Source: an uncultured Pseudomonadales bacterium (GTDB lineage Bacteria; Patescibacteriota; Microgenomatia; UBA1400; UBA12108). From it: 24,423 bases of DNA. This document shows, one piece after another, positions 1 to 24,423 of this stretch. A program made the position numbers and the translations under genes. The notes under the pieces are model-generated. The model did no database searches, had not been told where the DNA came from, and was given only the letters and a program-made list of their open reading frames with translations. The number at the start of each line of letters is the position of its first letter. Position 1 is the first letter of the stretch. Where the stretch lies: NCBI GenBank assembly GCA_964493295.1, contig CAZBML010000001.1, positions 4,078-28,500 of the forward strand. Reading direction: 5' to 3'.

Positions 1-2
1 GT

Positions 3-620
3 ACATTTGAGGCAAGTGGTGAGGGGAAAGTGGTCGTGGTGCCAGACCAGGCAATGATCAATCTAGGAGTAGAGGAGGAGGGGACCAACCTCAAGCAAGT
101 GCAAGAAGCTGTAAACAAAAAGATGGCAGGGCTTGGCAAGAGTTTGCGCGATCTTGGGGTAGAGGAAAAGGATATCAAAACGACTGGGTACAACTACTAT
201 CCAGACTACCAGTACAAAAATCGCTACCGGGCTCATGCTAGCGTACAAGTCATAGTGCGAGAAATCGAGAATGTTTCCCCAGTCATGGACCTGATTGCTA
301 CCCTAGGCCTAGACAATGTGTCTGGCCCCACATTTGGGTTATCGGATGAACTGATGAACAAAACAGTGAAAGAAGCTAGGGCTCTCGCGATAGAAAAAGC
401 TAAAGCCAAGGCCGAGGAGCTAGCAGATCTAGCAGGGATGAAGCTGGGTAGAATAGTAAATGTGGTCGAGGGCGGCAATAGATCGCCCAACTACATGTTG
501 CGCGACGCTGTTATGCCAATGGCTGGTGGCGGGGTAGCTATGGAGAAGACTGCAACACCAGTAGAGGTTGGCAGTAGCGATGTGGTTGTCGATGTGACAC
601 TCAGCTACGAAACACGCTAA
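3..620 (+). CDS. SIMPL domain (DUF541/BP26-like) protein, 5' truncated by window edge
   Basis: Frame is open back to base 3 (TFEASGEGKVVVVPDQA). Motifs G.G.V...PD.A, GPTFGLSD and A..A...A..KA..LA...G.KLG..V.V.E, with a V.V.VTLSY end, are typical of SIMPL proteins. Confidence 0.9.
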   Translation, partial: TFEASGEGKVVVVPDQAMINLGVEEEGTNLKQVQEAVNKKMAGLGKSLRDLGVEEKDIKTTGYNYYPDYQYKNRYRAHASVQVIVREIENVSPVMDLIATLGLDNVSGPTFGLSDELMNKTVKEARALAIEKAKAKAEELADLAGMKLGRIVNVVEGGNRSPNYMLRDAVMPMAGGGVAMEKTATPVEVGSSDVVVDVTLSYETR

Positions 621-625
621 GAGAT

Positions 626-695
626 AAACTCTAAACCATAAATACTAAACCCTAAATACTAAACCCTAAATACTAAACCCTAAACTCTAAACCAT
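626..695. repeat. Tandem heptamer array, 10 units (AAACTCT/AAACCAT/AAATACT/AAACCCT)
   Basis: Read directly: aaactct aaaccat (aaatact aaaccct)x3 aaactct aaaccat. Confidence 0.95.
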
Positions 696-712
696 AAAAA
701 ACTTGAAAGAAA

Positions 713-1078
713 CTAAATAGCCTTTGTGAGAATCGAACCAAATATTTTTCTGAGTTCGATACTTTCCTGGATTAGTTGTTTCCTACTTACCTCTAGGTTT
801 GAGGGTACTCCTTGGAATAACTTCAACCAGAACTCAGACTCCTTGCTTTCTTTGCGAGATATTTTTATCCTCATAAAGAAATCTTTTTTACTCAGACTCT
901 CGTTGGCTTCGATGTAGTTGGCGCCGACTGATCCACTTGATCTCAGAAGTTGGTTTGCATCATTTTGGTTAAGAATATTCTTGGGAACTGATCGGATGAA
1001 AGTGCGAACGTTTTGAGCAAAAAGAAATGTTCTATCTTCTAAATCATATTGTTTTTTGATTGGATTTTCTGTGATCAT
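713..1078 (-). CDS. Four-helix-bundle protein (TIGR02436 / 23S rRNA intervening-sequence protein family)
   Basis: YDLEDRTF.FA, QLLRSSGSVGANYIEA, KDF..RIKISRKE.KESEFWL and ELRKIFGSI are characteristic family motifs. Confidence 0.92.
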   Translation of the reverse strand: MITENPIKKQYDLEDRTFLFAQNVRTFIRSVPKNILNQNDANQLLRSSGSVGANYIEANESLSKKDFFMRIKISRKESKESEFWLKLFQGVPSNLEVSRKQLIQESIELRKIFGSILTKAI

Positions 1079-1090
1079 TGGATATTATTT

Positions 1091-1118
1091 AAGATTTAGT
1101 AATTAGAAATTAGGATTT
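1091..1118. repeat. Heptamer array, 4 units, inverted relative to the 626-695 array
   Basis: aagattt agtaatt agaaatt aggattt; resembles the reverse complement of the left array units (agggttt/agtattt). Confidence 0.75.
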
Positions 1119-1838
1119 ATCGGTTGAGTCAGTTTCCTGATCAATTGTGTGTTGGAGTTCGTCTGCCGAACGGTAGAGATTTTTGAGATCCTCGTAGAGA
1201 GTTTGCATTCCGGTACGAACTGATTTAACTTTTTCTTGGGGAATGAGGAGGGAAAGTGAATCGAGTGCAGAGATGAGCGTATTTTTGAGATTGAGAGAGA
1301 GGAAGAGGAGGGTATCGGTTTCTTCGCTCCCTAAGTGTTTGGAGAGAATCTGGCGAGCCCTTTTTTCCTCGAGACCTGTTTCGTATTGATGACCGGTAAA
1401 AATGGCAAGTGGGGTGATCATCACGAGAGCCAAGAGCTCGGATAAATGGGCTAGATCGGTATGAATCGTGCCTGGGATGAAGAGGAAAAATAGGATGAGG
1501 ACACCAGTCAAGACGAGAGTAGCCTCGATTTCGTAAAGCATGGCCACGGCAAAAAGCAGGAAGTAGCAGAGGAAGAAGAAGGGGGAGGTGAGGGCACCTG
1601 TCTCGGTGACTAGGAGGAGAATCATGGCTGTCAGAATCGTGATATCGAGAGTGATGGCGCTACGATGGAACCATTTGGGTTTTTTGGTTCTGAGCCAGTG
1701 CGAGCCCAAGTAGAGCAGAACGAGTGTGGCGACGAGCTGGAGGGTATAGGGGTGGAGGGCAGGGACGGAGAGCCAAAAATATACTCCGGCAGTGGAGAGG
1801 AGGAGTAGGCTAGTATGGAGCAAGAATCGTGTGGGCAT
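1110..1838 (-). CDS. Hypothetical multi-pass membrane protein with cytoplasmic helical C-terminus
   Basis: 242-aa ORF with about 5 hydrophobic segments followed by a charged helical tail; TGcTATATT lies 7 nt before the ATG. Confidence 0.85.
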   Translation of the reverse strand: MPTRFLLHTSLLLLSTAGVYFWLSVPALHPYTLQLVATLVLLYLGSHWLRTKKPKWFHRSAITLDITILTAMILLLVTETGALTSPFFFLCYFLLFAVAMLYEIEATLVLTGVLILFFLFIPGTIHTDLAHLSELLALVMITPLAIFTGHQYETGLEEKRARQILSKHLGSEETDTLLFLSLNLKNTLISALDSLSLLIPQEKVKSVRTGMQTLYEDLKNLYRSADELQHTIDQETDSTDKS

Positions 1839-1867
1839 TGTGATAAATATAGCAGAAAATGTCGTAA

Positions 1868-2128
1868 CTATTCTATGCGGTTTTGACGAAGAGTACAGAG
1901 CTCAATTTGTCCGTTGCACTGTTTGCACGATTCTAATCCTTCAGCAACTCTTTTTGCAGCATAACTCATGGAATCTCTTACATAGTAAACTTTATGATAT
2001 CCTAATCCAAGGTGTGGAGTCAGCACTAACAATGTGTTTTCGTACCTTCCAACTACCGACTCATCTTCTCCTACAAAATGCTGTAGATTTGCCTGACAGT
2101 AGGCTGTTTCTAGATATTTAAATGACAT
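1868..2128 (-). CDS. Small hypothetical protein (86 aa, MSFKYLETAY..., C-terminal CKQC...C)
   Basis: Sub-ORF of the 1868..2440 track ORF; a perfect TATAAT lies 7 nt before the ATG at 2128. No recognisable family. Confidence 0.45.
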   Translation of the reverse strand: MSFKYLETAYCQANLQHFVGEDESVVGRYENTLLVLTPHLGLGYHKVYYVRDSMSYAAKRVAEGLESCKQCNGQIELCTLRQNRIE

Positions 2129-2136
2129 TTTTGATA

Positions 2137-2159
2137 TTATACACATGTGATGTGTATAA
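2137..2159. promoter_or_regulatory. Inverted repeat TTATACACAT-gtg-ATGTGTATAA between divergent promoters
   Basis: 10-bp perfect arms with a 3-nt spacer; overlaps the minus-strand TATAAT at 2136-2141. Confidence 0.55.
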
Positions 2160-2189
2160 ATATAGATTATGGGGTATAATACATAAAAT

Positions 2190-2663
2190 ATGAAGGAAAT
2201 GCGTTCATTAAGACCATTGCCATGGACTGCGTCATCAGAATTACATAAACTTGGAGAGTTATGCAAGGGAGGGGGAGTAGTTACTTTGGAAAACGATGGA
2301 GGGGATATCTTATCCGACCTGCTAAACAGGCAAGAGCAGCTTTTAGTACATACCGAATCAGGTGTAATGTTGGACATAACCGGGGCTCCGACGATAGTAA
2401 TGCTGGAAGTTGATAGGAGCAAGAGCGCGGGTCGAGACATGCCAGATAGACTGGCAACATTTGGTGCTTTTCAATGTGTCCTAGATTTGGTTGAACTATA
2501 TTTGCTCAAGCACAACTTGGATTTTATCCAATTTGCATTTCAAGCGCCACCAGGGTATCCCTGGCATGGTCTAGTTGAATTATTGGAGCTGAATACAAGC
2601 GTGCTTGTGTCTGATGGAAGAGAATATATACATATGCCTGGAAAAATTTTTTACTCAACCTAG
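2190..2663 (+). CDS. Hypothetical protein (157 aa)
   Basis: ORF with TATAAT (2175-2180) 9 nt before the ATG; no recognisable family. Confidence 0.65.
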   Translation: MKEMRSLRPLPWTASSELHKLGELCKGGGVVTLENDGGDILSDLLNRQEQLLVHTESGVMLDITGAPTIVMLEVDRSKSAGRDMPDRLATFGAFQCVLDLVELYLLKHNLDFIQFAFQAPPGYPWHGLVELLELNTSVLVSDGREYIHMPGKIFYST

Positions 2664-2681
2664 CCAGAGACTTGGCTTGCG

Positions 2682-2972
2682 TTACTTTTTTCTGGCACAA
2701 CCAATTCCAGTTATCTCCTGTTCTTCGACGTTGATGAGAGGCTCATCCTCAAATGTGTAACATGATCCTTCATAGTTGGTTATTAACCATTCTGCTCTAC
2801 CTATCGCCACTTCACGGGGGATATTTTCAAATCGAGCAAAGATAAATCCGTATTTGTTATGAACAAAAATAACTCCTTCTGTAGGTGGTGGCTGAGTAGA
2901 TTCGGGACTACTGCAGGCCGCACACAGCATCAATGCGAGTAAACTAGCTATTTGTATATTTAGTTTAAACAT
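2682..2972 (-). CDS. Putative lipoprotein (96 aa)
   Basis: Start reassigned to MFKLNIQ (2972), which has TGgTACAAT 7 nt upstream. A hydrophobic stretch ends in the lipobox-like LCAAC, followed by an S/P/T linker. Confidence 0.6.
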   Translation of the reverse strand: MFKLNIQIASLLALMLCAACSSPESTQPPPTEGVIFVHNKYGFIFARFENIPREVAIGRAEWLITNYEGSCYTFEDEPLINVEEQEITGIGCARKK

Positions 2973-3207
2973 GTGGGGGATTGTACCATACTTGCATATT
3001 ATGGGACTAGTTGATAAAATATACGTAGGAGATGTGTACATGACTGAAAACAAACGTCAAATGACGATACATGCGAGTCAAGTAGGACTAGCAAACAGTG
3101 TTGGTCTAATATTTTTGTAATTTATTCTTCAGCGTTCAAGGATGGGTGGCGCGATGATGAGCAAGAATAGTAGGTGAGTTGCTTGGTTGTTGTAGAATAG
3201 CTTTTGT

Positions 3208-5712
3208 ATGAAAAAAGCCAAAACTTACGTCCTAGGCATGTTCCCGTACCCCTCAGGTGAGGGTCTGCATGTTGGGCACGTGCGGATATTTACTGCGTGT
3301 GATGTGATGGCCCGCTACTTTAGGATGAAGGGGCAAGATGTCCTCTCCCCGATGGGGTGGGATGCGTTTGGACTGCCGGCGGAGAACGCGGCCATTAAGA
3401 ACAAAACCATCCCCCAGAAGATCGTGCCGCGTAACTACGGTAACTTTAAAAAACAAATGCAGAACTTGTCACTCTCTTTTGATTGGGAGCGCGAATTTGC
3501 GACTACTGATCCAGATTACTATGCCTTCACCCAGTGGATCTTTCTCCAACTTTATAATAAGAAAGATGATGATGGGAGACGGCTAGTATACCGAGAACAG
3601 GTGCCGATCAACTGGTGTCCCAAGTGTTTGACTGGACTGGCGAACGAAGAGGTTTTGGCGGACGGGACGCATGAGCGATGTGGGACGGTGGTAGGCAAAA
3701 AACTTTTGCCACAGTGGGTGATGAGGATCACCGCCTATGCCGAGCGACTGCTAAATGATCTGGACATGGATTTGACGGAGTATTTCGGACAATCAGAAAA
3801 CTCAGAGATCCAGAGAATCAGAGGGTCAGAGAGTCGGAAAGGGTTAGATTGGCCAACTGGTATTTTGGAGATGCAGAGGAACTGGATAGGGAAGAAGGAG
3901 GGAATGCGCCTTTTCCACAAAGTCGAGGGAATGGATTTGCAGTTAGACGCATTTTCTGCTTATCCTATCTGGTGTTTTGCCGATACATTTATGGTTATTG
4001 CACCAGAGCACCCATTGGTTAGTAGGTTGGTTGAGGGCACAGAATACGAAAAGACAGTAAAAGAATTTGTGGAGGAATCGAGTAAGATCACGGCGGAACA
4101 GCGAACAGAAGACAAATTTGAGAAAAAAGGAGTATTTACCGGGAGATATACAAATGATCCCTTTAACCCGGGCAAAAAATTACCTGTTTGGGTAGCTAAC
4201 TTTGCCATGATGGGCTTTGGTACTGGTATTATCCGTTGTTCATCTCATGATCCACGTGACTACGAATTTGCTCTTAAGTACAAAATAACCCTGAAAGAAG
4301 TGGTCGAGAGAACCGATCCGAAAGAACCAGTAAATGCCCATACCAATGAGGGAATACTAAAGGATTCTGGCGTGTTTAGCGGCAAGAGAATAAGTAAAGA
4401 AAGTATAGAAGCAGTAAAAGACTGGATCGAGAACGAGGGTATCGGGAAGAGAGAAACAACCTATCATTTGCGGGACTGGGTGTTTAGTAGACAAAGATAC
4501 TGGGGAGAACCGATACCACTCGTGTATTGTGAGAAGTGTGGAGACGAGAATGGAGTGGTCCCACTGTCAGAAGATCAACTTCCTTTAACCCTGCCCGAGC
4601 TTGAGAGTTATGAGCCGACCGAAACAGGCGAATCACCTTTGGCGAGAGTCAAAGATTGGGTGAGCACTAAATGCCCTCACTGTGGTGGTCGTGCAACACG
4701 AGAGACCGATACCATGCCCAACTGGGCGGGATCTTGCTGGTACTTTTTGGCGTTTGCCTTTTGGCATGGCTCAAATCCTAGATCTCAAATCCTAGACCCT
4801 AAACAAGTTCAAAATTCGAAAGCAAAAACAAATCGACCATACACCGATTGGTGGATGAAGATTGCTTTGCCGGAGATCAAAAAATGGTTGCCGGTCGAGT
4901 GGTACCTGGGCGGGGCAGAGCACGCAGTATTGCACCTTTTATATGCACGTTTCTGGGTGAAAGTGCTCCAGGATTTGGGACTCCTTGATTTCCCTGAGCC
5001 GTTTTTGCGTCTTAGGTCGGTGGGTCTTGTTTTGGCAGAAGATGGCAAGAAAATGAGTAAATCGCTTGGCAATGTGGTCAACCCAGATGATATGGTGGCC
5101 AAATATGGGAGTGATGCTACGCGGATGTATGAGATGTTTATGGGACCATGGGAACAATCAATTGCTTGGGACAGCGGAGCAATCAGTGGGCAAGTACGTT
5201 TCTTGGGGAGAATCAAGGATACGATCAATCAAAAGGGAAAACTGGGGGAGCAGACGACGGGATCTTTAGCGGCCAAACTCAAAGCTCTGGTTAACCGAGT
5301 CGAGGAGGGAGTGTTGAACCAAAAATTTAACACGAGTATCGCGGGGCTGATGGAGTTTGTAAATGCTTGGCGGGAACCTGGGATGGTATTGTCCAGGGAA
5401 CATTTAAACATTTTTGCGGCACTGCTTTCGCTGTTTGCTCCAGAGACAGCCAAGGAAATAGTACAAGGTACGGAACCTTGTAATTGGCCAGATGTGACAG
5501 GGATAGATGAGGGCAAAGAGACGATGGTCACGATCGCCGTGCAAGTCAGTGGGAAACTGAGGGGGACGATCGAAGTGAGTAAGCTGGAATCAGAAAACAA
5601 GGAGAAAGTAGTAGCTCTGGCGATGGAGGATGAGCGAGTGAAGAAGTGGGTAGTGGGAGAAGTCAAAAAGACTATATTTATACCTGGGAAATTGGTGAAT
5701 TTGGTGGTTTGA
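3208..5712 (+). CDS. leuS: Leucine--tRNA ligase (class I)
   Basis: MFPYPSG.GLHVGH (HIGH motif), MGWDAFGLPAENAAI, MQRNWIG, LRDW.FSRQRYWGEPIP, RETDTM, YLGGAEHAVLHLLYARFW, KMSKSLGN, and a C-terminal VQVSGKLRG ... PGKLVNLVV. Confidence 0.99.
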   Translation: MKKAKTYVLGMFPYPSGEGLHVGHVRIFTACDVMARYFRMKGQDVLSPMGWDAFGLPAENAAIKNKTIPQKIVPRNYGNFKKQMQNLSLSFDWEREFATTDPDYYAFTQWIFLQLYNKKDDDGRRLVYREQVPINWCPKCLTGLANEEVLADGTHERCGTVVGKKLLPQWVMRITAYAERLLNDLDMDLTEYFGQSENSEIQRIRGSESRKGLDWPTGILEMQRNWIGKKEGMRLFHKVEGMDLQLDAFSAYPIWCFADTFMVIAPEHPLVSRLVEGTEYEKTVKEFVEESSKITAEQRTEDKFEKKGVFTGRYTNDPFNPGKKLPVWVANFAMMGFGTGIIRCSSHDPRDYEFALKYKITLKEVVERTDPKEPVNAHTNEGILKDSGVFSGKRISKESIEAVKDWIENEGIGKRETTYHLRDWVFSRQRYWGEPIPLVYCEKCGDENGVVPLSEDQLPLTLPELESYEPTETGESPLARVKDWVSTKCPHCGGRATRETDTMPNWAGSCWYFLAFAFWHGSNPRSQILDPKQVQNSKAKTNRPYTDWWMKIALPEIKKWLPVEWYLGGAEHAVLHLLYARFWVKVLQDLGLLDFPEPFLRLRSVGLVLAEDGKKMSKSLGNVVNPDDMVAKYGSDATRMYEMFMGPWEQSIAWDSGAISGQVRFLGRIKDTINQKGKLGEQTTGSLAAKLKALVNRVEEGVLNQKFNTSIAGLMEFVNAWREPGMVLSREHLNIFAALLSLFAPETAKEIVQGTEPCNWPDVTGIDEGKETMVTIAVQVSGKLRGTIEVSKLESENKEKVVALAMEDERVKKWVVGEVKKTIFIPGKLVNLVV
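3793..3841 (+). repeat. Degenerate octamer tract inside leuS
   Basis: tcagaaaa c tcagagat ccagagaa tcagaggg tcagagag tcggaaag, encoding SENSEIQRIRGSESRK. Confidence 0.75.
4774..4821 (+). repeat. Heptamer-based 48-nt coding element in leuS (NPRSQILDPKQVQNSK)
   Basis: ctcaaat cctagat ctcaaat cctagac cctaaac...; 37/48 nt match the copy at 6098-6145 (counted by hand). Confidence 0.8.
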
Positions 5713-5743
5713 TATTGAGCTTAGAGTTTGCTAGGCTTAGGGG

Positions 5744-6325
5744 GTGGAGAAAATTGTAGATTTTTTGAGAGAGTTGGGGGGGATCGTGATTGTGGGGCTC
5801 ATTGGGGGCGGAATTTTGATTTACGGATTAGGGGGAGTGATGGGGGGAGAGCAGGCGACAGTAGAGATTGTCAAAAATCAGCCACAAACTAGCGAGATCG
5901 TGGTTGATGTTGCTGGAGCAGTGGAGAAACCTGGAGTGTATACACTGCCAAGTGGATCAAGGATCGGTGATGCGCTAGTTTTAGCTGGTGGTTTGTCTCT
6001 CAAAGCGGATAGAGAGTGGGTGGCAAAAACGGTTAATCTTGTAGCCCAACTAGAAGATGGTGCCAAAATATACATCCCAAGTACAAACAGTAACGGAAAT
6101 CCTAAATCCGAAGTCCTAAAACCTAGACAAATTCTCAATTCAAAATTGATAAACATTAACACCGCGAGTGTGGGGGAGCTCGATACACTAGCCGGGATTG
6201 GGGAGGTAAGGGCGCAGGCGATTGTGGCCGGGAGGCCGTACAGCGCGACAGAGGAAATAGTGAGTAAAGCCAAGATACCACAGTCGGTATATGAAGAAAT
6301 TAAAGATTTTCTTAGTCTTTATTAG
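5744..6325 (+). CDS. comEA: ComEA competence DNA-binding protein (TM, SLBB and helix-hairpin-helix)
   Basis: IVVDVAGAVEKPGVYTLPSGSRIGDAL..AGGL (SLBB), DG.KIYIP, and ININTAS..ELDTL.GIG..RAQAIV..RPY (HhH). Confidence 0.95.
   Translation: MEKIVDFLRELGGIVIVGLIGGGILIYGLGGVMGGEQATVEIVKNQPQTSEIVVDVAGAVEKPGVYTLPSGSRIGDALVLAGGLSLKADREWVAKTVNLVAQLEDGAKIYIPSTNSNGNPKSEVLKPRQILNSKLININTASVGELDTLAGIGEVRAQAIVAGRPYSATEEIVSKAKIPQSVYEEIKDFLSLY
6098..6145 (+). repeat. Heptamer-based 48-nt coding element in the ComEA linker (NPKSEVLKPRQILNSK)
   Basis: cctaaat ccgaagt cctaaaa cctagac aaatt ctcaatt caaaa; same frame and peptide pattern as the leuS copy. Confidence 0.8.
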
Positions 6326-7457
6326 TTTGTTGCTTTGGCGGTCGATGACGAGCGAGAGTCCACTGCCTGATGGTTGGAGCGCAGAATCAAAGATCAGGTT
6401 GAGTTTTTTAGTCGTAGCGACCCCGGAGTATCAAGATTCCCGTACGATTGTCACAGATGGGATCTGGGAGGTCAGGATCAAGGGTTATGTGCCGATTATA
6501 CCTGGTCAGCGCGTAAAGTTTAGCGGCCCAGTAAAGCCCAAAATGGTACTGAATAGGGTCACAAAAATTGTAATGGTGGATCCGAGCTGGGAAGTGATTG
6601 GCTCTCCTGATCCTCAAACACTCGGGTTAAAAGCTCGGTTTTTGATTGAAGTAGATGAAATGAGAGGGCGGTGGGTCTCGATATTGGCTAGGACATTGCC
6701 ATCGCCGATGGCAGAGCTGGCGATAGGGATTTTGCTCGGAATCAAAGGTCAGATGCCTACCCAGTTTTACCAACAATTAATCAGCACCGGGACGATCCAT
6801 GTAGTGGCGGCCAGCGGATTCAATGTGATGGTGGTGGCAGCGGTTCTGATGAGCTTGGCTCAGCGGATATGGCGCCGGTCGGTTTCGATCATGGCTGGAG
6901 TCGCAGGAGTATTTGTCTATGTGATGTTGGCAGGAGCGAGTGCTTCGGTTGTGCGAGCTGGGATTATGGGGAGCCTAACTTTGATGGCATATAATTTTGG
7001 TCGACCAGCAGAGGCGAAAAGGATTTTGTGGGTCACGGTCTACGCGATGCTGTTGTTTAACCCCTTATATATAGTAGACGTAGGGTTTCAGTTGTCCGTC
7101 TTTGCGACGGCGGGACTATTATATATAGGGCCATGGATGCGAAAGTTACAAAGTTTTGTACCTTGTAATGATTTGGGTAAACAAGGTAGGGAACTTCAAG
7201 CTCAGGCGTATGCATTTTTAGTAGAGTACCTATACCCAACTCTAGCGGCAACGGTTGCGACCATGCCGATCATTCTTTGGCATTTTGGGAGATTATCTTT
7301 GATTTCACCCTTGGTAAATATGTTGATTTTGCCAACCGTCCCGCTGATTATGTTGCTCTCTGCTTTGACTCTCTTAGGAGGACAAGTGGTGGCGTGGATT
7401 ACGTACGTTCCGCTCTGGTGGGTGGTGGGGGTGATAAGATGGTTTGGAAATATATGA
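6291..7457 (+). CDS. comEC: ComEC/Rec2 competence membrane protein (competence domain)
   Basis: GT.HVVAASGFNV, G.SASVVRAGIM, NPLYI.DVGFQLS..AT.GL, PTLAA...T.PI.L.HFG.LSLISP.VN.LI; overlaps the end of comEA. Confidence 0.95.
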   Translation: MKKLKIFLVFISLLLWRSMTSESPLPDGWSAESKIRLSFLVVATPEYQDSRTIVTDGIWEVRIKGYVPIIPGQRVKFSGPVKPKMVLNRVTKIVMVDPSWEVIGSPDPQTLGLKARFLIEVDEMRGRWVSILARTLPSPMAELAIGILLGIKGQMPTQFYQQLISTGTIHVVAASGFNVMVVAAVLMSLAQRIWRRSVSIMAGVAGVFVYVMLAGASASVVRAGIMGSLTLMAYNFGRPAEAKRILWVTVYAMLLFNPLYIVDVGFQLSVFATAGLLYIGPWMRKLQSFVPCNDLGKQGRELQAQAYAFLVEYLYPTLAATVATMPIILWHFGRLSLISPLVNMLILPTVPLIMLLSALTLLGGQVVAWITYVPLWWVVGVIRWFGNI

Positions 7458-7466
7458 TGAATCGAT

Positions 7467-7575
7467 TTTGCCGCCATTCCAAGTCGAAAATCGGTGATAT
7501 TCGTCTGGTGACGAATTCACCTAGTTCTCGGCCTACCCGGCCTGCGCAATTTTTTCTTTTGGAACGAGCGGCAAA
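7467..7575. other. Intergenic structured element (outer stem plus internal hairpins); candidate ncRNA or MITE-like repeat
   Basis: TTTGCCGC..TTCCAA (7467-7482) is complementary to TTGGAA...GCGGCAAA (7559-7575). Internal hairpin GGTGA-t-ATTCGTC-tggt-GACGAAT-TCACC at 7493-7521. Confidence 0.5.
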
Positions 7576-7590
7576 CTCTTTCCCATTTTT

Positions 7591-8490
7591 ATGAAGAAGT
7601 ACGCATTTTATCTGGTAGGAATGTTGATAGGTTTTGTGATGCTTGTGGTGGGACAGCTACCGGGAGAGAAAGCCAAAATGGTGGTGTGTGATGTGGGGCA
7701 GGGGGACGCGATCCTGATAATCAAAGGTAGTAACCAGGTTTTGATCGACGGCGGACCAAGCGGAGAGAAAGTACTCGCCTGCCTGGGAGAGCACTTACCG
7801 TTTTGGGATCGCACAATAGAGCTTATAGTTTTGAGTAACACAGATTATGATCATCTCAACGGGCTAAGTAGTGTAGTAGAGAGATACGAGGTGATGCAGT
7901 TTGTAACATCTGACGGGGTACACAGTAGTGATTCTTTAAACAAACTAATTGATAGACTGGCATTGGCAGGAATAAAAGTAGTGGCAGTGGAGAGAGGGGA
8001 TGTGATCAGGGTGGGTAGGGGCGATACTATGTCAGAACTGATCTTTGAGGTGTTATGGCCGCCCATGACCGATCAGCAGAATGTTGCGATCTTTAGTGGC
8101 CAAATGGCAGAATCACAGCGTGAGCAGATACTAGGGGCGAGTGCCAAACGGGGTAACCTCAATGAGAGGTCCGTTGTGCTCTATTTACTAGAGGGTGGGG
8201 TAAAAATAATGCTAAGTGCTGACTCTGGAGACCAGACAGAGAAAGAACTGATCAAGCTGGGCAACGTGCCTGACATTGATATACTCAAAGTAGGTCATCA
8301 TGGATCAAAGTATGCCAGTACCACAGAATTCTTGGATTTAATCAAACCAGAACTCGCCATAATCTCCGTGGGTGCAAAAAACAGGTATGGCCACCCGACG
8401 AATGAAACCATAGAGCGGCTAAAGCAAATAGGTGCACAGATAAAGCGAACCGACCAAGAAGGAACGATAGTGATCCCGCTCGCCAAATAA
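7591..8490 (+). CDS. ComEC-associated metallo-beta-lactamase-fold hydrolase (split ComEC C-terminal domain)
   Basis: DVGQGDAILI, LIDGGP, PFWDRTIEL.VLSNTDYDHLNGL, NERSVVL, DILKVGHHGSKYAS, AIISVGAKNRYGHPT.ET. The canonical HxHxDH reads N-T-D-Y-D-H here. Confidence 0.92.
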   Translation: MKKYAFYLVGMLIGFVMLVVGQLPGEKAKMVVCDVGQGDAILIIKGSNQVLIDGGPSGEKVLACLGEHLPFWDRTIELIVLSNTDYDHLNGLSSVVERYEVMQFVTSDGVHSSDSLNKLIDRLALAGIKVVAVERGDVIRVGRGDTMSELIFEVLWPPMTDQQNVAIFSGQMAESQREQILGASAKRGNLNERSVVLYLLEGGVKIMLSADSGDQTEKELIKLGNVPDIDILKVGHHGSKYASTTEFLDLIKPELAIISVGAKNRYGHPTNETIERLKQIGAQIKRTDQEGTIVIPLAK

Positions 8491-8500
8491 AAATATCAAA

Positions 8501-8534
8501 TGCTACCATGCTCTGTATCATGAGAGCGGTGGGG
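8501..8534. repeat. Degenerate orphan copy of the TrpR-upstream palindrome
   Basis: tgctaccatgctctgtatcatgagagcggtgggg vs tgctaccgtgttctagaacatgagagcggtgggg (13787-13820); 29/34 identical. Confidence 0.8.
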
Positions 8535-8550
8535 TGGGTGCTGGGAACTG

Positions 8551-8780
8551 ATTGGTGGAATAGTGTAACTGTGGAAGTGTGGAGTTGGTATACGGTGAGG
8601 TCGCGAGACAGTGGAGTCGGGAGACTATGGAATTGGGTGGCTTGCAAATGTGTAGCGATCTAACTCTACAATGATGCAAGTGCGAATTGTGCAGCTGAAA
8701 AACGAGGGAGAGAGGGAGATGAGGAGTCGATTGAACGCGTAGTCGCAAAACCGTAGAGCCGTGAAATCGTAGAACTAGGA
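8551..8780. repeat. Three degenerate octamer tracts in the intergenic region
   Basis: attggtgg aatagtgt aactgtgg aagtgtgg agttggta (8551-8590); gacagtgg agtcggga gactatgg aattgggt (8607-8638); aaccgtag agccgtga aatcgtag aactagga (8749-8780). Confidence 0.55.
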
Positions 8781-8952
8781 CATTGCTATGCTGTGGGTAG
8801 GGCTAGGTAGTCAACTATCAATCTCAGATATCGAATGCTAACAGGTTAATTAATACGAGTGCTAAAAATGTGAATACGTCCACAAAGGGGTAAAGTATTT
8901 ACTAGTTTTTACAACTTGTAAAGCTTTGGTAAAGTTGGATGATATGAAAGCT

Positions 8953-8980
8953 AAGATTTAAGATTTATGATTTAGGATGT
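8953..8980. repeat. Heptamer array, 4 units
   Basis: aagattt aagattt atgattt aggatgt. Confidence 0.75.
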
Positions 8981-9265
8981 AAATAAATATAGGGTAAGAG
9001 GAGCGCAAAGTCGAAATTAAATTGTATAAATAATGTTTTGATCCGCTCATTTGATGGATATATAATCTTTTTACCAGGTCTATATCTTATAAATAGAGAG
9101 TAATAATTGTGATCATTGGAGGAGCTTATCTCAGCTGAGTGATGTCGCTGATAGTTTTTTTGATCTAGAGGTCACGATTTATCTCGATAGATATAGGACT
9201 AATCTAGACTTGGTTGGAGAGTGGTAAAAACTAGGAAAAACTGGGTTGTGATACGATGGAGAGAT

Positions 9266-9652
9266 ATGCTAGAGATGGCTTTGTACGCTGCGATAGCCCC
9301 AGTGATTTTGCTCTTGTTGAGCTCGGTAGTCAGCTACCCAGCCGTACTGGAGGAAGTGGTAAAGTGGGGGATACTCAGATTTAGGATTGATGATTTACGA
9401 TTGAGGGTTTATGACGGAGCGGTAGTGGGACTCGTGTTTGGGTTGTCGGAAGCGGTGCTGTATTTGAGCACTACGTGGGGCAGTGGGCAATGGAACTCTT
9501 TGGGATGGCGACTAATTTTGACCGTACCTATGCACACATTGAGTGGTGCAATCATTGGGATAGGACGAGGTGTGCGAGGGGGATGGATACTCGTGTTTGT
9601 GGCGATGGCAATCCATGCTGGATTTAATTATTGGGCATCATTGACGTTGTAG
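9266..9652 (+). CDS. prsW: PrsW-family intramembrane metalloprotease (short form)
   Basis: EE..K, G..G..FG..E, R....VPMH and H..FN motifs. Start moved from GTG 9221 to ATG 9266, which has TGaTACGAT 8 nt upstream. Confidence 0.8.
   Translation: MLEMALYAAIAPVILLLLSSVVSYPAVLEEVVKWGILRFRIDDLRLRVYDGAVVGLVFGLSEAVLYLSTTWGSGQWNSLGWRLILTVPMHTLSGAIIGIGRGVRGGWILVFVAMAIHAGFNYWASLTL
9376..9410 (+). repeat. Heptamer array, 5 units, translated inside prsW (RFRIDDLRLRV)
   Basis: cagattt aggattg atgattt acgattg agggttt. Confidence 0.8.
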
Positions 9653-10227
9653 CGCAAACAAATATAGTTGGTGTCGAAAGTCGTAGTTTCTATGAGTGTG
9701 AGAGTGCGAGGACTGTGAAGTCCAAGTGAGGTCACGGGAGTGCCCGATTCGCCTACTACCAAAGGATAGATAATCAACGTCAAATGATCGACCAAGTTGT
9801 GCTCGAGCCAAGATGCGTTCATCGGGGTAGAGTGGAGAGTGAGGCGAGCTATTTTGAGTCGTGCTAGATAAGTTAAGATGTGGGTGGGAGATTGGGGGGT
9901 ACGTAATATGACCAGTTTGCTCACCGAGCGTCGCAGATAAGCGATGCCAGATTTTGTCAGGACACGATTGAAATCGAGGACAACTAGCGAGAGATGGGAG
10001 CGAGTCGGCGAGCCGGTTTTTTGATTGACTCCAGAGAGGGCCATGACCTCGCCGGTTGTGAGGGCGTAGTCGCCTGACCCGCTAAAATCGAAGAACTGTT
10101 GGAGGTAGCCTAGAACACCCGGTGTTGTGCGCCAGGATGGGTTGTGGTCGGTGAGGATGGCGTCGCGGGAGACGAGCTTGCCGTCGGCTGAGATGGGTAA
10201 AATGAGAGTGGTCGTCGGACGTGGCAT
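9628..10227 (-). CDS. RibD C-terminal / dihydrofolate-reductase-like family protein
   Basis: N-terminal ISADGKL, late L..NLVDHLTLIIYPLVVG..GTP and a C-terminal beta strand ICLRY; TGcTATACT 6 nt before the ATG. Catalytic residues look divergent. Confidence 0.7.
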   Translation of the reverse strand: MPRPTTTLILPISADGKLVSRDAILTDHNPSWRTTPGVLGYLQQFFDFSGSGDYALTTGEVMALSGVNQKTGSPTRSHLSLVVLDFNRVLTKSGIAYLRRSVSKLVILRTPQSPTHILTYLARLKIARLTLHSTPMNASWLEHNLVDHLTLIIYPLVVGESGTPVTSLGLHSPRTLTLIETTTFDTNYICLRYNVNDAQ

Positions 10228-10303
10228 GAAGCTAGTATAGCAGTGAAATAAAAGTAGTCATTCAACCTGACATATTTCTGATTTTGCGAAGGTTATTTTG
10301 TGC

Positions 10304-10424
10304 AAAAACTGCCGGACGCAAATTTTGATCTCCGGTACAGGCGACTTCGTGCCTGTAATGCCCGCCTGCAACGCTTGTGCGTAGCACTACGGGCAGGTCG
10401 ACAAAATTTCATCCGTCAGCTTTT
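10304..10424 (-). ncRNA. Candidate structured RNA (about 121 nt; long closing stem plus two hairpins), family unknown
   Basis: Minus strand AAAAGCUGACGGAUG-AAAUUUUG pairs with CAAAAUUU-GCGUCCGGCAGUUUUU. Internal hairpins UGCCCG...CGGGCA and UACAGGC...GCCUGUA. G-U wobbles occur only in the minus-strand reading. Confidence 0.4.
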
Positions 10425-10451
10425 CCATTATCAACTTTTCCATAAAGAAAA

Positions 10452-12992
10452 CTATTTACCTTCAATAAACTTGGAGTGGACCCAGTAACCCTTGCCATCA
10501 TCGGTGGGGGCAAAACCGATTTGGCGCCATTCACCCTCGGATTTGAAAATATAAACATCAACTGATTGTTTGATTGCCATGATGATGTCGGCAGTGGAGC
10601 TCGGGGCGTTGCGTAGGTTGACCGACGAATCATCTGGGACGACGAGGGTCGATTGGGAGGTATTGGTGGTAGTCTCGCCGAGGATAGATTTTTCGGATTT
10701 GACTTCAATGGTGTCGTGCTTGTCTGGTGCGTGGGTAGGGACGGGAGTGGGCGAGGGGATCATACTTGCTGGTGGAGCCACTTGATTGATGGTTTGTGGA
10801 TCTACCTTGGGCGTGGCAAGCCTGGTCAAAGCGATAGTTGAGATAGCCGTGACAATAACTACGGCAGTAATGATGGCTGGCAGGCGCCAGCTAGGGACTG
10901 GCGCTGATTCGAGACTAGTTTTTGTGGAGGTTGGCAAGGGAGTCGCAGATTCCTGTGGGGTGATGCCGAGTTTTTTGAAGTAAAGAGAGAGAAAAATAAA
11001 CCCAGCCACAACTACCAAGATAATCCCCCAAACCGCGACAGTTTGGACTCCACCCACAAAGCCAAAGACAGAACCAGTGCCAGAGGATTGAGCGACCAGA
11101 TCTTCGAGCCGATTCATGTTGGCGGTGACTTTGGTGAGCTCTAGCTTGGCTTCGCGATAGGTGCGAATGCGATTTTCGGGGGTGACGGCTTTGCCGGTTG
11201 CGAGCACGACTTTGTCCAGGGTCACGTCGATGTCAGATTTGAGAGTGGTACCCTGGGAAAAGTAAGCGGTCTTTTCCAGTGGCTTGAGGAGGTTACTGGC
11301 TTGATTGCGGAGAGTCTGGATTTCGTCTGGGGATAACTGCCAGATATCTTCGAGTTCGATAAAAATCAACTTGGTTTCTTTGGGTTTGAGGCTGTATGAG
11401 CCAGAGGCGTAGAGCGCCTCTTCTTTGGGGTCGTAGGTGGTAGAGAGCGAGGAGTCGAGCTCGATAATGTCGGTCGTTTTGACTTCGCGGGGCAAGTAAA
11501 ATTTGAGCGGGACAGTTTGGCTGATCACGGGACTCGGGTTGGTGATGACCGCGCGGAAAATAATACTACCTTCTTCGAGCCAGAGTGAGCGGATGGGCTG
11601 TCCGACGTTGAGGGCGAGGAGCTGGGTATTTAAACCGATCAGAGCTTGTAGAGAGTAGAGAATATTTTTGAAATTGAGACGGGGGTCAGAGCCAGTTTTG
11701 GCTGGAGAAGCCAGAGAGTCGCCACCAGGGAATTGATTGAGAGTCAAGAGTCTTGATTTGATTTGATTGACTTCACTTTCGGTAGATTTTAGTCCCTGGC
11801 CACTCAAGTTTTCGAGGACGGCGGCGATTTTTTGATTTTCACTGCGCAAAGTTTGATGGCGCTCGCTGACAGATGACAAATAGCCAAACATGGTTTGGTC
11901 ACCGCTGACATTGGTGGTGTCACCGAGCACTGCTTCGAGGGTGTCGAGGGTGGTCAAGCTAGAGAGGAGGGTAGGCGGAGCGAGCTTGGTTTTGTTGATG
12001 GTGGTCGAGCTCAGGAGAGTCGAGAGCTCTTGTTTGAGGGTTTCGATGTTGGCGTTGAGGGTGGTAACCGCCTGGGTATCCCAGGATTTGGTGAGCTCGA
12101 TGAGGGGGTCGGAGTTTTGGAACAGGCTGGCAATAGAGGTGATTTCGCTGGCTACAGCGTCTTTAGTCAAACGATCCCATTTGCTATCGAGGACAAGGAG
12201 ACGTGATTTGGCGGTTGAGATGTGGTCAAAGAGGAGGCTGGCGTTTTTGCGGCTTTGCTCGAGCTTGGTTTCGAGATCGGGCAGACTCTCGCCGTCTTCG
12301 AGGGAGAGGGAGATGACGGGGGCGTTGACGATTTTTTCGAGGAGTTCGCGCTGGACTTTTTGCTCGGCCAAAATGCTTTCAAGGGAGGAGGGGAGAGGGG
12401 TGCTAGAGGATAAAGCCCGGTTGTCGACGCCCCAGATGTCTGTAACCAGCGATCCAAACGAAGTCATGGTGCGAGAGGAGTAACCCCAGATATCGCTGAC
12501 CAGGTTGCCAAAGGAAGTGAGGGTGCGACCTGAGTAGTTCCAGATATCTGAAACGAGAGTGCCGTACCCGGTCAATGTGCGGTCGGAGTAGCTCCAGATA
12601 GAGGCCGCAGTGAGTGAGGAACCGGACTCTGCTTTAACTTCAAAGGTTTTGTCGAGACAGAGATAGTCGGAGCCGGCAGTGCAACAAATGCTCGCAGGGT
12701 AGAGGCCGGTAGTCGTGTCCGTCGTGGCGTCGTATTTGTACCAGCCGTCGGCTGAGCCCGTCATAGCGACACCGTTTAAAAAAGTGGTGCCACCGGGATA
12801 CTTGGCGGTGAGGGTACAAGCCGCGCCGGTTAGGGGGGGGTAGTCGTCGTCGTATAAATACTCACCAATCGTACAGGTGGCAGAGGTGGTACATTGCTGG
12901 TAGTCAGTGGCGCGGGTATGCGCTGGAGCCGCCAGCGCAATTGAGCTAATTAGGCAGATTAGGTAAATTTGGCGAATTAGGTTCCGGGGCAT
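10452..12992 (-). CDS. Large exported/membrane protein: signal peptide, Cys-rich domain, 18-aa repeats, coiled coil, 2 TM segments, C-terminal bacterial SH3-like domain
   Basis: Hydrophobic N-terminus ending A-H-T-R-A; TMs at VWGIILVVVAGFIFLSLYF and AIITAVVIVTAISTIAL; SH3-like VNLRNAPS...EGEWRQI...GYWVHSKFI. Confidence 0.85.
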   Translation of the reverse strand: MPRNLIRQIYLICLISSIALAAPAHTRATDYQQCTTSATCTIGEYLYDDDYPPLTGAACTLTAKYPGGTTFLNGVAMTGSADGWYKYDATTDTTTGLYPASICCTAGSDYLCLDKTFEVKAESGSSLTAASIWSYSDRTLTGYGTLVSDIWNYSGRTLTSFGNLVSDIWGYSSRTMTSFGSLVTDIWGVDNRALSSSTPLPSSLESILAEQKVQRELLEKIVNAPVISLSLEDGESLPDLETKLEQSRKNASLLFDHISTAKSRLLVLDSKWDRLTKDAVASEITSIASLFQNSDPLIELTKSWDTQAVTTLNANIETLKQELSTLLSSTTINKTKLAPPTLLSSLTTLDTLEAVLGDTTNVSGDQTMFGYLSSVSERHQTLRSENQKIAAVLENLSGQGLKSTESEVNQIKSRLLTLNQFPGGDSLASPAKTGSDPRLNFKNILYSLQALIGLNTQLLALNVGQPIRSLWLEEGSIIFRAVITNPSPVISQTVPLKFYLPREVKTTDIIELDSSLSTTYDPKEEALYASGSYSLKPKETKLIFIELEDIWQLSPDEIQTLRNQASNLLKPLEKTAYFSQGTTLKSDIDVTLDKVVLATGKAVTPENRIRTYREAKLELTKVTANMNRLEDLVAQSSGTGSVFGFVGGVQTVAVWGIILVVVAGFIFLSLYFKKLGITPQESATPLPTSTKTSLESAPVPSWRLPAIITAVVIVTAISTIALTRLATPKVDPQTINQVAPPASMIPSPTPVPTHAPDKHDTIEVKSEKSILGETTTNTSQSTLVVPDDSSVNLRNAPSSTADIIMAIKQSVDVYIFKSEGEWRQIGFAPTDDGKGYWVHSKFIEGK
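12408..12605 (-). repeat. Four 54-bp (18-aa) coding repeats xxIWxYSxRTLTxFGxLV
   Basis: ASIWSYSDRTLTGYGTLV / SDIWNYSGRTLTSFGNLV / SDIWGYSSRTMTSFGSLV / TDIWGVDNRALS. Confidence 0.9.
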
Positions 12993-12998
12993 AGTAAG

Positions 12999-13181
12999 TT
13001 AGGTTTTTTTCTTGCTAATTTTTTTGTCTTCTTCGTCGTCATCGTCGTTTAGACCAGCGCGGAATTCTTTCATTGCTTGGGCAATGCCGCGAGCCAGCTC
13101 GGGGAATTTTTGCCCGCCGAATAAGACCATGAGGACGACTGCGATAATAATGATTTCACCGGTGCCAATATTTTGAAACAT
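12999..13181 (-). CDS. tatA: Twin-arginine translocase TatA/TatE subunit
   Basis: IG..EIIII..V...LFGG.K.PELARGI..A.KEFR plus an acidic tail; SD AGGAG upstream. Confidence 0.93.
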   Translation of the reverse strand: MFQNIGTGEIIIIAVVLMVLFGGQKFPELARGIAQAMKEFRAGLNDDDDEEDKKISKKKT

Positions 13182-13257
13182 ACAACTCCTTTGCTTATTA
13201 CTATAGTTCCAGTGTATTGATTATTGAGGGTGGTGTCAAGGCAGGAAAGAGGGATAT

Positions 13258-13701
13258 TTAGAACGATTTTTTGCGTTTGGATCTAGCTTGATTGGTTCGC
13301 TGGTAGTGAGCGCTCCAGTTGGTACCTTTTGGGGGTAAAAGATGATCAATTTTTTCTTCGATTTTGTCAAAAAAACTGCGGATTTTTTCGACCCTGAGCA
13401 TGCGATCCACGACTAGTTGGTAGCCGTTGTTTTTGCCTTTGAGGGTGAGACTAATTTTGTTGACCGTGCTCAAACCTACTTTGAGGGTACCCACAATGCT
13501 CCTTTGGGAGTAGCCCTTTTTGATCATGTAGGCGATCGCAAGCCGCTTGCCGAGCATGATTTGCTCGGTAGGAGACAAGAGGTCCTCGACAAAACTACTG
13601 ACTGCGTCCCTCGAGCTCAGGCTCGAAAGTGTAGAAATAAACATCTCAAAAATCTGACCAGAAACTTTGGGTGGCAAGTATTTGCGTGAAACTTGTGACA
13701 T
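13258..13701 (-). CDS. TrpR/YerC/YecD-like helix-turn-helix regulator
   Basis: DLLSPTEQIMLGKRLAIAYM...G.SQRSI...LKVGLSTVNK; SD GGAGG upstream. Confidence 0.85.
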   Translation of the reverse strand: MSQVSRKYLPPKVSGQIFEMFISTLSSLSSRDAVSSFVEDLLSPTEQIMLGKRLAIAYMIKKGYSQRSIVGTLKVGLSTVNKISLTLKGKNNGYQLVVDRMLRVEKIRSFFDKIEEKIDHLLPPKGTNWSAHYQRTNQARSKRKKSF

Positions 13702-13730
13702 ATAAAACCTCCATCGTAACGAATATTTAT

Positions 13731-13762
13731 TATGCTACCATGTTCTAGAACATGGTAGCATA
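13731..13762. promoter_or_regulatory. Perfect 32-bp palindrome over the predicted -10 of the TrpR-like gene (putative operator)
   Basis: TATGCTACCATGTTCT|AGAACATGGTAGCATA. The minus strand reads TTTACA-18 nt-TACCAT, with TG just upstream of the -10. Confidence 0.8.
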
Positions 13763-13786
13763 GGTAAAAGTGTGTTGTAAAGTAGG

Positions 13787-13813
13787 TGCTACCGTGTTCT
13801 AGAACATGAGAGC
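13787..13813. promoter_or_regulatory. Second, imperfect copy of the palindrome
   Basis: TGCTACCGTGTTCT|AGAACATGAGAGC; its centre is 54 bp from the first copy's centre. Confidence 0.75.
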
Positions 13814-13834
13814 GGTGGGGAGGGAGCAGGGGAG

Positions 13835-13905
13835 AGGATTTAGGAAGTAGGAAGGCAGGATTTAGGAATTAGGAGTTAGGAAATAGGAATTAGGATTTAA
13901 GAAAG
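13835..13905. repeat. Heptamer array, about 10 units (AGGAWWT)
   Basis: aggattt aggaagt aggaagg c aggattt aggaatt aggagtt aggaaat aggaatt aggattt aagaaag. Confidence 0.9.
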
Positions 13906-14029
13906 GGGAGACAGGAGAAAGAGTCGGGGGACTGGTCGAAGTAGATCGAAGTACCTACTGAGTTGACGGTAGGCGGCGAGGTGGGAAAAGCAGACACAGG
14001 AGGAGGGCGGCGAAGCGACAGAGTGGCTG

Positions 14030-14036
14030 GTATACT
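14030..14036 (+). promoter_or_regulatory. Extended -10 promoter TGgTATACT, 8 nt before the ATG at 14045
   Basis: ...ggcTGgTATACTaaagaggtATG. Confidence 0.65.
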
Positions 14037-14044
14037 AAAGAGGT

Positions 14045-17000
14045 ATGGCCACAATCAGTGTAGATCAGTATAACGACGACGGGACGACTAGTAGAACTGC
14101 AGGGGAAGCACTGACCATAAATGGCGCCACCTTTACCCAGCGCACCGACACTAGATGGCACGCGACGGCGCCCGCCAGTATGACGGGTACTTACGGCGAT
14201 ATTCTCCCCAGTGCTACCCTAGGCGGCCGAATGGTGATTGACGCGACCGCTGTGCGCTGGCTCGCCTATGACAGCGGGAGTGGGAACGTGCCCGCGATCG
14301 GAACCGATATCACCCAGGCGGGCGTGAGTGCGAGTTATCTGCTGGGAGTTTATGCCTCGCTGACCTCGGCGCCCACGACGGTTGGTAATGCGATGCCGGC
14401 CACAGGATACCTCAAGTTTCGCGAGGTAACGGGAGCGTTTGTGAGCGGAGCGCTCACTGGGATTGGGGGCAGTGCAACTGGCGCGGATACTGCCGGGTGG
14501 ATAGAAGTTGTCATGGACAGCGCCGCTGGGACCGACATTAATATCCCTCGCCTGGGGGAGTTTGAGACGCGAGGCAAATGGTTTTACCTGGATAATACCG
14601 ACGGGACGACCGCCCAAGTCTTGCAGGTGCCAACTAATGGGGGAGGAGCCACTACTCACTCCCCAGGGGTGTGGATCGAAAAAGCCACCGCTAGCGCGGC
14701 TACTTATTCGCTATCCGGTAACACCGTGACCGTGACCCTAGCGAGCCACGGTTACTTTGTGGGTGACGACATTGATATCAACTTTACGAGCGGGGGAGTG
14801 TCTGGTGAGGACACCTACCATATCCTGACTGTCCCTACTTCATCGACCTTTACGGTAGCCAAAACGGCTAGCAACACCAGTGGCAACTGTAGTGTCTCAC
14901 AATTTGAGTACTATCCGTCCTCGGCCGGGGCCACGACCGGGTGGAGTCAATCTCACATCGGGAGCCCGGGACTGGACGGAGCGAATGATGATCTGCGCCA
15001 AAAATTTGTCAAAAGTATCGGGACGGGACAGATGCAAATAGGGGAAAATGCCACTCAGTCCGCCACTTATACGACTGCATCAATTGCCGGGACTTATACC
15101 TGGACGGCCAACGTCGTGACGGTGACCTCGACGGCGCACGGTCTGCGGGTAGGGGAGCAAGTATATCTCGACTTTACCAGTGGGGGCGCGACGCCCGACG
15201 GGGTCTATACGATTGTGACCAACGCGGCCAATACTTTTACTGTGGCACTAAGCGGATCTGGTACCGCTGGTAATGTGACTGTCTGGGCAAGGAGCACCGT
15301 AACTTTTACGGCGCACGGCTATGCCATTGGCAACAAAGTACACCTCAATTGGACGAGTGGGGGAATAAGTACTGATGGAATTTATCTGGTGGAGACGGTG
15401 CCCACGGCCAATACTTTTACCATTAATACCTATACTAATTCAGGAACCGGGGGAAATGTGAGTATTGAGATGACGATCGGGTATATCCCCCCCGCTGGAC
15501 TAAGAACCAGGGTACCCAATATCTTCTTGAGGCAGTGTGCAACCGGCAGTCGGGCCACCAACGCGGCGCCCAATGCCACGATTACCACGCGACCGGAGTT
15601 TATTACAACGAGCGCGGGGGCAATTGATATTGAGTACACCTACGGCGATTGGTACTTTAACTTCCTCCAGCCGTACTCGGTCCACCTGAATCACGTGGCC
15701 TCGTTTGACTCGATCTTGATCCAGGAGTGCGCAACAGCGCTCGACATTAATGACACCAGCTTGTCGATGTATGGTTCCCTCGATATTAATACACTCAACT
15801 GCGCGTCAAATTTTGCGGGGGGAACGATTGCAAATTGCACTTTGGTGCGGGGAAATGCTCCAGGGTCTAGCGATCATGGTATTGTGATTACTTCGTGTAA
15901 AGATTTGGATCTAGTGAATGTAAAGGGGGGTATCCTCCAGTTTGCCCGCAGTACCGGGTACTCGTTTGTGATTACCAGCTGTAATAATGTAAGTCTAAGC
16001 AGGTGTGTGAGCACCAACTCGACGACGATCTCACTCGTGACCTCGAAAGACATTACGATTAGCGATCTTAACTGGGTAGATCGGTATATGGGGATGACCA
16101 ATGCCACGGCGTCCTCCTATTGTGTGACCATTGGGGCAGGGATAGTAAACACGGTGATTGATGGCATTACTTTTGGGTACGGCGGGATAGTGAGCGACGT
16201 CCACCCGTATGCGGGACTGGTGTCTTTTACGGCGACGGTCAATACCACGATTCGTAATGCCGGTAGTCGCAGTAGCATGCTGAGTGGAGGGAGTATCCCC
16301 CTGTGGAGGATGGGTATTTTGTTTGTGACGGGAGGGAATAACGATACGGTCAAAATCCAGCGGATTTACATCGAGAGTTTGACGACGCGCGCGGGGATTT
16401 TGACCCAACTTAATACCGATACCGGCATCACCATGGAGTCGGTGTTTAACTATCGGTATACCACGGCGGCGGGTGTGGCAACCGATTACACTGTGACACC
16501 TTTATTTCTCAATGCAACTCACAAGGGGGTTGGGGCGGCGCTCAATAGTGTTAGTCCGCAAGTTTCGGTCTATGGTACTCACTGGATGGATCTCTTTACA
16601 AGTGACACTACAGGTAGGGTGGTAGCGATCATGAATGAACCGACATCCGCCACGGTGAACTACAGTACTCTCACGATTGCTGGGCTTGGAGGTTTTACGT
16701 CGGCTGGTTCACTATCTCTGCAATCGGTTGGTGATGAGTATATCCTTGAGTGTCCGTACTGGATCTTGGGACATACAGGACTGAGCAATACCACAGCGAC
16801 GGTAACGGGAACCAACGTGACTTATGTGAGTGGACCCGATTATGGCAACCATGATATTTACTACCAAATCGATACGGGGAGCGGGTGGAATGGGAGCTGG
16901 AAAGACTTGAGTGGTACAAATTTAAGTGGCGAGTCGGTGAGTCCAACCGGATTTCGACTTAAGTTTAGGGTGGTATGTGATAATGCGGCCACCACCAACG

Positions 17001-17548
17001 CAATTTCTTTTATTCGTATAGATACTACTACTAGCGCCACTGCGCAGGCAGAAAATCTCTATCCACTTGACTTGGCTAGCGTGACGATCAACAACCCCGT
17101 GATTGGTTCGAGCTATGAGGTCTACAACCTTGATACCCAGACTCAACTACTAAGCGGGGTGATTACCAGTGATCCTCAGACAGTATCTGTCTTGGCATCG
17201 GCTAACCAAACACTACGGGTTCGACTTCGACGATCTAAAGGAATTTTACTTTATACAGCTCAAACCGCTAATTTTGCGATCGGCAATATCTTGGCAGGGG
17301 TGACGAGTGGGGCGACCGCATTGATAGCTAATGATAGTGATAACGGAACGTCGGGAAGTTTGACGCTCGAAAATATTGTGGGCATATTTCAGGATGGGGA
17401 GACGATTGTGGATGATGGGGGAGGCAGTGCGACTACAAGCGGAGTGGTAGGGGGTAAATATCTACCATTTGAATCAAATGCGGTAGTGAGTGAATTGCTA
17501 ACTGCCAGTGTCTATGCCAGTCAAGTAGTAGACTCAATCGCGGTCTAA
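14045..17548 (+). CDS. Giant Thr/Ser/Gly-rich modular protein A (probable beta-helix core, phage-structural-like modules, no signal peptide)
   Basis: 1167-aa ORF; three H-G-x-x-x-G-D/E/N-x-V small beta modules; Asn/Thr-rich beta-helix-like repeats (ITSCKDLDL, ITSCNNVSL); C-terminus paralogous to 19576..24423. Confidence 0.85.
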   Translation: MATISVDQYNDDGTTSRTAGEALTINGATFTQRTDTRWHATAPASMTGTYGDILPSATLGGRMVIDATAVRWLAYDSGSGNVPAIGTDITQAGVSASYLLGVYASLTSAPTTVGNAMPATGYLKFREVTGAFVSGALTGIGGSATGADTAGWIEVVMDSAAGTDINIPRLGEFETRGKWFYLDNTDGTTAQVLQVPTNGGGATTHSPGVWIEKATASAATYSLSGNTVTVTLASHGYFVGDDIDINFTSGGVSGEDTYHILTVPTSSTFTVAKTASNTSGNCSVSQFEYYPSSAGATTGWSQSHIGSPGLDGANDDLRQKFVKSIGTGQMQIGENATQSATYTTASIAGTYTWTANVVTVTSTAHGLRVGEQVYLDFTSGGATPDGVYTIVTNAANTFTVALSGSGTAGNVTVWARSTVTFTAHGYAIGNKVHLNWTSGGISTDGIYLVETVPTANTFTINTYTNSGTGGNVSIEMTIGYIPPAGLRTRVPNIFLRQCATGSRATNAAPNATITTRPEFITTSAGAIDIEYTYGDWYFNFLQPYSVHLNHVASFDSILIQECATALDINDTSLSMYGSLDINTLNCASNFAGGTIANCTLVRGNAPGSSDHGIVITSCKDLDLVNVKGGILQFARSTGYSFVITSCNNVSLSRCVSTNSTTISLVTSKDITISDLNWVDRYMGMTNATASSYCVTIGAGIVNTVIDGITFGYGGIVSDVHPYAGLVSFTATVNTTIRNAGSRSSMLSGGSIPLWRMGILFVTGGNNDTVKIQRIYIESLTTRAGILTQLNTDTGITMESVFNYRYTTAAGVATDYTVTPLFLNATHKGVGAALNSVSPQVSVYGTHWMDLFTSDTTGRVVAIMNEPTSATVNYSTLTIAGLGGFTSAGSLSLQSVGDEYILECPYWILGHTGLSNTTATVTGTNVTYVSGPDYGNHDIYYQIDTGSGWNGSWKDLSGTNLSGESVSPTGFRLKFRVVCDNAATTNAISFIRIDTTTSATAQAENLYPLDLASVTINNPVIGSSYEVYNLDTQTQLLSGVITSDPQTVSVLASANQTLRVRLRRSKGILLYTAQTANFAIGNILAGVTSGATALIANDSDNGTSGSLTLENIVGIFQDGETIVDDGGGSATTSGVVGGKYLPFESNAVVSELLTASVYASQVVDSIAV

Positions 17549-17556
17549 TTGCTTGG

Positions 17557-17970
17557 TTAAAGTTGGCTCTGGAGGAAGTCTTTGCCGTGCTTGGACATGT
17601 TCATGAGAAAGGTAACTTTGTGGACAAGATCACTCAAACTCAGATTGCTTTTGACGATATATTCTCCCGCTCCCAAGGAATATCCTCGATCGATGTCTTT
17701 GTCAGTCTCTAAGTTGCTTGCGATCACGACCGGGATGCTTTTCCATGTTTCGTGTGCTTTGATTTCGGAGAGTACATCAAAGCCACTCTTGTGGGGAAGA
17801 AGAATATCGAGGAGGATGACTTGAGGGATATTGGTTTTGAGGATTTTTAGAGCCTCGAGCCCGTCTCCTGCAATTGTGACCTTGAATCCAACCGAGAGGA
17901 ACTTGTCACGCATAGTGCTAGCGAGGAGTGGATCGTCTTCTACAATGAGGAGATGTGGTTTTTTGGTCAT
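17557..17970 (-). CDS. Single-domain response regulator (receiver only)
   Basis: MTKKPHLLIVEDD, DGLEAL, PQVILLDILLP..SGFDVL, IPVVIASN, GA.EYIVK. The ATG at 17970 lies 4 nt after the kinase stop; the track start at 18048 is an overlap artefact. Confidence 0.95.
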   Translation of the reverse strand: MTKKPHLLIVEDDPLLASTMRDKFLSVGFKVTIAGDGLEALKILKTNIPQVILLDILLPHKSGFDVLSEIKAHETWKSIPVVIASNLETDKDIDRGYSLGAGEYIVKSNLSLSDLVHKVTFLMNMSKHGKDFLQSQL

Positions 17971-17974
17971 ATGA

Positions 17975-19579
17975 TTATGATACCTCATTTGGCAGGGAGA
18001 GGGTAAAGATGGTACCATCCTTGTGACTGGTATAGGTAATACTACCATTGAGTTTGGTCATAATTAATCTGGCTAAATAGAGACCTAATCCATTGCCGTC
18101 GGGGTGATGTAGGCGAGCGTTGTCGCCGCGATAAAAACGTGTAAAGAGATGTGAGCTGTTTTCACTTGGTATCCCGATCCCTAAGTTTTTAATGCTAATT
18201 TGTAACTGCTTTAAACGGAGATAGATCGTGATTTCGATAGGTGTATTGGGATCGGAGTACTTGAGTGCGTTGCCAATGACAACTAGGAGCGCTTCTTTGA
18301 GTAAAAGTGGGTCAGTTGTGACTAGAGTTGTTGCTGGAACTTTCCAGTCCAGTTTGATTGAGCGTCTTCGCAAATAACCAGTTTTACTCTCATGTACAAC
18401 GGGAAGAATTAGTTCTCGTAGGGAGATTGATTTGAGGTGTGGAATAAGTGAGCCGGCTTCCAGACGTGAAATATTTAGTAGCTGTGAAGTGAGTGTGATA
18501 AGGCGCAAGGTAGTGGAGTGAATTTTGCGTAGGGTGGTGCGAACTTTGAGATGGTTTTGGGACGGCTCGACATCGAGCAGAGATTCACTCAACCATCGGA
18601 TAGCAGTCAAGGGTGAGCGGATTTGGTGGGAGGCCAGACTGACAAACTCATCTTTTAATTTGTCGATAGATTCAAGGGTTTCGATCTGTTTGACGATTAA
18701 GACCTGGCCTATTTTGTACGCTAAAGCAAAGGAGATTGCGGTAATGCTCAAGATGGTGAGTAGGCTCACATACAATGAGTTGCGTACAGCAGTATAGATC
18801 TGATATTGGGGAGTTCCTACCGCAATAAAAGTGCTACGACTATCGTCGAGTGCCGTAAAAGCATAGAGGCGCTCAACTTGATCGATACCGACTTTGAGGG
18901 TTTGACCGCTTCCTTGAGTCAGGATTTCTTGGACGAGTGGATCGTTTGCAAAATTTTTCCCCAACGCTTCTGGAGTTTGGGGACTACGGGCCAAGACAGT
19001 CCCATCACGATCTAAAATATTGATCACTAAACTACTGGTTTTGTTTAGATCATTGACAAATGTGCTGACCCAGTCCAGGGACAAGGAAGCATAGACTAAT
19101 TCGGTGGAAGAAATGGGGTAGGCAAAATTGATGACAGCTCCACTTGGTTTAGTTTGATAATAAGCTCCGACAGTAAATGACCCACTGCTAAGTGTTTCGG
19201 CGATTAGTTTTTCATGAGGGGTATTTTGCTGAGCTTTGGCCAGGTTGGCGGCACAGCGTACGTGACCACTACTGTCGACGATACCAAAATTTTCATAGCG
19301 GATATAGCTCGAAAGCAATGTAGCGAGAAAAATGGAACAATTTTCTGGGCTTTGGCTGGTTAGTGACGTACTGGCGGCGATCGCGATGAGTAGTTGTCGT
19401 ACACCTTCGGTGATTTGCTTGTGTTGGGCGGCTGTTAAGCGAGCAATTTCCGATAATCTAGTCAGCTCGTTGTTTTTTTTGATTTGTAGATTTTGGTAGT
19501 GCGAAAATCCAGTGTAGAAAATAAAGGGGATGGTAGTGATGATAACGAGCAAATAAAGTCGAGAACGAAGGTTTCTCAT
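17975..19579 (-). CDS. Sensor histidine kinase (TM, Cache-like periplasmic sensor, TM, HisKA, HATPase_c)
   Basis: H-box EFVSLASHQIRSPL, N-box GNALKYS, G1 NLGIGIP, F-box LFTRFYRG, G2 GNGLGLYL; sensor has Cache-like GIVDSSGHV, ILDRDGTVLARSP and GIDQVERLYAF. Confidence 0.95.
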   Translation of the reverse strand: MRNLRSRLYLLVIITTIPFIFYTGFSHYQNLQIKKNNELTRLSEIARLTAAQHKQITEGVRQLLIAIAASTSLTSQSPENCSIFLATLLSSYIRYENFGIVDSSGHVRCAANLAKAQQNTPHEKLIAETLSSGSFTVGAYYQTKPSGAVINFAYPISSTELVYASLSLDWVSTFVNDLNKTSSLVINILDRDGTVLARSPQTPEALGKNFANDPLVQEILTQGSGQTLKVGIDQVERLYAFTALDDSRSTFIAVGTPQYQIYTAVRNSLYVSLLTILSITAISFALAYKIGQVLIVKQIETLESIDKLKDEFVSLASHQIRSPLTAIRWLSESLLDVEPSQNHLKVRTTLRKIHSTTLRLITLTSQLLNISRLEAGSLIPHLKSISLRELILPVVHESKTGYLRRRSIKLDWKVPATTLVTTDPLLLKEALLVVIGNALKYSDPNTPIEITIYLRLKQLQISIKNLGIGIPSENSSHLFTRFYRGDNARLHHPDGNGLGLYLARLIMTKLNGSITYTSHKDGTIFTLSLPNEVS

Positions 19580-22500
19580 AACGCGATTTGATCAGGCGAT
19601 TGGCTGACGTAAACTGCTACTCCCGATGAGTTGACGGTGGCTTGTGTTTCGAAGGGAATGTATTTGGGGCTCGCAGAGGCTTTGCGAATACGAATCATGA
19701 TGTTGTAATCGGCAACGTAGGGTACATTGGAGATCGTTACCGTATTGCTACTGGCTATGCCACTACCCAACAGGGTACTACTAGCTAGATTGTAAACATA
19801 GTATGTACTGCCCGAGACTACATTGGTTAAGACGATCGAGACGGTCTGGCCAGCGTAGTCGCCGGGGCCGACTGTTTGCGTGTAGATTTCTAGGCCGTCG
19901 ATATAAGAGTTAAAGGAGGGGAAGAGCGCGAATTGAGTGTTGGTGGCGACGTTGGTGGCGCGAGTGGTGGTGTTACCTGAGTCACGGATAATTTCGCCGG
20001 GGAAGAAAGTACCAGTGACGTTGGAGAGAATGATAGTACCGGTTGTGCCTAAATCATAATCTTCATCCACTACAGCCGTCGCACCGGATGTTTGGCCGAG
20101 GATGGTCTCCCCGACCACAAAACTACTGGACTGACTGGTGTAGAGCATACCGGGACGAGCCGTGAGCTTGAGTTTGAGATAAAAACCATCGGTCGTGTTG
20201 ACCGATTCGGCGGCCAAGTTGGCGGGGGTGGCGGTTTGATAAGCTGAGTAACCACTGCCTTTGTCGAGCGAGTACTCGACTAGGAGTGACTCGAGGATAT
20301 CGGTGTTTGAGCCCAGGTCGAGACCACTTTTTTTCATGGTTTTGTCGCGGAAACCAGAGACGCCAAAAATCTTGTAGGGCCAAGTGATCTCGATAGAGTC
20401 GCCCGCGGTGCGCATGTACAGACGACCCGAGTTGGAGAAAGCGGGTGACCCAGAAATAATCTCGTAGGGTGGAGTGTCAGAAGAACTGGCGTTGAAACGC
20501 AGTGATAATTCTCCAGTATTTGGTGAGGTATAGAGCTCGTGGAACATGGTGTCATAGATAGTAGTAAAGGCAACGCCCATTCCGTCTGTCGTGGTGCCGA
20601 TCGCATAAGTAGTAGCAGTGGTTAAGGGCTCGGAGTTGGCACCGCTGACCCCTTTCATAATCACCCCGAGGGCAGAATTGGTGGCAGAGGTGTAGATCGG
20701 CCAGTCATAGTTGTCAAAGTTGATGTTGGAGAGGGTGACACCGGAAGCGTTGTTGGCAAAGGTAAAAGGAGTCCAAGTGGCGATGTAGTTGCGCCAGCTT
20801 TTAACGGTAAAGTCGTCAAAAACATTGTCGTTACTCAAGTTTTGCACGTTGATGAGGGAGGCGGTATGACCTGCATAAGTAAAGTTGACGCTGTGATCAA
20901 AGAAGCTATTGTTAGAGGAGCCGGTCAAGGTGAGGTAAGCACCGGATAAACCACCCGCGCCAGCCTGAGAAACAGAAGTAATGCGATTGCTTGAGGAGTT
21001 GGAGAGTGAGATGGGGGCTATTGATCCAGGCATGACAGCGTAGCCCACGCGGTTGGTGTCTGAGGGGGTAAAGCCACTGGTTGTACCCAAGTAAATCTCT
21101 GTATAGTGGGTGCCGGTGGGGGTGGCGGCTAGGGTGAGCTCGATACCCTGGTTGTGATCGTTGCCACCAGTTGATCTACCCCAAGCATAGGCGGCCGTGA
21201 GCTCGTGGCTACCTTGGGCGAGACTAGCGCCAAAGATAATCCCGGTAGAAATTGGCCCCTCGGCAGTAAAAGGCTGGGCGGGCGTGATAGTTAAAACGGT
21301 CGTTGCTACGTTGGTGACCAAGTAAGTGCCATCGTTGCTAGTCGTACCAGAAACGACAATCACGTCATTGGCCACAAAACCATCGGTTGTAAAGGAACCC
21401 GAACTGGCGGTGATAGTGTTTACAGTGCTGGCGGTTGCGAACGTCAGGGTACGTCCACCACTACCAGTTGCGAGTTTGGTGGTGGTATTGGTGACAGGAG
21501 CCAAGGCAGTACTGCCCAAGTTGACCATGGCGGTTGCGGCGTAGATATAAGCACCTTGAGTGTTTAACTGGATGGTAAAGGTGTGAGTGGTGCTAGTTGA
21601 GGTAAAGTTGAGCGAGATCCTCTGCCATTTGCCGGTTGCGGTGAATGACTGGGTGACAGGCGAAGTAGTGTTGACGGCGATCTCTCCGCTGACCGTGGTT
21701 TGGTGCGGGTAGGGATCGGTCATGACATAAACCGAGAAAGTGTAGGCCGTGCTAGTTTTGAGGTTGGCGAGCGTTTGGACGGCTTTGCTACCTGGGCCTA
21801 CCGACAAGAGACGATCGGCCAGACCGGTGGGGGCCGCGTTGCTCGAGAAGGCAATATCGAGAGGGGCGACACGAGCGGCCGCGGTTGGAGTCAGGTTGGT
21901 TTTGACCCAGTTGGCATGGGTAAAGTCGTCTGATTGAGTCAAGTAGTTGAAGGCAGGGGTGGGGAGGGCGACAACGGGGACCTCGACTTCGGGGCTTTCG
22001 GTGCCGTGCATAAAAGTGATGGTTTGACCGGAAAAAGTAGCCAGGAAGGGAGTATCCACCGTAATTGAAGTGGCAGAGTCCACGGAGACTACCGTGGTGG
22101 GCCAGGCGATGCCGGGACCATAAACACACATGCCAGCGCAGGCTCCGAGCGTCAAGGTCTGGCTGACAAAAGTCGAGGTGTTGACAGCGGAGACCGTGAT
22201 TTGCCAGGGAGTGTCGATTGAGACTACGGTGGCACTCGCCCCGACACCGGTACCGGCGATTTGGAGACCAGGCGTGACGTTGCCGGATAAAAAGTTGGCG
22301 GCGGAACCCTCGGGGATGCGGATTTTGTTTTCGCCACTAGTACCTTTGCAGTTGGCGATGGTACCAAGGCCGGTATTAAAGGATCCCGAGGGGATAGTGA
22401 GCGTAGTACCCCCCGCGGTACCGGCGGCGTTCGTAATACCGGAGAGCGCGGAGTCGCATTTGAGTAGACGATAGTAGTAGGTGGTGTCGTTGCTTGGGGC

Positions 22501-24423
22501 TTGGCCATTTAACGTGCCAGAAGTGAGGGCGGCGCTAGTCGTGAGATTGGTGTGATTGGTCGTGAGGGTAATGACTGTGGCGGTGAGCGAGAGGATCATG
22601 TATGTGCCGTTGTTGCTAGAAAACCCAGAGGCCACGATATTGGCGCCGATCACAAAGCCGTCAGTGATAAAAGAGCCCGAGCTAGCCGTGATGGTGCGAC
22701 CAGCCTGGTTGAACGTAATGGTTCTGCCACCCGCGGCTGTGGCGGTTGCCACATAACCGTTGGTGTAGGCAACGACAGTGTTGGTCGGCGAGTAGAAAAT
22801 GCGCGAACTACTATCCCGCGTAAAGCCAGGAGTAGTCCCGCGGAAAATTGTATAGGCTATGGTAGTGGAGGTGGGGTCGCGGCGCACCCAGTTGAGAGTG
22901 ACAGCGCGGGGACCGGAGTTGATCGCCGAGAAAGCTTGGGGGAACCATTTACTGCCGAGGAAAGGAGTTGCGGAGTAGGTGCGCGACTCGTAGTAGTGAG
23001 TCCGGTCGGTCCAGTCGCGGAAAGCTCTAGTTTTGATGTAATATTTAGTATCGTCAACGAGCTTGGCGCCGAGCGTGGGGTTGTTGCCGAGGCGATAAGC
23101 CGAGGCCACGTTTTTGTAGCCATTGAACATGTCCTCGGACCAAGTGATATTGGAGATGGTGTTGCCGCTACTGACGCCGAGGAAAAAAGGGGCGAGGCCG
23201 TAGCTTTCCATACCAGTGATCGTGTTGTTGTTGAACAAGGTAGTTAAACTAAGAGCCGCTTGGAAGTTTTTGCTAATATTTAAACCGTAAAAGCGAATAT
23301 TCGTCCAAGTAGAGCCCTCGGTGTTGGTGACGTAGAGAGCGGCACCTGGGGCGGCGACCGTCGAGCCGGTTTGGTTGGCGTGGAGCGCTAGGGGCTGGCC
23401 GACCGCGACGTTTAGATCCGAGATCGTGGCGTCGTTGATGTAGCTCCAGGCATTGGTCGAGGAGTTGCCGTAGCGAGTGTCGCGAGTAAACCAGCCATTA
23501 CTCCCGATCGTGGCCGAGGCCGTGTAGTACCTACGCACCGGTTCGAGGGCAAAGCCAACACTCGAGATGGTGAGGCCATAACACTCGGTGATCACGGGCG
23601 GGAGAGAGAAAGCGCAGTTGGTGAGGGAGACACTTTCGGCTTGGGTAAAGGTGTTGTACGACTCGTCGAATAAACAGATACTGGCAGTGAGCGAGCCACC
23701 GGCCGTCATGACCATGTTGGCTCCCACAAGGCGAGAAGATGTCTGGATATTGGCGGGCACCGCAGAAGTAAACATGATGTTGGGACAGCGGACTTTGGCA
23801 CCTGTTGGGACTTTGTTGCCGTTGACCCCGTCGCCAAACTGAACAGTGTTGGTTAGTTGGGAGACGTAGGGGTTGAAACAAGTGAGGGAGACATCGGTCG
23901 GGGTACCGGTCCTGACTGTCCAGGTAGCGCCAGAATCGGTTGAAGTCATGGCATAACTGCGCAAGTTACCAGAGCTTGAAACTGCTACGAGGGTGGTGCC
24001 ATTGGCGACTACGCTAGTCCAGCTCCCGATCTGAGTACCAGTCAAAGTGGTGGTCGTCCAACTGGCACCGTTCGTAGATCTAGCCGTTTGGGTCGAGTTG
24101 GTCGTAGAGACTACCACAAAGTTGGTGCCGTCCCAGGCTACGCCACGACTAGTCGAGTTGGGGAGGGCGCCACCGGCACTAAAGGCACCGGTTGTGGGAT
24201 CCGCTTTGCTTTGATTACCGGTAGAGGAGCCAGAGATCGCCATCCAGATACTCCCGTTGTAAATGAGTGCCATGTAGGTGGCGCTAGTTAAAGTGGCTCC
24301 CGCTGTCCAGGTGCCAGCGCCATCGGCGTCGTAGTTGCTGGCAGTACCGGTCCCGACCGCGACGTAGCGAGAGCCTCCGTAGGCCACGGCATTCCAGATC
24401 TGCGAAGTGGCCATGGTGGCGGC
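19576..24423 (-). CDS. Giant modular protein B (paralog of A; propeller-like repeats, beta-helix, FN3-like and CBM-like inserts), 5' truncated
   Basis: Frame is open to the window edge (gcc gcc acc atg). Contains WNAVAYGGSRYVAVG/WTSVVANGTTLVAVSS repeats, FN3-like VTLNW...YTIFRG...TTYYYR and NYLTQSDDF...W. Its stop overlaps the kinase start (ATGA). Confidence 0.88.
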   Translation of the reverse strand, partial: AATMATSQIWNAVAYGGSRYVAVGTGTASNYDADGAGTWTAGATLTSATYMALIYNGSIWMAISGSSTGNQSKADPTTGAFSAGGALPNSTSRGVAWDGTNFVVVSTTNSTQTARSTNGASWTTTTLTGTQIGSWTSVVANGTTLVAVSSSGNLRSYAMTSTDSGATWTVRTGTPTDVSLTCFNPYVSQLTNTVQFGDGVNGNKVPTGAKVRCPNIMFTSAVPANIQTSSRLVGANMVMTAGGSLTASICLFDESYNTFTQAESVSLTNCAFSLPPVITECYGLTISSVGFALEPVRRYYTASATIGSNGWFTRDTRYGNSSTNAWSYINDATISDLNVAVGQPLALHANQTGSTVAAPGAALYVTNTEGSTWTNIRFYGLNISKNFQAALSLTTLFNNNTITGMESYGLAPFFLGVSSGNTISNITWSEDMFNGYKNVASAYRLGNNPTLGAKLVDDTKYYIKTRAFRDWTDRTHYYESRTYSATPFLGSKWFPQAFSAINSGPRAVTLNWVRRDPTSTTIAYTIFRGTTPGFTRDSSSRIFYSPTNTVVAYTNGYVATATAAGGRTITFNQAGRTITASSGSFITDGFVIGANIVASGFSSNNGTYMILSLTATVITLTTNHTNLTTSAALTSGTLNGQAPSNDTTYYYRLLKCDSALSGITNAAGTAGGTTLTIPSGSFNTGLGTIANCKGTSGENKIRIPEGSAANFLSGNVTPGLQIAGTGVGASATVVSIDTPWQITVSAVNTSTFVSQTLTLGACAGMCVYGPGIAWPTTVVSVDSATSITVDTPFLATFSGQTITFMHGTESPEVEVPVVALPTPAFNYLTQSDDFTHANWVKTNLTPTAAARVAPLDIAFSSNAAPTGLADRLLSVGPGSKAVQTLANLKTSTAYTFSVYVMTDPYPHQTTVSGEIAVNTTSPVTQSFTATGKWQRISLNFTSTSTTHTFTIQLNTQGAYIYAATAMVNLGSTALAPVTNTTTKLATGSGGRTLTFATASTVNTITASSGSFTTDGFVANDVIVVSGTTSNDGTYLVTNVATTVLTITPAQPFTAEGPISTGIIFGASLAQGSHELTAAYAWGRSTGGNDHNQGIELTLAATPTGTHYTEIYLGTTSGFTPSDTNRVGYAVMPGSIAPISLSNSSSNRITSVSQAGAGGLSGAYLTLTGSSNNSFFDHSVNFTYAGHTASLINVQNLSNDNVFDDFTVKSWRNYIATWTPFTFANNASGVTLSNINFDNYDWPIYTSATNSALGVIMKGVSGANSEPLTTATTYAIGTTTDGMGVAFTTIYDTMFHELYTSPNTGELSLRFNASSSDTPPYEIISGSPAFSNSGRLYMRTAGDSIEITWPYKIFGVSGFRDKTMKKSGLDLGSNTDILESLLVEYSLDKGSGYSAYQTATPANLAAESVNTTDGFYLKLKLTARPGMLYTSQSSSFVVGETILGQTSGATAVVDEDYDLGTTGTIILSNVTGTFFPGEIIRDSGNTTTRATNVATNTQFALFPSFNSYIDGLEIYTQTVGPGDYAGQTVSIVLTNVVSGSTYYVYNLASSTLLGSGIASSNTVTISNVPYVADYNIMIRIRKASASPKYIPFETQATVNSSGVAVYVSQSPDQIAL

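Follow-up and report, generated by a model that had tools for sequence, protein, structure and literature searches.

Arrays in the window

The window (the whole stretch of 24,423 nt that was analysed) encodes, among others, a SIMPL protein, a PF05635 four-helix-bundle protein, leucyl-tRNA synthetase, ComEA, ComEC and PrsW. Degenerate tandem arrays of heptamers are scattered between and within these genes (Table 1). The earlier note had listed seven such period-7 tracts in both orientations. All seven were confirmed by direct reading and by a scan for matches to (GATTTAG)3 with a threshold of at least 16/21, which placed them on both the plus and the minus strand, and six of the seven were independently recovered by Tandem Repeats Finder. 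The first 14 kb hold seven arrays versus 1.5 expected (P=0.001). The remark that none was noticed beyond 14 kb also holds, as no array at the scan threshold lies in the window past position 13905, but only about 0.6 arrays would be expected there and their absence is therefore uninformative.

Table 1. Repeat arrays of the window and the gene enclosed by the first two of them (TRF, Tandem Repeats Finder).
Feature	Position	Strand	TRF row	Context and content
Array, about 10 heptamers	625..699	-	625-698, period 7/14/28	Between SIMPL gene stop and PF05635 gene stop; left arm of cassette; units on minus strand GGTTTAG/TATTTAG/AGTTTAG
PF05635 (23S_rRNA_IVP, four-helix-bundle) gene	713..1078	-		Pfam 9.5e-11; cargo between inverted arrays
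Array, about 5 heptamers	1083..1121	+		Right arm of cassette; units GATTTAG, TAATTAG, AAATTAG, GATTTAT
8-nt array of a second family, about 5 copies of NNTCAGAG	3791..3832	+		In frame in leuS; encodes SENSEIQRIRGSES
Array with AT-rich tail	4770..4821	-	4770-4796, period 14	In frame in leuS, antisense; encodes GSNPRSQILDPKQ; scan match 4770-4804
Array	6091..6145	-	6097-6125, period 7	In frame in comEA, antisense; encodes NGNPKSEVLKPRQ; scan match 6091-6128
Intergenic array, 4-5 units	8949..8984	+	8952-8982, period 7	In 730-nt spacer upstream of prsW; units GATTTAA, GATTTAT, GATTTAG
Array	9374..9415	+	9378-9411, period 14	In frame in prsW, sense; encodes LRFRIDDLRLRVYD
Intergenic array, about 10 units	13832..13905	+	13835-13903, period 7	Between trpR-like gene (-) and 1167-aa gene (+); units AGGATTT/AGGAATT

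The heptamer array of leuS occupies a lineage-variable loop of LeuRS between the motifs WAGSCWYFL and WLPVxWYLGGAEHA, and a closely related sister genome (G007) lacks repeats in this region and has 57 nt less. The comEA array fills the linker that joins the SLBB and HhH domains, where G007 has a sequence of equal length without repeats. The prsW array is near-identical in G007, and the intergenic array upstream of this gene is kept there with substitutions. The interval that holds the last array of the window measures 132 nt in G007 versus 85 nt here, and the array at 13835-13905 is extended by 70 nt (10 units) in a strain contig of run X10. The 8-nt array of leuS falls at the transition from the catalytic N-part to the editing domain, and its stretch matches more than eight dispersed loci of G007. 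The array at 1083..1121 provides ORF 1110-1838 (minus strand) with its final codons and stop. In metagenomes of CPR bacteria, arrays disrupt assemblies, lead to faulty gene calls at the ends of genes and serve as markers of variation between strains.

A dispersed heptamer family and its turnover

The host genome (G000) is a draft of 865 kb in 127 contigs, 72% complete and with 47% GC, which was placed in the Microgenomates (CPR/Patescibacteria) by the relatives of its LeuRS. Its arrays are built of the unit GATTTAR (GATTTAG or GATTTAA; consensus frequencies G.70, A.78, T.73, T.80, T.84, A.81, G/A.55/.21) and are dispersed across the whole genome, on more than 50 contigs. At the threshold of at least 16/21 the scan yielded 94 arrays, compared with 8-11 in Markov simulations of order 1, 3 and 5; at least 17/21 was reached by 71 arrays (0-2 simulated) and at least 18/21 by 41 (none simulated). 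Altogether the family amounts to about 94 arrays and about 490 units, with array lengths of 21-86 nt and a median of 36 nt. Runs of three TTAG-N3 motifs were counted 34 times at period 7 versus 0-1 times at the other periods among 5-12, and a motif-free search for self-similarity detected 79 period-7 tracts genome-wide versus 0-3 in simulations. The simulations, the period-7 peak and the Tandem Repeats Finder rows all point to head-to-tail 7-nt units beyond what composition would give, as in the class of heptanucleotide long simple-sequence repeats (LSSR). The genome-wide repeat system proposed in the earlier note is thereby borne out (94 arrays versus about 9 in composition-matched simulation): the tracts exceed the composition background and their units share the GATTTAR consensus. 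Chance, or a compositional artefact of AT-rich spacers, has only the low complexity of the unit in its favour and is refuted by array numbers 10- to 40-fold above those of Markov order 1-5 simulations and by the sharp period-7 peak, so that its probability is close to nil. Outside arrays, the single unit GATTTAG is not over-represented genome-wide (observed/expected 0.98) and GATTTAA reaches 1.16. Units within one array diverge strongly from one another, and arrays at separate loci resemble each other only as much as arrays assembled at random from the pooled units would, one marginal pair excepted.

Over half of the arrays (51 of 94) are located within intergenic DNA or at its border, whereas non-ORF DNA makes up 13% (p=2e-21), an enrichment of about 4-fold. 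About 40 arrays are found in frame inside genuine housekeeping genes. All 20 host ORFs that were checked are long conserved reading frames, 19 of them with Pfam matches, and the hosts include RF, MetRS, Ile/ValRS, FolD, CCA enzyme, MnmA, TruB, RNR, UvrC, TopA and ligase. Many coding arrays fall in inter-domain linkers, which, together with the LeuRS loop and the ComEA linker, agrees with the earlier proposal that the repeats are tolerated in permissive protein loops. An origin at the nucleic-acid level, also proposed there, is upheld by the equal numbers of sense and antisense copies in genes (18:18) and by the two different recurrent types of 7-residue periodic peptide that they encode, LNPKSxI and DLRFKIQ, one for each strand. 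Length differences between coding arrays and their counterparts in G007 are all multiples of three (57, 6, 9, 12, 6, 30, 15, 27, 36 and 18 nt), and units that end in a stop triplet are less frequent in coding arrays (fraction 0.54-0.58) than in intergenic ones (0.73). Beside start codons, taken from crude longest-ORF calls, 28 arrays were counted, 20 in sense and 8 in antisense orientation (p=0.036), and array orientation agrees weakly with the local GC skew (58 of 94).

About 17 intergenic arrays could be mapped to G007, and only about three of them are conserved at flanks that are 83-97% identical, the others being absent or swapped for arrays of TAGATGC, CTCTGGC, ACTGATT or GAGAATTT. Array sequence evolves much faster than the flanks, and some arrays are seen as insertions of 50-100 nt. 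Unit number varies as well, a property of the LSSR class: as compared on assembled contigs, the X10 strain contig has 10 additional units and one array on contig C60 differs by 14 nt (2 units) between G000 and G007. A period-7 tract is present at the orthologous site of G007 for 25 of 59 G000 loci versus 6 of 476 controls (Fisher 2.5e-21), and at that of the outgroup G001 for 9 of 52 loci versus 11 of 319 controls (Fisher 5e-4). The relatives carry 7- or 8-nt arrays at similar density with different units, including 70 period-7 tracts in G001 (mostly CAGATTC/CTGGAAT), 15 period-7 tracts per 200 kb in G025, with other units again, and 13 period-8 tracts per 200 kb in G037. The lineage trait is the period and not the unit, and a GAT/ATC core is common to most units of three genomes. 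GATTTAR itself is expanded in unrelated families of the class (30 matches in G102, 17 in G044, 12 in G042 and 11 each in G120 and G183) and this expansion is missing from the congeners of these five genomes; such patchy recurrence is a hint that the unit spreads horizontally or is favoured in several lineages alike, and does not simply drift freely. No match to MutS_I was obtained in 40 of the 41 genomes of the host's order that were searched. Because the order as a whole lacks MutS, and MutS acts poorly on 7-nt loops, its absence explains little.

Inverted arrays, PF05635 cassettes and a proposed origin of the family

Most arrays are direct. Among inverted pairs, nine read CTAAATC...GATTTAG versus 1-3 in the opposite arrangement. 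There are about ten hairpin elements, 95-175 nt long, most of them with minimum free energy z-scores of -1.9 to -3.9; two fold no better than shuffled sequences. A link to four-helix-bundle genes, suspected in the earlier note, was observed throughout the genome, in which all three PF05635 genes are bracketed by inverted array arms. In the window, the arms at 625-699 and 1083-1121 are predicted to form a duplex of -23.3 kcal/mol (z -2.4), and the cassettes on contigs C68 and C16 yield -36.2 (z -6.0) and a z-score of -2.3, respectively. The G001 ortholog of the C68 cassette is built of another unit and its arms are still complementary (-32.9, z -6.1), while the G007 ortholog has inverted arrays of a third unit with weak pairing (z -1.8) and a right arm truncated by an assembly gap. 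In inverted arrays, the arms remain able to pair inside each genome even though the unit changes from one genome to the next. The neighbours of the window cassette are protein-coding (the SIMPL gene and an ORF of 242 aa), and the block 620-1126 (507 bp) is an indel: G007, G001, G002 and G018 lack it at their orthologous junction, and so does a strain contig from run X2 (joint 618->1127).

Our preferred explanation, to which we would give about an even chance, is that the arrays are self-renewing simple-sequence DNA that arises by slippage, template switching and recombination and persists where it is tolerated, with no sequence-specific cellular function for most copies. Strand slippage would lengthen or shorten arrays in whole units, fold-back template switching would provide them with inverted partners, and recombination with other arrays or imported alleles would overwrite or seed them, so that the predominant unit becomes species-specific while the period of 7 nt (sometimes 8 nt) is kept. 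Survival would be limited to places of low harm, namely the spacers between genes and, in proteins, linkers or surface loops, where protein-level selection would retain only stop-free arrays with a length that is a multiple of three. A subset may have turned structural, with inverted arrays as long AU-rich stems around short loops or PF05635 genes, a build shared with 23S rRNA intervening sequences. In favour of this account of self-renewing repeats are the excess over chance with its period-7 peak, length changes by whole units, arrays that evolve faster than their flanks at sites that persist, a period that characterises the lineage while the unit does not, the lack of a copy-paste signal, stop-poor in-frame copies from both strands, the intergenic enrichment, the missing MutS_I and the pairing arms of inverted arrays. 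It has to face the strong divergence of units within arrays, the patchy distribution of GATTTAR across the class, the non-random orientation beside starts and the one favoured arrangement of inverted pairs. It also faces two clean gains: C20 2755-2853 is present as a whole, with 99 nt in G000 versus 8 and 9 nt in sister and outgroup, and C9 15060-15195 spans 136 nt versus 63 and 61 nt. Local slippage is unable to build these elements, and insertion or allele replacement is therefore needed.

Such clean gains would be expected if the arrays, or at least the inverted ones, were non-autonomous mobile foldback elements, MITE- or REPIN-like and, with PF05635, IVS-like, which a hairpin-recognising enzyme copies in trans and whose decayed halves make up the direct arrays and coding copies. 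The 507-bp cassette that is absent from four relatives and one strain, the set of hairpin elements, the patchy recurrence of one unit across the class, HUH Y1 transposase genes in all five genomes tested and a 48-nt insertion at C55 4610-4668, seen against G007 only and unpolarised in direction since G001 is unmappable there, are in agreement with this reading. We nevertheless consider it rather improbable, as four clean indel junctions show no target-site duplication of the MITE kind, the elements share no conserved termini or core apart from the periodic unit, copies resemble each other like random assemblies of the unit pool, two hairpins fold no better than shuffles and most arrays are direct. 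GC-rich palindromes, and not heptamers, border the Y1 genes at C8 and C41, and the flanks of the Y1_Tnp gene at C24 contain no period-7 or period-8 tract; the fourth Y1_Tnp match, at C16, was left out because it has no callable ORF. A far-reaching extension, likewise doubtful, would see in the arrays the functional ends of foldback elements that are widespread in Patescibacteria and form a class not yet described, with hairpins copied to gene junctions and protein loops and PF05635 as cargo or helper. Selection would then preserve the pairing of the arms, and the unit would pass as dialects from lineage to lineage by horizontal transfer; if this were true, the intervening sequences of 23S rRNA would be one special case of the same element.

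A different reading holds that the arrays are cis-acting platforms for a cooperative DNA or RNA binder that occupies about 7 nt per subunit and acts on nearby genes or the nucleoid, unit and binder co-evolving into species-specific pairs. An omega/heptad-type ribbon-helix-helix repressor, a cold-shock-domain protein and a HutP-like UAG-N4 reader are candidate binders. Sites do persist across species despite complete sequence turnover, an array lies just upstream of the Shine-Dalgarno sequence of the same orthologous gene in G000 (C20 6864) and G001 with unrelated units, sense orientation prevails at start codons, most units of three genomes have the GAT/ATC core and only tandem copies are enriched, as cooperative binding would need; TAACTGA repeats in Beggiatoaceae have been suggested to play such a role as well (PMC4679880). 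However, around 40% of arrays lie within genes in equal orientations, intergenic arrays are poorly kept between G000 and G007, array positions are unlike the Shine-Dalgarno sites of the host (AGGA peak at -13 to -9), a promoter scan gave no enrichment, CsrA was not found in the 72%-complete genome and no candidate binder was identified there, which leaves a binding role unlikely. Very unlikely are DNA-uptake-signal-like sequences, spread by molecular drive in a competent lineage and diversified into species dialects. The window encodes ComEA and ComEC, and species-specific units, equal orientation in genes, permissive protein sites, inverted pairs and an allele-like replacement inside conserved flanks resemble features of USS/DUS. 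Known uptake sequences, however, are single 9-12-mers and not tandem, the density here is only about one array per 9 kb, and neither form of the unit departs far from expectation outside arrays (0.98-1.16), in contrast to the over-represented single motif that defines USS/DUS.

Comparison with known repeat systems

Heptamers are the most over-represented long simple repeats of bacteria, with unexplained origin and role (PMC4692102, PMC4679880); this over-representation goes back to a 2007 survey of prokaryotic SSRs by Mrazek and co-workers, as cited in the same two papers. The present genome adds a dense family at tiny, sub-megabase size, a sister genome in which arrays are swapped at flanks still 90-97% identical, dozens of in-frame copies within essential enzymes, and inverted arrays with co-varying arms around PF05635 genes. 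These genomes provide a tractable comparative system for telling apart heptamers as mutational debris, binding platforms or mobile hairpins, and bear on the emergence of new protein loops from simple repeats and on the origin of rRNA intervening-sequence cassettes.

The earlier comparisons with STRR-type heptamers and with the coding insertions of Rickettsia (RPEs) proved apt. RPEs, as summarised in PMC10969869, are about 150 bp long, form ten sequence families with a conserved encoded peptide each, and lie in frame in unrelated housekeeping genes as function-compatible peptide segments as well as in intergenic DNA. The same in-frame placement was found for LeuRS, ComEA and PrsW in the window and for 20 further hosts, but the arrays span only 21-86 nt, occur on both strands and have no conserved sequence beyond the 7-nt unit; similarity between loci stays within the unit-pool null, which excludes a conserved element of about 100-150 bp. 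REP/BIME/REPIN elements likewise form extragenic hairpins from inverted doublets, and the genome encodes Y1 (HUH) transposase homologues, but the arms here are internally periodic and variable instead of a fixed 20-40-nt palindrome, and a REPIN/RAYT system is set aside as heptamer arrays do not flank the inspected Y1_Tnp genes (C8, C41, C24). With the 23S rRNA IVS the cassettes share a PF05635 ORF enclosed by inverted repeats able to pair into a long stem; they differ in stems made of heptamer arrays and in lying between protein-coding genes, the window cassette being outside any 23S rRNA helix.

The TAACTGA repeats of marine Beggiatoaceae, cyanobacteria and Bacteroidetes comprise 2-6 copies at about 170 sites, many of them just upstream of starts in forward orientation and some in ORFs, with one indirect repeat and a patchy phylogeny for which no transfer mechanism is evident (MacGregor 2015, PMC4679880). 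Heptamer direct repeats, copies within some ORFs, patchy distribution and stop triplets in the unit are common to both, whereas the present family has another, degenerate unit, a weak upstream and sense bias (20 versus 8) and common inverted pairs. Closest to the arrays, together with the TAACTGA repeats and the RPEs, are the GGGAATC heptamers of Xanthomonas and the STRR-type GGGGA(T/C)T heptamers of Nostoc, with about 180 arrays per genome and 70-75 convergent inverted pairs per Xanthomonas genome (Rehm et al. 2015, PMC4692102). Dispersed tandem 7-nt units, a non-coding excess, variable unit number and stem-loop-capable inverted pairs recur here, and even the units are alike (GGGGATT and GGGAATC there, TAGGATT and AGGAATC here). 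Cyanobacterial STRRs proper are ruled out by the GATTTAR unit (versus GGGGA(T/C)T or CCCCAGT types in heterocystous cyanobacteria) and the Microgenomates host. Unlike in Xanthomonas and Nostoc, the unit is AT-rich with GG at most, so that no G-quadruplex is expected; the family does not belong with the G-quadruplex-forming GGGNATC repeats, defined by at least four G3 tracts per array, and GGG occurs only in 625-699, every 14 nt. Long-unit SSRs are reported mainly from large GC-rich genomes in the account of PMC4692102, whereas this genome is below 1 Mb with 47% GC, and its predominant unit, unlike those of Xanthomonas and Nostoc, changes between congeneric species. The heptamer arrays are of a kind known from cyanobacteria and Xanthomonas, in an unusual build.

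A genome-wide family of heptameric arrays

Direct reading of the sequence confirmed heptamer periodicity at each of the seven sites listed by the earlier note. Six of them were called by Tandem Repeats Finder with a period of 7 or 14, and the seventh (1091-1118) was recovered by a scan with (GATTTAG)3. The first 14 kb of the window are approximately 4.6-fold enriched (7 arrays versus 1.5 expected, P=0.001). No array was present in the window beyond position 13905, as had been noticed before, where only about 0.6 would be expected.

The genome under study (G000) is a draft MAG of 865 kb in 127 contigs (46.6% GC, 72% complete, 3.6% contamination), and the window belongs to its contig C1. With at least 16, 17 and 18 of 21 matches to (GATTTAG)3, it contained 94, 71 and 41 arrays, compared with 8-11, 0-2 and 0 arrays in sequences simulated by Markov models of order 1, 3 and 5. 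In the pattern searches across other genomes, a reversed-pattern control was disregarded because GATTTAG reads identically backwards. The pattern (TTAG-N3)x3 occurred 34 times at period 7 and at most once at the other periods from 5 to 12. A genome-wide scan for period 7, as proposed by the earlier note, was run by motif-free self-similarity and yielded 79 period-7 and 22 period-8 tracts (simulations, 0-3). Units from separate sites were found to share a consensus (G.70 A.78 T.73 T.80 T.84 A.81 G/A.55/.21). The median array length is 36 nt with about 490 units in total, and the single heptamer is not over-represented outside arrays (observed/expected 0.98). A chance origin of the arrays is excluded. 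Contig ends were not enriched, with 8 of the 94 arrays at a distance of 200 nt or less (5.9% expected, p=0.19).

Coordinates of arrays and array gains, and array units flanking an orthologous PF05635 gene. Window coordinates are from the (GATTTAG)3 scan; contigs (C) are those of G000.
Feature	Location	Strand	Details
Array	window 625-699	-	
Array	window 1083-1121	+	
Array	window 4770-4804	-	in leuS
Array	window 6091-6128	-	in comEA
Array	window 8949-8984	+	
Array	window 9374-9415	+	in prsW
Array	window 13832-13905	+	
Gain	C20 2755-2853		99 nt vs 8 and 9 nt; G001 outgroup
Gain	C9 15060-15195		136 nt vs 63 and 61 nt; G001 outgroup
Gain	C27		81, 58 and 18 nt; G001 outgroup
Gain	C19 8295-8395		101 nt in G000 and G007, units differing, vs 21 nt in G001
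PF05635 flanks	G000		(TAGGAAC)n and (GTTCCTA)n
PF05635 flanks	G007		(GATTTAR)n and (CTAAATC)n
PF05635 flanks	G001		(CAGATTC)n and (GAGTCTG)n

The nearest LeuRS genes come from Microgenomates-group MAGs, which identifies the host as a CPR/Patescibacteria bacterium. Among 40 relatives, GATTTAR arrays with up to two mismatches were abundant only in G000 (56) and its congener G007 (53), the others containing 0-9. The sequences of two congeners, G007 (936 kb) and G001 (819 kb), were pieced together for comparison. G007 contains 55 period-7 and 35 period-8 tracts, and G001 has just about two GATTTAR arrays but 70 period-7 tracts, mostly of CAGATTC/CTGGAAT. In 200 kb each, G025 from another family showed 15 period-7 tracts of other units, and the relative G037 showed 3 period-7 versus 13 period-8 tracts, the latter of GAGTTTTT. 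As the unit differs among relatives while the short period recurs, it is the period that characterises the lineage, and the unit is a dialect at species level. Across 200 sampled genomes of the class, with up to one mismatch, the GATTTAR array showed an expansion to 30, 17, 12, 11 and 11 matches in members of a few unrelated families, but not in their congeners. Of 41 genomes from the order (G000-G040; completeness of 90% or more in 30 of them), just one was found to encode the N-terminal domain of MutS (MutS_I, PF01624), and MutS-type mismatch repair appears to be missing from the lineage; its absence is not a discriminating explanation, since it extends to the other 40 genomes. An array with an 8-nt period (NNTCAGAG, about 5 copies) lies in frame in leuS at 3791-3832 and encodes SENSEIQRIRGSES. 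This stretch matches more than eight dispersed loci of G007 and thus represents a second short-period repeat family.

Arrays beside and inside genes

Gene positions were taken from crude longest-ORF calls covering 87% of G000. By these, 31 of the 94 arrays fall between genes and 20 overlap the end of one, so that intergenic DNA is strongly enriched in arrays (p=2e-21). By the same crude calls, arrays beside start codons are more often sense than antisense (20 versus 8, p=0.036) and those beside stop codons number 23 sense and 14 antisense, while both orientations are about equally frequent within genes (21:22 for all ORF calls, 18:18 for ORFs above 600 nt). In a perfect array each of the six frames is interrupted by a stop codon, so that arrays often provide the stop of a gene, and the ORF at 1110-1838(-) is one whose stop is supplied in this way. 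Supply of Shine-Dalgarno sequences was rejected, as AGGA/GGAG peaks at -13 to -8 and the AGGA of an array would fall at -14 and -7, without a consistent fit. A promoter or terminator role was likewise dismissed, with one promoter-like match overlapping an array and no enrichment. Neither CsrA (PF02599) nor reverse transcriptase (PF00078) was found in the 72% complete G000.

The remaining 43 of the 94 arrays lie within ORFs, and all 20 host ORFs examined outside the window are long conserved frames, which bears out the claim that the tracts also occur inside coding sequences. Matches to Pfam families were obtained for 19 of these 20. They include release factor, MetRS, FolD, MnmA, TruB, CCA-adding enzyme, an Ile/Val-type tRNA synthetase, ribonucleotide reductase, UvrC, topoisomerase I, ATP-dependent ligase, glycosyltransferases and O-antigen-ligase-like proteins. 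The coding arrays are located in inter-domain linkers or where the protein exceeds the Pfam profile, in agreement with the proposed tolerance in permissive protein regions. In leuS, the array encodes GSNPRSQILDPKQ within a loop that non-CPR LeuRS lack and that varies in length among Microgenomates, the comEA array encodes NGNPKSEVLKPRQ within the SLBB-HhH linker, and the prsW array encodes LRFRIDDLRLRVYD. Genome-wide, the recurrent peptides are (I/V)LNPKS(Q/E/K) from antisense and (Q)DL(R/G)FK(I/V) from sense arrays. In coding arrays each third unit is changed exactly at the would-be in-frame stop, e.g. to GATTCAA in place of GATTTAA, and the fraction of units ending in a stop triplet is 0.54-0.58 versus 0.73 in intergenic arrays. 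Length differences of coding arrays between G000 and G007 are multiples of 3, not 7. The earlier note had placed the selection or mechanism behind the repeats at the nucleic-acid level; this holds, and the two strand-specific peptides, the stop avoidance and the multiples of 3 are as expected of a nucleotide process whose products are filtered by protein-level selection.

The leuS gene (window 3208-5712) is about 80% identical to its G007 counterpart, compared with 90-94% for its neighbours, and the G000 LeuRS loop resembles that of more distant Microgenomates (PYTDWWM...ALPEIKKW) and not of the closest relatives G007, G001 and L070. Sequence comparison suggests recombination within leuS. At G000 C55:2800-2885, in a 161-aa ORF adjoining an assembly gap, AGGAATT/AGGAATC units are repeated twelve times almost perfectly, with a superperiod of 21 nt; translation would yield a protein repeat of 7 residues.

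Turnover of arrays and inverted pairs

Identity between the window and its syntenic contig in G007 is 80-94%, and 68 of the 94 G000 arrays could be mapped to G007. Conserved arrays are mostly coding, e.g. prsW. An array on contig C60 differs by 14 nt, i.e. by whole units, and the interval of the 13832-13905 array measures 85 nt in G000 versus 132 nt in G007. Many arrays are unalignable despite flanks of 90-97% identity; at these sites G007 either has nothing or carries an array built from a different unit, which may run in the opposite orientation. The sites persist, with a period-7 tract present at the orthologous interval of 25 of 59 G000 loci in G007 (controls, 6 of 476) and of 9 of 52 in G001 (controls, 11 of 319). 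Units at shared sites are often unrelated, such as GATTTAR and ATGGTCA upstream of the same gene or CCTATCT and CAGATTC. Gains were polarised with G001 as outgroup. Strains were compared through assembled contigs from other samples, not reads; in a contig of the public run X10 the 13835-13905 array is exactly 70 nt (10 units) longer.

At about ten loci of G000, an array is followed by its own reverse complement within approximately 20-90 nt. Nine have the arrangement 5'-(CTAAATC)n ... (GATTTAG)n-3' and one to three the opposite one, and most fold better than mononucleotide shuffles (z -1.9 to -3.9), while two do not. All three genes of the four-helix-bundle family PF05635 (23S_rRNA_IVP) in G000 directly adjoin arrays. 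The cassette at 620-1126, consisting of one such gene between two arrays, is missing at the exact junction of two convergent neighbour genes in G007, G001, the relatives G002 and G018, and the strain of run X2, whose contig joins 618 straight to 1127. This distribution indicates a recent gain. One orthologous PF05635 gene carries inverted arrays on both sides in G000, G007 and G001, with a different unit in each. Computed arm pairing, again scored against mononucleotide shuffles, is strong in G000 (-36.2 kcal/mol, z -6.0) and G001 (-32.9 kcal/mol, z -6.1) and weaker in G007 (-13.0 kcal/mol, z -1.8), where an assembly gap breaks up the right arm. Arms taken from different genomes pair less strongly than those within G000 and G001. 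Intervening sequences of rRNA have the same build as the PF05635 cassettes, whereas the cassettes described here lie between protein-coding genes. A PF05635 gene of G007 is directly followed, at C16:13607-13840 of that genome, by a pair of long perfect (CTAAATC)n runs with an assembly gap between them; array length may far exceed what short-read assemblies can resolve.

Other mobile or repetitive sequences were also encountered. All five genomes tested carry Y1_Tnp homologues, and a link to the arrays was rejected as the genes are flanked by GC-rich palindromes or hairpins instead. At G000 C41:3286-3789 and C8:11275-11694, a RAYT-like Y1 transposase adjoins three GC-rich palindromes of the GGGCGGACACAGGGGTCCGCCC type and an IS200-like TnpA has GGCCTAAAGGCC hairpins on its flanks. 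The spacer that follows the RibD_C gene contains a structured, GC-rich repeat of approximately 57-100 nt (window 10290-10400). Over 15 copies of it are dispersed in G007 (82-93% identical), others occur in G001, and in strain contigs segments at 10339-10397 are replaced. The repeat may be a REP-like family belonging to RAYT-like Y1 transposases. Between comEC and the MBL-fold gene lies an intergenic repeat of 125 nt (7468-7592) that has copies on several G007 contigs (75-90% identical) and in G001 and G002. The 808-nt segment at 1857-2666 is a presence/absence polymorphism, as the contigs from runs X1 and X4 pass directly from 1857 to 2666 and thereby lose the ORF 1868-2440 and adjoining sequence.

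Interpretation and relation to known repeats

About even odds are given to the reading that the arrays are a self-renewing heptameric family of long simple sequence repeats, tolerated in spacers and protein loops. Renewal would proceed by slippage, fold-back template switching and recombination, and a subset of the arrays may be used as hairpin stems. Purely local slippage is disfavoured by the gain of whole elements, by the divergence of units within arrays and by the patchy recurrence of the same GATTTAR unit across the class. Two rivals are therefore taken seriously, both at a low and nearly equal probability. The arrays may be a cooperative binding platform, or they may be foldback elements mobilised in trans; for the latter, no target-site duplication was seen at array indels, and likeness between loci was no higher than among random assemblies of the unit pool, with C27/C48 as the sole marginal exception. 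A function as DNA uptake signal is very unlikely.

Two further candidates were set aside. In the comparison of loci for copy-paste relationships, the LeuRS and ComEA arrays are not among the top pairs, and a supposed non-periodic core, TAAACAARTT, after six arrays continues the 7-nt period, the sequence downstream being unconserved.

The GATTTAR family failed the defining tests of STRR proper, RPE, MITE, REPIN and USS, and no report of heptamer repeats in Patescibacteria was found in a literature search. The nearest described kinds are the heptamers of Xanthomonas (GGGAATC) and Nostoc (GGGGA(T/C)T), which are scattered, vary in number and are over-represented in non-coding regions, each Xanthomonas genome having 70-75 inverted pairs (PMC4692102), and the TAACTGA repeats of Beggiatoaceae (PMC4679880). 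For the coding copies, Rickettsia palindromic elements are the nearest kind (PMC10969869). The family described here differs from these in its AT-rich unit, which permits no G-quadruplex, in the very small size of the genome, in the high share of copies that lie in frame in essential genes, and in a unit that turns over among congeners while the sites persist.

Follow-up and report, generated by a model that had tools for sequence, protein, structure and literature searches.

Does a leucyl-tRNA synthetase (LeuRS) whose editing pocket no longer reads as the canonical one carry a decaying proofreading site, or a different one? LeuRS editing is a textbook example of quality control in translation, and benzoxaborole drugs act on it. 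The editing pocket (TTRPDT, the GTG loop and the Asp) is taken to be all but universal, and enzymes that depart from it are seen as cases of decay in parasites. The question is raised by a leuS gene found in a 24,423-nucleotide stretch of DNA, hereafter the window, from an ultra-small CPR bacterium (Microgenomates) with a small genome (865 kb assembled, 72% completeness). The features of the gene are collected in Table 1.

The product of this gene has the HVGH and KMSKS signatures and the PF00133 and PF09334 matches of a bacterial-type class Ia LeuRS, and resembles solved LeuRS over its full length, the closest solved relative being the T. thermophilus enzyme (E 5.5e-163). The LeuRS editing domain PF13603 is matched at aa 224-407 (E 1.5e-42, profile positions 1-184 of 185), and no passenger domain was detected by Pfam in the protein. 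The AlphaFold2 model (pLDDT 89.3) gave, as its best 50 Foldseek matches, LeuRS or LeuRS CP1 structures only, with TM values of 0.79-0.85 and an rmsd of 2.1 Å to the isolated Aquifex and S. pneumoniae CP1 domains. The gene in the window is an intact bacterial-type LeuRS with a CP1 of a distinct, strictly conserved class, which we named SAYPxW.

Table 1. Features of leuS, with nucleotide positions in the window and residue numbers in the protein.
Feature	Window position	aa	Strand	Remarks
leuS	3208..5712		+	single ORF, 834 aa, bacterial-type leucyl-tRNA synthetase
HIGH-type HVGH	3268-3279	21-24	+	
Upstream linker W-P-x-x-x-x-x-M-Q-R-N-W-I-G-K-x-E-G	3850..3903	215-232	+	left junction, likely recombination anchor
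CP1 editing-domain cassette, SAYPxW class	3889..4443	about 228-412	+	discordant with remainder of leuS
Rewritten T-rich peptide S250-A-Y-P-I-W255	3955..3972		+	equivalent of T247-T-R-P-D-T252; gapless HMMER alignments
Class-specific A258-D259	3979..3984		+	canonical G-A/V (G255-A256); end of the W255-bearing short helix
Second motif region	4216..4260		+	F337 (canonical Y332), GTG loop, one-residue deletion, strand I-I-R-C, S-S-H-D-P-R-D
I4b loop A377, H378, N380	4336..4347		+	class-specific invariant; intervening T379 not conserved
Downstream linker, including H-L-R-D-W-V-F-S-R-Q-R-Y-W-G	4444..4512	413-435	+	right junction, likely recombination anchor
KMSKS	5050-5064	615-619	+	

A sequence-only reading of this DNA had placed SAYPIW on TTRPDT without a gap, and this register was confirmed. 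HMMER alignments with T. thermophilus and E. coli LeuRS pair S250 with T247, A251 with T248, Y252 with R249, P253 with P250, I254 with D251 and W255 with T252, and F249, P253, F257 and T260 anchor the gapless register. The canonical TTRPDT is absent, and only the hydroxyl at 247 and P250 survive from it. In the AlphaFold2 model, S250 lies at a strand end and W255 in a short helix between two strands. As T247 and T252 of S. pneumoniae LeuRS occupy the corresponding places, strand end and short helix (PMC3747510), the register is independently supported. A shift laying A-D-T-F-M on E. coli P-D-T-F-M, which would keep T252, was rejected by HMMER, by MAFFT and by the predicted secondary structure. 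Solved structures with a canonical bacterial CP1 editing domain include those of T. thermophilus (1OBH, 1OBC, 2BTE), E. coli (4ARC, 4AQ7), S. pneumoniae (4K47) and Aquifex (3PZ5, 3O0A).

The second motif, GTGIIRCSSHDPRD (aa 338-351, window 4219-4260), had likewise been described as altered with the catalytic Asp kept. This holds, since D348 corresponds to D344, and D351 to the universal Asp, numbered D347 in T. thermophilus and D345 in E. coli, which anchors the alpha-amino group. The description could be refined by a one-residue deletion, best placed directly after GTG (MAFFT, hmmalign, and the model, in which residues 341-344 form a strand). The pocket-facing changes are then M338 to I342 and V340 to C344, and R343 replaces A339 on the opposite face of the strand. 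The gap placement of phmmer, which turned M338 into Arg, was replaced by M338 to Ile plus A339 to Arg because a gap suits a loop rather than a strand. Other replacements in SAYPxW are P341 by Ser and an Asn by D317. G338-T339-G340 is present, and this loop binds adenine 76 (PMC3747510); loop I4b borders the pocket in solved structures, where T373 contacts the ligand in the S. pneumoniae CP1 (PMC3747510). SAYPxW retains all the elements that grip the 3′ adenosine and the mischarged amino acid's alpha-amino group in solved LeuRS structures: the hydroxyl at position 247, the GTG loop, and H-D-x-R-D including the universal Asp.

SAYPxW was found in 71-76 of 185,579 species genomes, with a patchy distribution across CPR lineages. 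Its consensus is [ST]-A-[YF]-P-[IA]-W, A-D, GTG, the one-residue deletion and I-I-R-C-S-x-H-D-x-R-D, to which D317, Phe for Y332 and A-H-x-N in loop I4b are added; within the class S/T, A, Y/F, P, A/I and W each reach 100%. Conservation of SAYxxW, a check put forward by the sequence-only reading, came out clearly, with the motif invariant in about 70 non-redundant proteins and carried by 61 of 61 homologues whose CP1 identity exceeds 53%. Among 69 non-redundant CP1s, H237, A251, W255, A258, D259, D317 and R343 were all at 100%, and F337 and C344 at 97-99%. In the 71 species genomes H237, A251, W255, A258, D259, D317 and H378 were at 100% despite a median CP1 identity of 57%, as were D348 and D351; the 100% of R343 and S345 in this set is not independent, both residues having formed part of the search pattern. 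Invariant columns were enriched in the three pocket segments (23/42 against 24/149, Fisher p 1.3e-6; A2 subset, 37 class members), and in 76% of pairs taken within the class CP1 had diverged less than the core. The equivalents of GTG, H343, D344, R346 and D347 are invariant in SAYPxW, and GTG, D344 and D347 are invariant or nearly so in all CP1 classes examined. D259 and D317 co-occur with Arg or Lys at 343 in the SAYPxW and SAHFEA classes only. Recurrence in dozens of homologues indicates that the pocket pattern is not due to chance, and the rewritten pocket appears to be a selected alternative design rather than a decaying editing site. Such strong conservation shows selection, without telling which activity is selected.

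The ValRS, AlaRS and ThrRS editing motifs of the source genome are canonical, and the second editing motif of IleRS, whose gene is cut at the 5′ end, resembles the eukaryote-like type; a genome-wide loss of proofreading is therefore not seen. A search with a CP1 query found no second LeuRS and no free-standing CP1 in the source genome (72% complete) or in nine other carrier genomes. The canonical motifs bear on simple editing decay, namely a degenerate CP1 of the Mycoplasma type in a reduced genome, resulting in the statistical proteome of a host-dependent bacterium that the sequence-only reading had offered as one of two possibilities. A CPR bacterium with a small genome would be a fitting place for it, and degeneration of editing sites has been reported in bacteria restricted to hosts (PMC7373986). 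The conservation data nevertheless contradict it, as pocket residues are invariant without drift. The domain is also full length, where truncation and a relaxed pocket would mark degeneracy, the universal Asp is retained, the editing motifs of ValRS, AlaRS and ThrRS are canonical, and CP1 was acquired as a unit (see below). Sister species with near-identical LeuRS cores moreover carry other CP1 types. The earlier argument that a retained HDxRD speaks against simple decay is thus borne out, here by pocket residues invariant in about 70 diverged sequences, and we consider decay very improbable.

A domain swap, which the sequence-only reading had proposed to look for by setting the CP1 phylogeny against that of the synthetic core, was strongly indicated by AU tests, by a mosaic relationship with a species of the same genus (G437) and by sharp breakpoints. 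The core of the G437 enzyme is 84-85% identical to that of the window, and its CP1 is 31% identical and of another class, TTRVDT. In sliding windows, 13-15 of 15 residues are identical to G437 outside the cassette against at most 6 of 15 inside; identity falls immediately past the upstream linker, and is back at 15/15 from aa 416. At the nucleotide level, identity is 70-92% outside the cassette, 35-56% inside, and highest in leuS at aa 421-450 (88-92%); synonymous sites are saturated, the core itself reaching no more than 70-92%. The GC3 of the cassette is 0.42, versus 0.59 and 0.50 in the flanks.

Five genomes of family f1, to which the source genome and G437 belong, have four CP1 classes between them. 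The same discordance was found elsewhere: in genus g48 one species (G383) carries SAYPxW and four others a canonical CP1, with cores 72% and CP1 28-30% identical, and in genus g287 two species (G396 and G387) differ in the same manner. In the core tree, sequences cluster according to family and genus and the CP1 classes are scattered, and in the CP1 tree each of four classes is monophyletic (99 for SAYPxW). By AU tests, core and CP1 are incongruent (p 5.7e-48 for the core, p 6.3e-6 and 3.4e-42 for CP1), and the divergences of CP1 and core are weakly coupled (Spearman 0.26). Horizontal transfer of the whole gene does not account for the patchiness in the cases tested, where relationships between cores match genus and family and those between CP1 domains do not.

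As all genomes concerned are MAGs, and as the junctions lie in conserved sequence, where assemblers may switch strains, a chimeric assembly or mis-binning might have joined a foreign CP1 to a native core. However, a single contig from an independent 2025 study covers window positions 3208-4748, and therefore both junctions, at 98.8% identity and with even depth, so that leuS is not an assembly chimera. The class is moreover present in 71-76 species genomes from many studies, some carriers sitting on contigs of 0.6-1.0 Mb, and every carrier has its own diverged CP1 sequence. The gene of the window is also present in wastewater samples. An artefact is hardly credible. Phylogenetic conflict, breakpoints at about aa 228 and 412 and the independent contig all mark leuS as a mosaic gene, and we conclude that the whole CP1 has passed between lineages on its own, separately from the catalytic core. 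The exchange would most likely proceed by homologous recombination within the two near-invariant linker motifs flanking CP1; in the upstream linker W215, Q223, W226, G228 and G232 are invariant across all CP1 classes.

At least six CP1 pocket classes, SAYPxW among them, circulate in CPR LeuRS genes, the pockets encountered being SAYPxW, DSVPQT, SAHFEA, TTWPHT, TKFWET, TTTPV and the canonical one. Our literature search found no description of CP1 classes or of CP1 exchange in CPR bacteria.

What the SAYPxW pocket does can be approached through the residues kept and lost. The reading we favour, to which we give about an even chance, is that of a re-specified active site, in a conserved CP1 that probably still hydrolyses mischarged tRNA-Leu. 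CP1 would remain a working module with a re-lined amino-acid side-chain pocket: W255 would do the work of T252 in keeping leucine out, the lining would have I342 and C344 in the places of M338 and V340, and the predicted R343-D259/D317 charge network would probably brace the short helix bearing W255. Such a CP1 would most likely go on binding the 3′ end of the tRNA and hydrolysing a restricted or altered set of mischarged tRNA-Leu, probably those with small unbranched side chains. Several observations count against an active site. Hydrolysis is abolished in canonical LeuRS when position 252 carries a bulky or charged residue (T252R, PMC3747510). T248, which hydrogen-bonds the ribose 3′-OH in simulations (PMC7906584), is Ala in SAYPxW, R249 is Tyr or Phe, and Y332, whose hydroxyl binds the A76 phosphate (PMC3747510), is Phe in the LeuRS of the window. 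In contrast to a single change of T252, however, the surrounding pocket of SAYPxW is co-changed and conserved.

The loss of T248, R249 and the Y332 hydroxyl, together with the loss of editing that either T252R or Y332D causes in the S. pneumoniae enzyme (PMC3747510), would also suit a plugged, hydrolytically dead CP1. W255 and R343-D259/D317 would then fill the pocket, the fold being kept for tRNA 3′-end binding and release, aminoacylation and translocation, and Leu codons would be translated without post-transfer proofreading. A precedent is mammalian mitochondrial LeuRS, which keeps an inactive CP1 that still aids aminoacylation, and whose loss of editing is linked to the absence of norvaline, the main physiological editing substrate (PMC10500172). 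No gene of the isopropylmalate-dehydrogenase family (Iso_dh/LeuB) was detected in the source genome and four relatives of its family; if leucine synthesis is lacking, norvaline may be lacking too, and selection for editing would be relaxed. A dead pocket leaves unexplained, however, why the hydroxyl at 247, GTG, H-D-x-R-D and the universal Asp are retained at 100% in the 71 species at this level of divergence, and why, in three-quarters of pairs, CP1 has changed less than the catalytic core. A dead domain must furthermore have repeatedly displaced other CP1 types by recombination, which needs a selective advantage. We consider a plugged CP1 rather unlikely, and retain the re-specified active site as the preferred reading.

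Taking the classes together, we tentatively propose, at somewhat less than an even chance, that CPR bacteria share a pool of interchangeable LeuRS proofreading cassettes, each with its own conserved pocket, that are swapped between species by recombination in the linkers. Swapping would retune the clearance of mischarged amino acids, or evade attack on the editing site, and SAYPxW would be an active cassette of new, Trp-gated specificity. Alternatively, diversity itself may drive the system: classes would be maintained and exchanged since an inhibitor (for instance a natural compound trapping the tRNA 3′ end as benzoxaboroles do) or a toxin, from a competitor or host, targets the editing site, or since hosts supply differing near-cognate amino acids, and SAYPxW would be a resistance or specificity allele. 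To our knowledge, no natural editing-site inhibitor of LeuRS has been described, and neutral shuffling of a structurally autonomous domain between conserved anchors would yield an equal patchiness. We hold this account to be improbable, despite at least six pocket classes differing exactly at ligand-lining positions on an invariant scaffold, species of one genus holding different classes, the weak coupling of CP1 and core divergence, and the benzoxaborole insensitivity that T252 and Y332 changes confer on S. pneumoniae LeuRS (PMC3747510).

With canonical bacterial CP1, the SAYPxW cassette shares fold, insertion point, flanking linkers, GTG loop, H-D-x-R-D and the hydroxyl at 247; it differs by S-A-Y-P-I/A-W, A-D, D317, Phe for Y332, the deletion after GTG, I/R/C/S in the second motif and A-H-x-N in loop I4b. 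Like Mycoplasma and mammalian mitochondrial LeuRS, it has lost the canonical threonines of the T-rich peptide, in a reduced genome where endogenous norvaline is possibly absent. Those CP1 domains are described as truncated and as having lost catalytic residues (Li et al. 2011; Lue & Kelley 2005; Ye et al. 2015, reviewed in PMC7373986 and PMC10500172), whereas the CP1 of the window is full length, still has the universal Asp and experiences strong purifying selection. A natural LeuRS made of domains of different histories is also known in Natrialba magadii, a chimera of a bacterial-type N-terminal region and an archaeal-type tRNA-binding domain (PMC4005665). The fusion there is inter-domain and ancient, and lies at the C-terminal tRNA-binding domain; in CPR LeuRS, by contrast, the editing domain alone is swapped, repeatedly, within a genus or family and between pocket classes.

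The departure seen here is a conserved alternative architecture, in which the editing domain acts as a mobile cassette and the catalytic core stays with its lineage. Should the variants differ in the substrates they edit, they would constitute a natural experiment in re-engineering proofreading specificity, together with ready-made domain-swap chimeras on near-identical cores. If they are inactive, Leu proofreading would have been abandoned under selection in specific lineages, the other synthetases keeping theirs.

There was no obvious association between nested hydrolase domains and non-canonical pockets, such domains (PF06821/PF12697) being shown for P0114 only, a 1044-aa protein of the SAYPxW class. 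Lengths above 980 aa are reached by proteins of the canonical, SAHFEA, TTWPHT, DSVPQT and SAYPxW classes.

The leucyl-tRNA synthetase (LeuRS) gene, leuS, is carried by an assembly of 865 kb in 127 contigs, estimated as 72% complete, and its features are collected in the table. Pfam matched the class I core families and, at residues 224-407, the LeuRS editing domain PF13603 (E 1.5e-42, profile positions 1-184 of 185). The closest solved relative is the T. thermophilus enzyme (E 5.5e-163), followed by those of N. gonorrhoeae and E. coli, and the named homologues belong to MAGs of Microgenomates and Patescibacteria. Relative to T. thermophilus LeuRS the protein begins about 30 residues late, its residue 4 facing residue 33. 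Only 4 in-frame codons lie upstream, and close homologues have the identical start site (M-x-K-x-K-T-Y-V-L-G-M-F-P-Y-P-S-G); the usual N-terminal helix is therefore absent from the family.

Features of leuS, with protein and window positions
Feature	Residues	Window	Strand	Description
leuS ORF	834 codons	3208-5712	+	uninterrupted; bacterial-type leucyl-tRNA synthetase
N-terminus		3208-3260		late start
HVGH	21			motif of the window's LeuRS
Segment	186-210	3763-3837		wholly unlike G437
S-A-Y-P-I-W	250-255	3955-3972		T-rich peptide
G-T-G-I-I-R-C-S-S-H-D-P-R-D	338-351	4219-4260		second motif
Segment	511-545	4738-4842		wholly unlike G437
KMSKS	615			motif of the window's LeuRS

The T-rich peptide of the editing domain (CP1) aligned without gaps to both T. 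thermophilus and E. coli (HMMER), which bears out the sequence-only reading that SAYPIW replaces TTRPDT, with Trp at the T252 equivalent: S250 corresponds to T247, A251 to T248, Y252 to R249, P253 to P250, I254 to D251 and W255 to T252. That reading had named a register shift as its possible refutation. The gapless register was upheld by the anchors common to SAYPxW and canonical sequences (F249, P253, F257, T260) and by an AlphaFold2 model of residues 215-425 (69-sequence alignment, pLDDT 89.3, pTM 0.83). In the model a strand ends at S250 and W255 lies in a short helix preceding the next strand, exactly the elements occupied by T247 and T252 in the S. pneumoniae CP1 structure (PMC3747510). 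The model matched LeuRS CP1 structures with TM 0.79-0.85; for the isolated domains of Aquifex and S. pneumoniae the rmsd was 2.1 A. The second motif is altered with its catalytic Asp kept, again as first described. The loop directly following GTG is the best position for its one-residue deletion (MAFFT, hmmalign; strand 341-344 in the model). With the deletion there, the pocket-facing changes are M338 to I342 and V340 to C344; R343, in place of A339, is on the strand's opposite face. We conclude that this bacterial-type LeuRS is intact, with a full-length, well-folded CP1 and conserved adenosine- and amine-binding elements.

The rewritten site represents a conserved class and does not reflect decay. 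Of the 120 best homologues, the 61 with a CP1 identity above 53% all contain [ST]-A-[YF]-P-[IA]-W ... A-D-[TS] and G-T-G, the deletion and [IVA]-[IV]-R-[CS]-S-x-H-D-x-R-D. In 69 non-redundant CP1s of this class, H237, A251, W255, A258, D259, D317, R343, S345 and H378 show no variation, and conservation reaches 97-99% at F337, I342 and C344; all these positions depart from the canonical consensus. When 185,579 species genomes were scanned for the pattern, 76 loci emerged, among them 71 full-length carriers with a median pairwise CP1 identity of only 57%. H237, A258, D259, D317, H378, D348 and D351, which lie outside the search pattern, are 100% conserved in these carriers, in line with the earlier argument that the retained HDxRD speaks against simple decay. 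Invariant columns made up 23/42 positions in the three segments lining the pocket in solved structures (T-rich peptide, GTG loop through helix alpha-2, loop I4b) and 24/149 elsewhere (subset A2, 37 class members); as the segments, although from the literature, were selected by us, the Fisher p of 1.3e-6 is indicative only. CP1 is conserved above the catalytic core in 76% of within-class pairs. The side-chain pocket has been re-lined and is invariant within the class.

Further classes sharing the deletion after GTG and C-S-x-H-D-x-R-D were found in the representative library and genome samples. At position 343, D-S-[VI]-P-Q-T proteins have N, G or H and [ST]-[AT]-H-F-E-A ... A-D-T-F proteins have K; T-T-W-P-H-T forms a distinct class too. 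Arg/Lys at 343 is found together with Asp at 259 and 317, which suggests a putative D259/D317-R/K343 salt-bridge network beside the helix bearing residue 255. The remaining CP1 classes of the window's own family, f1 (L039-L042, from G417, G427, G437 and G404), are likewise non-canonical. TTRVDT proteins read G-V-P-[FQ]-[FY]-D-E-R-D, with loss of the H-D His and some 35 alignable CP1 positions fewer, TTTPV-N shows a deletion at 252, and TKFWET occurs in f1 too; each of the three is kept in many homologues. One LeuRS (P0114, 1044 aa) has, besides its SAYPxW CP1, the domains PF06821 (Ser_hydrolase) and PF12697. Enzymes of ~1,000-1,140 aa, presumably carrying inserted passenger domains, occur in the canonical, DSVPQT, SAHFEA and TTWPHT classes (L025, L021, L066; P0127, P0138, P0140, P0150, P0155), with no obvious link between their length and pocket class.

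Identity to the window's protein was then split by region. For many homologues identity is 84-92% over the N-terminal core and 70-83% over the C-terminal part but only 26-38% over CP1, and their T-rich type is a different one (TTRxDT, TTTPV-N, TKFWET). Where a SAYPxW protein has a distant core (C-terminal identity 46-54%), CP1 identity is still 60-67%. By GTDB codes, an independent taxonomy, the five species genomes of f1 hold four CP1 classes: G437, of the window's genus, has TTRVDT (CP1 31%, core 84-85% identical), and G417 (TTTPV-N) and G427 (TKFWET) share one genus. In genus g48, G383 has SAYPxW and four other species canonical TTRPDT (cores 72%, CP1 28-30%); in g287, G396 has SAYPxW and G387 TTAPV. 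In a sample of 400 species of the class, a tally that takes in genome G068 (flagged as unpublished; used nowhere else, and the basis of no claim), only nine genomes besides the window's had a SAYPxW CP1, in four families and with a single match per genome.

The domain has sharp boundaries. Against G437, protein identity per 15 residues was 13-15 up to ~residue 225, at most 6 across ~231-405, and 15 from residue 416. Nucleotide identity was 35-56% inside CP1 and 70-92% outside, peaking at 88-92% directly downstream; GC3 was 0.42 in CP1, 0.59 and 0.50 in the flanks. These flanks are near-universal linker motifs, so homologous recombination there would be the simplest mechanism of exchange. Of the two further segments differing from G437, that at residues 186-210 is common to G427 (10/15 identity).

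The CP1 versus synthetic-core phylogeny proposed earlier as a check for a domain swap came out positive. In the core tree f1, f48 and g48 were each recovered with support, and the CP1 classes lay dispersed across it. In the CP1 tree SAYPxW (support 99), DSVPQT, TTWPHT and TTTPV each formed one clade, the first three joined in a single clade (98), and TTRxDT and TKFWET were split (5 and 3 changes). AU tests rejected SAYPxW monophyly on the core (p 5.7e-48) and, on CP1, monophyly of f1 (p 6.3e-6) and of g48 (p 3.4e-42). CP1 is thus a swapped cassette, acquired and inherited as a unit. In the core tree (58 LeuRS), families assigned to the window's order fell in three separate well-supported parts, interspersed with families from other orders; besides CP1 exchange, leuS may also have moved as a whole gene, or the rooting or the taxonomy may be at fault. 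The mosaic is not an artefact: leuS was found in runs from several studies, a single 2,383-nt contig of run X2 (a 2025 study, not that of the best holder) spans both junctions over window 3208-4748 with 19 differences and even depth, and some SAYPxW carriers lie on contigs of 0.6 and 1.0 Mb. Degenerate LeuRS editing sites are known from reduced genomes (PMC7373986), and a natural LeuRS chimera from haloarchaea (PMC4005665); the literature searched, which excluded the survey of Melnikov et al. 2018, contained nothing for CPR bacteria on exchange of CP1 or on alternative CP1 pockets that are conserved.

Does this pocket edit? G-T-G, D344 and D347 vary little or not at all in the CP1 classes seen, H343 and R346 are nearly as constant, and all classes but one have a hydroxyl at 247; these elements bind adenosine 76, the scissile carbonyl and the alpha-amino group (PMC3747510, PMC7906584). 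We give even chances to a site that would still bind the charged 3' end and hydrolyse non-cognate aminoacyl-tRNA-Leu of a narrowed or altered range, with Trp255 as the gate that keeps leucine out in place of T252, and more tightly. The main alternative, less likely in our opinion, is that the pocket is plugged by Trp and the charge network and CP1 kept for tRNA handling, a role proposed for mitochondrial LeuRS (PMC10500172). T252R and Y332D do abolish editing in a canonical background (PMC3747510), and T248, R249 and the Y332 hydroxyl are lost in SAYPxW; however, the 247 hydroxyl, GTG, H-D-x-R-D and universal Asp, strictly retained, would be superfluous for a plug.

The physiological LeuRS editing substrate is held to be norvaline (PMC10500172). 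Neither the window's genome nor four family genomes (95-99% complete) yielded a gene of the isopropylmalate/isocitrate dehydrogenase family, which fits an inability to make leucine and, with it, a lack of endogenous norvaline. In the same genome the editing motifs of ValRS (A-T-T-R-P-E-T and G-T-G-V-V-K-M-T-P-A-H-D-K-T-D), an AlaRS fragment (H-L-L-H and C-G-G-P-H) and ThrRS (H-S-T-A-H and C-R-G-G-H) look normal. A general loss of proofreading is therefore unsupported, and the statistical proteome once suggested for a host-dependent bacterium finds no backing by that route. The end of contig C80 truncates the IleRS gene (L069) on its 5' side, upstream of the T-rich peptide. Its second editing motif, G-T-G-I-V-H-T-A-A-I-Y-G-E-D-D, reads A-A-I-Y-G-E-D-D where E. 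coli IleRS has A-P-G-H-G-P-D-D, and probably resembles what we take to be the eukaryote-like IleRS type.

Follow-up and report, generated by a model that had tools for sequence, protein, structure and literature searches.

A dispersed heptamer repeat translated in frame within LeuRS and ComEA of a CPR bacterium

How two unrelated proteins came to hold almost the same short coding element is the question raised by the 24,423-nt stretch of DNA analysed here (the window), which comes from a tiny CPR bacterium of the Microgenomates type. The hosts, called like all genes in this work by longest-ORF heuristics, are leuS (3208..5712, + strand; 834 aa; Pfam tRNA-synt_1, editing, and anticodon domains) and comEA (5744..6325, + strand; 193 aa; Pfam SLBB at 53-91 and HHH_3 at 132-190). 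The initial annotation had described a shared 48-nt element, and direct reading confirmed that leuS 4774-4821 and comEA 6098-6145 are alike at 37/48 nt, without gaps and in one reading frame.

The repeat family and its members in LeuRS and ComEA

The copy in LeuRS (4774..4821, + strand) encodes residues 523-538, NPRSQILDPKQVQNSK, between SCWYFLAFAFW and WLPVEWYLGG, and the copy in ComEA (6098..6145, + strand) encodes residues 119-134, NPKSEVLKPRQILNSK, in the SLBB-HhH linker; both placements are as annotated initially. In the AlphaFold model, the LeuRS copy forms a low-confidence loop (pLDDT blocks of 48 and 62; flanks of 83 and 88). Both copies are single arms of ~48-55 nt that form no hairpin (folding z of -0.04 for leuS and -0.49 for comEA), and TRF detected a period of 14 at 4770-4796 and a period of 7 at 6097-6125. 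Our model R1, made from sequence only, matched them at 4773-4823 (E 4.9e-13) and 6097-6147 (E 4.3e-16).

These stretches belong to a dispersed family, here termed Y, whose unit consists of four TAAATCC-type heptamers in fixed register followed by the tail AAA(C/T)AAATTCnAAATTCnAAA. A search with the DNA consensus revealed further copies at ~46-58 loci of the 865 kb genome under study (G000): 58 with nhmmer (E<0.01) versus 46 with R1, a density of about one per 10-19 kb. Matches to a loose heptamer pattern numbered 85, overlaps counted. Alignment of 22 copies (A1) showed that the four-unit register and the non-repeat tail are common to all of them, and both this alignment and TRF showed head-to-tail 7-nt units; array-only members of variable length are also present in the genome. 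The GC content of the repeat is 0.29-0.35. The 29-nt core of heptamers plus tail occurs at 19 loci versus none in 5 shuffles, and six 48-mers differ from the leuS copy at no more than 11 positions, versus none in each of 10 first-order Markov shuffles; chance does not account for the match. No Rfam family matched in the window.

We considered whether each loop might have acquired its own AT-rich heptamer tract through replication slippage, the likeness of LeuRS and ComEA being convergence. Heptamer arrays of many different units are found across the order, an orthologous spacer array differs between G000 and its closest genome, G007, by a unit-wide T-to-C change such as slippage homogenisation would give, and the ComEA linker is of similar length across the genus. 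This independent drift is nevertheless very unlikely given the non-repetitive tail, the fixed register, and the frequency of the 29-nt core; near-identical copies of a related repeat, X, in unrelated genes of G007 and G009 (28/28, 30/31, and 32/34 nt) also argue against it.

Translated copies and intergenic copies

Eight unrelated Pfam-identified proteins of G000 carry the peptide pattern that the initial annotation had proposed for a proteome search. Six host genes contain full, tail-bearing, stop-free copies, all in one frame (LeuRS, ComEA, ribonucleotide reductase (RNR), RecF, a GT4 transferase, and a pseudouridine synthase), and two more hosts, an ATP-grasp protein and PRPP synthetase, have array-only copies, the gene for the latter also showing a GC hairpin that abuts the heptamer array. 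Further genic hosts were found in G005, G007, G010, G013, G015, and G023. Where the genic copies have no stop, all 16 of the 16 aligned intergenic copies have one in frame. The genic copies entered as insertions of 13-24 residues, not via substitution, and they do not fold (z ~0).

Mismatches of the genic copies to the family consensus were flat over the three codon positions (15, 14, and 18 of 96). A further genic copy uses another frame, X copies are translated in two frames, and other genes read the same DNA from the opposite strand. Within the window, the last case is represented by the array at 9379..9411 (- strand; R1 match), which is translated from the opposite strand in ORF 9221-9652 as ILRFRIDDLRLRVYD and is identical to its G007 counterpart at 40/42 nt and 13/14 third positions. 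The flat codon positions, the several frames, and the restriction of stops to intergenic copies uphold the proposal that the element spread at the DNA level, with DNA rather than peptide as its unit. A linker or interaction peptide selected in common by the host proteins would suit the hydrophilic peptide and its location in loops and linkers; such a module is scarcely credible when substitutions are even over codon positions, other genes read the same DNA in other frames or from the opposite strand, most copies are non-coding, and close orthologs do without the peptide.

Indeed, 36 of the 58 Y loci are intergenic although the genome is 91% coding. Nineteen of these 36 adjoin a start codon, in the sense that an ORF of 60 aa or more starts between -9 and +40 nt from the AGGATTT end; random intergenic points averaged 8.6 such cases and reached at most 14 in 200 draws. 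The spacer copies are oriented: the strand that contains C comes after stop codons, its (AGGATTT)n complement leads up to start codons, and in several spacers an inverted pair fills the entire gap from stop codon to next start codon. Abutting arrays place AGGA at -7 and -14, the edges of the genome-wide AGGA peak (-14 to -9); the terminal AGGA motifs may act as ribosome-binding sites, for which their position is plausible. Five of seven intergenic inverted pairs folded better than shuffles, weakly (z -2 to -3.9), and such pairs may serve as intercistronic hairpins.

The window itself contains four intergenic arrays. The first (625..704, + strand), with ~10 TAAACCC/TAAATAC units, lies right after the stop of ORF 30-620 (TRF 625-698; R1 625-658 and 660-704), and the second (1081..1119, - strand; R1 E 0.0015) lies in the spacer that separates the stop codon of ORF 1110-1838(-) from the start codon of ORF 713-1078(-). 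We examined the four-helix-bundle gene (713-1078) as an array-bracketed master element and rejected it, as the arrays are merely the after-stop arrays of neighbouring genes. The third (8952..8981, - strand) shows TAAGATT units on the + strand (TRF 8952-8982; R1 E 3.6e-06), and the fourth, an (AGGAATT/AGGATTT)n array (13835..13903, + strand; TRF 13835-13903; R1 13857-13882 and 13884-13902), lies ~140 nt upstream of a giant gene starting at 14045.

Conservation and replacement among related genomes

Ten copies common to G000 and G007 showed 92.6% nucleotide and 91.1% third-position identity, compared with a background of 84.8% and 71.2% over 191,431 codons (p 1.5e-6 and 1.4e-8, respectively). 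The X copy in RNR is identical at 36/36 nt between G007 and G009, against 47.5% third-position identity in the rest of the gene, and the X consensus is exact in at least six genomes whose synonymous sites are near saturation. A metagenome LeuRS on contig L120, 88.9% identical to ours, holds the same element at the same site, with 14/16 third positions of the copy identical against 63%. The leuS copy is therefore not new to G000. A search of 5.8 billion proteins for a near-identical, element-free LeuRS returned this carrier as the nearest (82% identity over the searched region; 88.9% over the whole alignment). The genic copies are conserved as DNA, without protein-level constraint.

Orthologs differ by discrete blocks, as the initial annotation had anticipated in preferring insertion to gradual drift: RNR, RecF, and GT4 of G002, G005, and G010 have no insert of any kind at the site. 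In G007, the Y element is missing from both LeuRS and ComEA, and the ComEA ortholog has a linker of equal length and unrelated sequence. The RNR, RecF, GT4, and ATP-grasp sites hold Y in G000 and X in G007, while three X sites of G007 are occupied in G000 by arrays of opposite orientation; overall, orthologous sites without a shared copy present in G007 an X repeat, an inverted array, a GC hairpin, or nothing. At one intergenic site (C9), a 104-nt inverted pair in G000 corresponds to 19 unrelated nt in G007, with flanks 97% and 92% identical. Copy numbers are patchy among congeners, and the X and Y variants are genome- or genus-specific. We also asked whether G000 and G007 owe most of their indels to heptamer repeats, which is not so: most of the 203 internal indels of at least 4 aa lack 7-nt periodicity, and several of them are GC hairpins.

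Public wastewater runs from two independent studies carried the leuS element on contigs of both and the comEA element in one. These contigs, which cannot show absence, revealed SNPs only, with no gaps and no presence/absence polymorphism. One strain SNP, at 4797 in the leuS copy, shifts toward the family consensus.

Such conservation would be expected of a functional DNA or RNA signal maintained by molecular drive or purifying selection, with genic copies tolerated or used; candidates would be an uptake-type signal, an array bound by a protein, or a cassette serving as leader or for ribosome binding. The strongly conserved synonymous sites of shared copies, the exactness of the X consensus, the genome- or genus-specific variants, the positions beside starts and stops with inverted pairs behind genes, and the SNP at 4797 all fit this reading. 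We nonetheless regard it as rather unlikely: the density is far under that of known uptake sequences, genes gain copies as insertions rather than by substitution, close relatives differ by the swap or loss of entire copies without visible cost, and Rfam gave no match. We know of no binding protein for the repeat.

Transposition, known repeat systems, and a probable templated origin

A classical non-autonomous mobile element (MITE, RPE, or REPIN-like), cut and pasted by a trans-acting enzyme such as a Y1 (IS200/RAYT-like) HUH transposase, with in-frame insertions kept, would account for the discrete length, the dispersed copies, and the patchy copy numbers. Full inverted-pair versions, which occur in spacers and are also translated within the LeuRS of other, distant Microgenomates, point the same way together with the whole 104-nt pair missing from G007 and four Y1_Tnp genes in G000, and Y1 enzymes require no target duplication. 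Against it, terminal inverted repeats were absent at genic and intergenic copies, the ends of the A1-aligned copies not being inverted copies of each other, and the check for target-site duplications found none in the flanks of the six genic copies nor at the C9 presence/absence site. The genic copies, moreover, are unfolded. In G000, GC-rich hairpins rather than heptamer arrays border the Y1 genes, which no family matches adjoin, and TnpB was not found; absences in this genome are provisional because it is only 72% complete. Across 19 genomes, the number of Y1 matches is no guide to the number of X or Y hits: G010 has 9 Y1 matches with about 1 X and 1 Y, whereas G008 has no Y1 with 29 X plus 7 Y. 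On these grounds we rejected Y1/RAYT transposases as mobilisers and consider a classical mobile element unlikely. The initial suggestion of a mobile or templated element therefore survives in its templated half, which fits better; mobility is disfavoured by the lack of duplications, terminal repeats, and an associated transposase of the Y1 or TnpB type, and by replacement in place at several sites.

We found no paper on such repeats in CPR/Patescibacteria, and compared Y with known systems by description. Rickettsia palindromic elements (RPEs), described by Ogata et al., are reportedly palindromic. They are dispersed repeats of ~150 bp that sit in frame, many times over in a reduced genome, within housekeeping and metabolic genes unrelated to one another (PMC10969869). 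Y resembles them as an in-frame dispersed repeat in unrelated genes of a reduced genome that adds a loop peptide without destroying the protein. However, RPEs carry their own conserved peptide ORF, whereas the genic Y unit is a single, non-folding, 7-nt periodic arm of 48-55 nt, and Y is mostly intergenic and read in several frames and both strands; the likeness is functional only. The palindromic unit of ~100-150 bp typical of RPEs was not found in Y, full palindromes occurring only in spacers and in the LeuRS of distant relatives. The defining features of MITEs (terminal inverted repeats, target-site duplication, and a parent IS with matching ends among Y1/TnpB) were likewise absent.

The heptanucleotide repeats (STRR/LSSR; GGGAATC, GGGGAYT) of cyanobacteria and xanthomonads are G-rich, proposed to form quadruplexes, and under-represented in coding DNA (PMC4692102). 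Y shares with them the 7-nt unit, a four-unit preference, dispersal, strand specificity, and non-coding enrichment within ~50 bp of ORF starts and stops (PMC4692102). Unlike these pure arrays of variable number, Y is AT-rich, with a non-repeat tail, a fixed register, and many translated copies, and its strand relation to ORFs is the mirror image of theirs. The Nostocaceae SDR1-8 of Elhai et al. 2008 are said to be 21-27 nt long and mostly non-coding, with signs of movement and with heptamer arrays and hairpins, and to our knowledge no transposase is known for them. From this description, Y is similarly under 100 nt, dispersed, marked by signs of movement, and associated with heptamer arrays and hairpins, without a known transposase, but it belongs to another phylum, has other sequences, is translated in essential genes, and shows excess synonymous-site conservation.

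DNA uptake sequences (DUS/USS) have cores of 9-12 nt, occur about once per kb, and arise by substitution. Y matches them in that its conservation as DNA goes beyond that of synonymous sites, its dialects differ by species, inverted pairs follow genes, and genic copies occur in tolerant regions and frames, but it is 35-55 nt long, ten to twenty times rarer, and inserted into genes. REPs are GC-rich, extragenic palindromes of 20-40 bp flanking a RAYT gene (PMC3116915, PMC3733652). Y, like REP/REPIN, is a short, dispersed within-genome family, often in inverted pairs after genes, in a genome with Y1 (RAYT-like) genes; unlike them, it is AT-rich and not next to Y1 genes, its numbers are independent of Y1 counts, and its genic copies lack a hairpin. 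A separate GC-hairpin family in the same genome fits REP/RAYT better than Y does.

The stretches in LeuRS and ComEA are copies of Y, and we consider it probable that a templated process akin to gene conversion wrote or overwrote such copies and that selection purged the genic ones of stops. The usual home of Y is the intergenic spacer, and copies also occupy permissive protein loops and linkers. In an uninterrupted heptamer array, each frame meets a stop every 21 nt; the copies surviving in genes are only those of frame-keeping length in which stops changed (TAA to GAA or CAA), yielding the product NPKS(E/Q)ILNPKQ(I/V)xNSK. The copying may proceed between dispersed arrays, or through some other mobilisation without target duplication; neither site-by-site slippage nor a classical transposase is the likely origin. 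Several observations weigh against templated copying. No event was caught, the independent wastewater runs carrying the same alleles; synonymous-site conservation is equally compatible with a selected function of the DNA or RNA; repeated, independent insertions into the few tolerant loops could mimic replacement; only some inverted pairs fold, weakly; and the AGGA positions of abutting arrays fall at the edges of the peak. More speculatively, the heptamer elements might be no junk but sequence-specific signals, or else substrates for a dedicated system of templated copying that maintains them almost unchanged in species with saturated synonymous sites and rewrites them in place (X to Y, or orientation flips), a possibility to which we give limited credence.

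These results place a CPR spacer repeat, translated, inside essential enzymes (LeuRS, ribonucleotide reductase, RecF, PRPP synthetase) of an organism with very little spare DNA. Part of the variation in loop or linker length among CPR proteins, and part of their "low-complexity" sequence, is repeat DNA rather than a protein feature, and the repeat sites mark loops that tolerate 13-40 extra residues, which is of use in protein engineering. The repeats also lend themselves to the study of constraint on DNA that prevails over the codon level (synonymous identity of 91% vs 71%). Synonymous conservation combined with whole-unit replacement at fixed sites suggests a copying or homogenising process, or a DNA/RNA function, not described for these organisms. 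Should a dedicated copying system exist, it would represent a CPR mechanism, so far undescribed, for writing short periodic sequences into both spacers and protein loops.

A dispersed DNA family with stop-free copies in tolerant loops

The initial annotation had described a 48-nt, 16-aa element common to LeuRS and ComEA, and its coordinates, frame and identity were confirmed: the copies in LeuRS (834 aa; window 4774-4821, translated as NPRSQILDPKQVQNSK) and ComEA (193 aa; window 6098-6145, NPKSEVLKPRQILNSK) are identical at 37 of 48 nt, ungapped and in the identical reading frame. In the source genome (G000; 865 kb, 127 contigs, 46.6% GC, incomplete at 72%, with heuristic ORF-based gene calls), six 48-mers differed from the leuS copy at no more than 11 positions versus none in 10 shuffled genomes, and a 29-nt core occurred at 19 loci versus none in 5 shuffles. 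These results indicate that the resemblance did not arise by chance. LeuRS homologs of this genome carry Microgenomates/Patescibacteria names, and wastewater metagenomes are its best-matching public runs.

Further copies, sought as initially proposed, were found: the repeat family (Y) comprises 58 loci at E<0.01 through iterated nhmmer searches, and a sequence-only covariance model from 22 aligned copies (R1) gave 46 matches. The alignment (A1) fixed the register as four TAAATCC-type heptamers followed by TAAA(C/T)AAATTCnAAATTCnAAA. R1 matches were patchy across genomes, with 46 in G000, 20 in G007 (1.03 Mb, the nearest relative available, nearly all of it analysed), 7 in G008 and 1-5 in most congeners; farther out, several family members had none, and 7-16 were counted in certain other families within the order.

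By crude gene calls the genome is about 91% coding, yet 36 of 58 loci fall between genes. Spacer copies have their C-containing strand after stop codons and the complementary (AGGATTT)n strand leading into start codons; a start codon (ORF of at least 60 aa) lay within -9 to +40 nt of 19/36 intergenic copies, whereas random intergenic points averaged 8.6 and reached at most 14. The AGGA positions of the arrays fall at the edges of the genome-wide peak (-14 to -9) and are compatible with it. Inverted Y pairs span the entire stop-to-next-start gap in several spacers, and such pairs folded better than shuffles in 5/7 cases (z -2.1 to -3.9) and not in the other 2; the genic copies showed no RNA folding (z about 0).

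The Y peptide pattern was detected in eight Pfam-identified ORFs (LeuRS, ComEA, RluA-type pseudouridine synthase, GT4 glycosyltransferase, sugar-transfer ATP-grasp protein, PRPP synthetase, RecF and the ribonucleotide reductase (RNR) large subunit), six of which contain the full unit with tail, in a single frame throughout. An additional copy is read in a different frame in a 624-aa ORF on contig C114, and 12 array-only copies are translated from the opposite strand into DLRFKIQDLR-type peptides. A pure heptamer array has a stop each 21 nt in every frame, and in the NPKSE frame the Y unit places TAA at codon 5, and also at codon 11 where the tail begins TAAAT. In the genic copies, codon 5 reads GAA, CAA or GGA, and codon 11 reads CAA; every one of the 16 aligned intergenic copies retains at least one stop in this frame.

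Opposite-strand Y copies at C72 2321-2372 and in G008 (C46 6111-6162; L077) are open in both genomes and encode a hydrophobic N-terminal stretch, LGFRIWNLGFISPVQA, signal-peptide-like in appearance; the corresponding N-terminus in G007 is hydrophobic too but unrelated. At the PRPP synthetase C-terminus (C61 4030-4065), a small GC hairpin, GTCGCGCAAAGCGCGAC, abuts a heptamer array, both being translated (AQSATNPKSKILNPK), and G007 has unrelated sequence at this position.

The predicted LeuRS structure (AlphaFold, mean pLDDT 82.8) has block pLDDT values of 48 and 62 over residues 521-540, against 83 and 88 in the flanking blocks, a drop that points to a flexible loop. Across Microgenomates, the stretch of LeuRS flanked by SCWYFLAFAFW and WLPVxWYLGG is a hypervariable loop of 14 to about 49 residues, containing in-frame GC hairpins, other heptamer peptides or whole inverted pairs depending on the genome. 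The same LeuRS loop and ComEA linker that hold the heptamer element in G000 are occupied elsewhere by GC-rich inverted repeats, translated in frame, whose perfect or nearly perfect arms measure about 12-19 bp (LeuRS: G002, G003, G010, G011 and G016, sequences L008, L010, L009, L017 and L022; ComEA: G006 and G003, L044 and L041). The LeuRS homolog P0004 has an insert of equal length and place, but with AAATTCG-type units, and the G007 ComEA linker equals that of G000 in length and is unrelated in sequence.

Whole-unit replacement at the same sites

Sister genomes contain a related, 8-nt periodic repeat (X) built on AAATTCTCAAATTCTCAAATTGG, with 17-32 genic and intergenic copies per genome in G002, G005, G006, G007, G008 and G009 (e.g. 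L102, L107, L113). No X was found outside the genus among 19 genomes searched, and a reversed-pattern control had no match within it; G000 has none within 4 mismatches and only one degenerate X-like copy. In RNR, RecF and GT4, we observed no insert in G002, G005 and G010, supporting the initial view of a discrete insertion rather than drift. G000 has Y at all three sites; RNR and RecF have X in G007 and G009, and GT4 has X in G009 and, in G007, an X-like copy that contains a nested GC hairpin. The ATP-grasp site presents the same X-versus-Y contrast.

In the reverse comparison, 10/11 genic X copies of G007 were comparable at the orthologous G000 site, which held Y (2 sites), opposite-orientation arrays (3), an 8-mer array (1), a GC hairpin (1), a degenerate X (1) or no repeat of these families (2). 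The GC hairpin (ACCTTGT...ACAAGGT, in frame, peptide FVPCNDLGKQG) lies in the first 26 codons of window gene 6291-7457 (window 6291-6370), and the G007 ortholog has X (MRNIKSKILKFSNE) at that position. In one spacer, a 104-nt inverted Y pair of G000 corresponds to 19 unrelated nt in G007 between flanks 97% and 92% identical, with no target duplication. Separately, the orthologous spacer arrays at C27 8225-8278 and G007 C14 (L125) differ by one T-to-C change repeated in nearly every heptamer (ATTTAGG type versus ATCTAGA type), the units shifting in concert.

We compared conservation within the repeats to that of their surroundings. Across 617 reciprocal-best orthologs of G000 and G007 (median identity 93.5%), background identity was 84.8% for nucleotides and 71.2% at third positions (191,431 codons), whereas ten shared genic copies reached 92.6% and 91.1% (p 1.5e-6 and 1.4e-8). 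The RNR X copy is identical between G007 and G009 (36/36 nt) versus 47.5% at third positions in the rest of the gene, and the leuS copy agrees with contig L120 (LeuRS 88.9% identical) at 14/16 third positions versus 63% elsewhere. Since element identity exceeds that of gene and background, the genic repeats are constrained or held uniform at the DNA level. Mismatches to the Y consensus in six genic copies are even over codon positions (15, 14 and 18 of 96), X is translated in two frames (ESQIKNSQILKLE in RNR, KFSNSQI in RecF and GT4), and genic Y copies exhibit no protein-level constraint; together with synonymous-site conservation, these support the spread at DNA level initially claimed. A DNA or RNA function, with an AGGA leader, intercistronic hairpins or a binding site as candidates, could account for the synonymous-site conservation just as well.

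GC hairpins and Y1 transposase genes

The GC-rich hairpins are a second repeat class adding residues to proteins. Most of the 203 internal indels of at least 4 aa between G000 and G007 orthologs are not heptamer repeats, and several are such hairpins (peptides e.g. PSFAKASEGK, TSPEGSAG, SLPARPGP). One hairpin repeat, CACGGGCGGACACAGGGGTCCGCCC, has six copies within 4 mismatches (three exact), located at C41 3137-3525, outside the window, and at C10 7306, C41 1056 and C43 6499. The repeat flanks a RAYT-like Y1 transposase gene (C41 3289-3789), with one copy in frame inside it (HGRTQGSAPT), and another copy lies within gene C43 5646-6902; hairpins and gene look like a REP/RAYT system separate from the heptamer family. 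An identical hairpin (ACGGCCTAAAGGCCGTGG) stands on each side of an IS200-like Y1 gene (C8 11251-11744; 139 aa, Pfam E 7.5e-38). Nine of ten other genus genomes searched have 2-9 Y1_Tnp matches each, high for 0.8-1.0 Mb genomes, and G008 (66% complete) has none; most matches are ORFs of 220-280 aa that align to the Pfam model over no more than its C-terminal two thirds.

Probable origin of the copies and known analogues

A classical transposon moving Y is disfavoured: neither terminal repeats nor, at the copies examined, the target-site duplications initially suggested as a check were found; no TnpB was found in G000; GC hairpins, not arrays, flank its four Y1 (IS200/RAYT-like) genes; and Y1 counts do not track repeat counts across 19 genomes. 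The initial "mobile or templated" reading is therefore supported overall, with templated fitting better than mobile. Pure slippage building each array is likewise disfavoured, as Y copies have a common tail and fixed register, and X copies are near-identical in unrelated genes (28/28, 30/31 and 32/34 nt). We infer that a templated process probably writes new Y copies and overwrites existing ones, the candidates being gene-conversion-like copying between periodic tracts and mobilisation leaving no duplication; selection would then purge copies with stops or frameshifts. Contigs of two independent studies gave no sign of ongoing movement: their alleles are the same apart from SNPs, one of which (4797) goes toward the Y consensus.

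Structurally, Y most resembles the heptanucleotide repeats known from cyanobacteria and xanthomonads, which also prefer four units and lie no more than 50 bp from ORF ends (PMC4692102). In function, the closest analogue is the Rickettsia palindromic element, which sits in frame within numerous unrelated genes (PMC10969869). Y fails the defining tests of MITEs and of REP/RAYT elements, and fits pure tandem repeats in part only. The small dispersed repeats reported by Elhai are a further structural analogue. Our literature search found no description of repeats like Y in CPR/Patescibacteria. Y belongs with in-frame small dispersed repeats, a known kind; of mechanistic interest are the conservation of synonymous positions and the replacement of whole units in place at fixed sites.

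Follow-up and report, generated by a model that had tools for sequence, protein, structure and literature searches.

The window analyzed here, a stretch of 24,423 nucleotides, derives from a tiny uncultured bacterium of the Microgenomates group found in wastewater. Between positions 14045 and 24423 it carries gene A (14045-17548, plus strand), a gene for a receiver-only response regulator (minus strand), a gene for a dCache histidine kinase (minus strand) and gene B (19576-24423, minus strand). An earlier, sequence-only reading of this DNA had described a two-component system enclosed by A and B, and at this place Pfam searches did assign Response_reg to one protein and HisKA, HATPase_c and a dCache-like sensor to the other, the kinase. 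The same reading had presented A and B as two convergent paralogs. The two genes indeed converge on the two-component genes, but B, the kinase and the regulator form one co-directional array, in which the stop codon of B overlaps the start codon of the kinase gene in an ATGA (19576-19579). All other open reading frames of the window are cellular (SIMPL, 23S-IVP, LeuRS, ComEA, ComEC, PrsW, RibD_C and TrpR), in agreement with the statement that the window holds no phage genes.

As the window stops at the end of its contig, B is truncated and about 660 N-terminal residues are missing; these continue on contig C113 of the same genome (C113:286-2). The gene order of the window recurs in independent assemblies, and a contig of independent origin (run X2, 18542-20022) bridges the junction between B and the kinase gene. 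In two relatives B lies on the opposite strand, which was the reason to consider a misassembly of its orientation; this was ruled out, as three independent assemblies together with the bridging contig give the order seen in the window. A scan of 13200-24423 for promoters and terminators yielded counts at the level of shuffled sequence and was uninformative. From one RNA-labelled library, only a few 151-nt unitigs were recovered, for which DNA carry-over is possible and none of which covers the kinase or the regulator gene. A description of this locus was not found in the literature.

Gene A encodes a phage tailspike-type beta-helix protein of 1167 amino acids that lacks a signal peptide. A beta-helix-like region had been suspected in both A and B, and it is seen in the AlphaFold models of A (pLDDT 89, pTM 0.84) and of B residues 420-1615 (pLDDT 84). 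When the model of A was compared to the PDB using Foldseek, the best matches were depolymerases and tailspikes of Klebsiella phages (E 8e-8 to 1e-5). Alignment by VIA to beta-helix lyases and tailspikes gave Z values of 18-21, and comparison with BFVD returned tail spike and tail fibre matches. Pfam and PHROGs held no match for A, and a sequence search of the PDB returned nothing useful for either the A profile or a module of about 70 residues described below.

Residues 1-215 of A (14045-14689, plus strand), starting with MATISVDQYNDDG, form the N-terminal turns of the beta-helix, where conservation within the family is highest, with 51-70% identity to phage copies and many nearly invariant columns. 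This part is assigned to the helix because VIA alignments to solved beta-helices cover model residues ~30-860. A separate N-terminal virion-docking domain was not seen in the model of A, in which the helix begins near residue 20-30. Residues 216-478 (14690-15478, plus strand) comprise three small beta domains of the HG..G..V...FTSGG..DG.Y type which, according to the strand pattern of the model, are inserted into the helix; in VIA, the helix resumes at residue 479. ESM Atlas searches connected the inserted domains to E1_FCCH-like clusters with a score of 0.84, to be taken as a lead only, and the scores of at most 0.84 obtained with A 1-300 are likewise leads only.

The main beta-helix, delimited by the fold matches, spans residues 479-860 (15479-16624, plus strand) and contains conserved D/E/H/R columns. 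Invariant or nearly invariant positions include R503, R516, D528, E530, D555, E561, D580, D610 and H611, as well as R635, D679, R680 and H720. An enzymatic residue was identified in neither A nor B, and the conserved charged columns of the helix are suggestive only. The helix is followed by a jelly-roll-like beta-sandwich with the YQIDTGSGW...GFRLK motifs (residues ~870-1003; 16652-17053, plus strand), which is common to A and B, and by a terminal beta-sandwich (residues 1008-1167; 17066-17545, plus strand) with model strands at 1011-1063, 1142-1147 and 1153-1157. In the model, the terminal sandwich is split by an insert of about 70 residues, the GxxSGATA module (17237-17449, plus strand), which is also present in B and in a third paralog; residues 1065-1135 have a pLDDT below 50. 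A three-copy complex prediction of A 845-1167 (score 0.00) speaks neither in favour of a trimer nor against it.

For B, the window contains the C-terminal 1612-1615 residues of a protein of ~2270 residues that is open at the window end; full-length orthologs have 2266-2300 residues. The N-terminus, taken from contig C113 and also read in orthologs, is MASITIDRSINVDD. Within the window, residues 1-218 (23770-24423, minus strand) cover the last blades of Asp-box-like repeats (SxDGxTW / FVAV), followed by the helix restart motif GNKVPTGAKVRCPNIMF, which a profile-profile comparison aligns to A 479-495 (E 1.5e-4). Judged from its repeats, this region may adopt a propeller fold. The B model matched PDB entry 7w1c in VIA with a Z of 10.3. 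Residues 822-971 (21511-21960, minus strand) appear in the model as a nested carbohydrate-binding module of the CBM4/16/22/61-like type; VIA aligned this region to many solved CBMs with Z 12-15.6 and an rmsd of 2.1-2.5 over ~130 residues, and Pfam gave CBM_4_9 at E 1.6e-4, which is under the curated cut-off. Beyond this, Pfam and PHROGs yielded for B only a weak 'head protein' match, which concerned a small repeat domain. The C-terminal ~415 residues (19579-20826, minus strand) consist of the end of the helix, the jelly-roll, the GxxSGATA module and the terminal sandwich, and are homologous to A 765-1165.

A and B are true paralogs. BLASTP aligned them with 27% identity across 380 residues (E 3e-14), and the A-family HMM matched B at E 4e-25. 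Viterbi alignments by hhalign paired B 1859-2272 with A 765-1165 (probability 99.6%, E 4.8e-25) and found further collinear segments in the N-terminal helix (E 1.3e-6), at GYIPPAG.../GNKVPTG... (E 1.5e-4) and at one other place (0.42). The shared collinear backbone proposed beforehand was thereby recovered, with all seven quoted motif pairs present and in identical order in A and B. The proposal that the conserved C-terminal ~30 residues act as a secretion, assembly or anchoring signal did not hold. In the model, the tail of A, KYLPFE...VYASQVVDSIAV (17456-17545, plus strand), supplies the terminal sandwich with its final two strands. Its counterpart in B reads KYIPFE...VYVSQSPDQIAL, and the pattern [GK]Y.P ... 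Q..D.. closes many family members, among them phage proteins such as P0043 on an IMG/VR viral contig. The modelled structure thus makes the tail a structural part of the sandwich and not a signal.

The response regulator (17557-17970, minus strand) likely starts with MTKKPH at 17970, its open reading frame extending to 18048. It has ~137 residues, as compared to 129-143 in orthologs, matches Pfam Response_reg at E 7e-20 and shows no output (DNA-binding) domain in Pfam; the loci of relatives hold two receiver-only genes. The histidine kinase (17975-19579, minus strand; 534 residues) is composed of an N-terminal TM segment, a dCache-like sensor, a second TM segment, HisKA (E 6e-11) and HATPase_c (E 7e-21), with a TM segment located at residue 269. 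Co-location of the spike-like genes with a sensory system, first noticed in this window, proved to be conserved: an A-type gene adjoins a dCache kinase gene in all five cellular lineages (the source genome, G401, G402, G403 and G746). Among these lineages, LeuRS identity is just 41-50%.

Directly upstream of B lie tatC and three tatA genes. TatC was present in 38/401 genomes of the class, as compared to 5/5 A-bearing genomes. Cluster genes beyond TatC were found in 7 of the 20 TatC neighbourhoods fetched; in five of the seven the 438-aa and the 969-aa/C-like proteins occur together, and a sixth combines a 969-like protein with B and a short 438-like match. The cluster, which occurs in a subset of Microgenomatia (CPR), includes a third paralog (879 residues, on contig C14), beta-helix proteins of 969 and 438 residues in relatives, tatA x3-tatC, a PrsW-like protease, a large SH3-bearing membrane protein and small membrane proteins. 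Its fibre-like and Tat genes are conserved also in genomes without A. A Sec signal or TM segment was found in none of A, B and the third paralog; A had been read as lacking a signal peptide and a TM anchor and B as lacking a C-terminal anchor, and the maximal 19-residue hydropathy of the two is 1.3-1.7, reached in beta-rich stretches. Likewise, when the loci were scanned for twin-arginine motifs, A, B and C as well as the proteins of 969 and 438 residues had none. Twin-arginine candidates were seen only in unrelated small membrane proteins of the loci.

The A family, for which related loci were searched with a 15-row alignment as query, comprises at least 779 homologs and belongs chiefly to phages. 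In IMG/VR it is present at 65 loci, where its neighbours are terminase, portal and capsid genes; these loci include complete phages, with a CheckV completeness of 100% for some records. In one of them (L040), the gene order is TerL, portal, three small genes, the A homolog, protease, scaffold and major head protein; another (L006) has terminase and portal genes. The phages carrying the family include ~50-kb HK97-type phages and ~190-kb jumbo phages (e.g., L074 and L091). Within phages the A homolog adjoins a C-like partner protein, and some A homologs show a faint match to PF12195 End_beta_barrel. None of the 65 loci contains a histidine kinase or response regulator gene. In cells, the family was found in 1/400 sampled genomes of the class and 0/400 of the phylum, and it is so rare there that it could be a transient, mobile acquisition and not a stable cell function. 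Homologs are thus mostly phage-borne, yet the cellular copies always lie beside the kinase, which favours the sequence-only reading.

Searches of five A-bearing genomes, one of which is 97% complete, gave no match for Terminase_6N, HK97 capsid or sheath; G000 is 72% complete and could therefore carry phage genes elsewhere. Integrase, terminase, portal, capsid and tail genes were not seen near the locus in the window or in the ORF tables, annotated in part, of ~50 kb around the ortholog in G401 and ~60 kb in G403; the inspection of neighbouring DNA that had been suggested as a check thus revealed no tail operon around the locus in relatives. An ATP synthase near an A ortholog locus indicates a cellular context. 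Except for the fibre genes, no ORF of the viral loci had a structural match in the source genome, and what the phage loci and this genome have in common is a set of generic genes (sugar dehydratase, ThyA, integrase, clamp loader), from which no host can be called. In comparison with a relative that shares 86% amino acid identity in A, dN/dS was 0.06 for A, 0.12 for B, 0.08 for the kinase and 0.10 for the regulator. A and B are under purifying selection, and the view of tail-fibre/spike homologs on a cellular chromosome without prophage is upheld.

These data bear on two explanations in which A and B would still be phage parts. According to the first, which we regard as very improbable, they are an inert prophage tail-fibre remnant or moron that lies beside a two-component system by chance. 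The phage-borne nature of the family, its rarity in cells and an IS200-type Y1 transposase gene close to A in G401 and G402 speak for such an origin. An inert remnant is however difficult to reconcile with intact open reading frames (1167 and ~2270 residues) at dN/dS 0.06-0.12, with a neighbourhood that recurs across five lineages this distant in LeuRS, with the ATGA coupling of B to the kinase gene and with five A-bearing genomes in which terminase, capsid and sheath genes were not found. In the second explanation, A, B and C supply fibres to a particle whose genes lie elsewhere: a tailocin, something akin to a gene-transfer agent, or virions of a helper phage (satellite-like retargeting). 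It can draw on the phage A homolog, which sits in virion modules beside a C-like partner, and on the high conservation of the N-terminal 215 residues between cells and phages, which would be expected of a part that docks to a conserved partner. Against this explanation stand the same lack of sheath, capsid and terminase genes in the five genomes, the fact that the conserved N-terminus is the beta-helix itself and not a separate adaptor, and its conservation across phages as different as the HK97-type and jumbo ones. We therefore give this explanation very little weight.

Cellular A alleles are not monophyletic among the phage alleles (AU p 3.5e-9), at least 4 changes being forced, and the best matches of the A copies of G403 and G746 are phage sequences. 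Furthermore, B is very different in one close relative. One could imagine, and we put this forward only tentatively, that Microgenomatia cells and phages share one pool of receptor-binding spikes, from which phage alleles are repeatedly swapped into a fixed chromosomal 'socket' beside the dCache kinase and within the Tat-linked fibre cluster, and are displayed on the surface in a sensor-coupled manner. If the donor phages infect the host of the symbiont, the spike allele would tell the host of each CPR lineage.

The same allele pattern could reflect an anti-phage function, in which the spikes of the bacterium's own phages destroy or mask receptor glycans, or act as decoys, under envelope-sensing two-component control. 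Cell alleles would then be expected to track phage alleles, as seen in their polyphyly and in nearest relatives that are phage sequences; the patchy genome distribution is usual for defence genes, and genes that look defence-like by sequence alone lie near the ortholog locus of G401. Conversely, the other fibre-like proteins and the Tat genes, which are kept in genomes without A, resemble a surface apparatus and not a defence cassette, and none of the phage loci could be linked to these hosts. We know of no such anti-phage spike system that has been described, and judge this role to be unlikely.

Among known proteins, A and B come closest to phage tailspike depolymerases such as K64-1 S2-4 (9k4a), the K1 capsule lyase (7w1c), CBA120 TSP2 and TSP3 (6w4q, 5w6f) and LKA1 gp49 (4ru4). 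Like these they have a right-handed parallel beta-helix followed by beta-sandwich domains, and true sequence homologs of A reside within phage structural modules. Unlike phage tailspikes, A and B are encoded on a chromosome without a phage nearby, and two-component and Tat genes adjoin them; moreover, no separate N-terminal virion anchor is seen and small domains are nested in the helix. Two cell-encoded systems are also comparable. The tailspike-like trimer WceF of Pantoea stewartii is encoded on the chromosome, bears a Tat signal and cleaves exopolysaccharide (PMC7949094). It shares with A and B the cell-encoded tailspike-like beta-helix and the terminal jelly-roll/sandwich, and it acts on polysaccharide. 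WceF however has a twin-arginine signal of its own and belongs to an EPS synthesis cluster, whereas A and B have merely neighbouring tat genes and lie among kinase and fibre-like genes. The mosaic adhesive trimer (MAT) fibres of Bdellovibrio bacteriovorus are phage-fibre-like adhesins on the surface of a predator, with a signal peptide, a common ~130-aa N-terminal domain and, in many, an S74 chaperone (PMC10769870). Similarities lie in a multi-paralog phage-fibre-like set with a shared backbone and swapped modules or tips, in a bearer that lives on other bacteria, and in the proposed MAT role of recognising surface glycans of other cells. In contrast to MATs, A and B have no signal peptide and no C-terminal Peptidase_S74 chaperone (no such Pfam match in either at E 0.1), the MAT N-terminal domain being compared by description only; MATs in turn have no link to a kinase or Tat.

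WceF raises the possibility that A and B remodel the bacterium's own envelope or exopolysaccharide (chain length, dispersal) while the kinase senses the matrix. The precedent has a Tat signal and Tat genes adjoin B; cell and phage copies are highly similar in the helix core; and if these bacteria are the hosts of the phages that carry A homologs, the helix would have the own surface polymer as its substrate. The locus, however, is devoid of polysaccharide-synthesis genes, A and B themselves carry no Tat signal, and repeated allele replacement as well as the divergent B of a close relative better fit a changing external target. A role on self-glycans thus appears conceivable, though not probable. 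In Bacteroidota, hybrid two-component systems couple a surface glycanase to a sensor of its own products. By analogy, the present locus may follow a similar polysaccharide-utilisation logic, with the gene of a putative glycan-acting surface protein beside a kinase that has an extracellular ligand-binding domain. It differs from polysaccharide-utilisation loci in that SusC/D-like transport genes are missing and the regulator has no DNA-binding output.

Taken together, we favour the interpretation, at a probability of roughly 0.55, that A and B, as cellular genes maintained by selection, descended from phage tailspike/tail-fibre genes and now serve as regulated surface glycan binders or cutters. 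For each protein, the models predict a long right-handed beta-helix of the polysaccharide-depolymerase type, which ends in a jelly-roll and a terminal beta-sandwich. The spikes would fold in the cytoplasm, probably as trimers, and would reach the surface or the medium, for which the adjoining Tat translocase is a candidate route even though the proteins have no Tat signal. Outside the cell, their putative target is a polysaccharide of a surface or matrix, which they may bind and probably cut; it would most likely belong to a partner or host cell, less likely to the own envelope. The dCache kinase and the receiver-only regulator(s) would couple A and B to an extracellular small-molecule cue, possibly released sugars, and the kinase-adjacent spike gene may be swapped with alleles of the phage pool so that its specificity is re-tuned.

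Little is known about the means by which ultra-small CPR bacteria recognise and attach to other cells, and hardly any of these bacteria have been cultured. The conserved chromosomal site described here represents a concrete candidate for a recognition device, in which phage receptor-binding genes would be put to new use, maintained by selection, replaced time and again and connected to a sensor kinase. A and B fold confidently in silico, and the sharing of alleles with phages may offer a route to predicting the partners or hosts of these bacteria.

The two large convergent genes that flank the two-component system, gene A (14045-17548, + strand, 1167 aa) and gene B (19576-24423, - strand), are paralogs, as the sequence-only reading had proposed: every motif pair it quoted was found in both proteins, in collinear order. 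A and B share 27% identity across their last 380 aa (BLASTP E 3e-14), and an HMM of the A family matches B at E 4e-25. Family-versus-family comparison aligned residues 1859-2272 of B with 765-1165 of A (ortholog numbering) at a probability of 99.6% (E 4.8e-25), with further collinear matches between the N-terminal helix turns of both proteins (E 1.3e-6) and across the segment containing GYIPPAGLRTRVPNIFL / GNKVPTGAKVRCPNIMF (E 1.5e-4). It also matched a module of about 70 aa carrying the motif GxxSGATA (E 9e-4), whose position on the backbone differs between A and B. Both proteins lack a signal peptide and a transmembrane segment. One correction applies: B is truncated, since contig C1 terminates at the last base of the window. 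Its first 95 residues lie on a second contig of the same genome (C113, 286-2), the gap between the two contigs falling within a repetitive Asp-box-like region of the gene; B orthologs measure 2266-2300 aa. Upstream of B and on the same strand, C113 (1-2415) carries tatC, three copies of tatA and a gene for a short protein (178 aa) related to the 438-aa beta-helix protein discussed below.

A third paralog, C, of at least 879 aa (C14:3-2639, minus strand), has the 70-aa module and the C-terminal tail in common with A and B. On its contig (C14:3-5755) it is preceded by small genes for a 157-aa protein with the pattern 'xIxDINGxxRxC..PDPxYPG', a 172-aa membrane protein and proteins of 374 and 213 aa, none of which matched a Pfam family. 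The same set recurs adjoining A or B in four other genomes (G401, G402, G403 and G003).

The source genome, a 72% complete MAG, totals 865 kb over 127 contigs, and DNA near-identical to the window is present in wastewater and activated-sludge metagenomes. The first 13.7 kb of the window hold ordinary cellular genes (SIMPL, 23S-IVP-type, LeuRS, ComEA, a split ComEC, PrsW-like, RibD_C-like, an 846-aa SH3-bearing membrane protein and TrpR-like). Between A and B, all on the minus strand, lie a receiver-only response regulator (17557-17970, reading frame open to 18048) and a histidine kinase (17975-19579) composed of a transmembrane segment, a dCache-like sensor, a second transmembrane segment, HisKA and HATPase_c. 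The stop codon of B overlaps the kinase start as ATGA. The TrpR-family gene (13258-13701, -; Pfam Trp_repressor) is divergent from A, holds the same position in two relatives (L089 and L090) and is a second candidate regulator of A alongside the two-component system. Short unitigs from a mud metagenome labelled as RNA-seq (X20) match 13487-13637, 14574-15978 and 20036-20331, several identically or nearly so; they fall within the TrpR-like gene, A and B, none matches the kinase or the regulator, and DNA carry-over is possible.

An AlphaFold model of A was computed with an alignment of 121 sequences (pLDDT 89, pTM 0.84). The model is a single long right-handed beta-helix whose first turns span residues 20-215 approximately; an insertion of three small beta domains occupies 216-478, after which the helix restarts at 479 and ends at about 860. 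A jelly-roll-like sandwich comes next (about 870-1003), and a terminal sandwich (1008-1167) closes the protein. Among PDB structures, Foldseek ranked Klebsiella phage depolymerases, a K1 capsule lyase and several tailspikes highest (E 8e-8 to 1e-5), a search independent of Foldseek gave Z scores of 18-21 to beta-helix lyases and tailspikes over residues of about 30-860, and BFVD returned tail-spike and tail-fibre proteins. For B, residues 420-1615 were modelled (pLDDT 84). In this model a carbohydrate-binding module is clearly recognisable at residues 822-971 (Z up to 15.6, rmsd about 2.2 Å); there are also matches to phage baseplate and fibre proteins, and the C-terminal domains are as in A. 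The N-terminal part of B, largely beyond the window, carries Asp-box-like SxDGxTW / FVAV repeats, a pattern from which we infer a propeller fold. A and B are chromosomal homologs of phage tailspike and fibre proteins with a glycan-binding/depolymerase architecture.

The conserved C-terminal tail had been read as a secretion, assembly or anchoring signal. In the model of A, the tail KYLPFE...VYASQVVDSIAV supplies the two closing strands of the terminal sandwich (1142-1147 and 1153-1157), the inserted 70-aa module corresponding to a low-confidence stretch at 1065-1135. The pattern [GK]Y.P ... S.P[VI].Q..DR.Y is found family-wide at the C-terminus, proteins from phage contigs included. This makes the tail a structural part of a terminal domain that the whole family shares, and its reading as a cell-specific secretion or anchoring signal is not supported.

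The A family is mainly a phage family. At least 779 homologs were found in a metagenomic protein collection, and 65 IMG/VR loci carry the family, none of them with a kinase or regulator near the A homolog. One homolog lies between portal and head protease/scaffold/major head protein genes, downstream of the large terminase (L040); in another locus terminase and portal adjoin it (L006), and two further loci are of jumbo-phage type (L074, 196 kb, with gp32, RecA and a split terminase; L091, 189 kb, with capsid and Gp80). CheckV rates two of the records as complete phages, one of which has terminal repeats, and in many phage loci a homolog of C adjoins that of A. The complete phage with terminal repeats (L012 in G781, 100.5 kb) has a Terminase_6N match (94805-95392) interrupted by two in-frame TAG codons, which may reflect stop-codon recoding. 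Cellular genomes seldom carry the family: the conserved first 220 aa of A turned up in 1 of 400 genomes sampled from the class and in none of 400 other genomes sampled from the phylum, and a scan of 185,579 species genomes, limited to a pattern, yielded three cellular A loci plus two phage contigs binned in unrelated MAGs.

The cellular copies occupy a conserved setting. The order A-> <-RR <-HK <-B <-tatA x3 <-tatC (RR, regulator; HK, kinase) was recovered in independent assemblies of close relatives, and a contig of another run bridges the HK/B junction. An A-type gene also stands beside a dCache kinase in four more distant genomes, LeuRS identity between A-bearing genomes being just 41-50%: in the Levybacteria-type G401 and G402 B is on the opposite strand, in G403 (Shapirobacteria) the gene order is as in the window, and in G746 the A-type gene overlaps the kinase start. 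Relative to a locus with an 86% identical A (L087), dN/dS was 0.06 for A, 0.12 for B, 0.08 for the kinase and 0.10 for the regulator, rough values as dS is near saturation, yet far below 1. Across the five A-bearing genomes, one of them 97% complete, no match to Terminase_6N, HK97-type capsid or sheath was found, and fibre genes are the only structural counterparts of viral-locus ORFs in the source genome. An IS200-type Y1 transposase-like gene is located two genes upstream of A in G401 (L002:8793-9425) and G402 (L003:8498-9142), with source-genome relatives on C16 and, just upstream of the window, on C1.

A maximum-likelihood tree built from 55 A-type sequences scatters the seven cellular copies over four or more positions within the phage sequences; constraining them to be monophyletic lowers the log-likelihood by 390 units (AU p 3.5e-9). 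The nearest BLAST relatives of the G403 and G746 copies are phage sequences. The position of the G402 copy is ambiguous: the tree pairs it with a jumbo phage, yet it is 49% identical to that of G401 over its full length, which suggests a mosaic. Between the window and G401, A and B are 72% and 69% identical versus about 50% for LeuRS, whereas the kinase shares just 31% identity with the corresponding kinases of G401, G402 and G403; parts of the locus thus have different histories. The second spike is swapped wholesale even between near relatives: in L089 (7352-14983; A 83% identical) the position of B is taken by a 2543-aa protein with 35% identity over 20% of its length. Taken together, polyphyletic A alleles, divergent identities and a very different B point to a fixed site at which spike genes are replaced.

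TatC occurs in 38 of 401 class genomes and in all five that bear A, and it lies beside fibre genes in the source genome, L087, G401, G402 and G403. Neighbourhoods of TatC were retrieved from other genomes, 20 in all, and seven of them hold cluster genes beyond TatC (counting PrsW-like, the SH3 membrane protein, two small membrane proteins and fibre-like proteins). Five of these seven contain both the 438-aa Beta_helix protein and the 969-aa, C-like protein; a sixth, from G573, encodes a full-length B (68% identical to the G401 ortholog) together with a 969-like protein and a short 438-like match. Apart from A, B and C/969, no cluster protein matched viral loci. As none of the fibre-like proteins of the cluster carries a twin-arginine signal, Tat export is only a hypothesis; the spikes could hitch-hike with a signal-bearing partner or possess an unrecognised signal.

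Cell-encoded derivatives of phage spikes are already known. The nearest parallels are Pantoea WceF, a tailspike-like trimer that is encoded on the chromosome and carries a Tat signal (PMC7949094), and the MAT fibres of Bdellovibrio (PMC10769870); both have signal peptides and no linked kinase, whereas for A and B the reverse holds. The earlier idea of a domesticated phage spike beside a sensor is supported and can be extended. A and B are under purifying selection, belong to a conserved cluster that includes Tat genes and a two-component system, and have undergone repeated allele replacement. What is new here is the link to a kinase and the exchange of alleles at one fixed locus. A and B would be displayed or released and would bind or cut polysaccharide, with the dCache kinase and its receiver-only regulator(s) coupling spike action to an outside cue. 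Their target may alternatively be the cell's own matrix, in a WceF-like manner, or a phage receptor, in which case the spikes would serve defence. We favor the surface of a partner cell as the polysaccharide-bearing target on which these spikes would act.

Follow-up and report, generated by a model that had tools for sequence, protein, structure and literature searches.

Protein B, encoded at the end of the 24,423-nucleotide stretch of DNA analysed here (the window), very likely carries in one loop of a beta-helix a cassette of about 700 residues in which domains sit inside other domains, with nesting four to five levels deep, and this judgment extends to the origin and role that we propose for the cassette below. 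The Russian-doll architecture inside the beta-helix that an earlier note had proposed from the sequence was borne out by AlphaFold2 models together with profile alignments, which support that the helix and an FN3-like domain are each split and that one small module, M2, is nested inside another M2.

Protein B and the parts of its insert

All of the motifs that had been quoted for B were recovered from one minus-strand reading frame (19576-24423) in the order originally given: GNTISNITW at aa 420-428, VTLNW at 508, YTIFRGTTPGF at 524, GGRTITF at 565, PSNDTTYYYR at 643, GTAGGTTLTI at 668, GTSGENKIRI at 694, GPGIAWPTT... at 769, TESPEVEV at 808, NYLTQSDDF at 826, GGRTLTF at 989, and SNRITSVSQ at 1145. 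These motifs occupy 20965-23166 in window coordinates. Since the window ends at the contig end, the N-terminus of B is missing; full-length homologues measure ~2270 aa and are ~650 residues longer N-terminally. Approximately 28 orthologues from independent assemblies keep the architecture of B intact, with open frames and 56-78% identity. Since no signal peptide or membrane helix was found in the full-length homologues, a surface location of B is only an assumption. The composition of B is biased, with low-complexity sequence rich in Thr, Ser, and Gly.

Sequence searches returned little. A PDB search with B aa 180-1300 gave no match at E up to 1, and a Pfam scan left M1, M2, L1, D2, the beta-helix, and the C-terminal part of B without a match and recorded no RTX or hemolysin-type family on B. 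Neither the whole window (megablast) nor B (tblastn) matched any of 50,697 phage records. The features on which the analysis draws are as follows, with those within B in protein order.

14045..17548, plus strand: paralogue A (P0002), its beta-helix uninterrupted at the homologous point (~A 685-695)
19576..24423, minus strand: protein B reading frame (P0001), 1615 aa plus stop, 5'-open at the contig end
23089..23820, minus strand: N-terminal half of the beta-helix (aa 202-445), from hhalign to A 479-~694 and VIA-align matches to solved beta-helices
22954..23061, minus strand: piece L1 (aa 455-490), read as strands F' and G' from hhalign to FN3 columns 61-93 (95%, E 3e-8) and DSSP
22756..22935, minus strand: FN3 piece 1, strands A-E (aa 497-556), from alignment indels, a three-piece HMM, and VIA-align
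22498..22746, minus strand: M1a (aa 560-642), a small beta module with GGRTITF...NNGTY that occupies the FN3 E-F loop; P0034, P0038, P0087, and others lack it, with a clean indel in its place
22438..22497, minus strand: FN3 piece 2, strand F (TTYYYRLLKCD, aa 643-662), from indels, HMM, sub-model, and VIA-align
22348..22428, minus strand: N-terminal piece of the outer M2 copy (aa 666-692), with which the insert of the FN3 F-G loop begins, from hhalign and the sub-model (pLDDT 94-97)
22153..22347, minus strand: complete inner M2 copy (aa 693-757), within the outer copy's beta1-beta2 loop, from hhalign
22006..22152, minus strand: M2 outer copy, C-terminal piece (aa 758-806), from HMM and hhalign
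21964..22005, minus strand: FN3 piece 3, strand G (GTESPEVEV, aa 807-820), from indels and VIA-align
21499..21960, minus strand: CBM4/9-type beta-sandwich (aa 822-975), from Pfam CBM_4_9 and VIA-align
21220..21477, minus strand: M1b, the second M1 (GGRTLTF...NDGTY, aa 983-1068), in series between the CBM and D2
20995..21207, minus strand: piece D2 (aa 1073-1143), read as strands A'-E' from hhalign to FN3 columns 25-49 (91%, E 1e-6)
20524..20994, minus strand: C-terminal half of the beta-helix (aa 1144-1300), restarting at SNRITSVSQ, from hhalign to A 701-853 and VIA-align

The beta-helix of B is interrupted where that of paralogue A is continuous

Where paralogue A has ~10 residues, B carries ~700. 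We found that B 202-428 aligned with A 479-677 (hhalign, 98.6%, E 5e-16) and B 1144-1300 with A 701-853 (91%, E 1e-6), and the joined halves of B were collinear with A 479-853 in a profile-profile alignment (99.3%, E 1.8e-20). The N-terminal half ends with GNTISNITW and a loop still common to A. Since the ~17 residues that follow the motif still align with A, the start of the insert was set later than GNTISNITW, and the insert, previously sized at about 650 aa, is nearer 700 aa (~446-1143).

The AlphaFold2 model of B aa 180-1300 (1121 residues; pLDDT 87.2, pTM 0.85) was compared with solved structures by VIA-align, and 48 of the 50 top chains were right-handed beta-helices, with Z 16-25, rmsd ~3-4 Å, and 270-320 residues aligned. 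The best match, K5A lyase 2x3h_A (Z 25.3, rmsd 3.5), aligned 315 residues over model range 34..1121; since these are more residues than the N-terminal half alone contains, the two halves are modelled on one continuous helix. By superposition of the model, the helix of B is a right-handed parallel beta-helix of the pectate-lyase-like or tailspike fold. The observation that the repeats stop at GNTISNITW and resume at SNRITSVSQ, with A continuous there, is thus upheld by VIA-align and by the profile alignment to A. With the 1121-residue model, Foldseek superpositions were long but poor (rmsd 20-40 Å) except on CBM16, CBM61, and a porphyran-binding CBM, and VIA-align was therefore relied on. The packing of separated pieces was judged indirectly, together with DSSP and model confidence: by the ranges of the structural alignments for the helix and the FN3, and by profile alignments, DSSP, and a weak complex prediction for the outer M2 and for L1 with D2.

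An FN3-like domain is split into three pieces by two modules

Within the insert, three separated pieces appear to form one FN3-like fold. The AlphaFold2 sub-model of B aa 495-825 (pLDDT 94.8, pTM 0.89) had FN3 domains as all 50 of its top VIA-align chains (Z 9.3-11.4, rmsd 1.8-3.5, 80-99 residues aligned; for example, 4yfe_B with Z 11.4, rmsd 2.2, and 88 aligned). These matches stretch over sub-model residues 1..~325 yet correspond to an unbroken run of ~90 residues of the solved chain. When the three pieces were joined into one HMM, its match in minimal homologues, such as P0087, was contiguous (positions 4-88 of 91), and homologue indels fall cleanly at the module borders of B's FN3. The FN3 of B, contiguous in relatives, is thus split at clean indels by two modules, as had been claimed, and the helix is likewise split relative to paralogue A; the inserted M1 and M2 also occur on their own in other contexts. 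FN3 hallmarks were at least 90% conserved in 72 sequences, namely the strand-B W512 and the strand-F Tyr corner Y649-651 (alignment W333 and Y470-472). Pfam fn3 (PF00041) did not match B even at E up to 10, including when parts were scanned alone. According to the model, the domain is FN3-like by fold and lies outside the Pfam fn3 sequence family.

One module probably holds a copy of its own kind, with a CBM and a second M1 further along

The insert in the F-G loop consists of two M2 copies. The inner copy and the joined pieces of the outer copy aligned collinearly through the junction (hhalign, 97.4%, E 1.3e-11), and their strand order was identical in DSSP. From its profile alignment, the pair reads as an M2 domain with another M2 lodged inside it, in keeping with the description of the GTAGGTTLTI module as enclosing a copy of its own type. 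Un-nested M2 is found as 13 tandem units in P0138. A single M2 in the FN3 F-G loop was not found among the homologues examined, where inner and outer copies always occur together.

The predicted CBM-like domain around NYLTQSDDF is likewise sustained. Pfam CBM_4_9 (PF02018) scored 29.9 bits when aa 820-980 were scanned alone, above the cut-off of 25.9, and 22.5 bits, under the cut-off, in the whole-protein scan. The domain superposed on 2xom_A (Z 15.6, rmsd 2.2, 129 of 145 residues aligned), on CBM4-2 2y64_A (Z 14.6), and on CBM16 3oea_A (Z 14.4), and the modelled sandwich is CBM4/16/22/61-like by fold.

The second GGRTLTF...NDGTY module was found where it had been placed, in series after the CBM, and M1a and M1b matched as profiles (hhalign, 99.7%, E 8e-27). 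Among homologues, M1b is restricted to B's own clade. In P0070 and P0083, M1 also flanks the helix in series on its N- and C-terminal sides, and P0065, P0066, and P0069 carry M1 arrays. The M1 tree is too poorly resolved to place the origin of M1a and M1b as within-protein duplication or otherwise. A profile of 60 M1 copies gave only PDB matches with E above 0.3, and a Pfam scan of the 60 copies gave scattered chance-level matches, with none of the 60 matching PF16190 (E1_FCCH). As a lead, the language-model neighbour of M1 was an E1_FCCH viral cluster at 0.87, and its atlas neighbours were mostly viral. An ESM-Atlas shape search with the 331-residue model found mostly viral proteins at TM 0.26-0.35, which left the M1 and M2 folds unnamed, and PHROGs gave weak matches to a 'head protein' (phrog_1236) on M1b and to phrog_17105 on M2. 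An origin of the modules from mobile DNA or inteins was considered and rejected, since the copies share 59-63% identity at the DNA level, come out as folded beta domains in the models, and carry no matching Pfam signatures.

The flanking pieces probably form a permuted FN3-like domain

The domains that had been listed for the insert were all found, but the linker segments at its two ends, which look like a further split domain, had been missed. DSSP places strands at 461-468 and 477-485 in L1, and the order D2-L1 aligns collinearly with FN3 (hhalign, 97.3%, E 1.9e-11). New here is the reading that L1 and D2 probably make one FN3-like sandwich, circularly permuted at the E-F loop. Complex prediction for L1 with D2 scored 0.52 against 0.00 for the best control, which we grade as weak support: among 80 solved complexes, 58 attained the mark, as did 2 of 110 mismatched pairs, and scores of 0.60 or below held only 7 of the 80 solved complexes but both passing mismatches. 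The runs share at least 70% of contacts, with partner pLDDT 61-63. In addition, residues 176-440 of the phage protein Pa193 gp46 (9b45) cover L1, CBM, and D2 in one rigid superposition (model 279..951, 209 aligned, Z 16, rmsd 3.7, 15% identity). Alternatively, L1 may pack on the CBM instead of D2; some CBM superpositions begin at model residues 289-297.

Loop content is gained or lost among relatives

The minimal cassette among homologues is L1-FN3-CBM-D2, and FN3 regions fall into size classes of ~100-114, 182-198, 244-249, 275-294, and 331-346 aa. We found that the FN3 E-F loop of relatives is bare or holds one, two, or ~10 M1 barrels or a propeller-like cassette of ~390 residues, and the F-G loop separately occurs with or without the M2 pair. 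The extra cassettes of P0036, P0040, P0056, P0077, and P0107 had no Pfam match above cut-off. A tree built from the helix halves only implies at least four changes at each FN3 loop, in counts that do not tell gain from loss and come from a quick search with some long branches. Such repeated gain or loss at two FN3 loops supports the suggestion that these proteins diversify by domain insertion. The further suggestion of a route other than tandem duplication needs a qualification, since tandem duplication is also at work inside the loops, which hold two to ~10 M1 copies.

More tentatively, the permuted FN3-like domain may clamp the cassette into the helix, and the E-F loop of the inner FN3, the loop at which the clamp is permuted, may act as a general socket in which lineages swap none, one, two, or ~10 barrels or the propeller-like cassette. 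If so, the E-F socket would be a natural plug-and-play site by which episymbiotic Patescibacteria retarget a protein for host attachment or glycan degradation, and a natural demonstration of the load that an FN3 loop can bear.

Alternative explanations

An array of domains like beads on a string, with the apparent splits due to chance motif resemblance in Thr/Ser/Gly-rich sequence, would draw on the biased composition, the shortness of some pieces (20 aa for strand F and 14 aa for strand G), and the lack of a Pfam fn3 match. Since solved FN3 domains superpose across sub-model residues 1..325 with 83-99 residues aligned, the three-piece HMM is contiguous in minimal homologues with clean indels exactly at module borders, and the beta-helix matches cover both halves, we regard this explanation as highly improbable. 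It is next to inconceivable that the nested look stems from assembly or gene calling, through a chimeric contig or collapsed repeats. The genome is a 72% complete bin of 127 contigs, and the contig ends within the gene, but ~28 orthologues from independent sources show the full architecture in open frames at 56-78% identity, and repeat collapse is unlikely given only 59-63% DNA identity between module copies.

The remaining alternatives concern narrower points. The M2 pair could be a tandem duplicate with exchanged first strands, that is, domain-swapped, leaving only the FN3 and the helix as true hosts; the constant co-occurrence of the two copies and the tandem M2 arrays of P0138 fit such an origin. 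We consider it quite improbable, since the order beta1-beta1-core-core is the outcome of whole-unit insertion, the inner copy is contiguous and complete, hhalign puts the junction in the outer beta1-beta2 loop, and the outer N-terminal piece is modelled at pLDDT 94-97. It is also unlikely, though less so, that B belongs to a virion or tailocin, as the tailspike or baseplate appendage of a phage that is integrated or defective, with variable loops for host-range switching, instead of a cellular adhesin. The best fold matches are indeed phage tailspikes, depolymerases, and the Pa193 baseplate wedge gp46; there is no signal peptide, with an N-terminus MATITVD... common to the A and B families; and M1 has a weak PHROG head-protein match and mostly viral atlas neighbours. 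Against this, the phage records gave no match as DNA or protein, the neighbouring genes include LeuRS and have PHROG matches without assigned phage function, and homologues lie on Patescibacteria contigs of up to 949 kb.

Proposed assembly, role, and significance of the nested cassette

In the nested reading that we favour, the B family comprises giant proteins of Patescibacteria whose scaffold is a right-handed beta-helix like that of phage tailspikes, with the cassette in one of its loops. At the first level, the outer segments (aa 455-490 and 1073-1143) would form the probable permuted FN3-like sandwich; between them, the true FN3, the CBM4/9-type sandwich, and an M1 barrel would follow in series as the second level; the FN3 would hold another M1 in its E-F loop and M2 in its F-G loop as the third; and that M2 would hold a second M2 in its beta1-beta2 loop as the fourth. 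We infer that the small barrels, with adjacent termini and autonomous folding, entered tolerant loops by in-frame recombination and could then multiply in tandem inside a loop. The cassette may project a glycan-binding module, along with variable modules for spacing or binding, away from a helix that would bind or depolymerise glycans, so that loop content would diversify surface or target recognition. B would thus serve in glycan-binding display on a tailspike-like scaffold.

The relatives offer a graded natural series, from a bare FN3 through one, two, and ~10 barrels to the propeller-like cassette and the M2 pair, which makes testable the tolerance of an FN3 loop for whole domains, the autonomous folding of the modules, and the relation of loop content to ligand specificity. 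Patescibacteria also gain a large, uncatalogued protein family, most parts of which are without a Pfam model, with the CBM and the variable modules as candidate contacts to glycans of the host or the environment.

Comparison with known systems

Deep nesting as such is already known from RNA polymerase Si3 and from the split domains of RTX adhesins, with one level being the depth of most domain insertions (PMC13114784). The Si3 insertion of the cyanobacterial RNA polymerase beta' subunit reaches up to six-level nesting of hybrid-motif domains (PMC13114784). As in B, a small beta domain is recursively inserted in its own copies (A1-B1-C-B2-A2), with several hundred residues in one host loop. On the other hand, the protein, fold, and function are unrelated, and the modules of B have at least four different folds and vary in content among close relatives.

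In RTX adhesins, such as AhLap of A. hydrophila and FrhA of V. cholerae, split Ig-like domains project ligand-binding domains (PMC12077191, PMC10865825). Like B, they show a beta-sandwich interrupted by a CBM or other module, which has its termini side by side and projects outward, and in AhLap, a beta-solenoid hosts a vWFA domain that itself hosts an insert, in a multi-level nesting like that of B. However, B has no detected RTX repeats or T1SS signal, its host is a tailspike-type right-handed beta-helix, its FN3 is opened at two loops, one module sits in its own kind, and the clamp domain is apparently circularly permuted. B would resemble split-domain adhesins in its workings but is not a member of the RTX adhesins.

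The likeness to the Pseudomonas phage Pa193 baseplate wedge gp46 (PDB 9b45; PMC11456595) is one of fold only, confined to L1, CBM, and D2, and gp46, unlike B, has no beta-helix host and no FN3, M1, or M2 modules identified in this comparison. The helix itself is shared with phage tailspikes and depolymerases and pectate-lyase-like enzymes (K5A lyase 2x3h, phi29 gp12 3gq7, CBA120 TSP2 5w6p, and AlgG 4nk8), all right-handed parallel beta-helices that superpose on B with Z 20-25, rmsd ~3 Å, and 270-315 residues aligned at 8-15% sequence identity. Loop excursions are usual in this fold, as in the 'dorsal fin' of P22. Compared to the usual loop domains, the excursion of B is far larger, with six to seven domains in 700 residues. 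The endosialidase beta-barrel domain (PF12195) is a small phage beta-barrel and is itself an inserted domain in endosialidase. It had no Pfam match on B or its M1 and M2 modules and was recorded on several homologues of paralogue A.

Protein B extends to a contig end

Protein B is encoded at the very end of contig C1, which coincides with the end of the window, in an 865-kb genome of 127 contigs that is about 72% complete.

19576-24423, minus strand: protein B ORF (P0001), 1615 aa
14045..17548, plus strand: paralogue A (P0002)

All the motifs previously quoted from protein B are found in P0001, in the order claimed. The named homologues of B come from Patescibacteria metagenome genomes with contigs of up to 949 kb. 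Full-length homologues are ~2270 aa long and B aligns to them only from residue ~650 on, so we conclude that ~650 N-terminal residues of B have been lost at the contig break. The ATG at 24414 (window 24414-24423) is therefore internal to B, since the homologues extend ~650 aa further N-terminal. Their extra N-terminal stretch has an M2-like domain around residues 486-530 and further propeller-like repeats, in which BNR/EPTP signals are weak.

A beta-helix interrupted by a nested cassette

Plain BLAST of A against B revealed similarity confined to the C-terminal thirds. Profile-profile alignment of the two families matched B 202-428 to A 479-677 (98.6%, E 5e-16) and B 1144-1300 to A 701-853 (91%, E 1e-6), and the joined B halves were collinear with A 479-853 (99.3%, E 1.8e-20), confirming that the helix is broken in B and unbroken in A. 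Since ~17 residues past GNTISNITW are still A-like, we take the insert as about aa 446-1143; it thus measures ~700 residues rather than the ~650 claimed in the earlier note, and A has ~10 there.

AlphaFold2 modelled aa 180-1300 with confidence from a 72-sequence alignment (pLDDT 87.2, pTM 0.85). When this model was compared with 48,161 solved chains by VIA-align, right-handed beta-helices made up 48 of the top 50 matches. These cover model range ~34 to ~1121 and have more aligned residues than the N-terminal half contains, so in the model both halves stack into a single helix. Contacts in 3D among the pieces of B were deduced from DSSP, the ranges of alignments, and model confidence.

VIA-align matches of the two AlphaFold2 models of protein B
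Model; chain; structure; Z; superposition
aa 180-1300; 2x3h_A; K5A lyase; 25.3; rmsd 3.5 A, 315 aligned
aa 180-1300; 3gq7_A; phi29 gp12; 23.0; rmsd 2.9 A, 292 aligned
aa 180-1300; several chains; tailspikes, PL6, GH28; about 20-22; rmsd about 3-4 A, 270-300 aligned
aa 495-825; 4yfe_B; FN3; 11.4; rmsd 2.2, 88 aligned
aa 495-825; 4n68_A; FN3; 11.2; 90 of 99 aligned

The insert is a cassette of the following pieces (aa positions in B):

455-490: L1, linker at one cassette end
501-556, 643-662, and 806-820: FN3-like domain
560-642: M1a, small beta module
666-692 and 758-806: M2 outer, small beta module
693-757: M2 inner
822-975: CBM
983-1068: M1b
1073-1143: D2, linker at the other end

A second AlphaFold2 model, of aa 495-825, had very high confidence (pLDDT 94.8, pTM 0.89), and its 50 best VIA-align matches were all FN3 domains. 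On the model each match stretches over residues 1 to ~325; on the solved structure it is an unbroken run of ~90 residues. An HMM of the three FN3 pieces joined matches unbroken in minimal homologues (e.g., P0087, positions 4-88 of 91), and a MAFFT alignment has clean indels precisely at M1a and at the M2 pair (666-806). Together, these findings support an FN3-like domain split twice, as read earlier from motifs; in the model, B's FN3 is a single fold assembled from three pieces. Since the Pfam fn3 model had no match on B, we call the domain FN3-like by its fold.

M2 was also thought to enclose a copy of its own type, and M2 inner indeed matches the joined outer pieces from end to end (97.4%, E 1.3e-11), placing the outer junction in the beta1-beta2 loop, with identical DSSP strand order in both copies. 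M1a and M1b clearly share one domain type (99.7%, E 8e-27), as expected of a second M1 module after the CBM; M1b follows the CBM in series, ahead of the next segment, and is confined to B's own clade. The CBM-like assignment was likewise correct, as the CBM alone passes the Pfam CBM_4_9 cut-off (29.9 vs 25.9 bits) and superposes on CBM61, CBM4-2, CBM16, and CBM22 structures (Z 13-15.6). M1 and M2 matched no catalogued family, and a language-model neighbour, a viral E1_FCCH-like cluster, is a lead only. An unrelated protein, P0138 (1064 aa), carries ~13 tandem, un-nested M2-type units of ~68 aa (…ALAPGMLVSGTGIPAGTTIKSVDSATQITLS…), which makes M2 part of a widespread repeat family without a Pfam model.

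Flanking linkers resemble a permuted FN3-like domain

L1 and D2 are kept in all family members. Against the FN3 profile, aa 455-488 of L1 match the F-G strands (95%, E 3e-8) and aa 1105-1129 of D2 the C-C' strands (91%, E 1e-6), while in the permuted order, D2 then L1, the two are collinear with FN3 columns 25-93 (97.3%, E 1.9e-11); DSSP assigns five strands to D2 and two to L1. Pa193 baseplate wedge gp46 (9b45) superposes as one piece on L1+CBM+D2 (209 aligned, Z 16; model 279..951, P0001 458-1130), a hint from the model that this cassette core is a phage baseplate-type two-domain unit. Complex prediction for L1-D2 scored 0.52 (best control, 0.00), with at least 70% of contacts in agreement between runs and a partner pLDDT of 61-63. 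It was graded weak support: the mark was attained by 58/80 solved complexes and 2/110 mismatched pairs, and just 7 of the 80 solved, plus both passing mismatches, had scores at 0.60 or under. We consider it fairly likely that L1 and D2 form an FN3-like domain (FN3') circularly permuted at the E-F loop and attached to the helix there, with FN3-CBM-M1b bridging its natural termini. If FN3' is real, there are five nesting levels (helix, FN3', FN3, M2 outer, M2 inner); otherwise there are four.

Loop contents vary among relatives

We typed the 74 family members with both helix halves by module HMMs, and their FN3 regions fell into discrete size classes.

Architectures among relatives of protein B
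Minimal, 394-440 aa: L1-FN3-CBM-D2; ~10 proteins
One M1 in E-F loop: minimal + 1 M1; P0048, P0073, P0080
Two M1 in E-F loop: minimal + 2 M1; ~12 proteins
Many M1 in E-F loop: about 10 copies; P0069 (3159 aa)
Propeller-like cassette in E-F loop: 285-394 aa; P0036 (897-1181), P0040 (899-1292), P0067 (about 896-1285)
M2 pair only, F-G loop: outer and inner M2 added to minimal; ~12 proteins
B's architecture, with M1, M2, and an M1 after the CBM: the 29 proteins of B's clade, B counted

B's N-terminal repeats (B 1-184) are homologues of this propeller-like cassette (30-33% identity). In a quick ML tree of the helix halves only, which has long branches, B's clade lies within the M2-only group, separate from the M1-only clade. 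The parsimony minimum on this tree, with gains and losses undistinguished, is four changes each for M1 in the E-F loop and M2 in the F-G loop, eight for three-state E-F content, and one for the post-CBM M1. This turnover supports diversification by insertion, which had been proposed as a route other than tandem duplication, but relatives with 2 to ~10 M1 copies indicate that tandem duplication is also at work, inside an already opened loop.

The P0040 propeller-like cassette appears to hold a further inserted segment. P0065 and P0066 have many more M1 copies than P0069 (16 and 14 stretches matched), placed between helix halves that are separated by 1800-2000 aa.

Discussion

Our analysis demonstrates the architecture of B and its turnover. 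Insertable domains are reported to have three properties, compactness, self-folding, and adjacent termini (PMC13114784), and M1 and M2 would be compact, self-folding barrels with adjacent termini. In-frame recombination may have placed them in two FN3 loops that tolerate insertion, and the cassette would project the CBM and the variable modules outward from a glycan-binding or glycan-cutting helix. In function it would resemble the split Ig-like domains with which RTX adhesins extend their ligand-binding domains (PMC12077191, PMC10865825).

Full-length B homologues have no signal peptide and no hydrophobic helix, nor does either the A or the B family. The N-terminus MATI[ST]VD... is common to both families (A start 14045-14070; P0003, P0005, P0087, P0070) and, judging from sequence, may be a shared docking or export motif. 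Both observations count against a simple "adhesin" label. That B belongs to a phage- or tailocin-like assembly is an alternative we take seriously but consider less likely, since none of 50,697 phage records matched by DNA or protein and the genes around B look cellular.

Nested insertion has precedents: cyanobacterial RNA polymerase Si3 reaches as many as six levels (PMC13114784) and AhLap three (PMC12077191). What sets B apart is a host helix of the tailspike type, a single FN3 opened at two of its loops, a module (M2) that encloses its own kind, a clamp that is probably an FN3 in permuted form, and relatives whose loop contents make up a rich natural series. Our literature search found no published description of B's family.

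The two minus-strand ORFs between A and B (window 17557-19579) match PHROG families of unassigned function and, in addition, one labelled "kinase" (phrog_10912, E 7e-47). Precomputed Pfam annotation gives PF12195 (endosialidase beta-barrel) for several homologues of A; P0002 had no match in Pfam. Longest contigs are equal in the A/B homologue pairs P0006+P0202 (43,227), P0009+P0206 (109,330), and P0045+P0204 (31,675), so the A-B gene pairing seems conserved in related genomes.
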